A model generated the notes under the pieces. The model was given only the letters and a program-made list of their open reading frames with translations, made no database searches and was not told where the DNA came from. From assembly GCF_964204865.1 (NCBI RefSeq), contig NC_135254.1, positions 7,688,001 through 7,752,000 of the forward strand: DNA of 64,000 nucleotides, in the 5' to 3' direction. Of this stretch, positions 1 through 64,000 are shown in pieces. Position numbers and translations under genes: made by a program. This DNA is from Styela clava. Taxonomy: Eukaryota. How positions within the stretch are numbered: position 1 is the first letter of the stretch; the number at the start of each line of letters is the position of its first letter.

Positions 1-1454
1 TGAACACATACTGAATTTAAAAAAAAATCCACCGTGCGGAAAGTAGAACGAACAGATGCAGATAAGTTTTATATTGTTTGAGAGACAATCTAGGAGACTA
101 ATTATGAGATGGAGATAAAATGTAGCGATTATCATACAAAAATCGGCAAAATTAAAAAGCGTGGATTTTTTTTTTGAAAAGCTTTTGAATTAAATAACAT
201 AAACTTCGATTTGTTCCTGTTTTAACCTAATATGACATCGACACATTTGCAGAGATTAAAATTAGTTTTATAAATTAGATAGAATTTATCGTGCACCAGT
301 AAAATTGTATAAGGTATTTCATTCAATGTTCTCCAATTTTTGACATGTCCACTACGCCAACTTGAGTTAAACAACAAACATGTACATTATAAGGTACAAA
401 ATTTAAAAACCAGCCGCCGCGACTGGTGTTGCAGCTCTTATCAACTTATTATTGGCAGGATATTTCGATTCTTTTGCGTCGGAAAATGTAAATATTTACT
501 AGGTGATCTAGCGACGCCATCATGTCTTCTACGTTCTCGTTGATAAAACTTAATTGTAATTTTATCGATATCCAACAGTGAAAAAGTAGCTTTGATGTTT
601 CCGGGGGAACCCTATAAAGACACAGGGTTCAAATTGTTTGTTTCTATGGAAAGTGTCAATCCCGATGAATGCCCACAATCGTTACTAACTCTTTTTAGGT
701 CTTACACACATGATAAATATTTGAAAATTGATAGTTTTATCCAATATTTATGCCACCCGTCCAAAAAAGCAATCATATTTTTGCGCGAAGCATAAACTAT
801 ATTTCGCACCAATATTAATGCCTTTCATAATATATGCTCGCCTGTTACTTTTCTGACAAAGTTGCTTGAAATATAATTTCCCATCTTGCCACAATATCGC
901 TTTTAAAACTTTGAAACGTTTTTTCAATTTAAGGTTGAATATTCACGCGAAAGAGGAGACAAATAAAATTATTGAAAAACGGTATGCTAGTAGACCTGCG
1001 GCAAGAGCTCAAGTCAAATAGATATATATATTATATTATTTATACACTCCAGATTATTAGATGTTCTTGTAAACTTGATATACGCCGTTATCCTTCATTC
1101 CATGCATGTGGTATGTAGTATACTTTTTTAATATTATTTTGGCAATGTACACCCTGTAGAAAATTTGCGATGCGCATATTTTAATATCATGACATGTACC
1201 GCAAAATAGTGTAAATTTATCGCATTTTGTTGCTCAGATTTAGAAGAGAAATTTGTTTAGTTGGTTTCGACTTAAATGGAGTATGCTCGTTGCAAGTTTG
1301 CACACTCACCTAATTAGAACTTAACTGATAATTATTTTAACAGATGACAGTAATTTAAATAATGTACAGTTTATTCGATGTCTAGTTTTTCTGAGGCCTC
1401 AACTCTATCTAACATACGTCTTGTTTTGCTGTAAACGTTGGAAAATGCAGCCAT

Positions 1455-2648
1455 ATGGAAATTCTCAATAAAAAGAAGCTCCACATTTGCGAATATTGTG
1501 GGAAGTCTTTTACAACAAAAAGCAATTCACGTATACATATACAAGAGGGCATACAGGAGAAAAACCATATGGATGTGACTTTTGTCAAAAATGTTTTACA
1601 TTGTTAGGTGAACTAACTATTCATGTGCGAAAACATACAGGAATGAAGCCATATGCATGCAAATCATGTGGGAAGTGTTTTACAAGTGCGGGGCATCTGA
1701 CCAGGCACCTTCGAAGCCACACTGGAATAAAACCATTCACTTGTGAGCATTGTGGAAAATGTTTCGGAGCGAGGGAAAATTTGAAAAGACATATTTTGAC
1801 CCACACTGCAGAAAAAAACTACACTTGTAAACAATGTGGAAAATGTTTCAAGACCTCCAGTGCATTAAAAGCTCACATGGAAATTCACACAGACATGAGA
1901 CCATACACATGTAAATATTGTGGAAAGTGTTTTAAGCAAAATTCGTGTTTGACTAAGCATACACGAATCCATGAGGGAATAAAACCATTCACTTGTAAAA
2001 TTTGTGCAAAATGTTTCTTAACTTTAAATCAATTGAAGATTCACGAGAGAATCCACACAGGGATGAAGCCATATGTATGTAAATTCTGTGGGAAACGTTT
2101 CACGATTGCCGCACATTTGATCAGGCACAACCGAATCCACACCGGTGAAAAACCATTTACTTGTGAACTTTGCGGGAAATGTTTCAAAGCGAGTGAGAAT
2201 TTGAAACGGCATATCTTGATTCACACTGGAGAAAAACCTCACTCTTGTAAACAGTGTGGAAAATGTTTCAAGACTTCAAGCGAATTAAAGGTCCACGTGC
2301 AAATCCACACAGAAATGAAACCGTATCCTTGTAAATATTGTGGGAAGTGTTTTAGTCTCCTAAAATATTTAACATATGCGAACACACCAAAAGGTGAAAC
2401 CGTTTCACTGTGAAGTTTGTGAAAAAGATTTTGCAACATCAAGTAAATTGATGAATCATAAGATAATTCATACAGGAATCAAATCACATTTATGTAAATT
2501 CTGTGGAAAAGGTTTTACCATGGTCGGAAATTTGAATCAGCATACCAGAATTCACACAGGGGATAAACCATTCAATTGTGGTGAACGATTTTCACGTAGT
2601 GGAAACCTAAAAAATCATATCCTAATTCACACCGGTGATAAAAAATAG
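1455..2648 (+). pseudogene. C2H2 zinc-finger array gene (~14 fingers), frameshifted; probable pseudogene or assembly-error-disrupted gene
   Basis: ATG 1455 opens MEILNKKKLHICEYCGKSFTTKSNSRIH. A 2-nt slip near 1538 moves into ORF 1487..2413 (nine complete fingers with HTGEKP-type linkers). A second shift near 2372 moves into ORF 2376..2648. The last finger lacks its second Cys (KPFNCGERF). Confidence 0.85.
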
Positions 2649-3841
2649 TCATTCACAAAATAATATTTGAGACTTCACGAATTCCCACAAGAAAACAAAT
2701 GATATCAATATCACAGAGTGGGCCTCCATTACCTGGCCATTTGAATTTCATTCAAATTTGACAGTATTTCAGTATGACAAATTGATTGTCACTGGTGTGG
2801 CAAACATTATTTGAATATTTTGAAGTGGGCCCCACTTAGCCAACAATATAATGCTATAAAACCTATGTATCCTATGAATGACTATGAATTTGATTAACGT
2901 TTTGCATTGAAATTTTAGACTCAAACGAAAATCCAATCCATAACTTGTGATTTGAAAACCTTAGGTAGAAAATATTTCAAAAATAAAATGTTGGTATATT
3001 ATTATGTGATATGTATTTTTTATTACCGCTAGATGGCGCAATTCGCTCTATTTTTTGACCATTTTTCAACTCTGTTGAAATGATTCTCTCTGTGGCCCGA
3101 CTTGCTATATAGTTTGTTACTGCTATAGTGTAATAATTTTTGAGGGAATTGACTATTACAATAATGCAGTGTTGTAATGATATAGGGTTAGTCTTATTTT
3201 TACTATTGTTATTCAAATTAATAATATTAATCCGAGTAAACCTGTTAGTTTAGATCTTCCTATAATTATAAACAGTCACTGGACATTATTAATATGGTGT
3301 GGCAGAATTTTTACTATCTTTTTGTACTCGTTCGTATATCTTTCTTTTTTTACTGAGTAATTAATTTTTTGTCTCGCTTTTCTCTCTCTTCCGATCTTAT
3401 CATTTCTGCGTGATTGTGTGTGTGTGCCTCAATTAGTTTTAATAATTTTAGCCTCAAACCTTACTTGAGGTTTTGTTTGCTCTCCCGATTTTATAATCTG
3501 TTTTATTTATTTTGTTTTTATCAACTATTTCAACGTCTATTATGCTGATTATGGAGTCGAAATATGCATGTATTTGCCTCAAAATGTAACAGTATCTGCA
3601 TAATAATAAACAGTGCAAAAGAGACGGGGCATGTTCAAGACTTTATTGGCCTGAGACACAGATGTAGTTAATTTAGATAAATAGACACAAACTATTTCTT
3701 AGTGACTAACCTGTTTAATTATCGCAGTGTGTCGTGTCGTAAAGTTTCAGATGTTATTGTATCGTGATTCACATTGTCTTGTTTAGTGTCTGAAGTTTCT
3801 GGGGATTGGCAAAGCCTACCGTTAATATTCACCGTCGTTTT

Positions 3842-4052
3842 GGTACTATTCTAGTATGTGGACCAGGTTAGGGTTAGGCCAAATTTTAATCCGATTTTTT
3901 TATTATTTTGATCATATTACCAATTCGGAACTGTCTGTGTTAGCCAAGTGAGTATACCCCCTACTCACGGATTTCCGGCCCTTTTACACAACTTGATGTA
4001 AAATGAACAAAATTATTTACTTGCATATTGGTACACTTAGTACTGGAGCGCC
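3842..4052. mobile_element. Palindromic TTAGGG-containing MITE-like repeat (family B variant)
   Basis: Shares AGTATGTGGACCAGGTTAGGGTTAGGCC and terminal GGAGCGCC with the copies at 10674, 13428, 15283, 29739 and 56079. Confidence 0.7.
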
Positions 4053-4992
4053 AGAATTTCAATATATTTTGGGGATAAACATACAGTATACTTTAACATT
4101 TGTAATATTCATTTAGGAAGGTTTAAAAGGTCCCGGTAAACTATATTAACTGTGCATATTTTAATACGCAAGTGAAGACGGAAAATACAGCAAATTGAAA
4201 AATATAGCGTCAGAAGTTATAGAAATGTGAATAAAGATTCACCAATGTCGCGAGTCAGAGGCGCGATTTATGTCCTATTCTTCGTATTTGTAAAATATAG
4301 GTGCAGAACTAAACGACCTCAGAATCTGATATTTATATTTATTTAGTGTTGACTTTGGCGTGGTATACTCATTCAAATACACATAAAAATTTAATAGTAT
4401 AATCAAGCATACAACCACGAAATATATATATATCACATTGGCACGTGATCTTACCAAATATAACTACGCAGTCCAAAAGGCCGAATGTTAACAGTCAACA
4501 AATGAAAAACGTTTCTTCTTCGTCTCGCCCTGAACATCGGCGGAAATATGGTAACAGCATCGCGATTATGAAGAAGTGCAATATTATTAAAATCGTGTCT
4601 AAGTATTGAACGCCCTTCTTGTCAGTGTCACTCAATACCGAATTATTTGAATGATGCTCAAAAACTCAATTACATTATTGAATCACGGCGAATTAAACAC
4701 ATTTTTCTTCCGACTGCTGATGTTACAGCAGTTGGCAGTTGATTCATTAACTAAAACCTGCAAACTCAGTTAATTCGCTTCGGATAATAATCTGAAGATT
4801 TTGCCAATTGAATTGAACCAGCACATTTGACAGTTATAAACGGAAATAAGAGTATTGTTTCCACAACCTATTTTGTCAACGCAAGATCATCTAGAAAAAT
4901 CTGAGCAAAGCCAAGGCCGAATAAATTTCTTTTAAACGGCTGAAACCAATGTCCTGAGCGAGGGTTGCGAGGTGCATTATCAAACCATACAG

Positions 4993-5436
4993 CAGGGGTC
5001 GGCAACCTACGGCCCGCGGAGTAACATAATCCGGCCCGCGACGCCTCACTGAATTATATCCATAAAACAGCTGTTTTGACGATTATATTTTTCACGTTAC
5101 ACAATCCATTGTGAGACGCGTGTAGACTAAATTATATTATAATCTAACAAGTATGAAATTCACAATTACTCGTTTAATGAGCCTATAATTTAATTATAAT
5201 TGGACAAATGGCAACAAAACGCAGAAAAGTTGAGGCTGAGTGCAAATGGTTCAATGGCGCCGAAAATGCAATGAGGAAATAAATCTATATTCTATTCGAG
5301 AGATGTATTACTGCTTCATTTTTATTATAAAAAGTATCATCCATTGGGTTTTAAACTGTCTAAAAATATGTGCGGCCCGCCAATGACTTGCAACCCTTAT
5401 TTTGGCCCGCGAGCGACAAAAGGTTGCCGATCCCTA
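4993..5436 (+). mobile_element. Non-autonomous hAT element (family A, Buster/SPIN-like deletion derivative)
   Basis: TIRs CAGGGGTCGGCAACCT / AGGTTGCCGATCCCTA; internal ATGGCAACAAAACGCAGAAAAGTTGA transposase N-terminal remnant; homologous to 20758, 46385 and 58334. Confidence 0.85.
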
Positions 5437-5444
5437 TATTAGAC

Positions 5445-5866
5445 CATAGGTTTTCAAAGTGAGGGAAATCTAGGGGCTGCGTGAGATACTCGTTCACTTA
5501 TTAAAATACTGATTTAACTAATTTTGGAACTGCCCAAAAAAACAAAAACGGCTTCAATACAATTTGACGGTAGCGTCTAAATGTGGCAACATGGCGGTTA
5601 TTAAAATACGACAATATCTATAACTTCCAATATATAACGCCATATTTTAATTAAAGTGTTTGCCAAGTGTATTTTTTTATATACAAAGCAGCAAATACAT
5701 GAATCGGAGTCACTAAATGAAGTAATTTTACATTACTCGGGAACTTTTTTATGTTGTTTTAATTTTTATAATTCATTCATGGGGGGGGGGGATTCAATGG
5801 GGGGCTCCGTACATAATAGTCAACTTCGTCACGGGCTCCATAACACCAAAAGTTTGAGAACTCCTG
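5445..5866. mobile_element. Degenerate hAT-type MITE
   Basis: Imperfect TIRs CATAGGTTTTCAAAGT / AGTTTGAGAACTCCTG, adjacent to the family A copy. Confidence 0.55.
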
Positions 5867-6072
5867 GTGGAGACATCTAATACGACAACAGCCCCTGTGT
5901 GGTATATGTTGCCCATACTATCTGATCATTGAAGCAAATATAAAACACTCAGACGTGTGGCGCAACGCCTGGGTTATGATTTTAAGTTGTACTCATAGGC
6001 CAGAATTCTAACCTGAGATCATTTCCACGATAAAATTTGACTCATTAGAATAATTAGTAGGAAGGTTAATCA

Positions 6073-6279
6073 GGATCTTTTGTACAAAGCCCCACCAACG
6101 CTTACAATAGGAGAGAGAATTAGTAATTATACTATTAAGGTTGGGAATGCGCCTGAAATTTAACTCATTCCTAACCCCAACTGGATAATTACTAATTTAA
6201 TATTTAAAAACATGGCGGGGATGTTTTTCTCAAATCTCACATTTTTGTATTAGTGGCGGAAGCTTTGTACAAAAGATCT
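6073..6279. mobile_element. MITE with 17-bp TIRs
   Basis: GATCTTTTGTACAAAGC / GCTTTGTACAAAAGATC inverted repeat; flanks GTTAATCA / GTAAATTA resemble a degenerate 8-bp TSD. Confidence 0.65.
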
Positions 6280-7162
6280 GTAAATTATTAAACTAAATCA
6301 ATATATTCTTGTATAATTTTAACGATATGCTGCGTGCCTTTTCTACGCGCCTTGGATTGTGTTTCTGTATATTACTAGTATTATTCTTTTTATATTACAA
6401 AATATAAATCCTAGGTAATATCCATATAGCTCTACCCAAATTGAGTCCCTCACAGTCTTTTTGACCAGGTTGCCTCACTATTTAAGCCGACTAATAAAAA
6501 TAAACTATGTTTTTATGCCAATTAGCATTATTGAGTTGCAATCAAATGAAATATTTCTAGGCGAAAACGATCTTTCAAAAGATATGAATATAAGTTTAAA
6601 ATTTTCTTTCAAATCATTTTGTAAGATGTGCAATAGTATACGTGTTTTTGTTTGCTATTGGGGTCGTCAAAGACCTAAGTATATTTACATAATACTAAGG
6701 GAACTAATTATTTAACTACTAATTATTTTTACTTATATTTACATAACTTCGAGAAATCGCTGTAAAACATCTTTGAATACATACGAATATCTTGACTCTA
6801 CATAAGCAAATAAAACACTCCTGCGCATATTCACAATTCATTCGAAATAAATCTAATTACAGTTGCATATCAGAGCTTCGTTACTTTCTCACAAGAGTCA
6901 GCGCCGACGCCACATAGAAGATTGCAATAATGAGTTAGAGAGCGAAGTTAGTGTATACGATTCATTTCTTTGTAGGGGCGTGCCAAACCTTTCTGCAGCA
7001 CAGGGCGAGTACTTCAAAAATAATTCGAGGGAAAAAACAAATTATATATTCTGTTATACGTGAAAATGAATAAATTGAAGATAAAGTAAGAGATGTTTGT
7101 ATTGCGGTGAATCACGCAATGACCAGACTATCACATTGGCGGGACAATCCTAATTTCACTAA

Positions 7163-7163
<1 letters not shown>

Positions 7164-7204
<41 letters not shown>

Positions 7205-7218
7205 TAACTTTTTTTTTT
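7164..7218. repeat. Poly-T tract
   Basis: Run of about 38 T followed by a second T run. Confidence 0.9.
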
Positions 7219-7424
7219 ACGGATCAGAGTTTTTCCAGTCTCGGATCAGTGTCATAAAGACACGTCATATCCGAGTCATATCGGTATTACGCTCCATAAG
7301 CATGCCACTGCGTAAGCAGCGGTCATATCGATAAGGCGGCTTCCGTATTCACTATGCATTGCGAGGCAAAGACTTCGGCCCCGGGCATCAGTACTTGAAC
7401 TGAATCGACACTTACTTACAGATC

Positions 7425-7708
7425 TTTAGATCGGTAAGTATGTTGATAGGTATTTGTCTGTTTGATGTACGCGATATCTCACGAAGGCGAGGTTGAATCC
7501 GCTCCAAATTTGGCATGCACATTCATTATATCTATCTCTTATATCTCATTCATTATATACCAGAAAAGCCTATTGATTTTGGATTATGTTGTATAATTAG
7601 CGAGTTATTATTTAATTAGTGATGGGACACGCGGTGTCACTATAGAGTCATGCATCGAAACCGCAGTTTCGATCGATAAGGCTTCTGTCTCCGACCGATA
7701 TTCTCGTA
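7425..7708 (-). mobile_element. Helentron/HINE-like interspersed repeat
   Basis: Near-identical to 11432..11708 (TCGGTAAGTATG...GATCGATAAG...CCGATATTCTCGT), with a GTCT microsatellite seed and terminal short hairpin. Confidence 0.6.
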
Positions 7709-8257
7709 TTTGTTTTGTGACATTTCCACGCATAAAAAAAGGCAAAATAGGACATCAATTTTTTTTTAATAATTGAATGCCCCGAAAACGAGACGATGGT
7801 ACATATTGGTCTTCGATATGAGTAATCGATAACATGAAAAACTATCGATGACATGATAAACTAAAAAACTATCACGTTTTTACGGACTGTCAAAAAATTT
7901 GCTGATGTGGGGTTATACGACTAAACGGATTTTAGGAAGTTTTGGGTTACCGTACAAAGCTCATTAAACAAATAAAAAACTCAATGTTTTTTAAGTCTAT
8001 TGTATTAAAAAAACGTAAAACTGCGGTTTGTTAATAAAACAATAGTACTAGTACTGGTTTTGAGTTTAGCCAATAGAGCATAAAGCACTACCTGATTGAT
8101 TCATTGGGAACACCTTCTTATAAGACGCACGATCAATTTTTGAGGGAAAAGGGATTTAAAGTGCTCCGTATGGCGCTTGTTCAGGTCAAATTCCAGCAGA
8201 CAAATGACCAAACTATATTTTTAAATACTAGATTTAAAGCTTACATATATCTTAAAA

Positions 8258-11200
8258 ATGAAATTTTTCGTCTGTACATTGCTGATTGCGAGTATCGCTG
8301 TTCTTGTGAGCAATCCAGTGGATTGTAATAGACAACGAATGATGACTTGCACAGTTGATGACGACGTTACTGATAGCGAAAACACCGGGCCTGCATCAAA
8401 TACTCTTCTTCAGGGGATTCCGGGGAAAAAGGCCCTAAAGGAGATTGGGGGCTGCCTGGGGTCAAGGGTAAACCAGGACTTGCTGGTGTAGTGGATTATG
8501 AAAAGATAAATGCTACTATCAAGTACATGATGAAATCGGGTGAGAGAGCCATGCTATTGATTATTTGTTAGAATTATCAAGAGATTGGATATGCCATTAA
8601 TTCTTCTATAAGAACTTCAAGAAAGCACTTTATTCGATTGCATATTATTTTCGTTATTGGTGCAGTTTACATTTTGGGGTTTTCCATAATGAAGCACGAT
8701 GAAATGCTACTATGAAAATCGTGTTTTGTCGTTCCCAATCAAATATAACCAATAACATTTCAATTTTTTTTTACCAATGTCTTTGGATAATTCATTCGTG
8801 AAAATAAAAAAAAGATGGGCAAGTTCTATTTTCAGTCGTCATCGCAAACAAAGAATCTTTGAGCCCACGAAATTTAATCTTTAACCACTGAAATTTTAGC
8901 GAGCAATTATTCCAGCTATTAACGATAAAAGCGTTTTCCTACAACAAGGATGAGAAAATGATTTCTAACAACAACAACATAATAACAACAAACCGATCCG
9001 TGCCCAATAACCATGAAATCTCATATATAATCCTCCATTTTTAGTTGAAACCGATTTGACTGAGAAAATAGAGAGACAAGAAAGAAGGAAATTCAAGAAG
9101 GTGATTATTTCTTGGTAATATCAATAAATTAAATTTTTTATCATGGGTTGTTTGTGCTTTATAATTTATATATTGATGTGCGAAATATATTATAATTTAA
9201 AACGAATAGGCTTTAAAAAAGAAAGTCTTGTTTGAAACGACATTTTAAATTATAAATGTACCATAATGGTCCTACCAATAGTCTATATTTCTGATATCCG
9301 TATGTTATTCGAAAAATGTGTTTTGCACAAAATTCTCATACGTAATAGGACACGAGAATTAAGTATTTCATTATAAAAGCTTGTACTGTGCGTTAAGATG
9401 ACAAGCGGATGTTACAACAAAATAACTGTTTTCAGTAATCAGACTGACAAGCCGCTAGGCGCTCATTATCTCTGCTGAATGCACGAGGCGGTCCGCATTT
9501 CAGTTAACTACCGTTAACATCCGTGCAAAATTTCACATATCAAAACTGCCAGTTTATTTTGAGCGCTGCGCGTGTAGTAGGTGGGTTACACTTCGGCTAA
9601 TAATTAATCATGTTCATTAAATCCCTATAGCTTTCCCAGTTTATGTATCCATAACATGGAAAATGACTTATTCGAATGAGTATTTGCTTCTACGGCGGGT
9701 AGCGATCTCGGAACTTCAAATTTTAATAGAGTTTACGAGATAATGGCGACAAATTCTGAGAAAAAACAACGATTGGCGCGTTTTTTCGTTGATACATTTT
9801 CGACTGTTTTCAACCAAATATCAGGAAACGTAAAACCAAAACCTACATATTGGCCACCTTTCTTGGTGTTACAATTGAGCCACGTACGGCAACAATTGGC
9901 GAACAATTCTCCCGCCGTACAATATGGTTATTTTTCGAAATGAAACGTGCCATATATTACGGACCATACCCAAGGATCACTTTGAATCATTTTTCCATCA
10001 AATACCCTAAATTATTTTTTTTCTGTAAAAAATCGATCGCGTACCTTATAAGCCCGTGCGCCTACTGTATCGATGATGTAGTTAGTGCTTTATTGTCTAC
10101 ATTTTGAGCGGTAACGAATACGCTTTTTTGAACCGTTGTGTGTTATAGCCCGGCGCGCCTCATTGAGTAATTTATTGACGGCTCGTCTCTAACCAGGTGC
10201 GTATTATGGTAAAATAAGGCTAAGTAAAATAAGGTGAATGAATTCATTTCATATTTCTCCCTAAATAAAAATTAAATATCAGTCACATAGTTGCCTTGAA
10301 TTAAAGTTATCACGAACTGTGGTTTATTTCAGCAATGGAGAAACACCGAGCAGAAACAAACGAGACAATAAATAAATTGCTAGCAAGAATAGAAACATTG
10401 GAGGAACATAAAACCATATCTGCTCCATCAACACTGTTTCCGCCTCCTGGGATTGCTGAACAAGGTTTGTCACATTAACCATTTCTATTTAGTGGACTTT
10501 ATAGCTGACCAAGAACCCCGTATAGGTTGGGCCATTCAAATGGCGATTGGAACATCATATCCCGATTCAATGTATTTGAAATAACGTTTTGAAACATCGA
10601 ATCTCTTTTACTATAGCGCTAGACAACCATGTAGATGGATTACATGACATTGAAAAGCTAAACAAAAATGTTTCGTACTCCTGTAGTATGTGAACCAAGA
10701 TGTCGGCCACCGGAACGTAGTGTGTATGCCAGGTTAAGGCTAGGCCATAATTTCAGGTACAAATACTACATGAGTCACTTGGCTAGTCCCCGAACTCCTA
10801 TTATAACTAAAATAAGGAAAATTGGAATAAAATTATGTCCTAACCTGGTACGTATACTACTTTTCGGTGTCCGCCATCTTGATTCACATACTACGGAAGC
10901 GCCAAAAGTTCCTATTTTTCTGACGCTGATATTGCATTGCTCCGGTGCATTGGGTTTCAAGTGGATTAAACGAACGTGTGTGTTCGATTTTAATTTGTTA
11001 ACAGATATATAACGTCTTAAGTTCGGTTCCATTACATTTGAACACACGTACATTTGAACCCATGACAATTGCACCTGCATACTATTGCACCTATGGAAAT
11101 TTTTTTGTTGTACGGATAGTTGAACCCATACTAACCCTAACCCATGGGTTTCAGCACCCGCATATTGATTGAACCCGCGGATATAGACATGGGTTCAAAT

Positions 11201-12962
11201 GTACGTGGGTTCAAATGTACGGTCACCCTTAAGTTCGAACAAGACTACTACAGTACTATCTACTCACACGTGCTTTTTATTTTTGGAATCTAAATGCTTA
11301 CATGTAAATCCGACGCCGTATGCACAAGGCTGTAAACGTTGGTAGTATAAGTAGAAGTATAATAATTAATATAATAATATAACAAATTCAGATGAATTCC
11401 TATGATTTCACAATAGCTTATTACTTATCGATTTTAATCGGTAAGTATGATGATAGATATTTGTCTGTCTGTTAGATGCACGCGATATCTCACGAAAGCG
11501 AGATTGAATCTGCTCCAGATTTTGCATGTGCATTCATCATATGTCGGACCAGAAGCCTATTGATTGGATGAATTATGTCGTATAATTAGCGAGTTATTAA
11601 TTAGTTAGTGATGAGACACAAGGTGTCACTATGGAGTAGGAGCGCTTTTTTGGGGGATCCCCTGACTTTCGATCGATAAGTCTTCGGTCTCTGACCGATA
11701 TTCTCGTTATTTGAATTGCAGATATTGTGCGATATGACGGGAAAATATTCATACCGTTGGCATCTGAAAAGATTCGTAAAGCATCAGCGATCACCAAATG
11801 TCAAAAATTAGGTGGGGAATTGGCAAATATATTCGATCAGAATCACATGAACAAGATAATGACGTTCATTCGTGACAACAAGATGAACGGGCAAGAATAT
11901 AAAGTATTTTGGCTCGGCATGACGTATGATCCTATTGTAAGTTATATATTTTAGTTACAATATCAAATATAAAGCAATATACAGGGTGCCCCCAAAGTCC
12001 CTTTATAATTTCAATTTTGTTGTGAAGTCAATTCTCAATATTCTTTAACCAGGTTTGTTGTTTTCCAGTAATTGTCTAAATATTTTTACTTCATTTAATA
12101 CATCTGTGAGGGCCAAAACAATATATGGTATCGATAACATCCCTTTGCAAATTTAAATTTTTTTAATACTTTTTGGACACCCGATAGAATGATATTGAAA
12201 GTTAATTTGTGTGATTTGCTAGCCTGCAATCAATTTTACCACTTAGACGTAAGGCAATAAGTTGAAACGCTCGTTGCCCTTCAAGATCGGAGAATATTAT
12301 TTAATTTGAAGTGACCTTGTTTGAGTTGGCGGGCAACCTGGTTAAGCAGGATCCGAACACGAACTTCATAACTTTTGAGTATGCCTACCGTTTTCACGAA
12401 CCATATGGCGCACTTAAAAATCTTTTTTCCAATAAAAATCGACTGTGCGCATTATAACCCGGTGCGCCTAATGTGTGGATCAGGTAGTGCTTTATTGCAT
12501 AAACTCAAAACCAGTGCCGGTACTATTGTTCTGTAAACAAATTATCATTTACCTTTTCTTTGAATAAAATACAATACCCATAAAAAATATTGAGTTTCTG
12601 GTTTAATAAGCTCCGTACGGCAATTTATTAATGGTGTGCCTTATAACCCTATGGTCGTGTAATACAGTATGTTCATATTGTACTGTTTATTAAACACTTC
12701 ATATTAATTCATTTTTTAGAATCAGATTCTTCGTTTCCGCAATGGAACTGTGATATCACAAAGTGGTTTCAAATGGCACAGAGGATTTCCACTCAACGGG
12801 TACGGTTATTCTTCCTTCACAAACATGTGCATCAGAATTACTGAAAATTCAGCAATGCCACATCAATACATTTACAACCATTCTGATTATGATAGATACG
12901 CCCTATGTGAAATTTACAGGCTTGTCCATGGGACTTCTTTTCCATCCCGTTCCATTCCATAA
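8258..12962 (+). CDS. Collectin-like protein copy 1 (signal peptide, short collagen, neck, divergent CTLD); exons 8258-8539, 9045-9100 (tentative), 10333-10464, 11722-11936, 12720-12962; 1-nt lesions
   Basis: Signal peptide MKFFVCTLLIASIAVLVSNPVDC. Collagen GPKGDWGLPGVKGKPGLAG after a 1-nt deletion at ~8425. GT-AG exons with phases matching copy 3. Neck AMEKHRAETNETINKLLARIETLEE. CTLD hallmarks A..KCQKLGGELANI, FWLGM, KW...P and ALCEI. Confidence 0.8.
10674..10903. mobile_element. Family B palindromic MITE-like repeat (intronic)
   Basis: Long imperfect inverted arms GTAGTATGTGAACCAAGATG... / ...CATCTTGATTCACATACTAC. Confidence 0.8.
11025..11227. mobile_element. Mutator(MULE)-like MITE with 9-bp TSD
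   Basis: About 40-bp TIRs built of TACATTTGAACCCA tandem units; exact 9-bp direct repeat CTTAAGTTC at 11016-11024 and 11228-11236; central CTAACCCTAACCC. Confidence 0.8.
11432..11708 (-). mobile_element. Helentron/HINE-like interspersed repeat
   Basis: Homologous to 7425..7708; ends in the hairpin TCGGTCTCTGACCGA just upstream of the exon acceptor. Confidence 0.6.
11982..12184. mobile_element. Tc1/mariner-type MITE
   Basis: TA|CAGGGTGCCCCCAAAGT ... ACTTTTTGGACACCCG(A)|TA termini. Confidence 0.6.
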
Positions 12963-13801
12963 AAATTAATTTTTATTCCATCTCATCCCATTGAAATACA
13001 ATTCAATAATAATTATGAAATTATTTAGGTTGAGTAGCTACTAATAAATAAGACTACATTTACAAAGAGAAATGCAAAACGACAAAATTTAGTCGCTTTG
13101 TTAATTTTAAATTTCAGAAATATTGTTCACGTAATCCAGTATTATACTGGCACTAATATTCTATTTCCTAGTCAGTCTGCTAATTCAACAAATCAACAAT
13201 TTCCAGTTTATCGATTGTTTCTAATAATTCAATTAATTCGAGTAATTCCTGAACCATTGTCCTAACTATCATGTTACAGCCTCCGATGACACTGGCCAAA
13301 GTAATTTTCGCACCAGCTTTTAGCAATGGAACTCTGTGTTCATTTTCCAATAATGTAATGCTTGTAAATTGGTTGCCATAATTTTCGAAATATGAAACAA
13401 AATAAATAATAGATATAAAGAAAAAAGGGGGCTCCCGAAGTATGCGAACCAAGATGGCGGACATCGGAATGTAATATGTGTACTAGGTTAGGGTTAGGCC
13501 ATAATTTTAGGTATAAATACTACGGGAGGCTCTTGGCTAGTCTTCGAACTGATAATAGGACTAAAATAAGGAAAATTGGAAAGAAAAAATTGCCTAACCC
13601 TAACCTGTTACCCATGTTACGTTCCGATGTCCGCCATCTTGGTTCGCATACTTCGGGAGCACCGAAAAAAGAATAGTAAAAAACATTTAAGATGCAAAAA
13701 GTAAAAACATCGAGGTGAGCTTTGACAATTTTCTATGTCATGGCTACTGTCCCATAGAAAATACAAATGTGTGCTATCCCCCATCTCTCAGACAAACCCT
13801 G
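12917..13801. mobile_element. hAT-type MITE inserted in the stop codon of lectin copy 1
   Basis: TIRs CAGGCTTGTC / GACAAACCCTG; 8-bp TSD GAAATTTA (12909-16) / GAATTTTA (13802-09); after the element the sequence resumes as the paralog 3' UTR (AACTTTTCATCCAAC). Confidence 0.8.
13428..13663. mobile_element. Family B palindromic repeat nested in the hAT MITE
   Basis: GCTCCCGAAGTATGCGAACCAAGATGGCGGACATCGGAA and its near-perfect reverse complement; GTTAGGGTTAGG / CCTAACCCTAAC. Confidence 0.85.
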
Positions 13802-15282
13802 GAATTTTAACTTTTCATCCAACTGTTGCAAATGTTTTATGAAAACTGGAAATCAGTTGAAAAAACTTTTCCTTGTCAAACACCAACAAGAAAGAATTTG
13901 ATTTATTCGTATTTTTTCTATATAAATATAATACCAATGATAGCTTGAAAGTGTGTATTAATCATTTATTAAATAAGGATGCTTTAAAAAGAAAAGCTGT
14001 AAAAGTCAAATCAAATAAACAAACTACAAATTTAATGGAAGAGCAACGCCCGCGAATGAACTTTCGACAATTGCACAGATTTTTATATTTAGGTCTTGTT
14101 ATTGAGTACGGAATGGACGCATTCTTCTCGAGCATAGTAATTCGTTCTTACCTTTTGAAACGTGCATTCTTCATGTTGATTTTTTGCCTGGCAAGCACAA
14201 AATAAATATGTAATATAGTATGGGAGTAGTAAAGACGAAAGGCACTCGAAAATATTTAAACTGAACATTTGCTCAGTGATTTTTGGTTCGAAATGTAATT
14301 GTAAGTTAGGTTGCAGCATAATGGAACTTAACGCTAATATATCATAATTTATGTTGTATCTGTTTATGTATAATAATATCTGTTCGAATGTAAAGTGGCA
14401 TATTCTGTAGTTGTCAGTATGGGAATTATGAGATAGGAGTTAATGCATCTAGCAGTGAGTGAAATTATTCCAGATTTTCAATAATAATATTTATGTAGAG
14501 TCTAATACTAAAATGAATTAATAAATTGCATAAATGCGCAGGTACTACTAGTTCGTATTATACATTTCAATTTGAGCAAACGCTTCATAATTCATTTTAG
14601 ATTGTGGCCTTCTGTCAAATTAGATTGTTAAATAATCATTACTCGTTTCACTTACGAAGGGCAATGCTTTAATTGATTTCCAACCCTTCATACAGGTGTA
14701 AAAATTTTTGTAAGTCACTCACAATCTCAGTAGCTCTTTACGTGATTGCGAATACAGAACCTTGTACAGTACGAATACTGCTCACAAAGACACACGGATA
14801 GCACAGCTCTCTCGTGTTCAGCCGTTTTCTCGGTCATAAAAAATTAGTATAAGAGACCTAAATTTGTCCAAATCAAATAGACAAAATGATGAAAGTATTT
14901 TCACATACTAGATTTATAGTTTAAATTATTTTGGAATGAAATTTTCAGTCAGTACCTTGCTGATTGCGAGTATTGCTGTTCTTGTGAGCAACCCAGTGGA
15001 TTGTGATAGACAGATGATGAAATATTGGTTGATAAAGGACCTGCATTAAATGCTCGTTTTCAAGGAATTCTGGGACCAATAGATCCGAAAGGCAGTCGGG
15101 GGCGACGAGGGTTCAATGGTGAACAAGGATCTACTGGTGAAGTCGATTATGAGACAATTAATGCTACTATTAAGTACATGTTAGAATCGGGTGAGACGAC
15201 CATGCTATCGGTTATTTGTTATCATTCCTAATGAGCCAATAAATTCACCTAGCTTATATTATTTCGCGCGCATAAAACTTTG

Positions 15283-15513
15283 GGCGCTCCCCATAGTATG
15301 TGCACCAAGATGGCGGACACCAGAACATAGTATGTGTACCAGGCTAGGGTTAGGACATAATTTTGTTCTAATTCTCCTTATTTCAGTTCTATTATGAGTT
15401 CGGGAACTAGCCAATTGACTTCCGTAGTATTTGTATCTAAAATTATGGCCTAACCTGGTACATATACTACGTTCCGGTGTCCGCCATCTTGGTTCACATA
15501 CTACATGAGTACC
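15283..15513. mobile_element. Family B palindromic repeat
   Basis: CCAAGATGGCGGACACC / GGTGTCCGCCATCTTGG arms; GCTAGGGTTAGG. Confidence 0.8.
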
Positions 15514-15872
15514 AGACTTTTATTCGATAATTTCTTTTTGCAAAAAAACGAAAGAAATCCAGCTACCCTCAGCGTAGTGATTGATTTGACGATAATTTCT
15601 CGAGTCGTATGTGATATTTTTATTTACAAATTAGACGTAATTTAATTGTTATTATTCTCTACTTAATAAGACGCAAGTCATATACTTTCTCCTGACTGAT
15701 TTATTGTACAAACAACTATCATTTGTATTCAGCAATAGAAAAACTACGAGCAGAATTGTTAGACAGAATAGAGAAGTTAGAACACCCACCACCTACTGGG
15801 ATTGCCGAACAAGGTTTGTTGAACTAATGAACAAATGTTTCTGTTGAGCTTTGATTTAACATACTTCAATTC

Positions 15873-15982
15873 GGAGTTTCAGAAGTATGTACACCAAGAT
15901 GGCGCACAACCTGAACATAGTATGTGTACCAAGTTAGAGTTCAGGTTGAGCGCCATCTTGGTGCACATACTTCGGGAGCGCC
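15873..15982. mobile_element. Short family B hairpin derivative
   Basis: GAAGTATGTACACCAAGATGGCGC / GCGCCATCTTGGTGCACATACTTC; a similar degraded copy lies at ~20203-20305. Confidence 0.7.
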
Positions 15983-17720
15983 ATCAATTCAACGTTTTTA
16001 CTCTGAACAAGGCTCTGTGAAAGCACTCACTGGTATGTGAAGAATTATTATATTTTGAAGATTACTTCTGGTTCGCCATTACCTAACTAAATGCCGATAT
16101 GGATTAACCAAACCCCTTAGGGCCTTCGCGTCCGTCTTTTGAGGTTAAAATTACTGAGTGATTTTCACGACCCAGATTTTGGTCGCAAAACACTAGACTA
16201 GCCAATTTTGAACTAATATGATTCCAGTCTCTTCGAAATAATTCCTACTCGGATAATATTCGATTTTGTCCTCTTGACTTTAAAATCAATATCATTGCTC
16301 TCACAAATTCAGGTTAATTTTACTTTTTGTATCATAGTGTACATTCACATGATTGATATGTATATAATATTCATTGATTCGCTTCTTGTACTCTCTACGT
16401 TCTCTTGCTTTCGCAGCGTAACATGCCGAGTACAATTAGAAAAATTATAAATCGTATGACGACACATTTATATCAATTCATTCGATTTAACAATTGCTAA
16501 TTATAAATTGCAGATATTGTGCGCTATGACGGAAGAATATTCATACCGTTGGCATCTGAAAAGGCTAAAAAATCATTAGCGACCGCCAAGTGTCAAAAAC
16601 TATGCGGGAAACTTGCAATACAACCAGAAATATATACAACCAGACCCACATGGATAAGATAACGACATTCATCCGCGACAACAAGCTGGGAAAGGAACGA
16701 TATAAATATTTTCATCTCGGCATGACATACGTAAGTTGAACATAAAAGTTTTATCAGTATTTCTTTGAGTACTTTATATCTGCGTTACAGATTAGGCTCT
16801 GCGCAAGAATATACTCTTTTATTTAATGGTGATTAAGGCGGGCAGCATTGACAAAGGACTGTATAAACCATGACCCAAGATCTTTAACATATGATGCCAA
16901 TATGATGTACGAAAAGTTGACAAATTCCATAACATTTGAATATAATCATATTGTACTTTTTTTTCAGGACCGGATTCTTTGTCTCCGCAACGAAACTGTG
17001 ATATCACATCGGAGTTTGCAATGGCACGGAGGATATCCACTTAATGACGATTTAACAAGCCCAGATCAACACATTGTCAACACACCGGATTTTGAAAGCT
17101 ACATCTTGTGTGAAATCTGAACTTTAAACCAACAGTTATAACAAATTGTAAATACAAAATGAAAAACTGCTTTCTTGTCAAACCCAAATGTTCACACCAA
17201 CAAGCAAGAAATTAAATTCATCTTTTATCTTTCTCGCTCGAAAATATTCAACCTTGAATTGTTTAATTGAAAACAGATATGTTTGAAACCTTTGAAATTA
17301 CTTGCAGGTATAACTGTACAGGTATTTTGACAGGAAAATCCTTGAACATAGCGGAGTCATATTTCATTATTTTTTACTTTATTGTCCTATTATTACTTTC
17401 TATCACATTATACTTTGAGACAATGATTCAAATAGAAACGAGTCAGAATATGACAAATACTATAAAAATAGTGAATAGAATTCACATCATTTTTTGAGAA
17501 AATAGATTAAAATCATCAAAGGATATATAAAATAATGTCACTTTCGATAAATAGTTTTTCTGAGCGAAAATTGATATTTTTTAAATGTCGATTGGTTTGT
17601 TAGTATATATTTAGCACAGAGAAGTCTGGTGGTTAGAATGTTGAACGCAACTCTGTTGGTGTGCTCTGTTGGAGATTTGAAAATTTTTCCCTTCACCCAG
17701 TGTATAATAAATTGACTAGG

Positions 17721-18125
17721 CATGTGGTTCCCAACCTTTTTTCAATCGACCCCAATTTTCTGAATAAATAAATTTTGTAAATTCTCTCAACCCAAGACGA
17801 ATACTAAAAAATGCTCAAATACTAAGCGTCATGTATGCAGTGTTTTCATGGCCGCAAAATTAAATAAATAACATATTAAAAACAATCATTTTTTACCCGT
17901 AAAGCTGCGCTTGTTTTTGAAATGTGGCATTGCTTCGATTAGAAAAATAGATGCCGCCAGGTTTTTACGTTTTATGCCGTGATAATTCCGACATATAGTC
18001 ACATTGAGTAACGCTTCAATATTTGAATAAAAGGATTTTTCGAATTTCGTTGAAAAAACAAGCGACCCAAGGGAATTTTCAGGCCACCGAGTTTTGGGTC
18101 GCGACCCAAAGGTTGGAAAACACTG
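17721..18125. mobile_element. hAT-type MITE
   Basis: CATGTGGTTCCCAACCTTT ... GGGTCGCGACCCAAAGGTTGGAAAACACTG termini. Confidence 0.65.
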
Positions 18126-19730
18126 GAATAAGCAATACCGAACTAATAAGATTCCAGTCTCTTCGAATTAATTGTCTCTCGGGTATTATTCGATTTTGTT
18201 ATCTTGATTTTAAAATCAATATCATTGCTCTCACAAATTCAGGTTAATTTTACTTTTCGTATCATGGTGTACATTCACATGACTCGTATTGAATCGTTTC
18301 TTATACTCGTCATTGAATTTGTATTCTTCATTTTTCGAAAGATTTCGAAATTTTTCGCCATTTTTCGCCAAGCAAAGTTGAGAGAAAATTACGTTTTGTA
18401 AATTTATGATCAAACTGGTATCTTCTAATTTTTTAAATCAAATATCAGTAAATGTTTCCATATGACACAAAACCTACTATCGACATGTATTGGGATAGAA
18501 ATGCCATTGGCGATAAATTTCCGACGGCACTTTTGAACAAACAACAAAATATTAATTTAAAGATTAAAAGCAGAATCGACACCAGAACCGGAAGCACAAA
18601 ATTTGTTGAGCATAGACCAACAATACCAGAGATAGGTTGAAAAATGTATAATAATAATTTATTGCAATAAGGACTTTAAAGATGAGAGAGTATGAAAATT
18701 AAATCGAATAAACATACGACAAAACTATTGGAAGAACAACGTCTGCGAATAAATGTTCGAGAATTACGCAAACTTTTATACTTATGTCTTGTTTTTCTTC
18801 GATTATTAGAGACTATTTACGCACATGTAGGTAATTCGTTCTTATTAATACGTCTGTTTTTTTTTATACGACGAGAAGATTGTTTAGGGCCAAGCATAAA
18901 AGAAATCGACTTGAAGTGGATTTATTTTCTTAGGAATGTACTTAATTGTACGTCTTGTACCATCAAGTACGCATTATTTTCCTTTCGCGTTATTGTGTCA
19001 AGTATTGTATAATAAAAGAAAACGACTTGAAGTGGAATCCTTCGTTTTAGTAAACTATAATTTGGCGGTCCTTATCGTATTGGCGTTCTTGTGACAAGTA
19101 GTTTTGTGAAACGTGCTTGTTTCAGATGTACATTTTGTTGCCTGCCAAGCAAAAAATATATATGTATAAGATAGTATGGGTGTAGTGAAAGCAACGTCAT
19201 TAGCAAATATTTAAACTGAACATTTGCTTAGTGTTTTCTGGTTCGCAATGTGCTTGTGTGAGTTAGTGGACTGCAGTCAAGGTTGCCGCCCATAAAGAAA
19301 CTCAACGCTAATACATAATGATCTATGTGTTTATGTGTATTTATAATAAGTTATGAATATAAATGGACATCTTGTACTTTTCGTATCATAGTTATACAGC
19401 TAGCGAAGAGTGAATATTTATAAAGAATTCGACATTTAAGTAAGTGAATTTATTTCATATTCCAACAATATTATTTATGTGATGTCGCTCAACGACAAAT
19501 ACTGCGATTTTTCCAAAAATCCAGTAGCTCTTTATGTATATATGTGATTGCGAATACAGAGCCTTGTTCAGTTCAAAAAACTTCTCCTCCAAAAGACACA
19601 TAAATAGCACATCGTGGCTCGCTCGTGTTACTCAGTGAAAAACATGTGAGACTTAAATATGTTCAAATTAAATACTTTAAAATAAAAATACAGACAAAAT
19701 TATATCTCCAAATACTAGATAGTCCGAAAA

Positions 19731-22700
19731 ATGGAATTCCATGTAAGTACCTTACTGATTGCGAGTATTGTTGTTCTCGTGAGCAATCCAGTGGATTGTG
19801 ATAGACAGCGTATGACTTGCACAGTGGATGAAACATTTGTTGATAACGGAAACACCGAACCTGGATCCAATACTCGTCTACAGGAAATTCAGGGACCAGT
19901 GGGTCCGAAAGGCAGTCGAGGGTTCAAAGGTGAACAAGGATCTACTGGTGAAGTCGATTATGAGAAGATTAATGCTACTATTAAACACATGTTAGAATCG
20001 GGTAAGAGAGCCATGCTATCAATAATTTGTTATCATTCGGAAAGCTTACCTAGCTTGTAATATCTCGCCTGGGAAATTTGAATTTGCTAATTTTATTTTT
20101 CAAAAATTCCGAAAGAAGTCTAGGCTACCCTTGGAGTCGTGATTGAATTACGCTTGTCAACAATTAGCGATCATTCCTCGAGGCGTGTGTGATAATTTAT
20201 ATTGGTGCTTCGTTTATATGTGCACCAAGGTGGCGCACAACCTGATAACCTCGATCTGGTACACCTACTATGTTCAGGTTGTGCGTCATCTTGGTTCCCC
20301 AACCTACCAAATATTTATTTATTATATTTATAAATAGAATATAATTTGATTTTCATTTGACGCAATTACCATTCACTACACACCTGATTGATTTATCTCG
20401 ATTATTTATTATATTTATTTGATTGGTATTAATCTCGACTTAATTTGACGCAAGTCATATACTTTCTCCTGATTGATTTATTTGCAAACAACTATCATTT
20501 GGTTTAAGCAATAGAAAAGCAGCGAGCAGAATTGTTTGACAGAATAGAGAAGTTAGAACACCCTCCACCTGCTGGATTTTCCGAACAAGGTTTGTTGCAT
20601 TTAAAGCTTTGATTTTACATACGATCGATTCAGCGTCTTCAATCTGAACAAGGCTATGTACAAGCAATCAATGATATGTGAAAACTGAAACTTCTTGAAG
20701 AACATTCCATTGGTAAACCCAACACCTCAGCCATAGCACCATCTCGTCTGCCTATTTCAGGGGTCGGCAACCTTTTGTCGCTCGCGGGCCAAATGTAAAG
20801 GTTGCAAGTCATTGGCATTGGCGGGCGGGCCGCACATATTTTTAGAAAGTGGAAAACCGAACGGATGATACTTTTTATAATACAAATAAATCAGTGATAC
20901 ATCTCTCGAATAGAATATAGATTTATTTTCTCATTGCATTGCATCTCAAAAAATTCCATCGGAATATTTTCGGCGCCATTGAACCCTTTGCACTAAGCAT
21001 CAACTTTTCCGCGTTTTGATGGCATTCGTCTAATTATAATTAAACTATAGGCTCAATAAACGAGTAATTGTGAATTTTATATTTGTTAGATTATATTATA
21101 ATTTAGTCTACACTTGTCTCACACTAAATTCTGTTCCGTAAAGAATCAAAACAGCTATTCTGTAAGTATAATTCAGTGAAGCGTCGCGGGCAAGATTATA
21201 TTACTTCGCCGGCCGGATCCGGCCCGCGGGCCGTAGGTTGCCGACCCCTGGTCTATTTGCAAATACACCCGATTTTTACCAACAAAATTCGAGGTTTAAA
21301 TTACCGAGTAAACAAGGTCATGTCGCTTGACCTAGCTTGACGTTCTCTCGCTCTTGCAACGTAAGAAAATTAGCATTCATACTAGAGCAGTGCATATATC
21401 GAGCTCAATTAAAAAAAATATCAGTTGTATAATATTAAATTCTTATCAATTCATTCGATACACCAATCGCTAATTATTTGAATTACAGATATCGTGCGCT
21501 ATGACGGAAGAATATTCATAGCGTTGGCATCTGAAACGGTCCGTAAACCATCAGCTCCGGCGAAATGTCAAGAATTAGGCGGGGAACTTGCCAATATTTA
21601 CAACCAGGTTCATATGGACAAGATAATGACATTCATTCGTGACAACAAGTTGAACGGGGAGGAAAGGAAATTTTTTCATCTCGGCATGATATACGACCCT
21701 TTCGTAAGTTGAACACAAAAGCTTTATCAGTATTCCTCTTGACTGCACGTATCGTTTAACTTTGTTTAAAATTAAAAAAAGAAGTTGTGATGTCATACTA
21801 TCATGCCTTCTTAATTTTTGTGGGTGGATAAGAATTTACTAAGATTTAGAACAGGGGTGGGCAAGGTTTTTGGAACAGGGGCCAAAATATTTGCCCACCT
21901 GGACCGGTGGGCCATGTAAGTGAACGTAAGATTTCGTGAACAGAATTTTTTACAGTATTACAAAAGCAAAAGTGAAAAACAAAAGTAAATACCAAAACTA
22001 AATTTAATCGCAATCAATAAATTCTTTGAGCTATTTTTTCTAGATGTACATCAAAATTTGGTTTTAGTTTAGTTGTGGCAGCTTGGCAGCATTGGGCGGA
22101 GACCAGATTAAGTCACGGATTAAGATGTGACGGGAAAGTGAATAAACCAGGGGTGTGCAAGCGTTAATACAAGAGGGCCAGATAAAAGTAACTGAGTGAA
22201 ACCGCGAGTTCCAGGCACAAAAAATTGGGTTATTGATTTTGTGACATGCGTTGTTGGCACAAGCTAGCTGTTAAAAAAGCACTGCGAAGTCATAGGAAAG
22301 GATAATAAATTGAACTCGGGTATAGGCCTCGCAACGCAAATGAATTGGAATTACTCACACGTACCAAATTAAAAATAAAAACTCGCGGACCGCACATCAT
22401 TTAAAATTGGCACTTATCCGTGGGCATCACAATTTTTCCTTGGGAGCCGCATTTGGCCCACGGGTTACAGGTTGCACACCCCTGGAATAAACCATGCCCT
22501 GAACCCAAAATATGTGACATATGATGCCAACATTGTAAAAGAAAAGTTGATAAAGTACATAAATTGCACTAGTAATTAAACATCTAACCTTTTTCAACTT
22601 CTGTCTTTCAGAATCATGCTCTTCATTTCCGCAACGGAACTATCATATCGCAGCGTATTTTCAAATGGCATATAGGGTATCCAGTTACTGGGCACCTTAA

Positions 22701-22809
22701 TTCTGCCAGGACAAACATGCAAATCGGGGTCGGTGAAGATTCAACAAACGTAGATCAATACTTGATCAACAGCCCAAAGTATAACAGCTACGTCCTGTGT
22801 GAAATTTAA
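19731..22809 (+). CDS. Collectin-like protein copy 3, intact (254 aa); exons 19731-20001, 20509-20589, 21489-21703, 22612-22809
   Basis: Exon lengths 271+81+215+198=765 nt splice in frame with GT-AG sites. Signal peptide, collagen GPVGPKGSRGFKGEQGSTG, neck AIEKQRAELFDRIEKLE, and CTLD KCQELGGELANIY...FHLGMIYDP...KWHIGYP...YVLCEI*. Confidence 0.88.
20758..21250 (-). mobile_element. Family A hAT MITE (intronic)
   Basis: TIRs CAGGGGTCGGCAACCT / AGGTTGCCGACCCCTG; TSD GCCTATTT / GTCTATTT. Confidence 0.9.
22148..22484. mobile_element. hAT MITE (intronic); a truncated hAT end lies just upstream at ~21852
   Basis: TIRs CAGGGGTGTGCAA / TTGCACACCCCTG; exact TSD GAATAAAC. Confidence 0.9.
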
Positions 22810-23076
22810 ACTTTTCACCCAACAGTTATCACAAATACTAAATTCATTTGTGTATCATCGTTCTTAGCGTTTTCTTGTGTTATTTTCCAACAAAAAGATA
22901 CTACAACCATTATTGTACCTAAGTTGACATTCGCATTTTGCAAATTCTGCGCTACGCTCGACGATTTCGATCACACCACGGCCCTATTATTATACCGCAT
23001 AAAAGCTTAAAAATGGCTGTCTCTTCCAAGTTCTATACTTGTCATGTTCCATCAAACCAACATGTATGTTTCAGTA

Positions 23077-23360
23077 CAGAGGTTCTCAAACGGTTGGGCG
23101 CGTACCTCAAGAGGGTGTAGACAGGAGGAGGCAAAGCTAATTGAAAATATAAATATTTGTTAGATTTGATCTTGCCCGCCTTATTTTGGATAATAACATT
23201 TTTTTATTTTGGATATTTACCTTTCGTATTACCTACGTATTTTCAACTTGTCTTTTGAATACTTTCGCCTTACTATCTGTTATTTGTATCTAGCTATTTT
23301 TGAGGAGGTGCGCGAGACTTGACAAATTTTAAAGAGGCTTAAAAAGTTCGAGAACAATTG
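23077..23360. mobile_element. Degenerate hAT MITE
   Basis: CAGAGGTTCTCAAAC / GTTCGAGAACAATTG; flanks TTTCAGTA / TTGTAGTA. Confidence 0.55.
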
Positions 23361-23694
23361 TTGTAGTATAATGTTTGTGCAACATGCAACACATTACAGG
23401 ACCAAGGATGGAATGGATCAGTAAATATACAAAGTCCATTGAAAGGTAGTGCATTTATAATATGGCCCGCACATCACGCATTTGAGTTTCGAGTTATCTA
23501 TATTCATATTTCCATAACTATGTCCCAACAATTTCTAATCTTTGGAGTTAAAACTTGCAGTTTCTGGCAATGCTACGTTTTTTTCCTCCTGGGTAAACGA
23601 GAGTTCTATACGCTAAGTCCGATATTAACCCTTAATAACATTTCAAGTTATTACACATGAAATAAAGCATATATGTGGTCTAGTTACTCTAGTG

Positions 23695-24196
23695 CAGTGG
23701 TGGGCAACATACAGCCGGGTCCGGCCCGCGTCGAGAGTTTGACCGGCCCGCGACGAGATTTTGACCGACCCGCTGACTGTATCCAACCACACTCTGTAAT
23801 GTGGTCCGACGCAGCATTCATGAAAGTTGCCGATCGCTCTACTCTCACCGCACTGTCAGTGCGAGCTGGTGAAATAAACAATTGCTTTAGTAAACAGACA
23901 ATTGCGTTAGCACACATGTTAAACAAACAATATAAGTTCAGAGCAGAGAGCGTTGTAAACATTCCCCACTACTGTTATCAGTTATATTTGGAATCTAAAT
24001 ATAAAAAGATTTTAGAAATTAGGATTTATATTAAATTTCATTAACCATGGAATATCCCAAGAAACGTAAAGTTGACAGAGAGTGTCGAGCATTTAACAAA
24101 GATTGGATATCGAAGTATTTTTTGTAATAATCCAGCCCGCCGAGGGCTTTATTTTTTCACATCTGGCCCGACGACTAGAGAAGTTGCCCACCCCTG
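23695..24196 (+). mobile_element. hAT (SPIN/GTF2IRD2-like) deletion derivative
   Basis: TIRs CAGTGGTGGGCAAC / GTTGCCCACCCCTG; TSD CTCTAGTG / CTCCAGTG; transposase N-terminal remnant MEYPKKRKVDRECRAFNKDWISKYFF from 24047. Confidence 0.85.
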
Positions 24197-24736
24197 CTCC
24201 AGTGTGATTTATAGTGTTGTAATTGTAATAAACATACAGCTTTTTTTAGTTTCAGACTACGGATGACGAAAAAATCATTAAAGTTATTTATGATAATTCA
24301 CTGTGACTACTTTAAATAAATAATGACTGTAAATAAACTTCCATTTATGCCCATTCACTTCACTCAAAATAACGAACAATTCATATAAAATATGGTTTGA
24401 GTTTAGCTTCGATTATATCAAATAACTTCTCTTCTAATGTACATCTGCAAAGGATGATGGCACGTATCACAGTCTCATACAACACTTTCTAGAAATTTTA
24501 TATCGGGAACATATTTAACATTTTGTTTAGCCATGCCTCGAACAAGTATTTAGCAAGCGCTTTGGATCGCAAAAATTAAAAAAATACATCCATCTCTAAT
24601 GACCACATGTTTTTTTAATATCTTACATTAGTTTATTCTGTGCGCTGAGGTCACAAAGTTTCTATGATTGCCAAATAATGCACACGGCACAAAAACATAA
24701 ACTTTAGCCGCTCCGTCGGCGATTATCTTCTAAGCG

Positions 24737-25307
24737 CAGTGCGACTAAACTATTTCACAAAAGGCCCGTAGACAAAATTCAAAAATTACCGGGATCCGGA
24801 CAGTCCAAGAATATATTGAGAAACATTCACTCCCATAGTATTCGTGAGAATATATATTTAGGTCTTTCAGCGACTTGAATTATCTTTGAGAATGAAAATT
24901 TAGAATACATTAGCTGCAAAGGAAAACGATACTTTTCGAGCTATATTTGAAAAAAGTAGGAGTAGTAGCAAAACGATTTTTTAGTCGATTTCGTGTCCAA
25001 TAACAAAGTTATTTTGTTAATCGTTAGTCTGAGAAATTACGTTTCATTGTTTTTTCCCAATTATTTCAATCTTAGTTTTAGGAAGTGAGAGTATTGTATA
25101 CTATTTTGCAAAATCGAGTTATTTGACCTATTTTTAAATTTCGGGAAAACAACTAAAAACTGACAATAGCTGCATTTTTCCTTAGTGGTTAAGCGAAAAA
25201 TGCATTACATCACGATTGTGAAGTAAAAAGAAATGATACTTTCAAAGTCAAGAGGCAGCTACGGTTTAAATTTTGCACTCGAAAGGTCCGGCAGTTGAGT
25301 AGCACTG
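24737..25307. mobile_element. hAT-type MITE upstream of SSL copy 1
   Basis: CAGTGCGACTAAACT / AGTTGAGTAGCACTG; TTCTAAGC repeated on both flanks. Confidence 0.65.
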
Positions 25308-25675
25308 TTCTAAGCCTCTCGTTCGCCAACAGAAAACCGTCGGAACATAAGCTAATTCGTGAATTTATCCGTTGCAGCGTAACAATGGCAATACTTATTC
25401 CAGTTTCGTTCTATTGTTAGAGGCATCGATGATGTCACAGTCGATAAACGAGGACGTTGAAATTATTTCGAATGCATCAAAATGTTTGTCTGTAAGCTAA
25501 CTAACGCAATATTTCTCGGATATATTTCCTCCGATATTATCCCCGATAATAACAAAACTGGTTTAGCATATTCCGTAGAATACACAAGGCGCGTTGCCTG
25601 GGGCTTTTATTGAAATTTCGTTATGAGTTTATCTTCGTAATGCGCCGTTTAGTGAGATGATAAAATTTTATAAGT

Positions 25676-26817
25676 ATGGCGAGCGGAGACGGGGTTAATC
25701 GGATTTTTTTATTCGTGCCAATTGGAATTGTTTGATGGTCGGCAGTGTTCTAACTATTGCTTATATGAGAACTCCCATTTCAGCTGTTCCAGTCGATGAA
25801 ATTCATGGCATGGAAGACTTTGAATGGGTACAAGCTGAAAACAAAGATCTACAACGCGGAATAAAAATTCTACATGAGCTAGTAGGACCGGATTCAATCG
25901 CAGTGGATGAGCATGATAACCTATATACGGGGCTCATTGATGGCAGGGTGATGAAAATCATGAATCCAGGGAAAGCAAAACAAAGTGTCGTCGAATTGAC
26001 AAAATCATTCGACTTCGCAGAAGGAAGCAAACGAAATAAAAAGCGTCCACTTGGTCTTCGCCTCCATGGTTCAAAGTTGTATTTTGCAGATGCTTATCAA
26101 GGAATCATAATGATCGATTTGAAGTCCCAGACTTATGATATCATAGTGGACTATGATGATGTCAATCCGCCATTGATACTCCCAGATGATTTGACCATAA
26201 CCTCTGACGGAAAAACAATATATTTCATTGATATGAGTCTAAAATGGACTTACGATGACGTCGCGATATCTATCCTTGAAGGTCAATGCAGTGGGCGACT
26301 ATTTAAAGTTGATGTCTTGACCAAAAATACAGAACTCATTTTGGATAGTTTGTGTCTACCAAACGGCATTGAAATTGTGGAAAATGAAACTCATGTTCTC
26401 ATGTCTGAGCACGGTCGTCGCCGCCTTACATTGGTCAATATCAAATCTGCAGAAGTTGTGCGGCATATCGCTTTTCCGACTGGTACAGACAGCATACGTA
26501 AGAGAAAGAATGGTGGATATTGGGTGGGAATGCCATATATTGCAGAGCCAGGACACTTTGCGACATGGGGCCCCGTATTCCGCGAAATATTTGCTGGCGC
26601 ATTAGGGTCGGGCGGGATTTTCACCAAGTTCGATTTATCCCAAGGAGCTGCTGTGAAGCTAAATGAATACTTTGATCCTGAGAGTATTCATTTAGACTTG
26701 GAAGGCAAATTATGCCGAGCTGTCACAGAAATATCTGAACTGAGCGACGGAACACTTGCTGTTGGTTCCTTCATCGCAAATGGAATTGCTCTGGTTGATG
26801 GTTCAGCTTTTGACTGA
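25676..26817 (+). CDS. Strictosidine synthase-like / APMAP-like six-bladed beta-propeller, copy 1 (1-nt deletion at ~25730)
   Basis: ATG 25676 gives MASGDGVNRIFLFVPIGI, matching the paralogs. ATTGGAATTGTTTG lacks one G versus paralog ATTGGAATTGGTTTG. The remainder is ORF 25732..26817 with GPDS, RPLGLR, LYFADAYQG, GRLFKVD, LPNG and GGYWV. Confidence 0.88.
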
Positions 26818-27886
26818 AATGTTTTCATGCACAATGTAAACTTCGTTTAATTCATTAGTTTAATCTCCTCAGATTGCGTGTTTTTGTCTTGAATGAATTT
26901 ACTGTTAACGATTATCTTTGTGGATCTCCACTCGAGGAGACCCTAATTGCCAGTCGTTATGTCTGTCTGTTTTGCTGTAGCGTCCAAACTGTAGAGGTCG
27001 ATCTGGTTGAAATTTCTCCGTGGCTTGTGCTACCACCCCAGTATTGTGCGTTTCACCAAAAGTTTGGATTGGTATTTGGTTTTCATGGTATCAGCGAGAA
27101 ACGCGCCGATTGTTATTTGTCGCCATTATCCTGTAAACAACTCTAAAAATTAAAAGAGATTGCTACCCCCTCGCAGAAGTAAATACTCGTTTGAACAAGC
27201 CAATTTTCATTTTGTTAATCAATGAACTGGGGAAACGTTAGAAATTATTAGCCGCTCATTAATAAAAATAAAATTGCAGTTTTGGTGACGGGGTTAATGA
27301 AATGCGCTGTCGTTATATCTGCTATTTTGCGTGAATGGCAACGGTTTATTGGAATGCGGCTGCCTGGTGTATCAGTGGAGATCCGGTGTTCCTACCAGCT
27401 TGTTTAGTAATGGTTTAAGTTACAAAAAGGGACCTTCCTCTATCACAGGAATTCCCTAATAGCTCCGGCGATTGAAACAGCAAAGAAGATTCAGATGTAT
27501 ATTCTCGTCGTGCAAAACCAATATGCGATATGAGTAATATATAAAATACATGCAACAAAACACATTTGCAGTTGGCGAGATAAGTCATCTGGTCAGCGAC
27601 ACCTTTCAATATTGCTATCGAAATTCCTGGCTTATTAATATACCCCAAGCTTAAAAATACACTTCGATACTGGGCAAATAATATTTGGATTACAATATTT
27701 CACATTGTTCCGACAAGAAAAAAATCGATATATCGCTATTCGCTAATGATAAATGAGAAGAGTTTACTTTTTATTTTTCCGTTCTATATTCAGTATCGTA
27801 AAAGCAAATTTTTCATTTTTCAAAGGCGATGTTTCAAGATTGAAGAAAAAACAGTATAAATACATGTGGTTATGTTAGGCCGCGGC

Positions 27887-28230
27887 TAGGGCTGGGCATC
27901 GAATATTCCCATCGGTACAGGAGAAAATTTCAGATCGCCGCCATCTTGTTTTTATTTGGCTGCCGAGAGCGAGGTGAATTTTGCAATATTTTGATATTGA
28001 AACCATAATTTTACAAATATAGCTCTTCCCCTTTTTAGTGAGTTGTTGATGAAACATGTTCCTCATTGTGTGTGAAAACTCCGTAAACTGTTTGAGTGAT
28101 GGATTCTATGTTTTAGTAATTTGTGTGCCTGGATGACCCATCTCAATAAAAAAGTCACATACAATAAAATATCTTCCAGGCATTCATGATTAAATTCGTA
28201 AACACATTCGATTTTGAAATCATGAGGTAT
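27887..28230. mobile_element. Truncated hAT element (TAGGGCTGGGC family)
   Basis: TAGGGCTGGGCATCGAATATTC end and CGCCATCTTG match the reverse end of 47409..47821. Confidence 0.55.
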
Positions 28231-28621
28231 TCGAAAAATCTAATCATGGCCAGTGAAGGGGGAAGATCAAAGATTCTTTTCTGATAATAGTCGAATTACA
28301 CAATGGAACTATAAGTTTATTGACCAATGTTGGTTCTAGCATAAGTTATCTTTTCAGAATATATTACTTGACTTTAATAGGCAAGATTTACAGTGAATGC
28401 CGAAGAGTCAGATCCAGTGAAAGATTAACAGAAATAAGTTGTTATAACAAGTCGGGAAAAATTATCGTATTCAACATTTTATTTCATATTGGATTTAATT
28501 CTCTTTATTAAAATATGGCCCAGTCACATCTAGTATGAGTTAGTTACATTATTTCTCTATGGAAGTTCATTGTTGAATATTGTACCCTCGTACATCGAAT
28601 ATCTTCATATTATTTTTGGAA

Positions 28622-29309
28622 CTAAACTCTATCAGCAGAGTTACCCTCATTCGCTTTAGTGTGAATTAGTTCATGCTTATTCGCATTAGCCTTTGTTGTA
28701 AAACATCTTCCACAATGCTTACAAGCATATGGTTTTTCGCCGCTGTGTATTATCAAAACATGTCTTTTCATATTCTGATTCATCGAAAAACATTTCCCGC
28801 AAAGTTTACAAGTAAATGGTTTTTCTCCGGTATGAATTCGGTTATGCCTTTTCAAACTTCCGACATTCGTAAAGCTCTTACCACATGATATGCAAGAAGA
28901 TGATTTGATACCTGTGTGGATTCTCTTATGCATCTTACATTCAGCTGCTGTTGTGAAACATTTATCACAAAATTCACAAGTGAACGGTTTCATCCCGTCG
29001 TGTATTCGAATATGCCGATTCCATTGTCCAGTCATCGTAAAACACTTCCCACAAACTTTACAAGCATGTGGTTTGATTCCCGTGTGAATTTGCTCATGAA
29101 CTTTTAATCCACCAGCCTTTGTAAAACCTTTTCCACACTGTTCACAAACATATGGTCTCTCTCCTGTGTGATCTCTTGTGTGTATTAGTAAATAATTTTT
29201 TCTTTTGAAAGTCTTTCCACAGTATTTGCAAATATGGACTTTACGTTCACAGGGCGTATTCCTACCCTGTTTTGCACTTGTTTTCATATTGTAGCGGGCC
29301 ACAATAAGG
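28622..29309 (-). CDS. C2H2 zinc-finger protein, 7 fingers (terminal coding exon)
   Basis: ORF with seven CxxC...HxxxH fingers and HTGEKP linkers; pyrimidine-rich acceptor TTTCTATTTTTCTTAG just upstream on the minus strand; in-frame ATG at MKTSAK. Confidence 0.9.
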
Positions 29310-29738
29310 CTAAGAAAAATAGAAAGCCAGATAACAATTTAGACTGCACATTCAACTTTGCTAGTTGCCTCAGCTAGCCACAACACTAGTCAATTCAGTG
29401 ACAATAGTGATGTAGCAATATGTCAAATGACTTCGTTTTCTACTTAATATAGGTTACACTATGTTCAGTATAGAAATATCTCTAACATATTTATTGCCTC
29501 TGTTTGGACTAATAAAATCAAATTATTACGCAACACACAGAGACGGGATACCATAATTCTAAGAAGGAGATTTGGGTTAAACGACCGACATGATCTCAAA
29601 ACTTATATCTTAGATATACAATGTCATTTTAATTCGTCCGCTTTCGCTTTTCATCTTCAAAATACGTGCTTATAACAGATTTCAATCTGACACTTTACAA
29701 GCGTTGAATATAAAATTAAACATATCTAAAATGTCTTG

Positions 29739-29946
29739 GGCGCTCCAGAAGTATGTGTACCAATATGAAGGTAAATAAAATTGTTCGCCTATTTTCCATC
29801 AAGTTGTGTAAAGGGACTGAAACCTATGGGCATGGGATATATTCACTAGGCTAACACAGACAGTCCCCGAACTCGTAATAGAACTAAAATAAGGAAAATC
29901 GGAATAAAATTATGGCACATAATTATACACATACTTCTGAAGCGCC
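29739..29946. mobile_element. Family B variant repeat
   Basis: GGCGCTCCAGAAGTATGTGT / ACACATACTTCTGAAGCGCC arms; reverse homolog of 3842..4052. Confidence 0.75.
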
Positions 29947-30439
29947 AAAAATCTGTATTATTTGACAGCGAAACCATCCTCAGAGAAAAAAAAAATAACG
30001 AAATATACTTTAAAACATTTATATACATACTTTGCACAGCGGTCCCAGCTTGTTTCTCTGTCTACTGATACGTGAGCTTGAAAAATATAAGTGACTCAAC
30101 TGTTTGAATATTGGAAGAAAAATGAACTAACCATTCAACATTATTTCCTGTGTCGCATTCGGACCGTACTCGTAGGGAATTTTACACATAAATACTATCA
30201 GCTGCTCCCATGCGTGATAAAACAGGCAAAAAAAATTAAATTGATTTTATGTGGCTTCCGTGATTTTTGGAAAGTGCTGTTAACAACAATGTCCTAAAAA
30301 ACTTCCTCTCCGTTCACGGGAACGAAATTATGCAAGGAAATAGTGTGGAACTTTCAAATAGCTATTCTTGATTCAAATTAGTATATACAATCTTCCAGAA
30401 TCATCAAAACGCACAAAATTAAATTAAGTTTCGATAACA

Positions 30440-31540
30440 CTCGTCACGGTTTCTTGCATAATTGCCAAGCTCAGGCAGTATACCTGTCCTAGTTCTAAAA
30501 ACTTGTTCCTCTGAACTTTCTCCGATTTTATCTACGTTATTTAACAAAAGTTGTGTGGATTCATTTTCCCAGACCTCTTCAGACTTGCTTACCCTTGTTC
30601 CCACCTTTGAAAATAACGGCGATGGGACAGATTCCGGTGAATACCGACATATCAGTCATTTGTAAACTATAAGCAAGGTATTTGAATCACTTATCAAGGC
30701 AGTCATTATATACCACCCAGGATCACATGATCTTTTAACTCAGTGTTTTTCAACCGGGGTGCCGCGGCACACCGGTGTGCCGTAAAATATTGTCAGGGGT
30801 GCCGTGGGAAATTCTCCAATTTGTGTGTCTATGCGGTGTTGCGCCCGGCAGAGTAATCATGTTGTACTGTTCCGTATCAAGGGCGGCGATTTGCCTTGTG
30901 CTCGCAGACGAGAAAAAATGGCCACGCATGTATGCAGCGGCAGTTAGCTGAAACAAGATTGTGGTCACAAGCTAAGTTGATCTACCTTTGGACAGTTTTT
31001 GATTGGCAGCTGCCAAGAAGTTCCCCATGCTGGCCTATAAAACTATTTTGACATTGCTCCCATTTTCCACAACATATCTGTGAGAGGTTACCTTTTCAAG
31101 CCTGACTGCTATAAAAACTAAAAACAGAGAAAGACTGAGAGCTGTGGAGGAAGAGCTTCGTGTGTGTCTTTCTCCGATTCCTGCCAGGATATCAGCTCTG
31201 TCTTCATCCAAACGGCCCATGTTTCACACTGAGTGAGAATAAATATGAACGATTATGAAATACTTTTTGTCTTTGTTTTTATTTGATTACTATTCAAGAT
31301 GTCCAATTCAACATCTTACTTCAGTGTTAAAAAGCTTATATTAACAATATAATACTTATATTGTGAATATTAGGTCTTTTTCCCACATTTTCAGTGGTAG
31401 TGTGCCGCGGGATTTTCTCAACGAAAAAAGTGTGTCTTGGCTTGAAAAACACTGTTTAATTGACAAAAAAACATAATTTTCGTCCAAACGTTCCACCACC
31501 TATTTGTCAACGGTTTGGCGTACCGGATCCTGCAAAGAAT
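30440..31540 (+). mobile_element. Degenerate non-LTR (CR1/L2/Jockey-type) reverse transcriptase fragment interrupted by a hAT element
   Basis: SIPVLVLKTCSSELSPILSTLFNKS...YRHISHL*TISKVFESLI...HDLL, resuming after 31454 as DK...NFR...RST; this is the typical pre-RT motif series (YRPISLL, SKVFE, QxGFR..RST). Confidence 0.75.
30741..31454 (+). mobile_element. Charlie/Buster-type hAT deletion derivative with transposase C-terminal remnant
   Basis: TIRs CAGTGTTTTTCAA / TTGAAAAACACTG; ~31000-31232 reads [39 protein letters not shown]...LRVCLS...VSH* (hAT dimerisation domain). Confidence 0.85.
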
Positions 31541-31930
31541 CTCGTATCGGATCTCCACTCGAATGCACGCATTTTTTGGACTCGGAATACACGTAATTTT
31601 TACTGAGTACTCAATTCCGATTTTACTAATTGATGCCTAAGTTAGGTACTTTTACAGGCGCTCCAGTGTGTGTACCAATATAGAGGTGACTAATTTTGTT
31701 CGCCTATTTTACATCAAGTTATGATGTAAAGGGACTGAAACCCACAGGTAGGGGTGTCACTGTGCTAACACAGACAGTAAACCCCGTACGCCAAAGGGTG
31801 TTTAACATTAACGTAAATTCATTTCTATTTTTCAAACTGAAACCGATATTTAGACAGACAGCGCATGGACTCTCGGTGACAATATGGTCAAGGAAAACAG
31901 CCGAGATGGTTTTAAATGTAGGCCCCTAAT

Positions 31931-32390
31931 TAGGCTTACCATACGTCCCGCTTTAGGCGGGACAGTCCCGCTTTTCAGCGTTTTGTCCCGCCGTCCCGAT
32001 AAGTCAGCCAAAAGTCCCGCTTTTCCAGCATAATACACAAACATGTTCTTGTTACTGTTGTTTCTTTGTAGCGCAGCGCTAGCCTACTTACTGAAGGCGA
32101 ATATCGCATGTAAAACCAATACTAATTAGTCTAAATTCGAAATATTTGTACCGGTATCGTTAACGTCAATTCCTTCCTATTTTTCGAACTGAACCCGATA
32201 TTTTGACAGAGAATATGCGCATGAAATTTCGATAACAATATGGTCAATAAAGACAGCCGAGACAGCTTTAAATGTAGGAATGTAGGCCTATGTAGTAAAA
32301 TCGGAAAATGTGAAGTTATAAAATCACAGCTAAGGGGTCGTTGTCTTCCGAGGCGTCCCGATTTGAAGTCACAAAAATATGGTAACCGTA
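31931..32390 (+). mobile_element. hAT (Tip100/Zaphod-like) MITE nested in another copy of its own family
   Basis: TAGGCTTACCATA / TATGGTAACCGTA termini; GTCCCG subterminal repeats; exact TSD CCCCTAAT; the outer copy ends at 32487 (TATGGTAACCCTA). Confidence 0.8.
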
Positions 32391-34169
32391 CCCCTAATGT
32401 AAAATCGATAAATTTAAAGTAGAAAAAGTCACACCTATGGTCTTTGGAGGCGTTCCGCTTTGAGGTCACAAAAATATGGTAACCCTACTTAACACCAACC
32501 TGGTACACAACTACACATGCATGGAATGGAACACATAGCGTGGAAATGAAACATGCTCTACCACGAGTAGGCTATATGAATATGCGAAAACTACAAAATT
32601 TCTCTAAGTTAAAACTTCAGAATCAGTAGTTTTAAACTGTTTACGTAACTATAAAATTTCAAGCCAGTTTATGTACCACATTGTATGCACGAGTGGAATC
32701 TCTCTGCCATTTCCGCGAGCGACATAGTAAGCCTACGGCTAAAACTATCTGCAATCACGGGAACGTATCGTAGTCAGAAAAGTGGACTTTCCAAATCGGT
32801 ATGTTAGAATTTGAAAATTTCGACATTTTAGGCTTCAGACAGCCACGTAATGGCGACATTACCACAGCATCTGTGCTGAATAGCCGCTGAGAATTAACGA
32901 AAGCAGGTGGGCGGGAAAACCCGTTTACAACCAAGACGAACATTAACACAATATCACGCGCGGGGCAGCGCTAAATTTGTCTCAATGCAATTTCGTTTGC
33001 ATACTTTTTCATCATAATAAAATTCCCCGCTCTCTCTTACCTGTCAAGGGTATTTCACAGGATATTTTCTCACTTCCCCATGCATTAATTGTTTGATCCT
33101 AATGGGATTTGGAATATACCAATAAAATATAACAATATGAATGCCTCCGAGCTCCGCGAATTCTAATCTTGGTAGTTTCAGAAGACTGCGAGATAACCGT
33201 CGCAAACGTATGGTAGACGCAGAAAAATATATTTAAATATTTTTAAGAAACGGGAATGAGGCGACAATTACATTGCCTTTACGAAAGTAAATCGAGTTGG
33301 GCCTAGCCCTAGAATGTGCGCAATGGTCGTATTTTTATACTGATTATCGAGGGACGGGGCGCCAACGATAAAATGCTGGACACCACTAGTTTAGAATAAA
33401 GACAATTTTCAGTTTTGTGGCATGGCTTAGTGGTAAGCACGATGAAGACAAAACAGCAACCCAGGAAGCTGGACATGGTGGCATAAATTGGGGAAAATCA
33501 TTTTGACTAGACTCGGGTTTTCCCCAGACTATCACGTGATAGACGTTTCTAGATTTCTTTATTCCTAAATATTAAAATTTATTTTCACCACTAGGTTATG
33601 CCGATGAGTAACCAAAAAATTATTGCTATTCTATTTTCATGCACTGTTGCTACTCTTTTTATTTGTTTCTTCTATTCAATTTTTTTGTCTAAAGGTGCTG
33701 TAGGCTCGATGACGGTTCATTCCGTCCTTCACAGCACCTGTCATTTCGAAATTTATGTATTACAGATATTTTGTTGTTGATTGTTGTTTTTTTGAAGTGA
33801 CAGATAAAATAACTTTGTCACAAGTTGTTATCGTACCGCAAGTGTACAGGTGCGGGCGGTTTCGAGCCAGACTTCACGAAGAAATTTCCCCCGACTCGAC
33901 GAAAACAGTGTGAAATTATTTTTAACTATATTGTGATTTAGTAGTTATTGATCACCACCAAAGAACCGGGCTCAAAATGGAAATTGAACAGAAAATATGG
34001 CTAAAAGAATAGTACAGATTCAATTATCAAAAATGCACTATATTCAAACTAAACTATTACTAAAGATAGACAATCGTTAACAATAAATTTCTTTCTAGGC
34101 AGAAACACGTAATCTAAGGAGATCAAACACTAATAAAATAGTTAAGTCCATATTCTGCATGAAAACATT

Positions 34170-35318
34170 TCAGTCGGAAGTTAAACGATCAACCAGAGGA
34201 ATTCCATATGAAATGAAGGATCCAACCACAAGTGTTCCGTCGCTCAGTTCAGATACTTCTGTTACAGCTCGGCATAACTTTCCTTCCAAATCTAAATGGA
34301 TACTCTCAGGCTCAAAATTCTCATTTAGCTTCACAGCCGCTCCCTGACCGAAGTTAAACTTGTTCAAAAGACCCCCCGGTCCTAATGCAGTTGCAAGCAT
34401 GTCGCGGAATACAGGATCCCATGTCACAAAATGTCCCGGTTCTAGAAAATATGGCATTGGCACCCAATATCCACCATTCTTTGTTTTACGTATATTGTCT
34501 GGACCAGCCGGGAAAGGGATGTGCCGCACAATTTCTGCGGATTCGAGGTTGACCAATGTAAGGCGCCTGGCGCTTGGGCTGTGCTCGGACAGAAGAACAT
34601 GTGTTTCATTTTCCACAATTTCAATGCCGTTTGGTAGACACAAATTGTCCAGGATGAGTTCTGTATTTTTGGTTAGAACATCCACTTTAAATAGTCTTCC
34701 GGTACATTCACCTTCAAGGATAGAAAAGGCGACGTCATCATAATTCCACCTTGTACTCATATCAGTGAAATATATTGTTTTTCCATCAGAGGTCAAGGCC
34801 AAATCATCTGGGAACAACATAGGCGGGTTGACGTCAGTATAGTGAGATATGACGTCATAAGTCACGGTATTCAGATCGATCATAATGACTCCTTGATAAG
34901 CATCTGCAAAATACAACTTGGAACCATAAAGGCGAAGACCAAGAGGACGCTTTTTCTTTAGTTCACTTCCTTCTGCAAAATCGAATGATTTAGTCAAATC
35001 GAAAACCGTTTGGTTTGCTTTCCCAGGATTCATGATTTTAATTACCCTGCCATCTTTAAGTCCAGCATATATATTATCATGCTCATCCACTGCAACTGAC
35101 TCTGGTCCTTTCAATTCGGGTACAATCTTTATTCCGCGTTGTAAGTCTTTATTTCCAATATTCACCCAATCAAATTCGTCCATGCCTTGTATATCGTCGA
35201 CCGGAACTGATGAAGTTGGTGATCTAACATAAGCGATAGTTAGAACACTTCCGACTATTAAACCAATTCCAATAGGCACGAATAAAAACATCCGGTTAAC
35301 CACGCCACCTCCCGCCAT
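34170..35318 (-). CDS. Strictosidine synthase-like / APMAP-like protein, copy 2 (382 aa, intronless)
   Basis: N-terminal signal-anchor; GPES, RPLGLR, FPDDL, YFTD, LPNG, GPDNI and GGYWV motifs of the SSL/APMAP family. Confidence 0.93.
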   Translation of the reverse strand: MAGGGVVNRMFLFVPIGIGLIVGSVLTIAYVRSPTSSVPVDDIQGMDEFDWVNIGNKDLQRGIKIVPELKGPESVAVDEHDNIYAGLKDGRVIKIMNPGKANQTVFDLTKSFDFAEGSELKKKRPLGLRLYGSKLYFADAYQGVIMIDLNTVTYDVISHYTDVNPPMLFPDDLALTSDGKTIYFTDMSTRWNYDDVAFSILEGECTGRLFKVDVLTKNTELILDNLCLPNGIEIVENETHVLLSEHSPSARRLTLVNLESAEIVRHIPFPAGPDNIRKTKNGGYWVPMPYFLEPGHFVTWDPVFRDMLATALGPGGLLNKFNFGQGAAVKLNENFEPESIHLDLEGKLCRAVTEVSELSDGTLVVGSFISYGIPLVDRLTSD

Positions 35319-36781
35319 ATTAAAAATAGGGTAACGCTGACGAAATTCTTTTCCTTCCTATAAAGCGTACTGCGAAGAACACCACCTGCTTTCAGCTAAC
35401 GGGCAGTCTTAAATGCAGATTTCGAAGTGGACGCTAATCAATATATGCATGCTTTGTATATAAACCAGTTTTTTATCGGTATGTCTGTTTTCTTGGCAAA
35501 TCTTTTTGAAAAAATGTATAATTCTGCGTTAGGTAGCCTGCAGGCAAACACTGCGATGTATACGATATAAAGTATGTATATGTCGACCGTGGCCGGTGGT
35601 GCCACTGAACGTAATGAAATGTAATATTTTTGTTTACGTTATGTCAAATATTGGTTCGTTGAACGATGGATTATTTCGTGTTTCTGTAACCGAACGCGCC
35701 CGAAATACTTGTTTTAAGACAACGATAATTTTATAAATGTTCCCGCCATAATATTTCATGAGAGTGTTTTCAATAAGATGTTAAAATATTTATTTTAATA
35801 TTTCAAGCAATGGTGTGGCGGTTTTTGTGAGGTTTCCCTGCCCTTTGACCCCAGGATATTTCTTTCATACTTTACCATTGTAAAATTTCCAATGCTTTTA
35901 TTAAAAGTGGTTTAGCGATTTGGCGCCTATAAACTGATTTACATGTTCCAAACCATCATTTTGATTCAAAGTATTCAAACATCTGTCATTTGAAAGTACC
36001 GATAAAAAGTTTAGCCCAGTCTTTTAGTTTAGCTAGTTTTAGACAAATTTCACTGTAATGGAACTTGAAACTCTCGGGAAGACGAAATGATAATGATCGT
36101 TAACCCATTTGATTCATACTCGAATTTCCGAAGCAAAAAAAAACGGAAAAATGTCATGTGAAACTAGAAAACGAGGTAATGTTTACAGCAATGCCGGAAA
36201 ATCTGTTCTAGTGACAAAAGCGTCTGAACGGCCTATAACATTTCTATTGTAGGCCTACGTCACTTTTTGCATCTTTCTGATTAGCCAATGTTGCGGAAAT
36301 AAATAAAGAAGTCGATGGTCGGGAAAACATTATCCATTGCTAGAATTTGGTTCATTTTGAGTGAGAAACGACATATGACATGCTCGTATGAAGCATTTCA
36401 ATCAATTTATGTCAAAATGGTTGTTATGAATTTTCATGTTACATTGGCTTTAGCCCAGGGTCGGCAAACTTTTGTCGTTTGCGGGCTAAAATTACAGGTT
36501 GCAAGTCATTGGCGGGTCGCACATATTTTTAAAAAGGTAAAATCCGAAGGACTGACCAATGAATCACATTTTTTTCACACAGATTCCAGTTAAATTTATT
36601 TTGTTTACAAAAGAAATTTGAATTTTATTTGTACTACCATGGGTCAATTTTATCACATGTTATACTAGTTCAACTCTTGCGGTGCTCTTTATATATTATT
36701 ATGTGAAATGTATTTTGTATTATCGCTAAGTGGCGCTATTGACCCGCAATGCCAGACCTGTGGCACGACTATATAATAAAG

Positions 36782-37066
36782 GGCACTCCCGAAGTATGTG
36801 AACCAAGATGGCAGACACCAGAACGTAGTATGTGTACCAGGTTAGGATTGGGCCATAATTTCAAGTACAAATACCACGGGAAATAGAACTAATATTAGGA
36901 AAATTGAAATAAAATTATGGCCTAACCCTAACCTGGTACACATACTACGCTCTGGTGTCTGCCATCTTGGTATACATACTTCGGGAGTGCCCTTTATTAT
37001 ATAGTCGTGCCACACATACCACGTTCCGGTATCCGCTGTCTTGGTTCACATACTTCGTGAGTACCC
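36782..37066. mobile_element. Family B palindromic repeat with duplicated arm
   Basis: Typical arms plus an extra right-arm remnant at 37015-37066. Confidence 0.8.
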
Positions 37067-38079
37067 AATAAAGTCTTTTGAACGTTGGCATCATTTGTGT
37101 AAAATTTCAGACATGGAAATACGCTAATTTTGTTTGCCCCGAGACTGGTTCTTCCACGACATGTATGTTTTAGATTTCTCAAAGTAGAAAAATACAATCT
37201 AAACTCTAATGTGTTGAAAACCACCTTTCTTATGTAGTAGAATAAAAACGAGTTGTGGAACAATAAGCTCTTTAACAAAATTAGATTTGATCCAAACAAT
37301 AAAACTGTGTGCAGCGGCGCGGATTCACGAAAAGGTGTGCTTGCCGAGTTTGTGAAACTCTCAGATATTTTCGTGTGTTGCTCTTTGCAAAGCACACAAT
37401 AGGTTCGATAAAGACGCCAGTAAAGACCTTTATTGTTCAGCAGAGATGGGCGGATTTGAACTGATACATCACATTCACATAGCAACCAAAACATGTCCGA
37501 TCCTAGCAGCAGTCAGACCAGAAAAAGGAATTACACGTTTCAGTGTCGTGCGCAGAGGTGATCGCAGTCGAGCAAGGAATAGCCAAATCTGACCCATTGG
37601 GCAATGTTTTAGTCAAAACAGCTCTGGCTCCGCAAAATCTGGACGCGATACCAAGACAATATAAATAAATACAAGAGAGCTAAGCCCAAATATGTGGACA
37701 CGGAGAGAAAAACTGAATATTTTATCATCAATTCCCGGAAAATCATATGCGGTAACTTACCAGTGGCCGTATCGGAAGGCGAATAACTCGACTACATGGA
37801 CAACTCTCCAGAGAAAACTCGACTACCCATGGTACCGGTAACGGTACAGAGACTGTTATAGCTTTTCCAGGTCCTGGGACGATGATCCATTTCTTCATGA
37901 TTCAGTTTCAACGTGGATTGAAATACCAACTGATCCGAGCCATTTCTGCATTACCAGATCAAGAACCACAGTCTACCGATCCTCTTGAAAAACTTCACTT
38001 TCTCTAAACACGAGATCCGCCGACTTTCGCTGAGCACGCGATCCACTGATATGCGTTCGCGGAACCACCACAATGTGCG

Positions 38080-39090
38080 TAAATTTTGGTGACGTCATAG
38101 CACACAAAAAAACAAATTCTATGGAGCTCACAGAAATATTTGAAATAGATAAAATAGCCTTCTGGCAAAATATACAATCTTTCACCGCTGAAAATTTCAA
38201 AGCAATTGGTCCAGTAATTAAAGAGGAAGGCGATTTTTTCATAACGATGGGAAGAAAAATAATGAACAAGCCGGTAGGCGACCAAAATCTCCGCTGATAG
38301 TTGAGGCACGCACTCAAGCAACCGGTTGCCATGCATAGAGACTTGATGATTTTTGGCTGCGCGCGATTAAGTAAGTGAGCGGGTTGCCAAAAAGGCCAGT
38401 TTATTTAAGCGCTGCGCGTTTTCTAGACATACTCACGTGACTGATATAATGTGACTAAAAATGTGAAAAAAATAATGTTCACCAAAATCCCCAAGGCTTC
38501 TCCAGTTTATAAAGTATCAAGACCAAAGATGGCTCGTTGGAAAGAGTTTTTTCCCATACGGAAGGGAGCGTTTTCGGAATTTTATTATTCGATTTAGTTA
38601 ACTAGAAAATGGCGAAATATTATATTGGAACTTCAAAAATGTTACGGATCGGCGCGTTTTTACGCTGCTACCATGGAAACGAAACATCTATCATGAATTT
38701 AGGTGAAACGCATCGAAGCGAACAACTCGACTACATGGACAGAAAGTTTATAAAGTATCAAGACCAAAGATGGCTCGTTGGAAAGTGTATTTTCCCATAC
38801 TGAAGGTAGCGTTTTCGGAATTTTAATATTCAATTTAGTTAACTAGAAAATGGCGAAATATTATATTGAAACTTCAAAAATGTTACGGATCGGCGCGTTT
38901 TTTCGCTGCTATGGAAACATCAATCCTGAATTTGGGTGAAACGCATAATATTACGGTGACAGGATAACCCACGTGAAAAATTTCATCTAGATCTGCCAAG
39001 CCATTTGGGCGCTACAGTTGGACAAACAGACAGATAGACATACAGAACGACCGATGATAAGGGTCTCCTATAGAGGAGATCCAATAAAAA
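38080..39090 (+). mobile_element. Helentron/HINE (DINE-1-like) element body and 3' end; left boundary uncertain
   Basis: 3' structure: (GACA/GATA) microsatellite at ~39021-39045, hairpin GGTCTCCT-ATAG-AGGAGATC, then an A-run. Internal segments are homologous to ~9540-9800 and ~50490-50720. Confidence 0.55.
38504..38945. repeat. Tandem duplication, 241-bp period
   Basis: AGTTTATAAAGTATCAAGACCAAAGATGGCTCGTTGGAAAG starts at both 38504 and 38745. Confidence 0.9.
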
Positions 39091-39916
39091 AAACAAGAAC
39101 AACATAATACCAAAACCATTGGTTTACTCCGTGTCCAAAAACAAAAAAAGTAAAAATAAAGTCCGTCACCCATGTTCTGAAGGTGTCAGAAAAGATTTGA
39201 CATGAGTGAACGTCATACCGAAGGTCGATTCACTGTGCGGAGCCAGGTATCACCGATACCGATATGTTTGAGACATTTAAAAACCTTTCTTTTCAGGAAT
39301 TAGTGACAATATTTGGAGGAACGGATTAAATAATACCTGGTCGGATTTAGCTCGCGTATCATAGTTTACCAATGTATGATCTTGACTTGATGAACAATAA
39401 TGGTGAAGAAATTATTTCATTACTTTTTAACAATATTAAATAAAATGGGAAAAAACAGTTATTCTATTCAAAACTACCATCAGATATCATTCCTTTTGTA
39501 CAGAGTATCTCAAAGACGTTCATGACTAAAATTGGTAATGTTTATTTATCTTGGTGATCTAAAATTAGACTAGAAATAGATTAGTAATTTGCCAGGCATG
39601 ACACAACAGTATTGTCTGCCTGTGGGCTAATCAACGGATGGTTATCAATATTATGAGGTAAAATATTCACGATACATCGATTTTAAAGTCAACAAAACTG
39701 GTTTGGGATGTGTTTATTTAAACTTAAAACGCAACAATCGTTGCCTGGAGCTTTAAATTCAACTTTATGAAGAATGTTCGATCTTCGAAGATGATATTTT
39801 GGGTTTCTCGTGGATTGAATACGTCAGTATACTTTTTACCGGGGCGTTGTGCTCAATGTGTCGTAGATAGTTTTGCTGAAGAATCGAGTTTTGTCTACGG
39901 TGTCACATTTTTGAAT

Positions 39917-41053
39917 ATGGCGGGAGGAAACGTGGGTAATCGGATGTTTTTATTTGTGCCGATTGGAATTGGTTTGTTAGTAGGAAGTGTTCTAACTATC
40001 GCTTATGTTAGATCACCATTTTCAGCTCTCCCGGTCAACGATACACAAGGCATGGACGACTTTGATTGGGTAAATTTAGAAAATAAAGACTTACAACGCG
40101 GAAGGAAAATTGTATCTGAATTAATAGGACCAGAGTCAATCGCAGTGGATGAGCATGATAACCTATATACTGGACTCCAGGATGGCAGGATAATGAAAAT
40201 TATAAATCCCGGACAAGCAAACCAAACAGTTATCGACTTGACAAAATCATTCGACTTTGCAGAAGGAAGCCATCGAAAGAAAAAGCGTCCTCTTGGTCTT
40301 CGTCTCCATGGTTCAAAGTTGTATTTTGCAGATGCTTATCAAGGAGTCATTATGATCGACTCAGAGTCACGGACTGTCATAGTACATTACAATGACGTCA
40401 ACCCTCCCTTGGTGTTCCCAGATGATTTGACCATGACATCTGATGGAAAAACGATATATTTCACTGACGTGAGTTTAAAATGGGGTTATGATGACATTAT
40501 TTTTTCCGTTCTTGAAGCTGAATGCACCGGCCGACTTTTTAAAATTGATGTTTTAACGAAAAATACCGAACTTATTTTAGATAGTTTGTGTATATCGAAT
40601 GGGATTGAAATCGTGGAAAATGATACTCATGTTCTTCTGTCCGAACACAGTCGTCGACGTCTTGCATTGGTTAATCTCAAATCGAAAGAAGTTGTGCGAT
40701 ATATTCCACTCCCGGCTGGTCCAGACAACATAAGGAAGAGGAAGAACGGTGGATATTGGGTGGGAATGCCCTATATTGCAGAGCCGGGACACTTTGCGAC
40801 ATGGGGTCCCGCATTCCGCCAGATACTTGCTGGCGCACTAGGATCCGACGGCGCCCTGACTATGTTAAACATAGACCAAGGAGTTGCTGTGAAGTTAAAT
40901 GAAGACTTTGAGCCAGAGAGTATTCATTTAGATCTGGAGGGCAAACTGTCTCAAGCTATCACAGAAATATCTGAACTGAGCGACGGAACACTTCTAGTTG
41001 GGTCTTTCATGGCGAGTGGAATCGTGCTGATTGATCCTTTATTATCTGACTGA
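39917..41053 (+). CDS. Strictosidine synthase-like / APMAP-like protein, copy 3 (378 aa from ATG 39917)
   Basis: MAGGNVGNRMFLFVPIGIGLLVGSVLTIAYVRSP aligns with the paralog starts; the upstream 50 codons of the ORF track are not conserved; full SSL motif set. Confidence 0.93.
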   Translation: MAGGNVGNRMFLFVPIGIGLLVGSVLTIAYVRSPFSALPVNDTQGMDDFDWVNLENKDLQRGRKIVSELIGPESIAVDEHDNLYTGLQDGRIMKIINPGQANQTVIDLTKSFDFAEGSHRKKKRPLGLRLHGSKLYFADAYQGVIMIDSESRTVIVHYNDVNPPLVFPDDLTMTSDGKTIYFTDVSLKWGYDDIIFSVLEAECTGRLFKIDVLTKNTELILDSLCISNGIEIVENDTHVLLSEHSRRRLALVNLKSKEVVRYIPLPAGPDNIRKRKNGGYWVGMPYIAEPGHFATWGPAFRQILAGALGSDGALTMLNIDQGVAVKLNEDFEPESIHLDLEGKLSQAITEISELSDGTLLVGSFMASGIVLIDPLLSD

Positions 41054-41388
41054 AAATATTTCATGTAATTTAGTATATATATATATGTCGTATGAACTCA
41101 GTTCATCTATTACTGAAATATGGAAATTAATTAAAATGTTTCGCAAATTTGATTTACTTGTAGAGCGCCTGTATTCTATTGAAAAAATGTATCTGAAATG
41201 AGTTTGACATATTAAATGATATATATACGTCAGCGTCTACCAAACTGGGATTTGAGAACTCCCGGAATCCATGACGCACGCACAGTCTACAGGGTGTCCA
41301 TAAGATATATTGAGTATTTCGCCAAGTATCGAAATCTAGTCTAATCGTTGAATTAATATTGTTATAAATCAATAGCAATAGCATAGGC

Positions 41389-41720
41389 CAGGGTTGAGCA
41401 ATTACTTTTCTGAGTGGACCAGTTACATATAATAGACTTGGTTACACTGGGCCGTAGTAAGCTCAAAACTCATTATAAAAACTATGAATAAAACAGTTTA
41501 AATACATCAGTCCAACAACTATAAAAACGTTTAAATATTAACAAGAAGCGCAATGCAACAATCAGGGTCATTATGATATCATTTTCATCGATATTTTTAA
41601 CGGCAATTTATATCCATAAAGTTATAGTCGCAATTTCAGCAGACACAAGTGGGCCGGATGAAACACTTCGGTGGGCCGGATCCGGGATCCGGCACGCGGG
41701 CTGTTATTTGCTAACTCCTG
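41389..41720. mobile_element. hAT MITE
   Basis: CAGGGTTGAGCAAAT / ATTTGCTAACTCCTG; TSD GCATAGGC / GCATAGAC. Confidence 0.8.
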
Positions 41721-43881
41721 GCATAGACTCATGGCGTAAACGGTAATATCAAGATGATGCTGTTAGATAAGTATACCGCAAATCTTGTTTTATTTTTACG
41801 AGAAGAAATCATTTGACGTAAATGACAGATAAAATAGCAATTTTGATTAAATATTTTCTGGCAGAATTTTACAAGTAAAAAATTAGCGTTTGTGAGAGAA
41901 TTTTCCTCTACAGAATATCTGTTGTCTAATGAAAAATTACTCCACACCAAGGAAACAGCCGAATCCTAAAATTACCTTTCCTCGCAAAAAAAACACACCT
42001 CTAACCAAATCAGCCACTAATCTGATAGCTCATTTTACTCGAATTTAGCTTTTTACGGATGCTTTTCAAGCAAACAAGAGAGCAATGCCGAAATATATAT
42101 CGACCCGAAAGTCGCGCAGCTCTACCGGTGAGCCGAGTTACTGAAAATATCGGCAGACAGACGACTAATGCGGAATTGAACGTGTTCTCCTTTTGGTAAA
42201 ATCAAACAGCGAACAAATATGGATGCTCAAATATATGAATACGTAAAAGAAATTACTACGTCAAAGAGTGAAACTACGGGTGAAATGACTCTATTTAAAA
42301 AAAATAACACAACTATTTATTGTCCATGAGACGCTAAATGTAGCCTACCTGGTGAAATATTTTTGTTGGTACTTAACACGTTGCGCTTGCTGCAAAAATT
42401 GAAAAACGATGAATACGTAGCGGTGGTCAACGGCCGGCAACCAACTTGTTCATGGACGCCATCTTGTGCCATATTTGGGAAACGCGAAACAATGGAGTCT
42501 TATGGGAAATTTTCGTCGTGTTGTTGTACCGAATCGAATAAGTCAGCTGTTATAAGGACTAGAATGAAGCCGAAGAGTGGATTTTGAACTTTAAGCTATA
42601 TGCTATCTAAATTAACTTTTTCTATCTATTTTAACTTTTTTTAGGTTTAGGCTGTTGATGGGCGCCAGATGCTTCCAGTCACTTCTTTGCTCCTGTTTTT
42701 TTATTGGAAACTATCTAATCATTCTAATGCCTTAAATTTGACCACGCAACGTAGTACCATTTTAGGTCATTTTTCGAAGATTTATAGTAATACGCCAATT
42801 TACGCTGTAAAATATCTCTGCAACAATCCTACAATGTCATTTGTTCTTCTAGCACAGTTTGAAGCTGAGCAGTAGGACATTATGGAGCTTGACAGACGAA
42901 AAATGTTAACCCGGAAATAGACACGGCCACTGAAGCGAATTTGAGTCGGCCGGTTCGACGAATAAATAAAACTTTGCATCTGTGACATCATAAGGAAAGC
43001 CATTGTCAAATGGTTGATCATGACGATTAGCCAACTCACTTCGGAAGCAACTCGGAACCGGTAAACTTGTCTTCAAAACCAATTTAATGCACTATAAATG
43101 TAATAATTGCATTATTCATTTAAATATCTTCAAGTTCAAAATTCCCCCTCGATTTCATTTTAGCCCCCATAGCAGCTAACTTATTTGATTCGGTACAACT
43201 AGAAGAAAACTGCTCATAAGACCCCATTGTTCAGCGTTATCCAAAGATGGCACAAAGTGGTGCTCATGGACTAGTTTAACATTGGACAAGTTAGTTGGCG
43301 GTGATCTTTTCGTATTAATACGACAACCTCATGTTGTAGCTTCGCAATAAACTGAAAATGAAAGCAATCCAAAAAACGAAACGAATGAGGATGCTTTGAA
43401 AAATATTATCCGATTAACTGAAGGAAAAAAATCGCCACAGATAGCTGCCTTGTTCAAATAGAGTGTTGCTTTAGTAGCAGGTGTTAGAATGGGAGCATAT
43501 GCCGGACTGCAGTAGAACATTCATCTGGTAATGCTACCTAACAAAACATTTAGATTCTACTTACTATTTTGCGATTGCTATAGATATTAAAACAAGAAAA
43601 ATATGCATGTTTGTCATGTTATCACGCATGTTTCATACGAGGTTAGGAAGCATCGAAGGTTTGATTTGAATGCAAATAAGTGAGACTTACTACCTTACGT
43701 GTCCATGTTTTTGTTTGCGATCACATCCGTGTTTCCCAATATGCACTTCATTGCAACGGTCTGATTGAATTCCAAAAACCTCGACAAATAAGATTAACAT
43801 ACGTGACTTACGCAATGTACATCAGTACCGGAAAACAGCAAAACCCTAACGTTTTTAGCTGTGCAACGATGTGCCTGCCCT

Positions 43882-44236
43882 TAGGATAGGATAGGAGGAT
43901 AGGATTTACATATTTATCCTGGGGGAGAGGAAAGCCGATAAGACGGCTTATCCATATGGCGAACCACGGCCTCTCGTCCGGTTACCATTCCAAGTCGGGT
44001 ATGGGATTAGATTGACTGTATTGTTTGTTTTCGGAAGCATGGACTTGGTGGTGGAGGAGGAAGCCGTAACCGACCAGCGGTTACGTGGACCACCCAACGA
44101 CGGCGAGGAGTCCAGCAATCCTCTCGCACATAACCATCCTTGTATAGGATTCGAACCTGCGAACCCACGCAGAGTAGTTAGAGGTGCGGTGGCGAGCGTA
44201 TTCCTAACGCTTAGCCCGTTGAGCCACACCACCGCC
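43882..44236 (-). mobile_element. tRNA-derived SINE
   Basis: On the minus strand: A box TGGCTCAACGG, B box GGTTCGAATCC and (CCTAT)n tail; second copy at 46922. Confidence 0.85.
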
Positions 44237-44704
44237 ACCTTCGCGGGATAATAGATGTTTTTTCGTCAGGATGGGCGGGGGAGGGGTGCGGTTTATTTTT
44301 TCTTGAAAGTAACGGGGACACACGACTAAAACAATTTTTAGAGGGAGAAGTGGATCGTTTTCGTGAAGTTCTATTTCCGGGAAAAAATTACTCCTTATTC
44401 GCAGTTAATTAAATCTAGTCCCATCGATTTAAATACTTAAGGATGGAAGATGTCGCTAGAGTTCTATCAGTTTCTTTCAGATTTTTCCTAAGTTCCTTTG
44501 GACTGCTGACACTTTCCGCTTATGTCATATATTCCGGTGGCTTTAATAATCGTTGTATAAACAGCATTATATATATTATTTACTGATATGCCAGACAACG
44601 ATATAAGCTTTTTCCCAATTGAATACATTCGTTTCACAAAAAGACAGAGTAGATAAAATGAGAATATCAGTTATGAATGAACTAAGTTCCCCTTCATAAA
44701 TGAA

Positions 44705-45880
44705 CTAGGTGGAAACATCCGTCGAAAGAAGAGGGTCCACTGGAGGAGGTAGAGGATCAACCAAAGTGATTCCATTTGAGATGGCAGATCCGAGTGCAAG
44801 TGTTCCGTCGCTCAGTTCAGATACTTCTGTGACACCTTGGGACAGTTTGCCTTCCAAGTCCAAATGGATACTCTCGGGTTCAAAATTTTCGTTTAGCTTC
44901 ACAGCCAATCCTTGGGATAAGTTGAATTTGGTCAAAGTGCCTTCCGACCCTAATGCGCCGGCAAGTATCTGACGGAATACAGGAGCCCATGTCACAAAAT
45001 GTCCCGGTTCTGGAATATATAGCATTGCCACCCAATATCCACCATTCTTCCTCTTTCGAATGTTGTTTGGCCCAGCCGGGAGTGGGATGTGTCGCACAAC
45101 TTTTGCAGATTCGAGATTGACTAATGCGAGGCGTCGATAATTGTGCTCGGACAGAAGAACATGAGTTTCATTTTCCACAATTTCAATGCCGTTTGGTAAA
45201 CACAAACTATCTAGGATAAGTTCGGTGTTTTTGGTTAAAACATCAACTTTAAATAATCTTCCGGTGCAATCACCTTCAGTAATGGCTAAGGTGACGTCAT
45301 CGTAATTCCACTTTACACTCATATCAGTGAAATATATTGTTTTTCCATCAGAGGTTATGGTCAAATCATCGAGAAACAACAAGGGCGGGCTGACGTCATT
45401 AAAGTCCACTATGACATCATAAGTATGCGACTCTGAGTCGATCATAATGACTCCTTGAAAAGCATCTGCAAAATACAACTTTGAACCATGAAGGCGAAAG
45501 CCAAGGGGACGCTTTTTATTTCGTTTGCTTTCTTTTGCATAGTCGAATGATTCCGTCAAGTTGATGACACTTTGGTTTGCTTTCCCAGGATTTATGACTT
45601 TCACCACCCTGCCACCTTTGAGTCCAGTGTATAGGTTATCATGCTCATCGACTGCGATCGACTCTGGTTGCACTAGTTCAGGAAGAATTCTTCTTCCGCG
45701 TTGTAAGTCATTATTTTCAACCTGTGCCCATTCAAAGTCGCTCATGACGCGGAAATCGTCGACCGGAACAGCTGAAACTGGAGATCTAACATAAGCAATA
45801 GTTAGAACACTTCCGATCATTAAACCAACTCCAATTGGCACAAATAAAAACATCCGGTTAACCTCATCTCCTCCCGCCAT
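44705..45880 (-). CDS. Strictosidine synthase-like / APMAP-like protein, copy 4 (391 aa)
   Basis: Intact ORF; QPES, RPLGFR, FLDDL, LPNG, GPNNI; Pro-rich C-terminal tail. Confidence 0.93.
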   Translation of the reverse strand: MAGGDEVNRMFLFVPIGVGLMIGSVLTIAYVRSPVSAVPVDDFRVMSDFEWAQVENNDLQRGRRILPELVQPESIAVDEHDNLYTGLKGGRVVKVINPGKANQSVINLTESFDYAKESKRNKKRPLGFRLHGSKLYFADAFQGVIMIDSESHTYDVIVDFNDVSPPLLFLDDLTITSDGKTIYFTDMSVKWNYDDVTLAITEGDCTGRLFKVDVLTKNTELILDSLCLPNGIEIVENETHVLLSEHNYRRLALVNLESAKVVRHIPLPAGPNNIRKRKNGGYWVAMLYIPEPGHFVTWAPVFRQILAGALGSEGTLTKFNLSQGLAVKLNENFEPESIHLDLEGKLSQGVTEVSELSDGTLALGSAISNGITLVDPLPPPVDPLLSTDVST

Positions 45881-46384
45881 ACTTGAAAATAGGGAACGTT
45901 ATTAAAATTATACTCTTTCACCAAACTGCGACGTATTGCGGATAACGCCACCTTCTTCAATCTGCGATGATACTGTAATGCAGTTTTCAAATCGATCGTC
46001 ATTTAAACATTCCTAAAGTAGAAATTAAAGCTCGAGGCAGCGACACGAGCGTGTATGCCCAATACACACCAGTTAAGCAGCTTTGTTAAAACCATTGTTT
46101 GAATTTTTTTAATGCTGCGCTGTAGTTAGCCCACAGGCATACAATAAACTTTTGGTTGGATTTGGAGGCTAACGAAGTCAATATTGAAAATATCTGAACG
46201 ATTTTCAAACCTACCTGCCCGGTCTGATGATGTGATGCGATTTGGCCGTTTGTGAGGTCAGGTCCAAATGCGATTAGTCTGTCAGATAGATCGGTTTACC
46301 GTTTCAGATGTATGGACTTTGAATGAAAGATACAAGACCAACACGCTCCCTAATTGTAATTTTACCCAATAAATTCGTGTACGA

Positions 46385-46877
46385 CAGGGGTCGGCAACTT
46401 ACGGCCCGCAGGCCGGATCCGGCCCGCGGAGTACTATAATCCGGCCAGCGATGCTTCATCGGATTATAGAAGCAAACCAGCTGTTTTGACGATTATATAT
46501 TATATTCTTTACGCAACAGAATTTATTACACGTGTAGACTAAATTATATTATACTCTAACAGATATAAAATTCACTATTACTCGTTTAATGAGCTTATAA
46601 TTTAATTATAATTAGACAAATGGCAACAAAACGCAGAAGAGTTGATGCTAAGTGCAAAGGGTTCAATGGCGCCGAAAATATTCAAATGGAACTTTTTGAG
46701 ATGCAATGCAATGAGGAAATAAATCTATATTGTATTCGAGAAATGTGTCACTGCTTGATTTTTATTATAAAAAGTATCATCCGTTCAGTTTTTAACTCTC
46801 TAGAAATATGCGCGGCCCGCCAATGACTTACGACCTTTAATTTTGGCCCGCGAGCAACAAAAGGTTGCTAACCCCTG
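46385..46877 (+). mobile_element. Family A hAT MITE
   Basis: TIRs CAGGGGTCGGCAAC / GTTGCTAACCCCTG; exact TSD GTGTACGA; internal ORF MATKRRRVDAKCK-AENIQMELFEMQCN. Confidence 0.92.
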
Positions 46878-46921
46878 GTGTACGATGTAGATGATAAACC
46901 GCAGGACTCCGCTACACGCAC

Positions 46922-47247
46922 GGCTGTGGTGTGGCGCATCGTGCTAAGCGTTAGGAATACGCTCGCCACCGCAATTTTGATTACCCTGCGTGGGTTCGCA
47001 GGTTTAAATCTTATGCGGGATGATTAGGTGCGAGAGGATTACTGGCCGCTTTGGGGTGATTCACGTAACCGCTGGTCGGTTACGGCGTCCTCCACCATCA
47101 AGTCCATGATTTCGAAAACAAATAACTGGCTAACTAACCCCATACCAGACAAGGACTGTTAACCAGAAGAGAGGCCGTGGTTTGCCATGTGATTAAGATA
47201 TCTTATCGGCTTTCTTCTTCCCGGGATAAATATGTAAAATCCTATCC
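46922..47247 (+). mobile_element. tRNA-derived SINE (second copy)
   Basis: Homologous to 43882..44236 (GCTAAGCGTTAGGAATACGCTCGCCACCGCA...GGGTTCGCAGGTT); ends ATCCTATCC. Confidence 0.82.
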
Positions 47248-47408
47248 ACGACCGGTACAGTAAAAATACTTCAATTGTGATATTATGCTCGGATAAAATG
47301 CAACAGTTTGTAAACACGAATTTACTCTATCACATAACCATTAGTCAAACTGAGCCCCGGATACCGTTTTTTCCATAGAACCCGACCAAGGGTAGATAAA
47401 GTCGTGAC

Positions 47409-47821
47409 TAGGGCTGGGCATTTTCGAATACCTGATGATTTCAGAATCGAATCGAATATTTTTTTCGAATCGAATCGAATCTCGAATACTTGGGAGATAT
47501 ATAACTGTATGTAACTTTCTTCTTGTATTTGGTCCTCCAGACACATAAATTACTAGAAACGTAAAATACATCACTCAGACAGATTGCTGAGCGTTCACAC
47601 ACAATAAAAAACACGTTTTCATCAATAAATCACTAAAGAAAAGAGTCACATGTCAGAATTGCGTTGAAAGAATATGACTTCAATAAAAAAAATTGAGAAA
47701 TTTACCTCGACAATTGGCGGAAGGAAAAAAACAAGATGGCGACGATTCGAAATTTCGCTCTGAACCGATTCGAATAATTTACTATTCGATTCGAATATTC
47801 GATTCGAAATGCCCAGCCCTA
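47409..47821. mobile_element. hAT (Ac-like) MITE with TTCGAA subterminal repeats
   Basis: TIRs TAGGGCTGGGCATTT / AAATGCCCAGCCCTA; exact TSD GTCGTGAC. Confidence 0.92.
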
Positions 47822-48470
47822 GTCGTGACCCATCAGCGATGGATGTTCCACGATCTTTGACCCCGCAAAAATCTTCCTATACTTCACTGTTGCCAAATTT
47901 TTTATGCTTATTTTTGAAGAGTTGGCGCTTATAAACTGGGTTATACACTCAGAACCATTATTCCAGTTGAAAACATTTAACCACGTGCTCCTTACAGGTA
48001 CTGATAGTTAATTTTAGTCTCGTCTATCGAAGATTTTTCGGGACAAATTTTTGATTACTGCAACTAAACTAAGCTCACGGGAAGACATTATGACATTTAA
48101 TCTACTTGATTGCAACTATTTCTTGGAAACAGAACTGAAAAATAACATGCAAAACCACGAAAACAACCCCTGATTTCCTCCACGACGTACATCATGAATT
48201 ATGGCGGCTCTCAAATATCAGTTTAGCAATCATTACCAGGGGGTAAACAGGTATGCGAGTGGAGTTGTGGACAGCTAGCGAATCCAGTCGGAAAATGTGA
48301 ACGTTCAAGAGTCTTAATTAAGGGTCTAATAGGCTTTTCAAGCCACACAAATTTCAATGTATGATACAAAATACATTTTTTTGCAAGAAAACATTTTTTC
48401 AATTGAATAGAGTCATTTACAAAAAGACAGAGTCGTTTATGAATGAATCAAGTTGCTCTTCACAATTAAA

Positions 48471-49643
48471 CTAGATAGAAACATCCACCAAAGGATGATC
48501 CACTAGAGGAGGTAAAGGGTCAACTGAAGCAATTCCATTTGAGATGGAAGATCCGACTACAAGCGTTCCGTCGCTCAGTTCAGATACTTCTGTGACAGCT
48601 TGGGACAGTTTGCCTTCCAAGTCCAAATGGATACGTCCAGGTTCAAAGTTTTTATTCAACTTCACAGCCACTCCTTGGGTTAAGTTGAAGTTGGTCAAAG
48701 CGCCTTCCGACCCCAAAACCCCGGCAAGTATTCGGCGGAATACGGGACTCCACGTCATAAAATGTCCCGGCTCTGGTATATATGGTATTGCAACCCAAAA
48801 TCCGCCGTTTTTTCTTTTCCGTATGTTGTCTGGCCCAGCCGGGAGTGGGATGTGTCGCACAACTTTCGCAGATTCGAGGTTGACCAATGTGAGGCGCCGA
48901 TAGACGTGCTCGGACAGAAGAACATGAGTTTCATTTTCCACAATTTCAATTCCGTTTGGTAGACACAAACTATCCAGAATGAGATCGGTGTTTTTGGTTA
49001 AAACATCAACTTTAAAAAGTCTTCCGGTGCAATCACCTTCAATACTAGAAAAGGCAACGTCGTCGTAATTCCACTTCAAACTCATATCAGTGAAATATAT
49101 TGTTTTTCCATCAGACGTCAAAACCAAATCATCAGGAAACAACATCGGCGGGTTGACGTCATTATAGTTTACTATGATGTCATAGTTTTTAGTTTCCAAG
49201 TCGATCATAATGACTCCTTGATATGCATCTGCAAAATACAACTTTGCGCCATGGAGACGAAGACCAAGAGGGCGCTTTTTCTTTCTTTTGCTTCCTTCTG
49301 CAAAGTCAAATGATTTTGTCAATTCGATGACTGTTTGGTTTGCTTTCCCGGGATTCATGATTTTTATTATCCTGCCATCTTTGAGTCCAGTGTATAGGTT
49401 ATCATGCTCATCCACTGTGATTGACTCTGGTCCTATTAATTCAGGTATAATTTTTATTCCGCGTTGCAGGTCATTATTTTTAACTTGTGCCCATTCAAAG
49501 TCGCTTATTTCGTAAAATTTCTCTACCGGAAGAGCTGAAAATGGTGATCTCATATAAGCGATTGTTAGTACACTTCCGACCATCAAACCAATTCCAATTG
49601 GCACAAATAAAAACATCCGATTAACCACGTCTCCTCCCGTCAT
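48471..49643 (-). CDS. Strictosidine synthase-like / APMAP-like protein, copy 5 (390 aa)
   Basis: Intact ORF; GPES, RPLGLR, FPDDL, LPNG, GPDNI; closest to copy 4 at the C-terminus. Confidence 0.93.
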   Translation of the reverse strand: MTGGDVVNRMFLFVPIGIGLMVGSVLTIAYMRSPFSALPVEKFYEISDFEWAQVKNNDLQRGIKIIPELIGPESITVDEHDNLYTGLKDGRIIKIMNPGKANQTVIELTKSFDFAEGSKRKKKRPLGLRLHGAKLYFADAYQGVIMIDLETKNYDIIVNYNDVNPPMLFPDDLVLTSDGKTIYFTDMSLKWNYDDVAFSSIEGDCTGRLFKVDVLTKNTDLILDSLCLPNGIEIVENETHVLLSEHVYRRLTLVNLESAKVVRHIPLPAGPDNIRKRKNGGFWVAIPYIPEPGHFMTWSPVFRRILAGVLGSEGALTNFNLTQGVAVKLNKNFEPGRIHLDLEGKLSQAVTEVSELSDGTLVVGSSISNGIASVDPLPPLVDHPLVDVSI

Positions 49644-52600
49644 TTTTTGTAATGAGGGGCGATGTCAAAATCTCAACAATCTTCTAATTAACTACGACGT
49701 ATTGCAGTATACGAGTTAAGCTTGGATGATACCGTATTGTGGTCTTCCAAGCGATTGACACTCAAACACTCTTCATATAGTTGAAATTAAAGCTCTAGGC
49801 AACGATTATTACGTCGAAGCTTAATAAAATACGATTAGCCAGCTTTGTTAACGTCAAAATCATTGCTTGACGGAAGATTTTCCTAAAACCTCTGCGTTAG
49901 CTCGTTAGCCTACAGGCAGACAATAACTTTTCGGTTGGATTCGAAGTATTGGCGACCGCGAGTGTATATAGGCAAAAGACATAGCAACAGATTTAGATTT
50001 TCAAACTTAACCGCCCGGTTCGATAACTAGCTGCGAATGCACTACGGATAGTCAATTTGCGAGTCATGGCCTAAATGGGATTACTGTAACGATTTTACCA
50101 GTTTACTGTTCAGCCCTAAATGGGATTGATTATCACAAGTATCTTTACCAGTTTTCCGTTCCTCATGCATGGATGGTAATCGGTGTAAATTCAATACTTC
50201 TTCTTTGCAAAACCTTCCATCTTGTATTCTGTACGTTTTAAACCTTATCTTAGGTTTTGCTTGCTCTCCCGATTTTATAATCATATTTCAATCATTTTAT
50301 TGTTATGCCGATTATGGAGAAATAAACTTATACTATACTTATAAACAAAGAGAGAGAGTGATGCTCAAATATATGGACACAAAATAGGTTATCAATTTCC
50401 CACAGAAGTCCATCGGTACCGCACCACAACAGCTGATCATCAAAAATCAACTTGCGCGAAAGAGGAACCGCCACATGGAGCGCAATTTTTAAATTTGATA
50501 ACGTCATCGCACACAAAAAGCGAACTGCGTAAAGGTCACAGGCATTTTTGGAAAAAATAAAAGTAATAGCATTCTAGCGAAAAATACAATGTTAAACCAT
50601 TGAAAATTTCAATGCGATCGGTCCAGTAGTTAATGAGAAAGGTGATTTTTTTTATAAGAGGAAGAAAATACTAACTTGATCAACAACAACATGATAACAA
50701 AACGATTCATTTGTACATTTCGTTTCCAATGATAACAATCGCGTACATTACACAGATGAAAAATATTTACAGACGGGTTCATTTTTTATACAAAATCGTA
50801 AATTGCAGTTACTATATTTATCACTACACAGACGGAGACCCACGCGATTCGGTTGACAAAGAACTCCGCAAAATGCCGTTACCTGCAGCGATTACGTGAA
50901 TAACCGTAGTAGACAGATTGCAAACCAACGCAGGGTAATAGCTGATGCGATAGCGGACGTTTTCCTAACGCAGAGCATGTTAGCTCATCAGTCGGCGTCA
51001 TGTATGGCAATGCACAGACTATAATCGGGTTTGTTCTCTCGTTCATATCCCATACAGTAGGAGAGAACCTATGAATAAGGCTTGGGGATACGTCATAGAA
51101 GAACCGAGATTATGGTTCAATATGACTTTATTCACTGAGCGATAATACAACATTACTGATCAATCACAATCATACAATGCCTTTTGCTGAACCCAATTAA
51201 TTTCTTGACAATGATCCTCTTTTTGTGACAAAAAAACTCAACCCTCAATAAGATTTGCTTATTTTAAAATAAGCCAAATTTAATTCTGTGAACTTGCACA
51301 AAAAGCAAACAAAGCATATGTCAGAATAAGCAAAATATGGATAAAGATCAAAATAAGCAACAAATAAATGAAAGATTCTCTGTTGTACAACTCTTTTCAG
51401 TGCTTGGTGGAAGGGACTTATTTACTGAGAAATACTCATGAATGGCAGAATTCATTTTTATTCACTGCACTTGTGATTCTTAAGTAACTTGTATAAACCA
51501 GTTTCTTACTAATTACAAAAAATGAATATTTTTCTTTTTTGGTTATGATTTTGTTTCAAGATAAGAGAACTAACAGAAAGTGTACGTAAACAAAGTTGAT
51601 ACTAATCCAAACAAATTATTTTATACATATTGTTGCAACAAGTAGAATAACATATATTTTCAAAATAGAAACAGGTATATTACCCTAAATTCCCATAATA
51701 GAGTTGCCAGAGAAGCTTCAGTCCATCTCAGTTTAGTTTTTTCAAGCAGTGAATACACGCAAATTGTTTTTTATACTCCTCTAAGGCATCGTATTCAAAC
51801 AAGTATAACATATAAGGAGAAGATTTTTATAAAATACTATACTTTTCAAACTTTCATAATTCGATAGTTGAAGGTACAAGGCTCAAACGGCGAAAAAGTA
51901 GAACTAAATCTATGCACGACTGCTGTGCATTTTTTGTTGTATTCGCAAAATATCAAATACAGTACAAAACACCATTTACAAGCCAATTTTTTTAACACAA
52001 GGAATGAAAATTGTATAAAAACATGTTCACAGGGACGATAATTTAAAAATAAATTTAAGAAAAATATTTCTACTCCAAGAAATAAATATGATTGGATACA
52101 AATAACACAAACGACAGTTAATCGACTGAAAAAATCTTGAAATTATTACAAAGCAATAAAGTATAGTGGCAGTTGTAATAGACGATTTGATGCTGTAATT
52201 GAAAATTATTTGGAAAATTAGAGCAAGGGTAGAGATACTCTATGAAATTTATAAATAAATTTGTGAATTCTGACCGACATTTTTCAGATGTCTTGCTGAC
52301 AGTAAGGTTAAAGCAGGACCAAAACAAAAATTTTCTAGAGTAGAGGATTGACACCATTATTTTGCTGCATAATACATAAATCTGAAGATAAATTTTTAAA
52401 TGAATTTGAAAAAAAAAAAATATCCAGATAAATACACGCTCAATCTGAACTTCCAAGAGAGATGTGAAAGGTTCTCACAAGCTATACAGGTACATTCTTG
52501 ATAAAGAACAACAACCATTTATTCGAAGGTAGGCCCCCTTATTAATGAGCAAGGGCAGCATGTGCATCCTCAAATGGTCAACTAAAGATCAGTTTTATCT

Positions 52601-53261
52601 CTTGAGAAAGGTGGAAAACAGGTAAGCCCACTTGCAAGAATTATGACAGCAGTAAAGGAAATTCACATATGTGAGTATGTTCTATGAAGAGAACACTGAG
52701 TTGAGACAAATTAGAATTGTTATGTGCAAGATACAACGAATGGTATCTGATCTGATTGAAAGTGAAATCCCATATAAGCCAGTGGTTGATTCACCGGGGG
52801 CCAAAATTAGAAGCGGAGGATATCCGCGGACCGAGAGAGGGGAGCGCCTGCAAGGAGCAGATGCTGGTACATATAACTGAGATACTAGTATAATTGAATT
52901 GGTATGTTTATACACATGCTTAAACTGTGATAATGATGTAACAGTGAGCGGTATTTAGAAAGCAAAACGGTAAAAACAAAGTGTTAAACTATTTGACTTA
53001 AGTTCGCCGGGCCATATCAAATCGCTACGTGGGCCGTAATTGGCCCATGGGCCGCAGTTTGGGAACCAGTGTTCTAGACAAAGTAACACTCTCGAGATGT
53101 TACAAGGCCATGATTGGCTATGAATAACCACCAAAAGATGGTATACGAGACCATGCTTGACTATGAATACCAACTACTCATGACAGTGAAATAACTACTA
53201 ATTAAATGTTCCCTGATTCCTGTAAGCTGTACCTGATCTGTGCAGTTTATTTTGTGCAGTT

Positions 53262-54170
53262 TCAAACACCACAGAGATCAAATAATTCATTTGCACCTTC
53301 AAATGGCTCAAGATTAAACACATAGTCCAATGTTGGAGGTGGAGACAGCCTCAGTAAAGGAGCAAAATCTTCTGTTTTCAATAAGTCGAAAAGATCGCCA
53401 GAATCATCAATCGGATCGAATAGCTCACTGATAGAAGGTGGCGCGTCCATTTTGTCATGTGCTAAGACATTGGTAGGGATCTTTGAAGATAAAACTGGGG
53501 GCTCTTGAATTGGATTTTCTGGCTTCAATAGAATAGGCTCAGGCAGATTTTCTGGAGGAGGCACAGGAACAGCTACAGGTGCAGATGTGGTAACATCTTT
53601 ATTGACAAGGAGAACAGAAATAGGACCTGATGAGGATCGTAAATGGATTTGATACCTCCTGTCACCAGTTGCTGTTTGTTCGGGCACTGGTACTTCAAGT
53701 TGAGTTCCAGAAGGTGCTTGAACTGCGAGTAACGTTTGATCTTTAAAGCAACTACAAACATCTTCATGTGTAACGTAAGCCAATTTATTGTTGTCAATAT
53801 CATCAGTAACGTTTCTGATGCTTTGATGAACCCACATTTGTTGCTGATCAATTTCTTTTTCCTTTTCTTCTAATGAATAGATCTGTGATCTCAGGGCATT
53901 TATTTGTGTTGAAACTTCACTGTTTGTGCCACCCGGTCCTGCTCCCTTCCATTGTATACTATTCTTCGAACGTTTTTCAATTAATCCAATTCCTTCTAGC
54001 ACATTTGTTATGTCGTAAATGCGACGTTTTTGCCGCACAGCAAGCTGGTCCGCGGCTACTTTTAAATCCAATATTCCGTCTTTTGCTTCTTGTAACAAAG
54101 TAACGAATTTTGTTGTTAGAAGGCCAAGAGACTTCTCATGCCGACTTGTTGAGGCATCTGTGATAGACAT
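53262..54170 (-). CDS. E2F4/5: Transcription factor E2F4/5 (intronless CDS, 302 aa)
   Basis: SRHEKSLGLLTTKFV...AVRQKRRIYDITNVLEGIGLIEK (winged-helix DBD with very short N-terminus); marked box LAYVTHED/TLLAVQAPSGTQLEVP; C-terminal pocket-binding FAPLLRLSPPP..DYVFNL...EG..ELFD. Confidence 0.95.
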   Translation of the reverse strand: MSITDASTSRHEKSLGLLTTKFVTLLQEAKDGILDLKVAADQLAVRQKRRIYDITNVLEGIGLIEKRSKNSIQWKGAGPGGTNSEVSTQINALRSQIYSLEEKEKEIDQQQMWVHQSIRNVTDDIDNNKLAYVTHEDVCSCFKDQTLLAVQAPSGTQLEVPVPEQTATGDRRYQIHLRSSSGPISVLLVNKDVTTSAPVAVPVPPPENLPEPILLKPENPIQEPPVLSSKIPTNVLAHDKMDAPPSISELFDPIDDSGDLFDLLKTEDFAPLLRLSPPPTLDYVFNLEPFEGANELFDLCGV

Positions 54171-54710
54171 GGCCCCAGGAACAATTCAAAATAATATTAT
54201 TAGATAGCTATTTTGGCTATATCAATGCTAGTGATAGCTGGAAAAATAAAACATCAACATTTATTACTAGGCATTACTGCTCTACACAAATGGTGGCAGC
54301 TTTATTAGAAATAGATTTATTAATGTATCCAAAAACAAAATATTTACCTGTAAGAGAAACCTAACGCAACAAGAAGATATTAATTCAATTAAGACCAAAC
54401 AAACAATCTAACTGGTTTTCTAGAGTAAAAGCATAAATCAGTTTTTAAAAGTATGGGTCATACTATGTATATACCGAAATAATGCCATGGTCATAATATG
54501 CGAGAAATAAAACATGATAAAAGCAATTAATTTTTAATATGGAGCGTTGCTATCTTACTGAGACTTGTTTGTTTAGTTTAGTGTTGTTTCAACTAAGTAC
54601 ATACAGTGACCTCTGTTAATTGTTAATGACCTCTGTTAGACACGCAGACTCAGTAGTGTGGGCATACCAAATTTGCTGAATAGCGATAAAAGTTGAACTG
54701 GTTTTTAAAA

Positions 54711-55361
54711 ATTTCTTCAAATAGCATAACATACCGAATTCTTGGAATAAATGACTTCAATGATGTCATGAATTTGCTTATAACTGACTACATTACAGAA
54801 GAGCCAATTAGCATGATGTTGGGCATCACTGAGGAGATTCTGGGGACAAATTTGAACGAGCGTTTGAAGGAATATTTATCAGAAAAGTTCTGTGTTGGCG
54901 CGTTTGATAGCAGATCTAGCTGTTTGATTGGGGTAGGAGTGGGATATACTGGAGATAAAGAAGAAAAATCAATGAACTCGGACACAAGCACAATTCCAGT
55001 TCATGTACGCCAAACTGACGCAGTCTGGAAAGAACTTCTCGATGGCACCAAAGAAGAGCGCTTAGGCACTAAGAATATTTTTCATTTGTATGTTTCGTGT
55101 GTAAAATATGAATACGCAGGACAAGGTATTGCAGCTGAAATGTGTGAAAGAATGCAAAAAATTGCAATAAGTCAAGGTTGCAAGAAAGTATCAGCTATCG
55201 CAACAAGCTACTATGCCCAGAAAGTTTTCAAAAATTTTGGGTTTGATTTCATCAAGTCAATTTTCTATGAGGAATATATAGACCCAGTAACTGGCAACAA
55301 GATATTTAATAACATGCCAAAGCCTCATGAAAAAGTAGTTTTTGTCATGAAAAATCTGTGA
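54711..55361 (+). CDS. GNAT acetyltransferase, insect arylalkylamine/dopamine N-acetyltransferase-like, copy 1 (start codon reads ATT)
   Basis: YITEEPI (F..DEPL-like), motif A VKYEYAGQGIA, ATSYYAQKVFKNFGF, Y..YIDP..G.KIF...PKPH. The position homologous to the ATG of copy 2 is ATT (54711). Confidence 0.8.
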   Translation: MSSNSITYRILGINDFNDVMNLLITDYITEEPISMMLGITEEILGTNLNERLKEYLSEKFCVGAFDSRSSCLIGVGVGYTGDKEEKSMNSDTSTIPVHVRQTDAVWKELLDGTKEERLGTKNIFHLYVSCVKYEYAGQGIAAEMCERMQKIAISQGCKKVSAIATSYYAQKVFKNFGFDFIKSIFYEEYIDPVTGNKIFNNMPKPHEKVVFVMKNL

Positions 55362-56078
55362 TTGTAAATGTGCAGAGTGACCCAAATAAACATTACCTAT
55401 ACATTTTTCATAATTTCAATTTCAATAATTTCAGTAACTTTAAGGCTGCAATTATCAGGGGAATCCCCATAAAGGTGTGTGTCCGAGCGATTTAACAATT
55501 TTCAACAAAGGACGGTTTCACAAGTTTGTCTCCAATGCCAAGGAGATCTTTTGGAACCAATATGAGAGAGAACATAATTTTTGTATAAAGCTTCCCAGAT
55601 TTCTGAAATGCTTCATTTTTAATCTTTTTTAAATAAGGCGATATTTCATGCAGCGATTTTTCTTATGCGACAAAATTTCCTGTGGCAAGATTTCCTACGG
55701 CGAATTTTCCTAGAACAATTTCATATATCCAATATAAATTCAGTTATCATAGAAATAATAACTCATTGATTCATTATAAACTCATGACATATCTGAACAT
55801 TAAATTGTTTCTGCTTTATTGAGAATATTATGTGATATGAAATCATTATGTATTTACTAAATGTTGAAACAAACAAAAAATGATTTTTTGTTGGAAATTG
55901 ATAATAAAATTATTTGGATGTGGTTTTGTCTATATTATTCAGTTTATATAAGTTGAAGTATCAGTTATGCATAGTAGATGGTTGTCAAAGCTGAAAAAAT
56001 ATAAAAAATGAAATACATAAAACTACCAATAGGTTTACGAATGAATCAATTTAGAAAAAGCTTATTTGTACTAATTTT

Positions 56079-56307
56079 GGTACTCCGGAGGTATGTGAAC
56101 CAGGATAGCGGTTTAGTGGACACCGGAACATAGTATATGTGCCACTACCAGGTTAGGCCCTAATTTTATTCCAATTTTCCTTATTTTAGTTCTATTATGA
56201 GTTCTATGGACTAGCCAAGTGACTCCCGTAGTATTTGTACCTGAAAACACATACTACGTTCCGGTGTAAACTATCTGCCATCTTGTTTCACATACTTCAG
56301 GAGTACC
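56079..56307. mobile_element. Family B palindromic repeat; a partial copy also lies at ~56810-56936
   Basis: GGTACTCCGGAGGTATGTGAAC / GTTTCACATACTTCAGGAGTACC arms. Confidence 0.78.
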
Positions 56308-56989
56308 CTTATTTTAGAGATTGCTTGAGACTGACAGAATGGGATAAATAAGTTATTTGCAAAACAAGGAGCTATAGAAAGTTAGACATCGAAAGAGAAT
56401 TATTCACACACGCATGCAAGTTTAAAAATAACAATTTGCGCAGTCACTGCCAGTTGATTTTGATTGCATATATCCGATCAATTATAAGTATTGTATAACT
56501 AAATTGTTTTACAGCTTGTTTGATCAGTTACAAGGGGAATGCTGCAGGGGAGAGAGGGATGCTTGTTTGTTTAGTGTTGTTTAACTTGGTGTACGCTCAC
56601 TTTATTAACATAGTACCTCAGTTCGTTAACCATCAAATATACTGGTAACAAAAAAATTATATCACCGTAGTTTGCAGATAGCAAGTACGCAAATGGCTTC
56701 TTTTCGTCGGTTTACGAGTCCAAGTCAAGTATGAGAACAGCTAACCCTTTAATTAAGTATATGCATAGGTTCAGATAATGGAGGAAACTAAAGCAAATGA
56801 TACAAATCACCGCTAGTTCCCGAACTTGTAATAGAACTAAAATAAGAAAAATCGGAATAAAATTATGGCCTAACCCTAAAATAGTACACAAACTACGTTC
56901 CAGTGTCCGCCATCTTGGTTGACATACTTTGAGAGCAAAATTTAACCTACGGTATGTCATTGAATTCCAGGTTGTAACTCCATTCAACA

Positions 56990-57640
56990 ATGTCTTCAAA
57001 TAACATTACATACAGGATTCTTGATTCAAATGACTCCAATGATGTCATGAGTTTGCTTATAACTGACTACATTACACAAGAGCCAGAAAGCATAAAGTTG
57101 GGCATGACTGAAGAGATTTTGAGAAAATATTTGAACACACGCTTGATAAAATATTTATCAGCAAAGGCCTCTGTTGGGGCATTTGACAGCAATTCTAGCT
57201 GTTTGATTGGGGTAGCAGTAGGTTATACTGGAGGAAAAGAAGAAAAATCAATGAACTCAGACGCAAGCATGATTCCAGTTTATGTACGCCAAGCTGAAGC
57301 GGTCAGGAAACAACTTATTGGTGGAACTAAGGAGGAATGTCTAGGCACTCTGAAGTTTCTACATTTGTATATTTTATGTGTAAAAAATGAATATGCAGGA
57401 CATGGTATTGCAGCTGAAATGTGCAAAAGAATGCAAAAAATTGCAATAAGTCAAAATTGTGAGAAATTATCGGCTATTGCAACAAATCATTATGCCCAGA
57501 TAATCTTTAAAAACCTTGGATTCGACTTCATTAAATCAATTTCCTATGAGGATTACATCGACCCAGTAACTGGCAACAAGATATTTAAAGACATGCCCAA
57601 GCCTCATGAAAAAATGGTTTTTGCTGTGAAAACACTTTGA
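56990..57640 (+). CDS. GNAT acetyltransferase, insect AANAT-like, copy 2 (216 aa, intact)
   Basis: YITQEPE, VKNEYAGHGIA, ATNHYAQIIFKNLGF, YEDYIDPVTGNKIFKDMPKPH; close tandem paralog of copy 1. Confidence 0.88.
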   Translation: MSSNNITYRILDSNDSNDVMSLLITDYITQEPESIKLGMTEEILRKYLNTRLIKYLSAKASVGAFDSNSSCLIGVAVGYTGGKEEKSMNSDASMIPVYVRQAEAVRKQLIGGTKEECLGTLKFLHLYILCVKNEYAGHGIAAEMCKRMQKIAISQNCEKLSAIATNHYAQIIFKNLGFDFIKSISYEDYIDPVTGNKIFKDMPKPHEKMVFAVKTL

Positions 57641-58333
57641 TTATAGAACAATGAGAGTTCACTGAGTCGTTTCTAATCGTTTTAAAATATTATATGACAT
57701 AAAATTATTGTATTCAAATGTGAAATTAAACAGGAAATTATTTCGTTCCAGAAATTATTATTAAATCAAATTTACTGTGGTTTTTTGTCTACATTTTTTA
57801 GTATAAGTTTAAAATACCAGTTGCGAGGGGTTGCCAAGAATCAAAATAAGAAATTATTTAGGCATTAGAACTCTTGAGCTTCACGAATGAATCAACTCAA
57901 CGAATTTGATAGGTTGTCCGAGATTAATGAACTATAACAAACATGTTTTTAGCAGAAAAATGAGCTACAGAAAATGTGATATATAAAAAAAGGATTATTT
58001 TTAAAATGAAGGCATAGCAAGTGATTAGCAACAAATAGAGCAGCCATTACCAGTTGATCTTGATTGTATACATACAATTAATTCCAAGTATTTTAGAAAA
58101 TCCAGATTAAATACATGGCTGAGTCCATACAGTGTCTTCAAACTTTTTTAAATATTTCATTTTATAGACTTATCCTGGTAGGTTTACATTATTTATTGTA
58201 ATGTATATAAAGCATTCTACATTGACACAGAGACTTCAGAAAATGCAATTGAATACAGTTACTTACATATCATAATATTTAACTGAACAATTTCACTCCT
58301 TTTTAGCCATACGAAAAAGCCAATCATCTAGAA

Positions 58334-59317
58334 CAGGGGTAGGCAAACTACAGCCTGCGGGCCAGATCCGGCCCGCAGAACAATATAATCCGGCCCACGA
58401 AGCTTCACTGAATTATATTAACAACACAACTGTAATGACGATTATATTCTTTACGTAACAGAATTTGTTTTGAGACACTAAATTATATTATAACCTTACA
58501 AGTATATAATTCACAATCACTCGTTTAATGAGCCTATAAATTGATTATGAATAGACAAAATGCAACAGAACGTAAAAAAGTTGATGCTTAGTGCAAATGG
58601 TTTAACGGCGCAGAAAATATTCAAATGATCAGTCTTCGCGCTGCTTGAAATTTAACTGAAATCTGTGTGACAAAATGTGATTCATTGGCTATTCCCTCGG
58701 TTTTTAACGTTTCAAAAATATGTGCGGCCCGCCAATGACTTGCAAGTTGCAAAAGTATAATATAATTTACAATCACATAATCACTCGTTTAATGAGCCAA
58801 TAAATTGATTATGATTAGACAAATGGCAACAGAACGTAAAAAAGTTGATGCTGAGTGCAAATGGTTAAATGCCGCAGAAAATATTCAAATGATCAGTCTT
58901 CATTCTGCTTGAAATTTAACTGAAATCTGTGTGACAAAATGTGATTCATTGGCTATTCCCTCGGTTTTTAACGTTTCAAAAATATGTGCGGCCCGCCAAT
59001 GACTTGCAAGTTGCAAAAGTATAATATAATTTACAATCACATAATCACTCGTTTAATGAGCCAATAAATTGATTATGATTAGACAAATGGCAACAGAACG
59101 TAAAAAAGTTGATGCTGAGTGCAAATGGTTAAATGTCGCAGAAAATATTCAAATGATCAGTCTTCGTTCTGCTTGAAATTTAACTGAAATCTGTGTGACA
59201 AAATGTGATTCATTGGCTATTCCCTCGGTTTTTAACGTTTCAAAAATATGTGCGGCCCGCCAATGACTTGCAACCTTCAATTTTGGCTCGCGAACGACAA
59301 AAGTTTGCCGACCCCTG
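58334..59317 (+). mobile_element. Family A hAT MITE with internal 264-bp triplication
   Basis: TIRs CAGGGGTAGGCAAACT / AGTTTGCCGACCCCTG; exact TSD ATCTAGAA; TGTGCGGCCCGCCAATGACTTGCAA recurs at 58721, 58985 and 59249. Confidence 0.92.
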
Positions 59318-60055
59318 ATCTAGAATTATCAGTCATTGTCTGGCTACAAGATTTCATATGATTCAGCGAAAAGACAAAAAGCATTTTATCATTTATATTA
59401 AATCATTTACATAAAGCAATAATGTGAAAAAATTGACGCATAATGGATTATAAAAACAAAATTGAAAGAGAAAAATCACAGCCCTGTCATATACCGGTAT
59501 ATAAAATATAAACGTCTAAAACATTTATCTACACTTCACAAAACCAGGGATCATTACTATTGATTGAATATACACAATTAATTGCATTTGGTTTAATTTA
59601 AAAAGTTTTGAGTTCATACAATGTCTTCACAATCTTCTTCAATTAAATATTTTATCTAGCATTTTTACAGACTTACTTTGCTAGTTTTATTATGCATTGT
59701 AAATAATGTCTATAAAACATTCTACATTGCGATAGAGACTTTCTGAAAACACAATTGCATACAATTACTTACAGAATATGGATTCATAGAGATTAGCACA
59801 ATAGATGATATTTAACTGCACAATTTCACTCCGGAATGATGAAAATTTTTTCTAGCCATACAAAAATGTTTTAAGCACTGCCATATATATAAAATATGAA
59901 TGTCTAAAACATTTATCGACATTTCACAAAACCAGGGATCATCAAAACCGGCAGAATACATTCCAACTTCCAAGGTAATATTTTCAACGAATTGAAAAGC
60001 TATATTGAGCCAAAGTATCAAAGGTTCATAGATGATCTCTTAAATATTTAGTTAT

Positions 60056-60855
60056 GGGCTATTCCAAGTGACACTACAGGACAATTCCAGAAATTTTGCA
60101 TTTTGTTGGATGCAATATATTTTCACATTTTCAGCTACATGTTTTGTTTCATTGTCCGAACAGTTGCTTTATTGAATATGTAAAAAATTGCACAAAAGTT
60201 ACACCCAAGACTTACTTAGTAGATAAAAAAATATAGTAAAATATAGCGTGACACTACAGGACGGCAAATCCACCATGCACTAACAGTACGTTGTGTTGTG
60301 CTGTAAATTTTTGCGATGATACAGTAGGAGCCCATAGTATTTTCTGGTGCAGTAGCTGAACTACCCCTCTATGTGTTGCTCAAGTTACTTAATGTAACAC
60401 TGTAAATCCATGCCAATAATGTGCATATTGTATGTGACACTACAGGACGTGACACTACAGGACATTTTTCCACTTCGGAATAGCGGCCTCTATCATCTCT
60501 CAAAATTCTGGTAATAAATCGTTAGATGGGTGAAGAAATGTCCTACAGCACTGCAAACATTTAAACTTTATTAACTTAAATCCAGTGTGTCAATTCCATA
60601 TGGAATAACTGTACCACACAATCAAACACTTTGTGTCAGGAATCATCACAAAATATGTCAATTATACCAAAATTTCTACATTTCAGGCAATTTTTTATAA
60701 ACCATCAAAAACCTGGGTGAAATTTTAAATTGTTCGATGAAATGAATGCAGTCCAATAAATTTCCAATGTCATTTGATATCAAAAATGAAAAAAAATTAC
60801 TTTCACTACACATTTTGAAAAATTGATGGAATTCAACTTTTGCTTGGAATGGCCC
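60056..60855. mobile_element. Non-autonomous DNA transposon with 4-bp TSD (Sola-like, tentative)
   Basis: TIRs GGGCTATTCCAAG / CTTGGAATGGCCC; TTAT on both flanks; GTGACACTACAGGAC repeated four times internally. Confidence 0.75.
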
Positions 60856-63800
60856 TTATAAGTTATATTTGTTGTGGCTGGGGAGCCAGATATGTCAGAT
60901 GAAGTTGGAACTACCAGAAATTTTAGTGACTCCAGTTTTTAACCTTATAATTATTTTTCAACATTTATAATATTCTGATACATGATACAAATAGTAAAAT
61001 CTATCGTTTCCAGATCATAAATTTTTAAAATTTCAATTCATGATATTATGTTAAAAGTTAAATTTATATATTTAAAACTTTATATCATAGTTTTGAGTCC
61101 CGCTTCCACAAAACTGCATTTGGGCATATATTACATGTTGGTGGTCAAACTTAAAAAGCAGAAGCCGGAACCACCTTTGAATAATGTTAATTTCATTGCT
61201 CGAGACTAATGAAATATGACGAAAAAAGTTATTTGCAAAAAAGAGATACAGAAAAGACCTTGGAAAGAATCACAAAATGCATGCAAGTTCCAGTAAACAG
61301 TTGCAGAAACTGTTTGATTAATTTTAACGACGACAGTTCTAGTAATACGTAATCATATCACATTATGATGCCCTAACTTTGTGTTTTCCGAGAGAAAGGA
61401 GAGAGGAATCACCACGATGACAAATAGGATAGGAATGACGAATCGTGCCTAGTCATGGTTGGTGATGATCAATGAATTGAATCATATAAATCAAGGTTGA
61501 CTATTCAAAGAAATTTTGATACAAGGTCGAGGTGAAATTGAGATAAATTAATTTTCAATGTTTGGACAGTGATGGACATTCATATGAATCGATATTTTGT
61601 TCAGTCCTGACTCCTGACTAAATTTGACACTGATTTATAAAATCAAGTCAACAAGATGATGAAAATGAATTACCTTCTTACACTACATGTAGAGTATAAA
61701 AAGATTGAATCTATAACAAGAAATTTATTTGAGATACTGTTTAGCGATTGCCGATAGGATACAGCTGCTATTGCATAGTGTTAATCCGTTACAGCAGGGG
61801 TGTGTAACATTTTTTGTCAGTAGGGCATATAAACAACTTTAAACATCTAGCCTAGCCTCACAAAAATGCGGAATGTGGCTAGCCTATCGTTTAGCCTTAC
61901 AATAATAAAAGTACCTCGCGCGAAAGCGAAACTGCTATAAGGTGTGCAATTTTTGATGACGTCAGCGCACATGAAAAACGAATCCCAGAACCCACAAAGT
62001 TTTCTCCAACACACAGGAACTGACACAAAATTTTATCTTTATTATGTACACTGTACATATTTAAATAATTATTGTTGTTTAGGTACACGTTTGTTGATAT
62101 TTTGGGTATTTTGTATTGCGTAAGAAAGAATCAAAATAATTACCATTGTTTCTTATGACAAAATGAGTTCCAGTACTCGGACAAATCGTTAGTCGAACAC
62201 TAATCCGGAACGAATTATATTAGACTAGCGAAGTATCATTGTATGCTTGTAGGCGAAATGGAAAAGGGAATAAAAATATTCTTAATCACAGAAATGCTAC
62301 TGTGAAATCTTTTTTCCTTCAATAAGTCTGATTATTTTTTTTGTGAGAAATCCAATGGTGATGTGCAAATAGAAAGAGGACCAATTATGGACTGCAAATG
62401 GACAAGTAATCAATTGACAGTATTATCATTCAGCATTATTGCCAAACTTTTTTATATCAGTTTATATTATCTAATTTGCACAATAATTAATTTGCTATTA
62501 ACTATATCAAATGAAGAAATTCACCTTACGGGTACTGTATTACGCGTAAGGTGTTTCTTCTTCAATTGATATAGTTAATAGCAAATTTTAGAACTGTCAC
62601 AAAAAGCACGCACTTTTACAAAATATCAATTGAGAAAAATAAGGAAAAAATTGAATTCCAATTTGCTATTACAGTATTACCTGTATACAGATGTAATTTA
62701 TTGTTTTTGTGATGTCTAAAGTATTCCAGAGTGGTCCGCCATTACAACGGCGTTGTAGTGTTTGTTTATCCTTGGTCCATGCATGATCAGAGCTTCCTCA
62801 CAATCGCACCTGTTCAAGTTACGGTTGTGCGACAAGTTTGTCATTGCTTTTTTATCTTTACCTTGACGATAGAGATGACATATCATGCGTAAATTTGCGC
62901 CTATATCACTCTTGCTGCTATAACAAGGTCATATTTCATATGTTTGTATGTATATTTGTCATTTTATCATAGTGTGATTATTTTTTTTTGAGTGCAAATG
63001 CGTCATAATTTATAAATACACAACTACTTTGTGTTTACTTGGCAAGAAAAGTATTTTGACAGTGCAAGCGATCAACCTTTAGCATAACCTTTAGCAATCA
63101 AAACACAAAGAAACAATACCAGACTGTTTTGCTTACTACGCGCATAGCGAGCCAGCTGTGTAATTATCAAGCGCTGATTTTCAATTCAATAACTCGCGCC
63201 AGCTTTAGTTTAGGAATTCCACTTTGCACGCGTTTGAAATGTGACATAATGCGCTTTACATCAGACATAATACATTCCATTCTCTCTCATGTGTTTACTA
63301 CAGAGCTCAAATTGAAAAAACTTTTTCTCGAAAAAATTTTGAATTTGTTTTATACAAACGCGATGGAAAGAGAGAGAGACGCGTCACGTATTTCATCGAC
63401 CGTTGCCAGAATCTATTTGATGCCAGCTTTTCAAAGAAGGCTAAATGATGTTTCTAGAATGTTTGAACGAAGAGAAATGACAATTTTAGTTATGGGTGTC
63501 AAAATGGGCTCAGATTGGCGAGAAATAAAACAAACTTTTCAGACCACAAGGTGGCATACAACTCTAGTTTTGTTTTAAATTGCTTTGGGAGTTTAATATT
63601 AACTTCCACAAAAATACACAAACTGACAAATACATGCTGACATGGGGCATCCGAACGTTCAATTTGAGGCTCTGAAAGACTAATAGTTGCTTTTGGCCGT
63701 CGAGGTGGCATAAAACGATTTTCAGATTTTAGATTTGTAGATATAACAGTACTGCAGTATGAATTTGATTTTTAGTCGCCTAGAGTTCAGTTCAGTACGG

Positions 63801-64000
63801 CACACTATCCAAGAATTTCCCCTCATTTGATTCAATGAAACAAACACTATGTGTCTCACAAACGTGGGGCGTCTGGCACGACGGCAGATGCGTCATATCG
63901 CGCTATGCTTGTCTGAATAATAAACTAAATTAATCTCAGCCTTAACGCGACCAAAATTGCCGTTTTTTGCTAAAATCTCTCGAATGCCACGGTAGCAAAT

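Follow-up and report, generated by a model that had tools for sequence, protein, structure and literature searches.

Styela clava carries, side by side, five strictosidine-synthase-like (SSL) genes of APMAP/hemomucin type and two genes resembling insect-type arylalkylamine N-acetyltransferases (iaaNATs), here called GNAT1 and GNAT2. Both groups lie in the window that we analysed, a stretch of 64,000 nucleotides from contig NC_135254.1. We consider it about 70% probable that these are two independent, lineage-specific tandem arrays which adjoin by coincidence and are not functionally coupled. Since both families are scattered over the whole genome and nothing was found that ties them to each other, the neighbourhood looks ordinary.

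According to this reading, the first array consists of five paralogues from the APMAP/hemomucin branch of the strictosidine-synthase-like family, of which the four intact ones would be type II membrane proteins with a six-bladed propeller and its calcium-site positions kept. They may act as esterases or lactonases, either in the ER lumen or at the cell surface, as has been reported for APMAP, PON1 and rice TGW6. The second array would comprise two iaaNAT paralogues, neither with a signal sequence, which are predicted to be cytosolic and to acetylate an amine in an acetyl-CoA-dependent manner, with the Glu of their E-P motif as the general base. Both arrays appear to be under birth-and-death evolution, with one damaged copy each, and both families have been dispersed as coding-intronless copies across many chromosomes.

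The features of the locus are as follows (window coordinates, strand, description):

SSL1, 25676..26817, + strand: frameshifted APMAP-type SSL copy; ATG at 25676, main ORF 25732-26817
C2H2 zinc-finger ORF, 28622-29302, - strand: between SSL1 and SSL2
SSL2, 34170..35318, - strand: intact single ORF of 382 aa
SSL3, 39917..41053, + strand: intact, 378 aa from the Met homologous to that of its paralogues (mechanical ORF from 39767)
SSL4, 44705..45880, - strand: intact, 391 aa
SSL5, 48471..49643, - strand: intact, 390 aa
E2F4/5-type gene, 53262..54170, - strand: single ORF, neither SSL nor GNAT, head-to-head with GNAT1
GNAT1, 54693..55361, + strand: iaaNAT-like; ATT at the ancestral start, first ATG at 54768
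Foldback (MITE-like) repeat, 56118..56908, no strand assigned: directly upstream of GNAT2, neither SSL nor GNAT
GNAT2, 56990..57640, + strand: intact iaaNAT-like acetyltransferase of 216 aa

All seven enzyme coding regions are uninterrupted single ORFs, colinear with their homologues. Five of them are intact, over lengths of 216-391 codons, and each array has one copy damaged at its 5' end, by a 1-nt deletion in SSL1 and by ATT for ATG in GNAT1. A preliminary description had presented the locus as an island of five SSL and two GNAT ORFs. All seven were indeed found in place, but the island is interrupted by the C2H2 zinc-finger ORF and by the E2F4/5-type gene, which lies in the 5 kb gap between SSL5 and GNAT1. 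The latter matches the Pfam families E2F_TDP and E2F_CC-MB and is the sole full match of its kind genome-wide. The foldback repeat consists of two 87-nt inverted arms that are 82% complementary.

Family, membrane anchor and active site of the SSL array

Each of the five SSL ORFs matches the Pfam families Str_synth (PF03088), SSL_N (PF20067) and SGL (PF08450), with E values of 3.6e-15 to 6.1e-18 for PF03088, the six-bladed propeller of the Str_synth family. The family assignment made earlier is thereby confirmed, and the proteins are of the APMAP/hemomucin type. Allelic and paralogous S. clava proteins are labelled 'adipocyte plasma membrane-associated protein-like' by NCBI; among S. clava proteins, P0003 is identical to SSL2 (100%) and P0005 is the counterpart of SSL4.

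A hydrophobic anchor was observed at residues 10-28 of SSL2-5, where the Kyte-Doolittle 19-residue maximum is 2.24-2.38; by the same measure SSL1 reaches 1.47 and the GNATs 1.06-1.12. A type II signal anchor ahead of the SSL_N and Str_synth domains is present in SSL2-5 and absent from the frameshifted SSL1. Comparison with its four paralogues shows that a single G is missing from SSL1 (GGAATTG-TTTG); this 1-nt deletion falls after codon 18, near 25731, and as a consequence the main ORF of SSL1 lies in a different frame and has no membrane anchor. The start at 25676 originally proposed for SSL1 has to be given up, because the ATG frame there stops after 19 codons. An earlier model of the SSL1 protein from S. 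clava (P0006, 335 aa) likewise begins at an internal Met.

APMAP and Drosophila hemomucin have the same architecture as the SSLs, with an N-terminal hydrophobic anchor, SSL_N and a Str_synth propeller. Vertebrate APMAP is a single multi-exon gene, whereas the SSLs of S. clava number at least 16 coding-intronless copies at no fewer than 7 loci. PMC10849633 describes APMAP as an ER protein of type II topology whose arylesterase-like domain faces the lumen.

PMC10958001 gives E59, N167, N226 and N272 as the calcium-site counterparts in TGW6, and these residues were carried onto SSL2 using both single-sequence and family-profile alignments. The positions predicted in this way for SSL2 are E73, D171, N230 and N273. 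As far as sequence mapping can tell, E/D/N/N is retained in four of the five copies (SSL2-5), with SSL4 reading PNN for PDN and keeping the calcium-site Asn. SSL1 is altered at two of the positions, to D and S (GPDS, TDS). STR1 reads N/W/G/N where SSL2-5 read E/D/N/N; the residues of its metal-free pocket are absent from SSL2-5, which hold the hydrolase-type set. Judged by these residues, the SSLs resemble metal-site hydrolases rather than Pictet-Spenglerases, and the caveat entered at the outset, that they keep the Ca2+ ligands as hydrolases do, holds for SSL2-5.

Rice TGW6 (PDB 8KG3), an IAA-glucose hydrolase, is the closest solved structure to the SSLs (E 2.2e-19 for a single sequence and 5e-51 for the family profile) and has the GPES, PNG, PDN and TEV.E..DG motifs in common with them. 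It differs from the tunicate proteins in being a plant protein and in having Asn at the position of Asp171, and no Ca2+ is visible in its crystal, according to PMC10958001. The same source states that TGW6 recognises the indole ring; since this is the closest solved relative, an indole or arylalkyl link for the SSLs is not far-fetched. The physiological role of TGW6 is disputed (bioRxiv 10.1101/2020.10.14.340042).

The Pictet-Spenglerase STR1 (PDB 2FP8) belongs with the SSLs to the fold family PF03088 (E 1.9e-13 for a single sequence and 5.4e-33 for the profile). In PMC5537339, its catalytic residue is given as Glu-309, and this residue is said to be missing from all rice STR-like members. It had been suggested that Thr replaces this Glu in the tunicate proteins. 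Our profile alignment does set SSL2 Thr353 opposite Glu-309 (EHFEQIQE-HDG), but in a weak stretch with insignificant scores (i-E 9.7 to 2600), and a shift by one residue, to a gap-free register fixed at DG, would place Glu354 there instead. TGW6, which we take to be one of the rice STR-like members on the basis of a guessed locus identifier, carries the same TEV.E..DG motif in the Glu-309 stretch of the profile alignment.

The acetyltransferase pair and its probable RNA contigs

Both GNAT ORFs match the Pfam families PF13673 and PF00583. GNAT2 aligns over its full length (residues 4-214 of 216) to Aedes aaNAT2 (4fd5) with an E value of 4.6e-9, and four more iaaNAT-type chains were found among its seven best PDB matches with E <0.01, in agreement with the initial call of insect-AANAT-like enzymes. 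Homologues of iaaNAT have previously been reported from Ciona and Saccoglossus, according to PMC4394704. At the position of GNAT2's ATG, GNAT1 has ATT; the earliest ATG of GNAT1 lies at 54768 (codon 26), from which the protein is 197 aa long and without the first 25 residues, and P0001 (197 aa) matches this form.

The general base of iaaNAT is the Glu of the DEPLN motif (PMC6070697). The counterparts of 4fd5's DEPLN in the alignment are QEPES (GNAT2) and EEPIS (GNAT1), so that the Glu is kept and E-P alone is retained of the motif. Insect AANATs have a salt bridge from Arg-153 to Asp-46 (PMC6070697); GNAT1 and GNAT2 lack this pair and have Gln/Glu at Asp-46 and Ala at Arg-153 (EYAGHG vs SRFRGKG; GNAT2 reads AGHGIA). 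The active-site His that is conserved among iaaNATs (His-220 of Dat, His-206 of AgmNAT) is retained, since PKPHEK of both GNATs aligns to PPPHES of 7ciu/5k9n and to PPHEK of 4fd5. Across 26 aligned sequences P205 is invariant and H206 nearly so. The Glu-Pro of DEPLN and the C-terminal P-H are shared with Aedes aaNAT2 (4FD5), Drosophila Dat (3TE4) and AgmNAT (5K9N).

Contigs from four sequenced runs were examined over 51700-57699, an interval comprising E2F, GNAT1 and GNAT2. In all four runs the two GNAT ORFs were covered without internal joints; a contig at 54496-55716 spans GNAT1 and another at 56906-57699 spans GNAT2, each with zero differences. The E2F contigs (53142-54239) are colinear and have the top depth of the interval outside repeat bins. 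Contig depth at the foldback repeat is around 10^4, with many joints at the arms in each of the four runs. The GNAT and E2F sequences are present in these contigs, which are probably of RNA.

Dispersal, age and proximity of the two families

Searching the S. clava genome gave 19 matches for the SSL family, spread over 7 contigs, and 34 for the GNAT family, spread over 10. At none of the eight other SSL loci was a GNAT match found within 100 kb; the next-nearest SSL and GNAT, on contig C19, are separated by 142 kb. In the tree, the five SSLs of the window form one clade (support 100/100) and GNAT1 pairs with GNAT2 (100/99), which bears out the local expansion of both families that had been noted before. 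The GNAT pair itself is most closely related to S. clava paralogues located on other chromosomes, with an identity of only 36-38%.

The ten SSL pairs gave dN/dS ratios of 0.195-0.283 and the two GNATs a ratio of 0.289; dS was 0.44-0.70 in the SSL array and 0.51 between the GNATs. Ratios of 0.2-0.29 at dS values of 0.44-0.70 indicate long-term constraint, and, as dS is similar in both arrays, their expansions may date from one period. Most copies might instead be decaying, functionless retrocopies and the island genomic debris, as the absence of coding introns in all copies, the 5' lesions of SSL1 and GNAT1 and the broken family copies elsewhere (split over two frames on C19, with TAA on C4, in fragments on C18) would agree with. 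However, the constraint, the five intact ORFs, the retention of conserved site residues and the GNAT ORFs within probable RNA contigs make this the least probable of the alternatives.

From 9 SSL loci, 13 GNAT loci and 377 Mb, the probability of any SSL-GNAT pair arising by chance was estimated post hoc as ~0.004 within 6 kb and ~0.09 within 150 kb. Because the pair was chosen after it had been sighted, out of a very large number of windows and pairs of families, the figure of 0.004 is no test. This nominal chance, the C19 pair, the similar dS and the indole-recognising TGW6 count against the view of two independent arrays.

The same four observations, the spacing of 5 kb and the iaaNAT-like character of GNATs that retain the catalytic Glu all speak for the cluster first envisaged for this locus, an animal-encoded specialised-metabolism cluster with shared arylalkylamine (tryptamine, dopamine) chemistry serving chemical defence or tunic tanning. 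Against it stand the dispersal of both families, an adjacency unrepeated within 100 kb at the eight other SSL loci, the unrelated single-copy E2F gene between the arrays, one damaged gene in each array, and the nearest kin of the GNAT pair on other chromosomes. In addition, the signal anchor of SSL2-5 and its absence from the GNATs predict lumenal or extracellular sites for the former and cytosolic ones for the latter, and the SSLs hold hydrolase-type calcium-site residues, with Thr opposite STR1 Glu-309 in a weak alignment. Functional coupling of the arrays is unsupported though conceivable, and we regard the shared-chemistry cluster as very unlikely. We find it highly improbable, too, that the locus encodes a two-enzyme indole/arylalkylamine module, in which an arylalkyl compound would be freed or remodelled by anchored SSL hydrolases in the secretory pathway and N-acetylated by the adjoining GNATs, to serve chemical defence or the hardening of the tunic. 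The nominally improbable adjacency, the similar age of the arrays and the retained GNAT Glu are consistent with such a module.

If the adjacency were functional, it would represent a rare animal-encoded specialised-metabolism gene cluster, in a group, the sea squirts, known for unusual amine-derived natural products. Under the preferred reading of two independent arrays the present value is descriptive, and lies in a large coding-intronless expansion of putative APMAP-type propeller hydrolases in Styela clava, of at least 16 copies. Our literature searches found no paper describing this expansion, and 'strictosidine' has 0 mentions in the main text of the S. clava genome paper. The SSL expansion and the divergent iaaNAT-like pair with its catalytic Glu are candidates for ordinary enzyme assays.

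It is also conceivable, though unlikely, that the arrays make up a xenobiotic or defence domain under common regulation, with hydrolases and conjugating acetyltransferases induced together but acting in no common pathway. Enzyme families of these two kinds are often linked to detoxification; here each has expanded in a lineage-specific manner and evolves under purifying selection, and GNAT sequences occur in contigs of all four runs. APMAP is, moreover, connected with redox and lipid protection in PMC10849633. However, the head-to-head partner of GNAT1, across an interval of roughly 260 bp, is the E2F gene and no SSL, and E2F depth is strongly unlike GNAT depth, contig depth being a poor measure of expression.

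SSL and GNAT ORFs of the window

The ORF listing of the window contained the five strictosidine-synthase-like (SSL) ORFs, of the APMAP/hemomucin type, and the two insect-type AANAT-like (iaaNAT) ORFs, GNAT1 and GNAT2, at the places given in the preliminary description, along with three other ORFs that concern us here.

1487-2413 (+), long putative C2H2 zinc-finger ORF, 308 aa
25676-26817 (+), SSL1
28622-29302 (-), C2H2 zinc-finger ORF, 226 aa, at least six fingers by Pfam
34170-35318 (-), SSL2
39917-41053 (+), SSL3
44705-45880 (-), SSL4
48471-49643 (-), SSL5
53262-54170 (-), E2F4/5-type ORF with E2F_TDP and E2F_CC-MB domains
54693-55361 (+), GNAT1
56990-57640 (+), GNAT2

The proposed family assignments were upheld by Pfam, with Str_synth (PF03088), SSL_N (PF20067) and SGL (PF08450) matched by all five SSL ORFs, and PF13673 and PF00583 by both GNAT ORFs. 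The proximity of the two families, which had been described as an enzyme island, is real, but it is interrupted by the zinc-finger ORF between SSL1 and SSL2 and by the E2F-type ORF between SSL5 and GNAT1. The local expansion of both families was borne out: the five window SSLs formed one clade (100/100) with three older-annotation allelic proteins in a 23-row tree, and GNAT1 and GNAT2 paired at 100/99. Among the SSL pairs (n=10), identity was 74.2-78.9%, dS 0.44-0.70 and dN/dS 0.195-0.283; the corresponding values for GNAT1 and GNAT2 were 73.1%, 0.51 and 0.289. This is evidence that each array is of local origin and under constraint.

An ATG is present at 25676, where SSL1 had been proposed to start, but its frame reads MASGDGVNRIFLFVPIGIV and then stops, and the long ORF begins only at 25732. 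An alignment at the 5' end against its four paralogues, SSL2-5, revealed that one G is missing in SSL1, as a result of which its long ORF lies in a different frame and has no hydrophobic anchor. The window contains no N runs. The same gene has an older protein model from S. clava, P0006 (335 aa), at a tree distance of about 0.012. This model likewise starts at an internal Met, which suggests, though it does not prove, that assembly error is not the cause of the lesion.

Predicted membrane anchor and active site of the SSL proteins

Residues 10-28 of SSL2-5 constitute a 19-residue hydrophobic stretch with Kyte-Doolittle values of 2.24-2.38. APMAP has been demonstrated to be a type II ER membrane protein whose PON1-like arylesterase domain is lumenal (PMC10849633), and the N-terminal stretch agrees with this topology; because of this match, SSL2-5 are predicted to be anchored lumenal or extracellular ester/lactone hydrolases. 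Horizontal transfer was considered as the source of the intronless SSLs and rejected, since in the family tree the tunicate copies were rooted apart from bacterial-type lactonase-named proteins ('YvrE'), with long branches, and the animal-type anchor architecture is shared by every S. clava copy, even by the most divergent, which lies on contig C9. Among the matches listed in our literature searches, none dealt with a tunicate SSL or APMAP.

The active site was mapped by HMM alignment to PDB sequences together with published residue lists. The top solved-structure match was rice TGW6 (8KG3), with an E-value of 2.2e-19 for the SSL2 query and 5e-51 for a profile of 16 sequences; strictosidine synthases ranked next. 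Chain indices of 8KG3 were converted to residue numbers with a constant offset of 28, which was consistent for all four residues at the calcium-site positions, E59, N167, N226 and N272 of TGW6 (PMC10958001). In the alignments these four residues map to E73 (GPES), D171 (PDDL), N230 (PNG) and N273 (PDN) of SSL2, and the same positions are retained throughout SSL2-5, whereas in the strictosidine synthase STR1 they are occupied by N, W, G and N. SSL1 has GPDS in place of GPES and TDS in place of PDN.

The STR1 chain 2fp8_A, of 322 residues, fits STR1 residues 23-344, and we take the Glu of EHFEQIQE-HDG to be Glu-309. The preliminary caveat that this catalytic Glu corresponds to Thr in the SSLs held in the profile alignment, which places Thr353 of SSL2 opposite Glu-309 in a stretch whose alignment did not reach significance (i-E 9.7 to 2600). 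With an alternative ungapped register, anchored on DG, Glu354 of SSL2 falls there. Glu-309 is reported as STR1's key residue for catalysis, and SSLs lacking it gave no STR activity (PMC5537339).

GNAT proteins and the dispersal of both families

GNAT1 reads AAA ATT TCT TCA where GNAT2 reads ATG TCT TCA, and in GNAT1 a first ATG is reached only at codon 26; the resulting protein of 197 aa is that of database entry P0001. The database protein P0002 is a 123-aa model of GNAT2 beginning at Met94, yet the 216-codon ORF is intact and wholly covered by a contig; the public GNAT2 gene model may be truncated. The C-terminal ends are -KNL in GNAT1 and -KTL in GNAT2, neither of which is a canonical signal by the PTS1 consensus, and peroxisomal targeting was rejected on this ground.

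Residues 4-214 of GNAT2 align to Aedes aaNAT2 (4fd5) with an E-value of 4.6e-9, and weaker alignments were obtained to a dopamine N-acetyltransferase-like protein, AgmNAT and Drosophila Dat. The insect enzymes are described as carrying a DEPLN motif with Glu as general base, a salt bridge linking Arg-153 with Asp-46, and a conserved His (PMC6070697). The Glu-Pro of this motif (QEPES in GNAT2, EEPIS in GNAT1) and the His (PKPHEK) are retained here, whereas the Asp-46 position is occupied by Gln or Glu and the Arg-153 position by Ala. An exhaustive protein search with the GNAT query gave 215 matches when the E-value cut-off was 0.001, of which 27 remained at 1e-10 and 7 at 1e-30, and apart from self-matches the best one had 38% identity; a word-based protein search matched the window's own two GNAT proteins and no others. 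Ten of the relatives were traced to their origin: seven are from S. clava, one is from Ciona intestinalis and two are Logan proteins. Insect-type aaNATs have already been published from Ciona (two) and Saccoglossus (four) (PMC4394704), and our literature searches found no paper in which 'Styela clava' and 'arylalkylamine N-acetyltransferase' occur together.

Both families have multiplied throughout the genome of S. clava. The SSL query gave 19 whole-genome matches, five of them in the window. Nine matches outside it are full-length and stop-free (three each on contigs C4 and C13, two on C6, one on C9), and the rest comprise a C19 copy spread over two frames (counted as two matches), one C4 copy with a TAA and two C18 fragments. 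With the GNAT query there were 34 matches, two of them in the window; six elsewhere are long and single-frame (one on C10, one on C17, four on C13), and the other 26 are C-terminal and exon-sized, 14 of these forming an array at C19:4.70-4.88 Mb. GNAT1 and GNAT2 sit in a six-row clade (99/98) with S. clava paralogues and one further protein. As these paralogues lie on C10, C13 and C17, the GNAT subfamily has spread by dispersed duplication, and among its copies only the GNAT1/2 locus arrived beside SSLs.

Linkage of the two arrays was assessed at paralogous loci within the S. clava genome. Among the whole-genome matches, no GNAT match lay within 100 kb of any SSL locus outside the window, and the only other proximity in the genome involves the broken SSL at C19:5025223-5026360 (residues 1-309 and 310-382 in separate frames), with the end of the C19 GNAT array 142 kb away. 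With random placement of 9 + 13 loci, a pair no more than 6 kb apart would arise somewhere with a P of about 0.004, and one no more than 150 kb apart with a P of 0.09, values which are nominally small but post hoc. The preliminary description had proposed a shared arylalkylamine cluster; beyond proximity we found nothing positive in its favour, several results are opposed to it, and the probability that the arrays constitute a true arylalkylamine module is small. They are best read as two independent birth-and-death arrays, one of anchored propeller hydrolases and the other of cytosolic iaaNAT-like acetyltransferases.

Counted from the first Met, the 407-aa proteins of three SSL copies on C13 (14317421-14318533, 14361089-14362201 and 14366860-14367972) are identical, and two of the copies lie about 5 kb from each other in inverted orientation. 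Either the duplication is very recent or the copies were duplicated in the assembly.

Probable transcription of the E2F-GNAT side and neighbouring elements

Contigs of four sequencing runs from three studies (X1, X2, X4 and X6), whose type was presumed ('RNA?'), were mapped on 51700-57699. The runs are likely RNA, since coverage is strongly uneven and the contig totals are 52-79 Mb for a 377-Mb genome. Word depth in X1 was 91.6 for the E2F ORF, 5.5 for GNAT1, 11 for GNAT2 and 0.11 for 54300-54499, although contigs cannot rank expression. Single X1 contigs with no differences spanned 53142-54239 (E2F), 54496-55716 (the whole of GNAT1) and 56906-57699 (the whole of GNAT2). No joints were present within these three ORFs in the X1 contigs, which fits intronless transcripts, and pieces of both GNAT1 and GNAT2 were recovered in all four runs. 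The E2F4/5-type gene, which appears to be transcribed, is the sole full genome match of its kind, the other match being one exon-sized piece on C6. Its contig and that of GNAT1 are head-to-head with their ends about 257 bp apart, an arrangement that suggests a common bidirectional promoter.

Structured RNAs were searched for in 25000-58500, with no Rfam matches. Just upstream of GNAT2 lie inverted arms of 87 nt (56118-56204 and 56822-56908), 82% complementary and 617 nt apart. They form a foldback or MITE-like element. As contig depth is about 10^4 and joints are numerous at the arms in all four runs, the element is an abundant dispersed repeat. The ORF at 19731-20060 (+) has a signal-like start followed by a short collagen-like Gly-X-Y run (GPVGPKGSRGFKGEQGSTGE), and may be an exon belonging to a gene of the collectin or C1q type. 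A VCEPR.R.PER motif is common to ORF-like stretches at 10668-11080 and 36997-37494, one of which lies between SSL2 and SSL3, and these are probably copies of a dispersed repeat.
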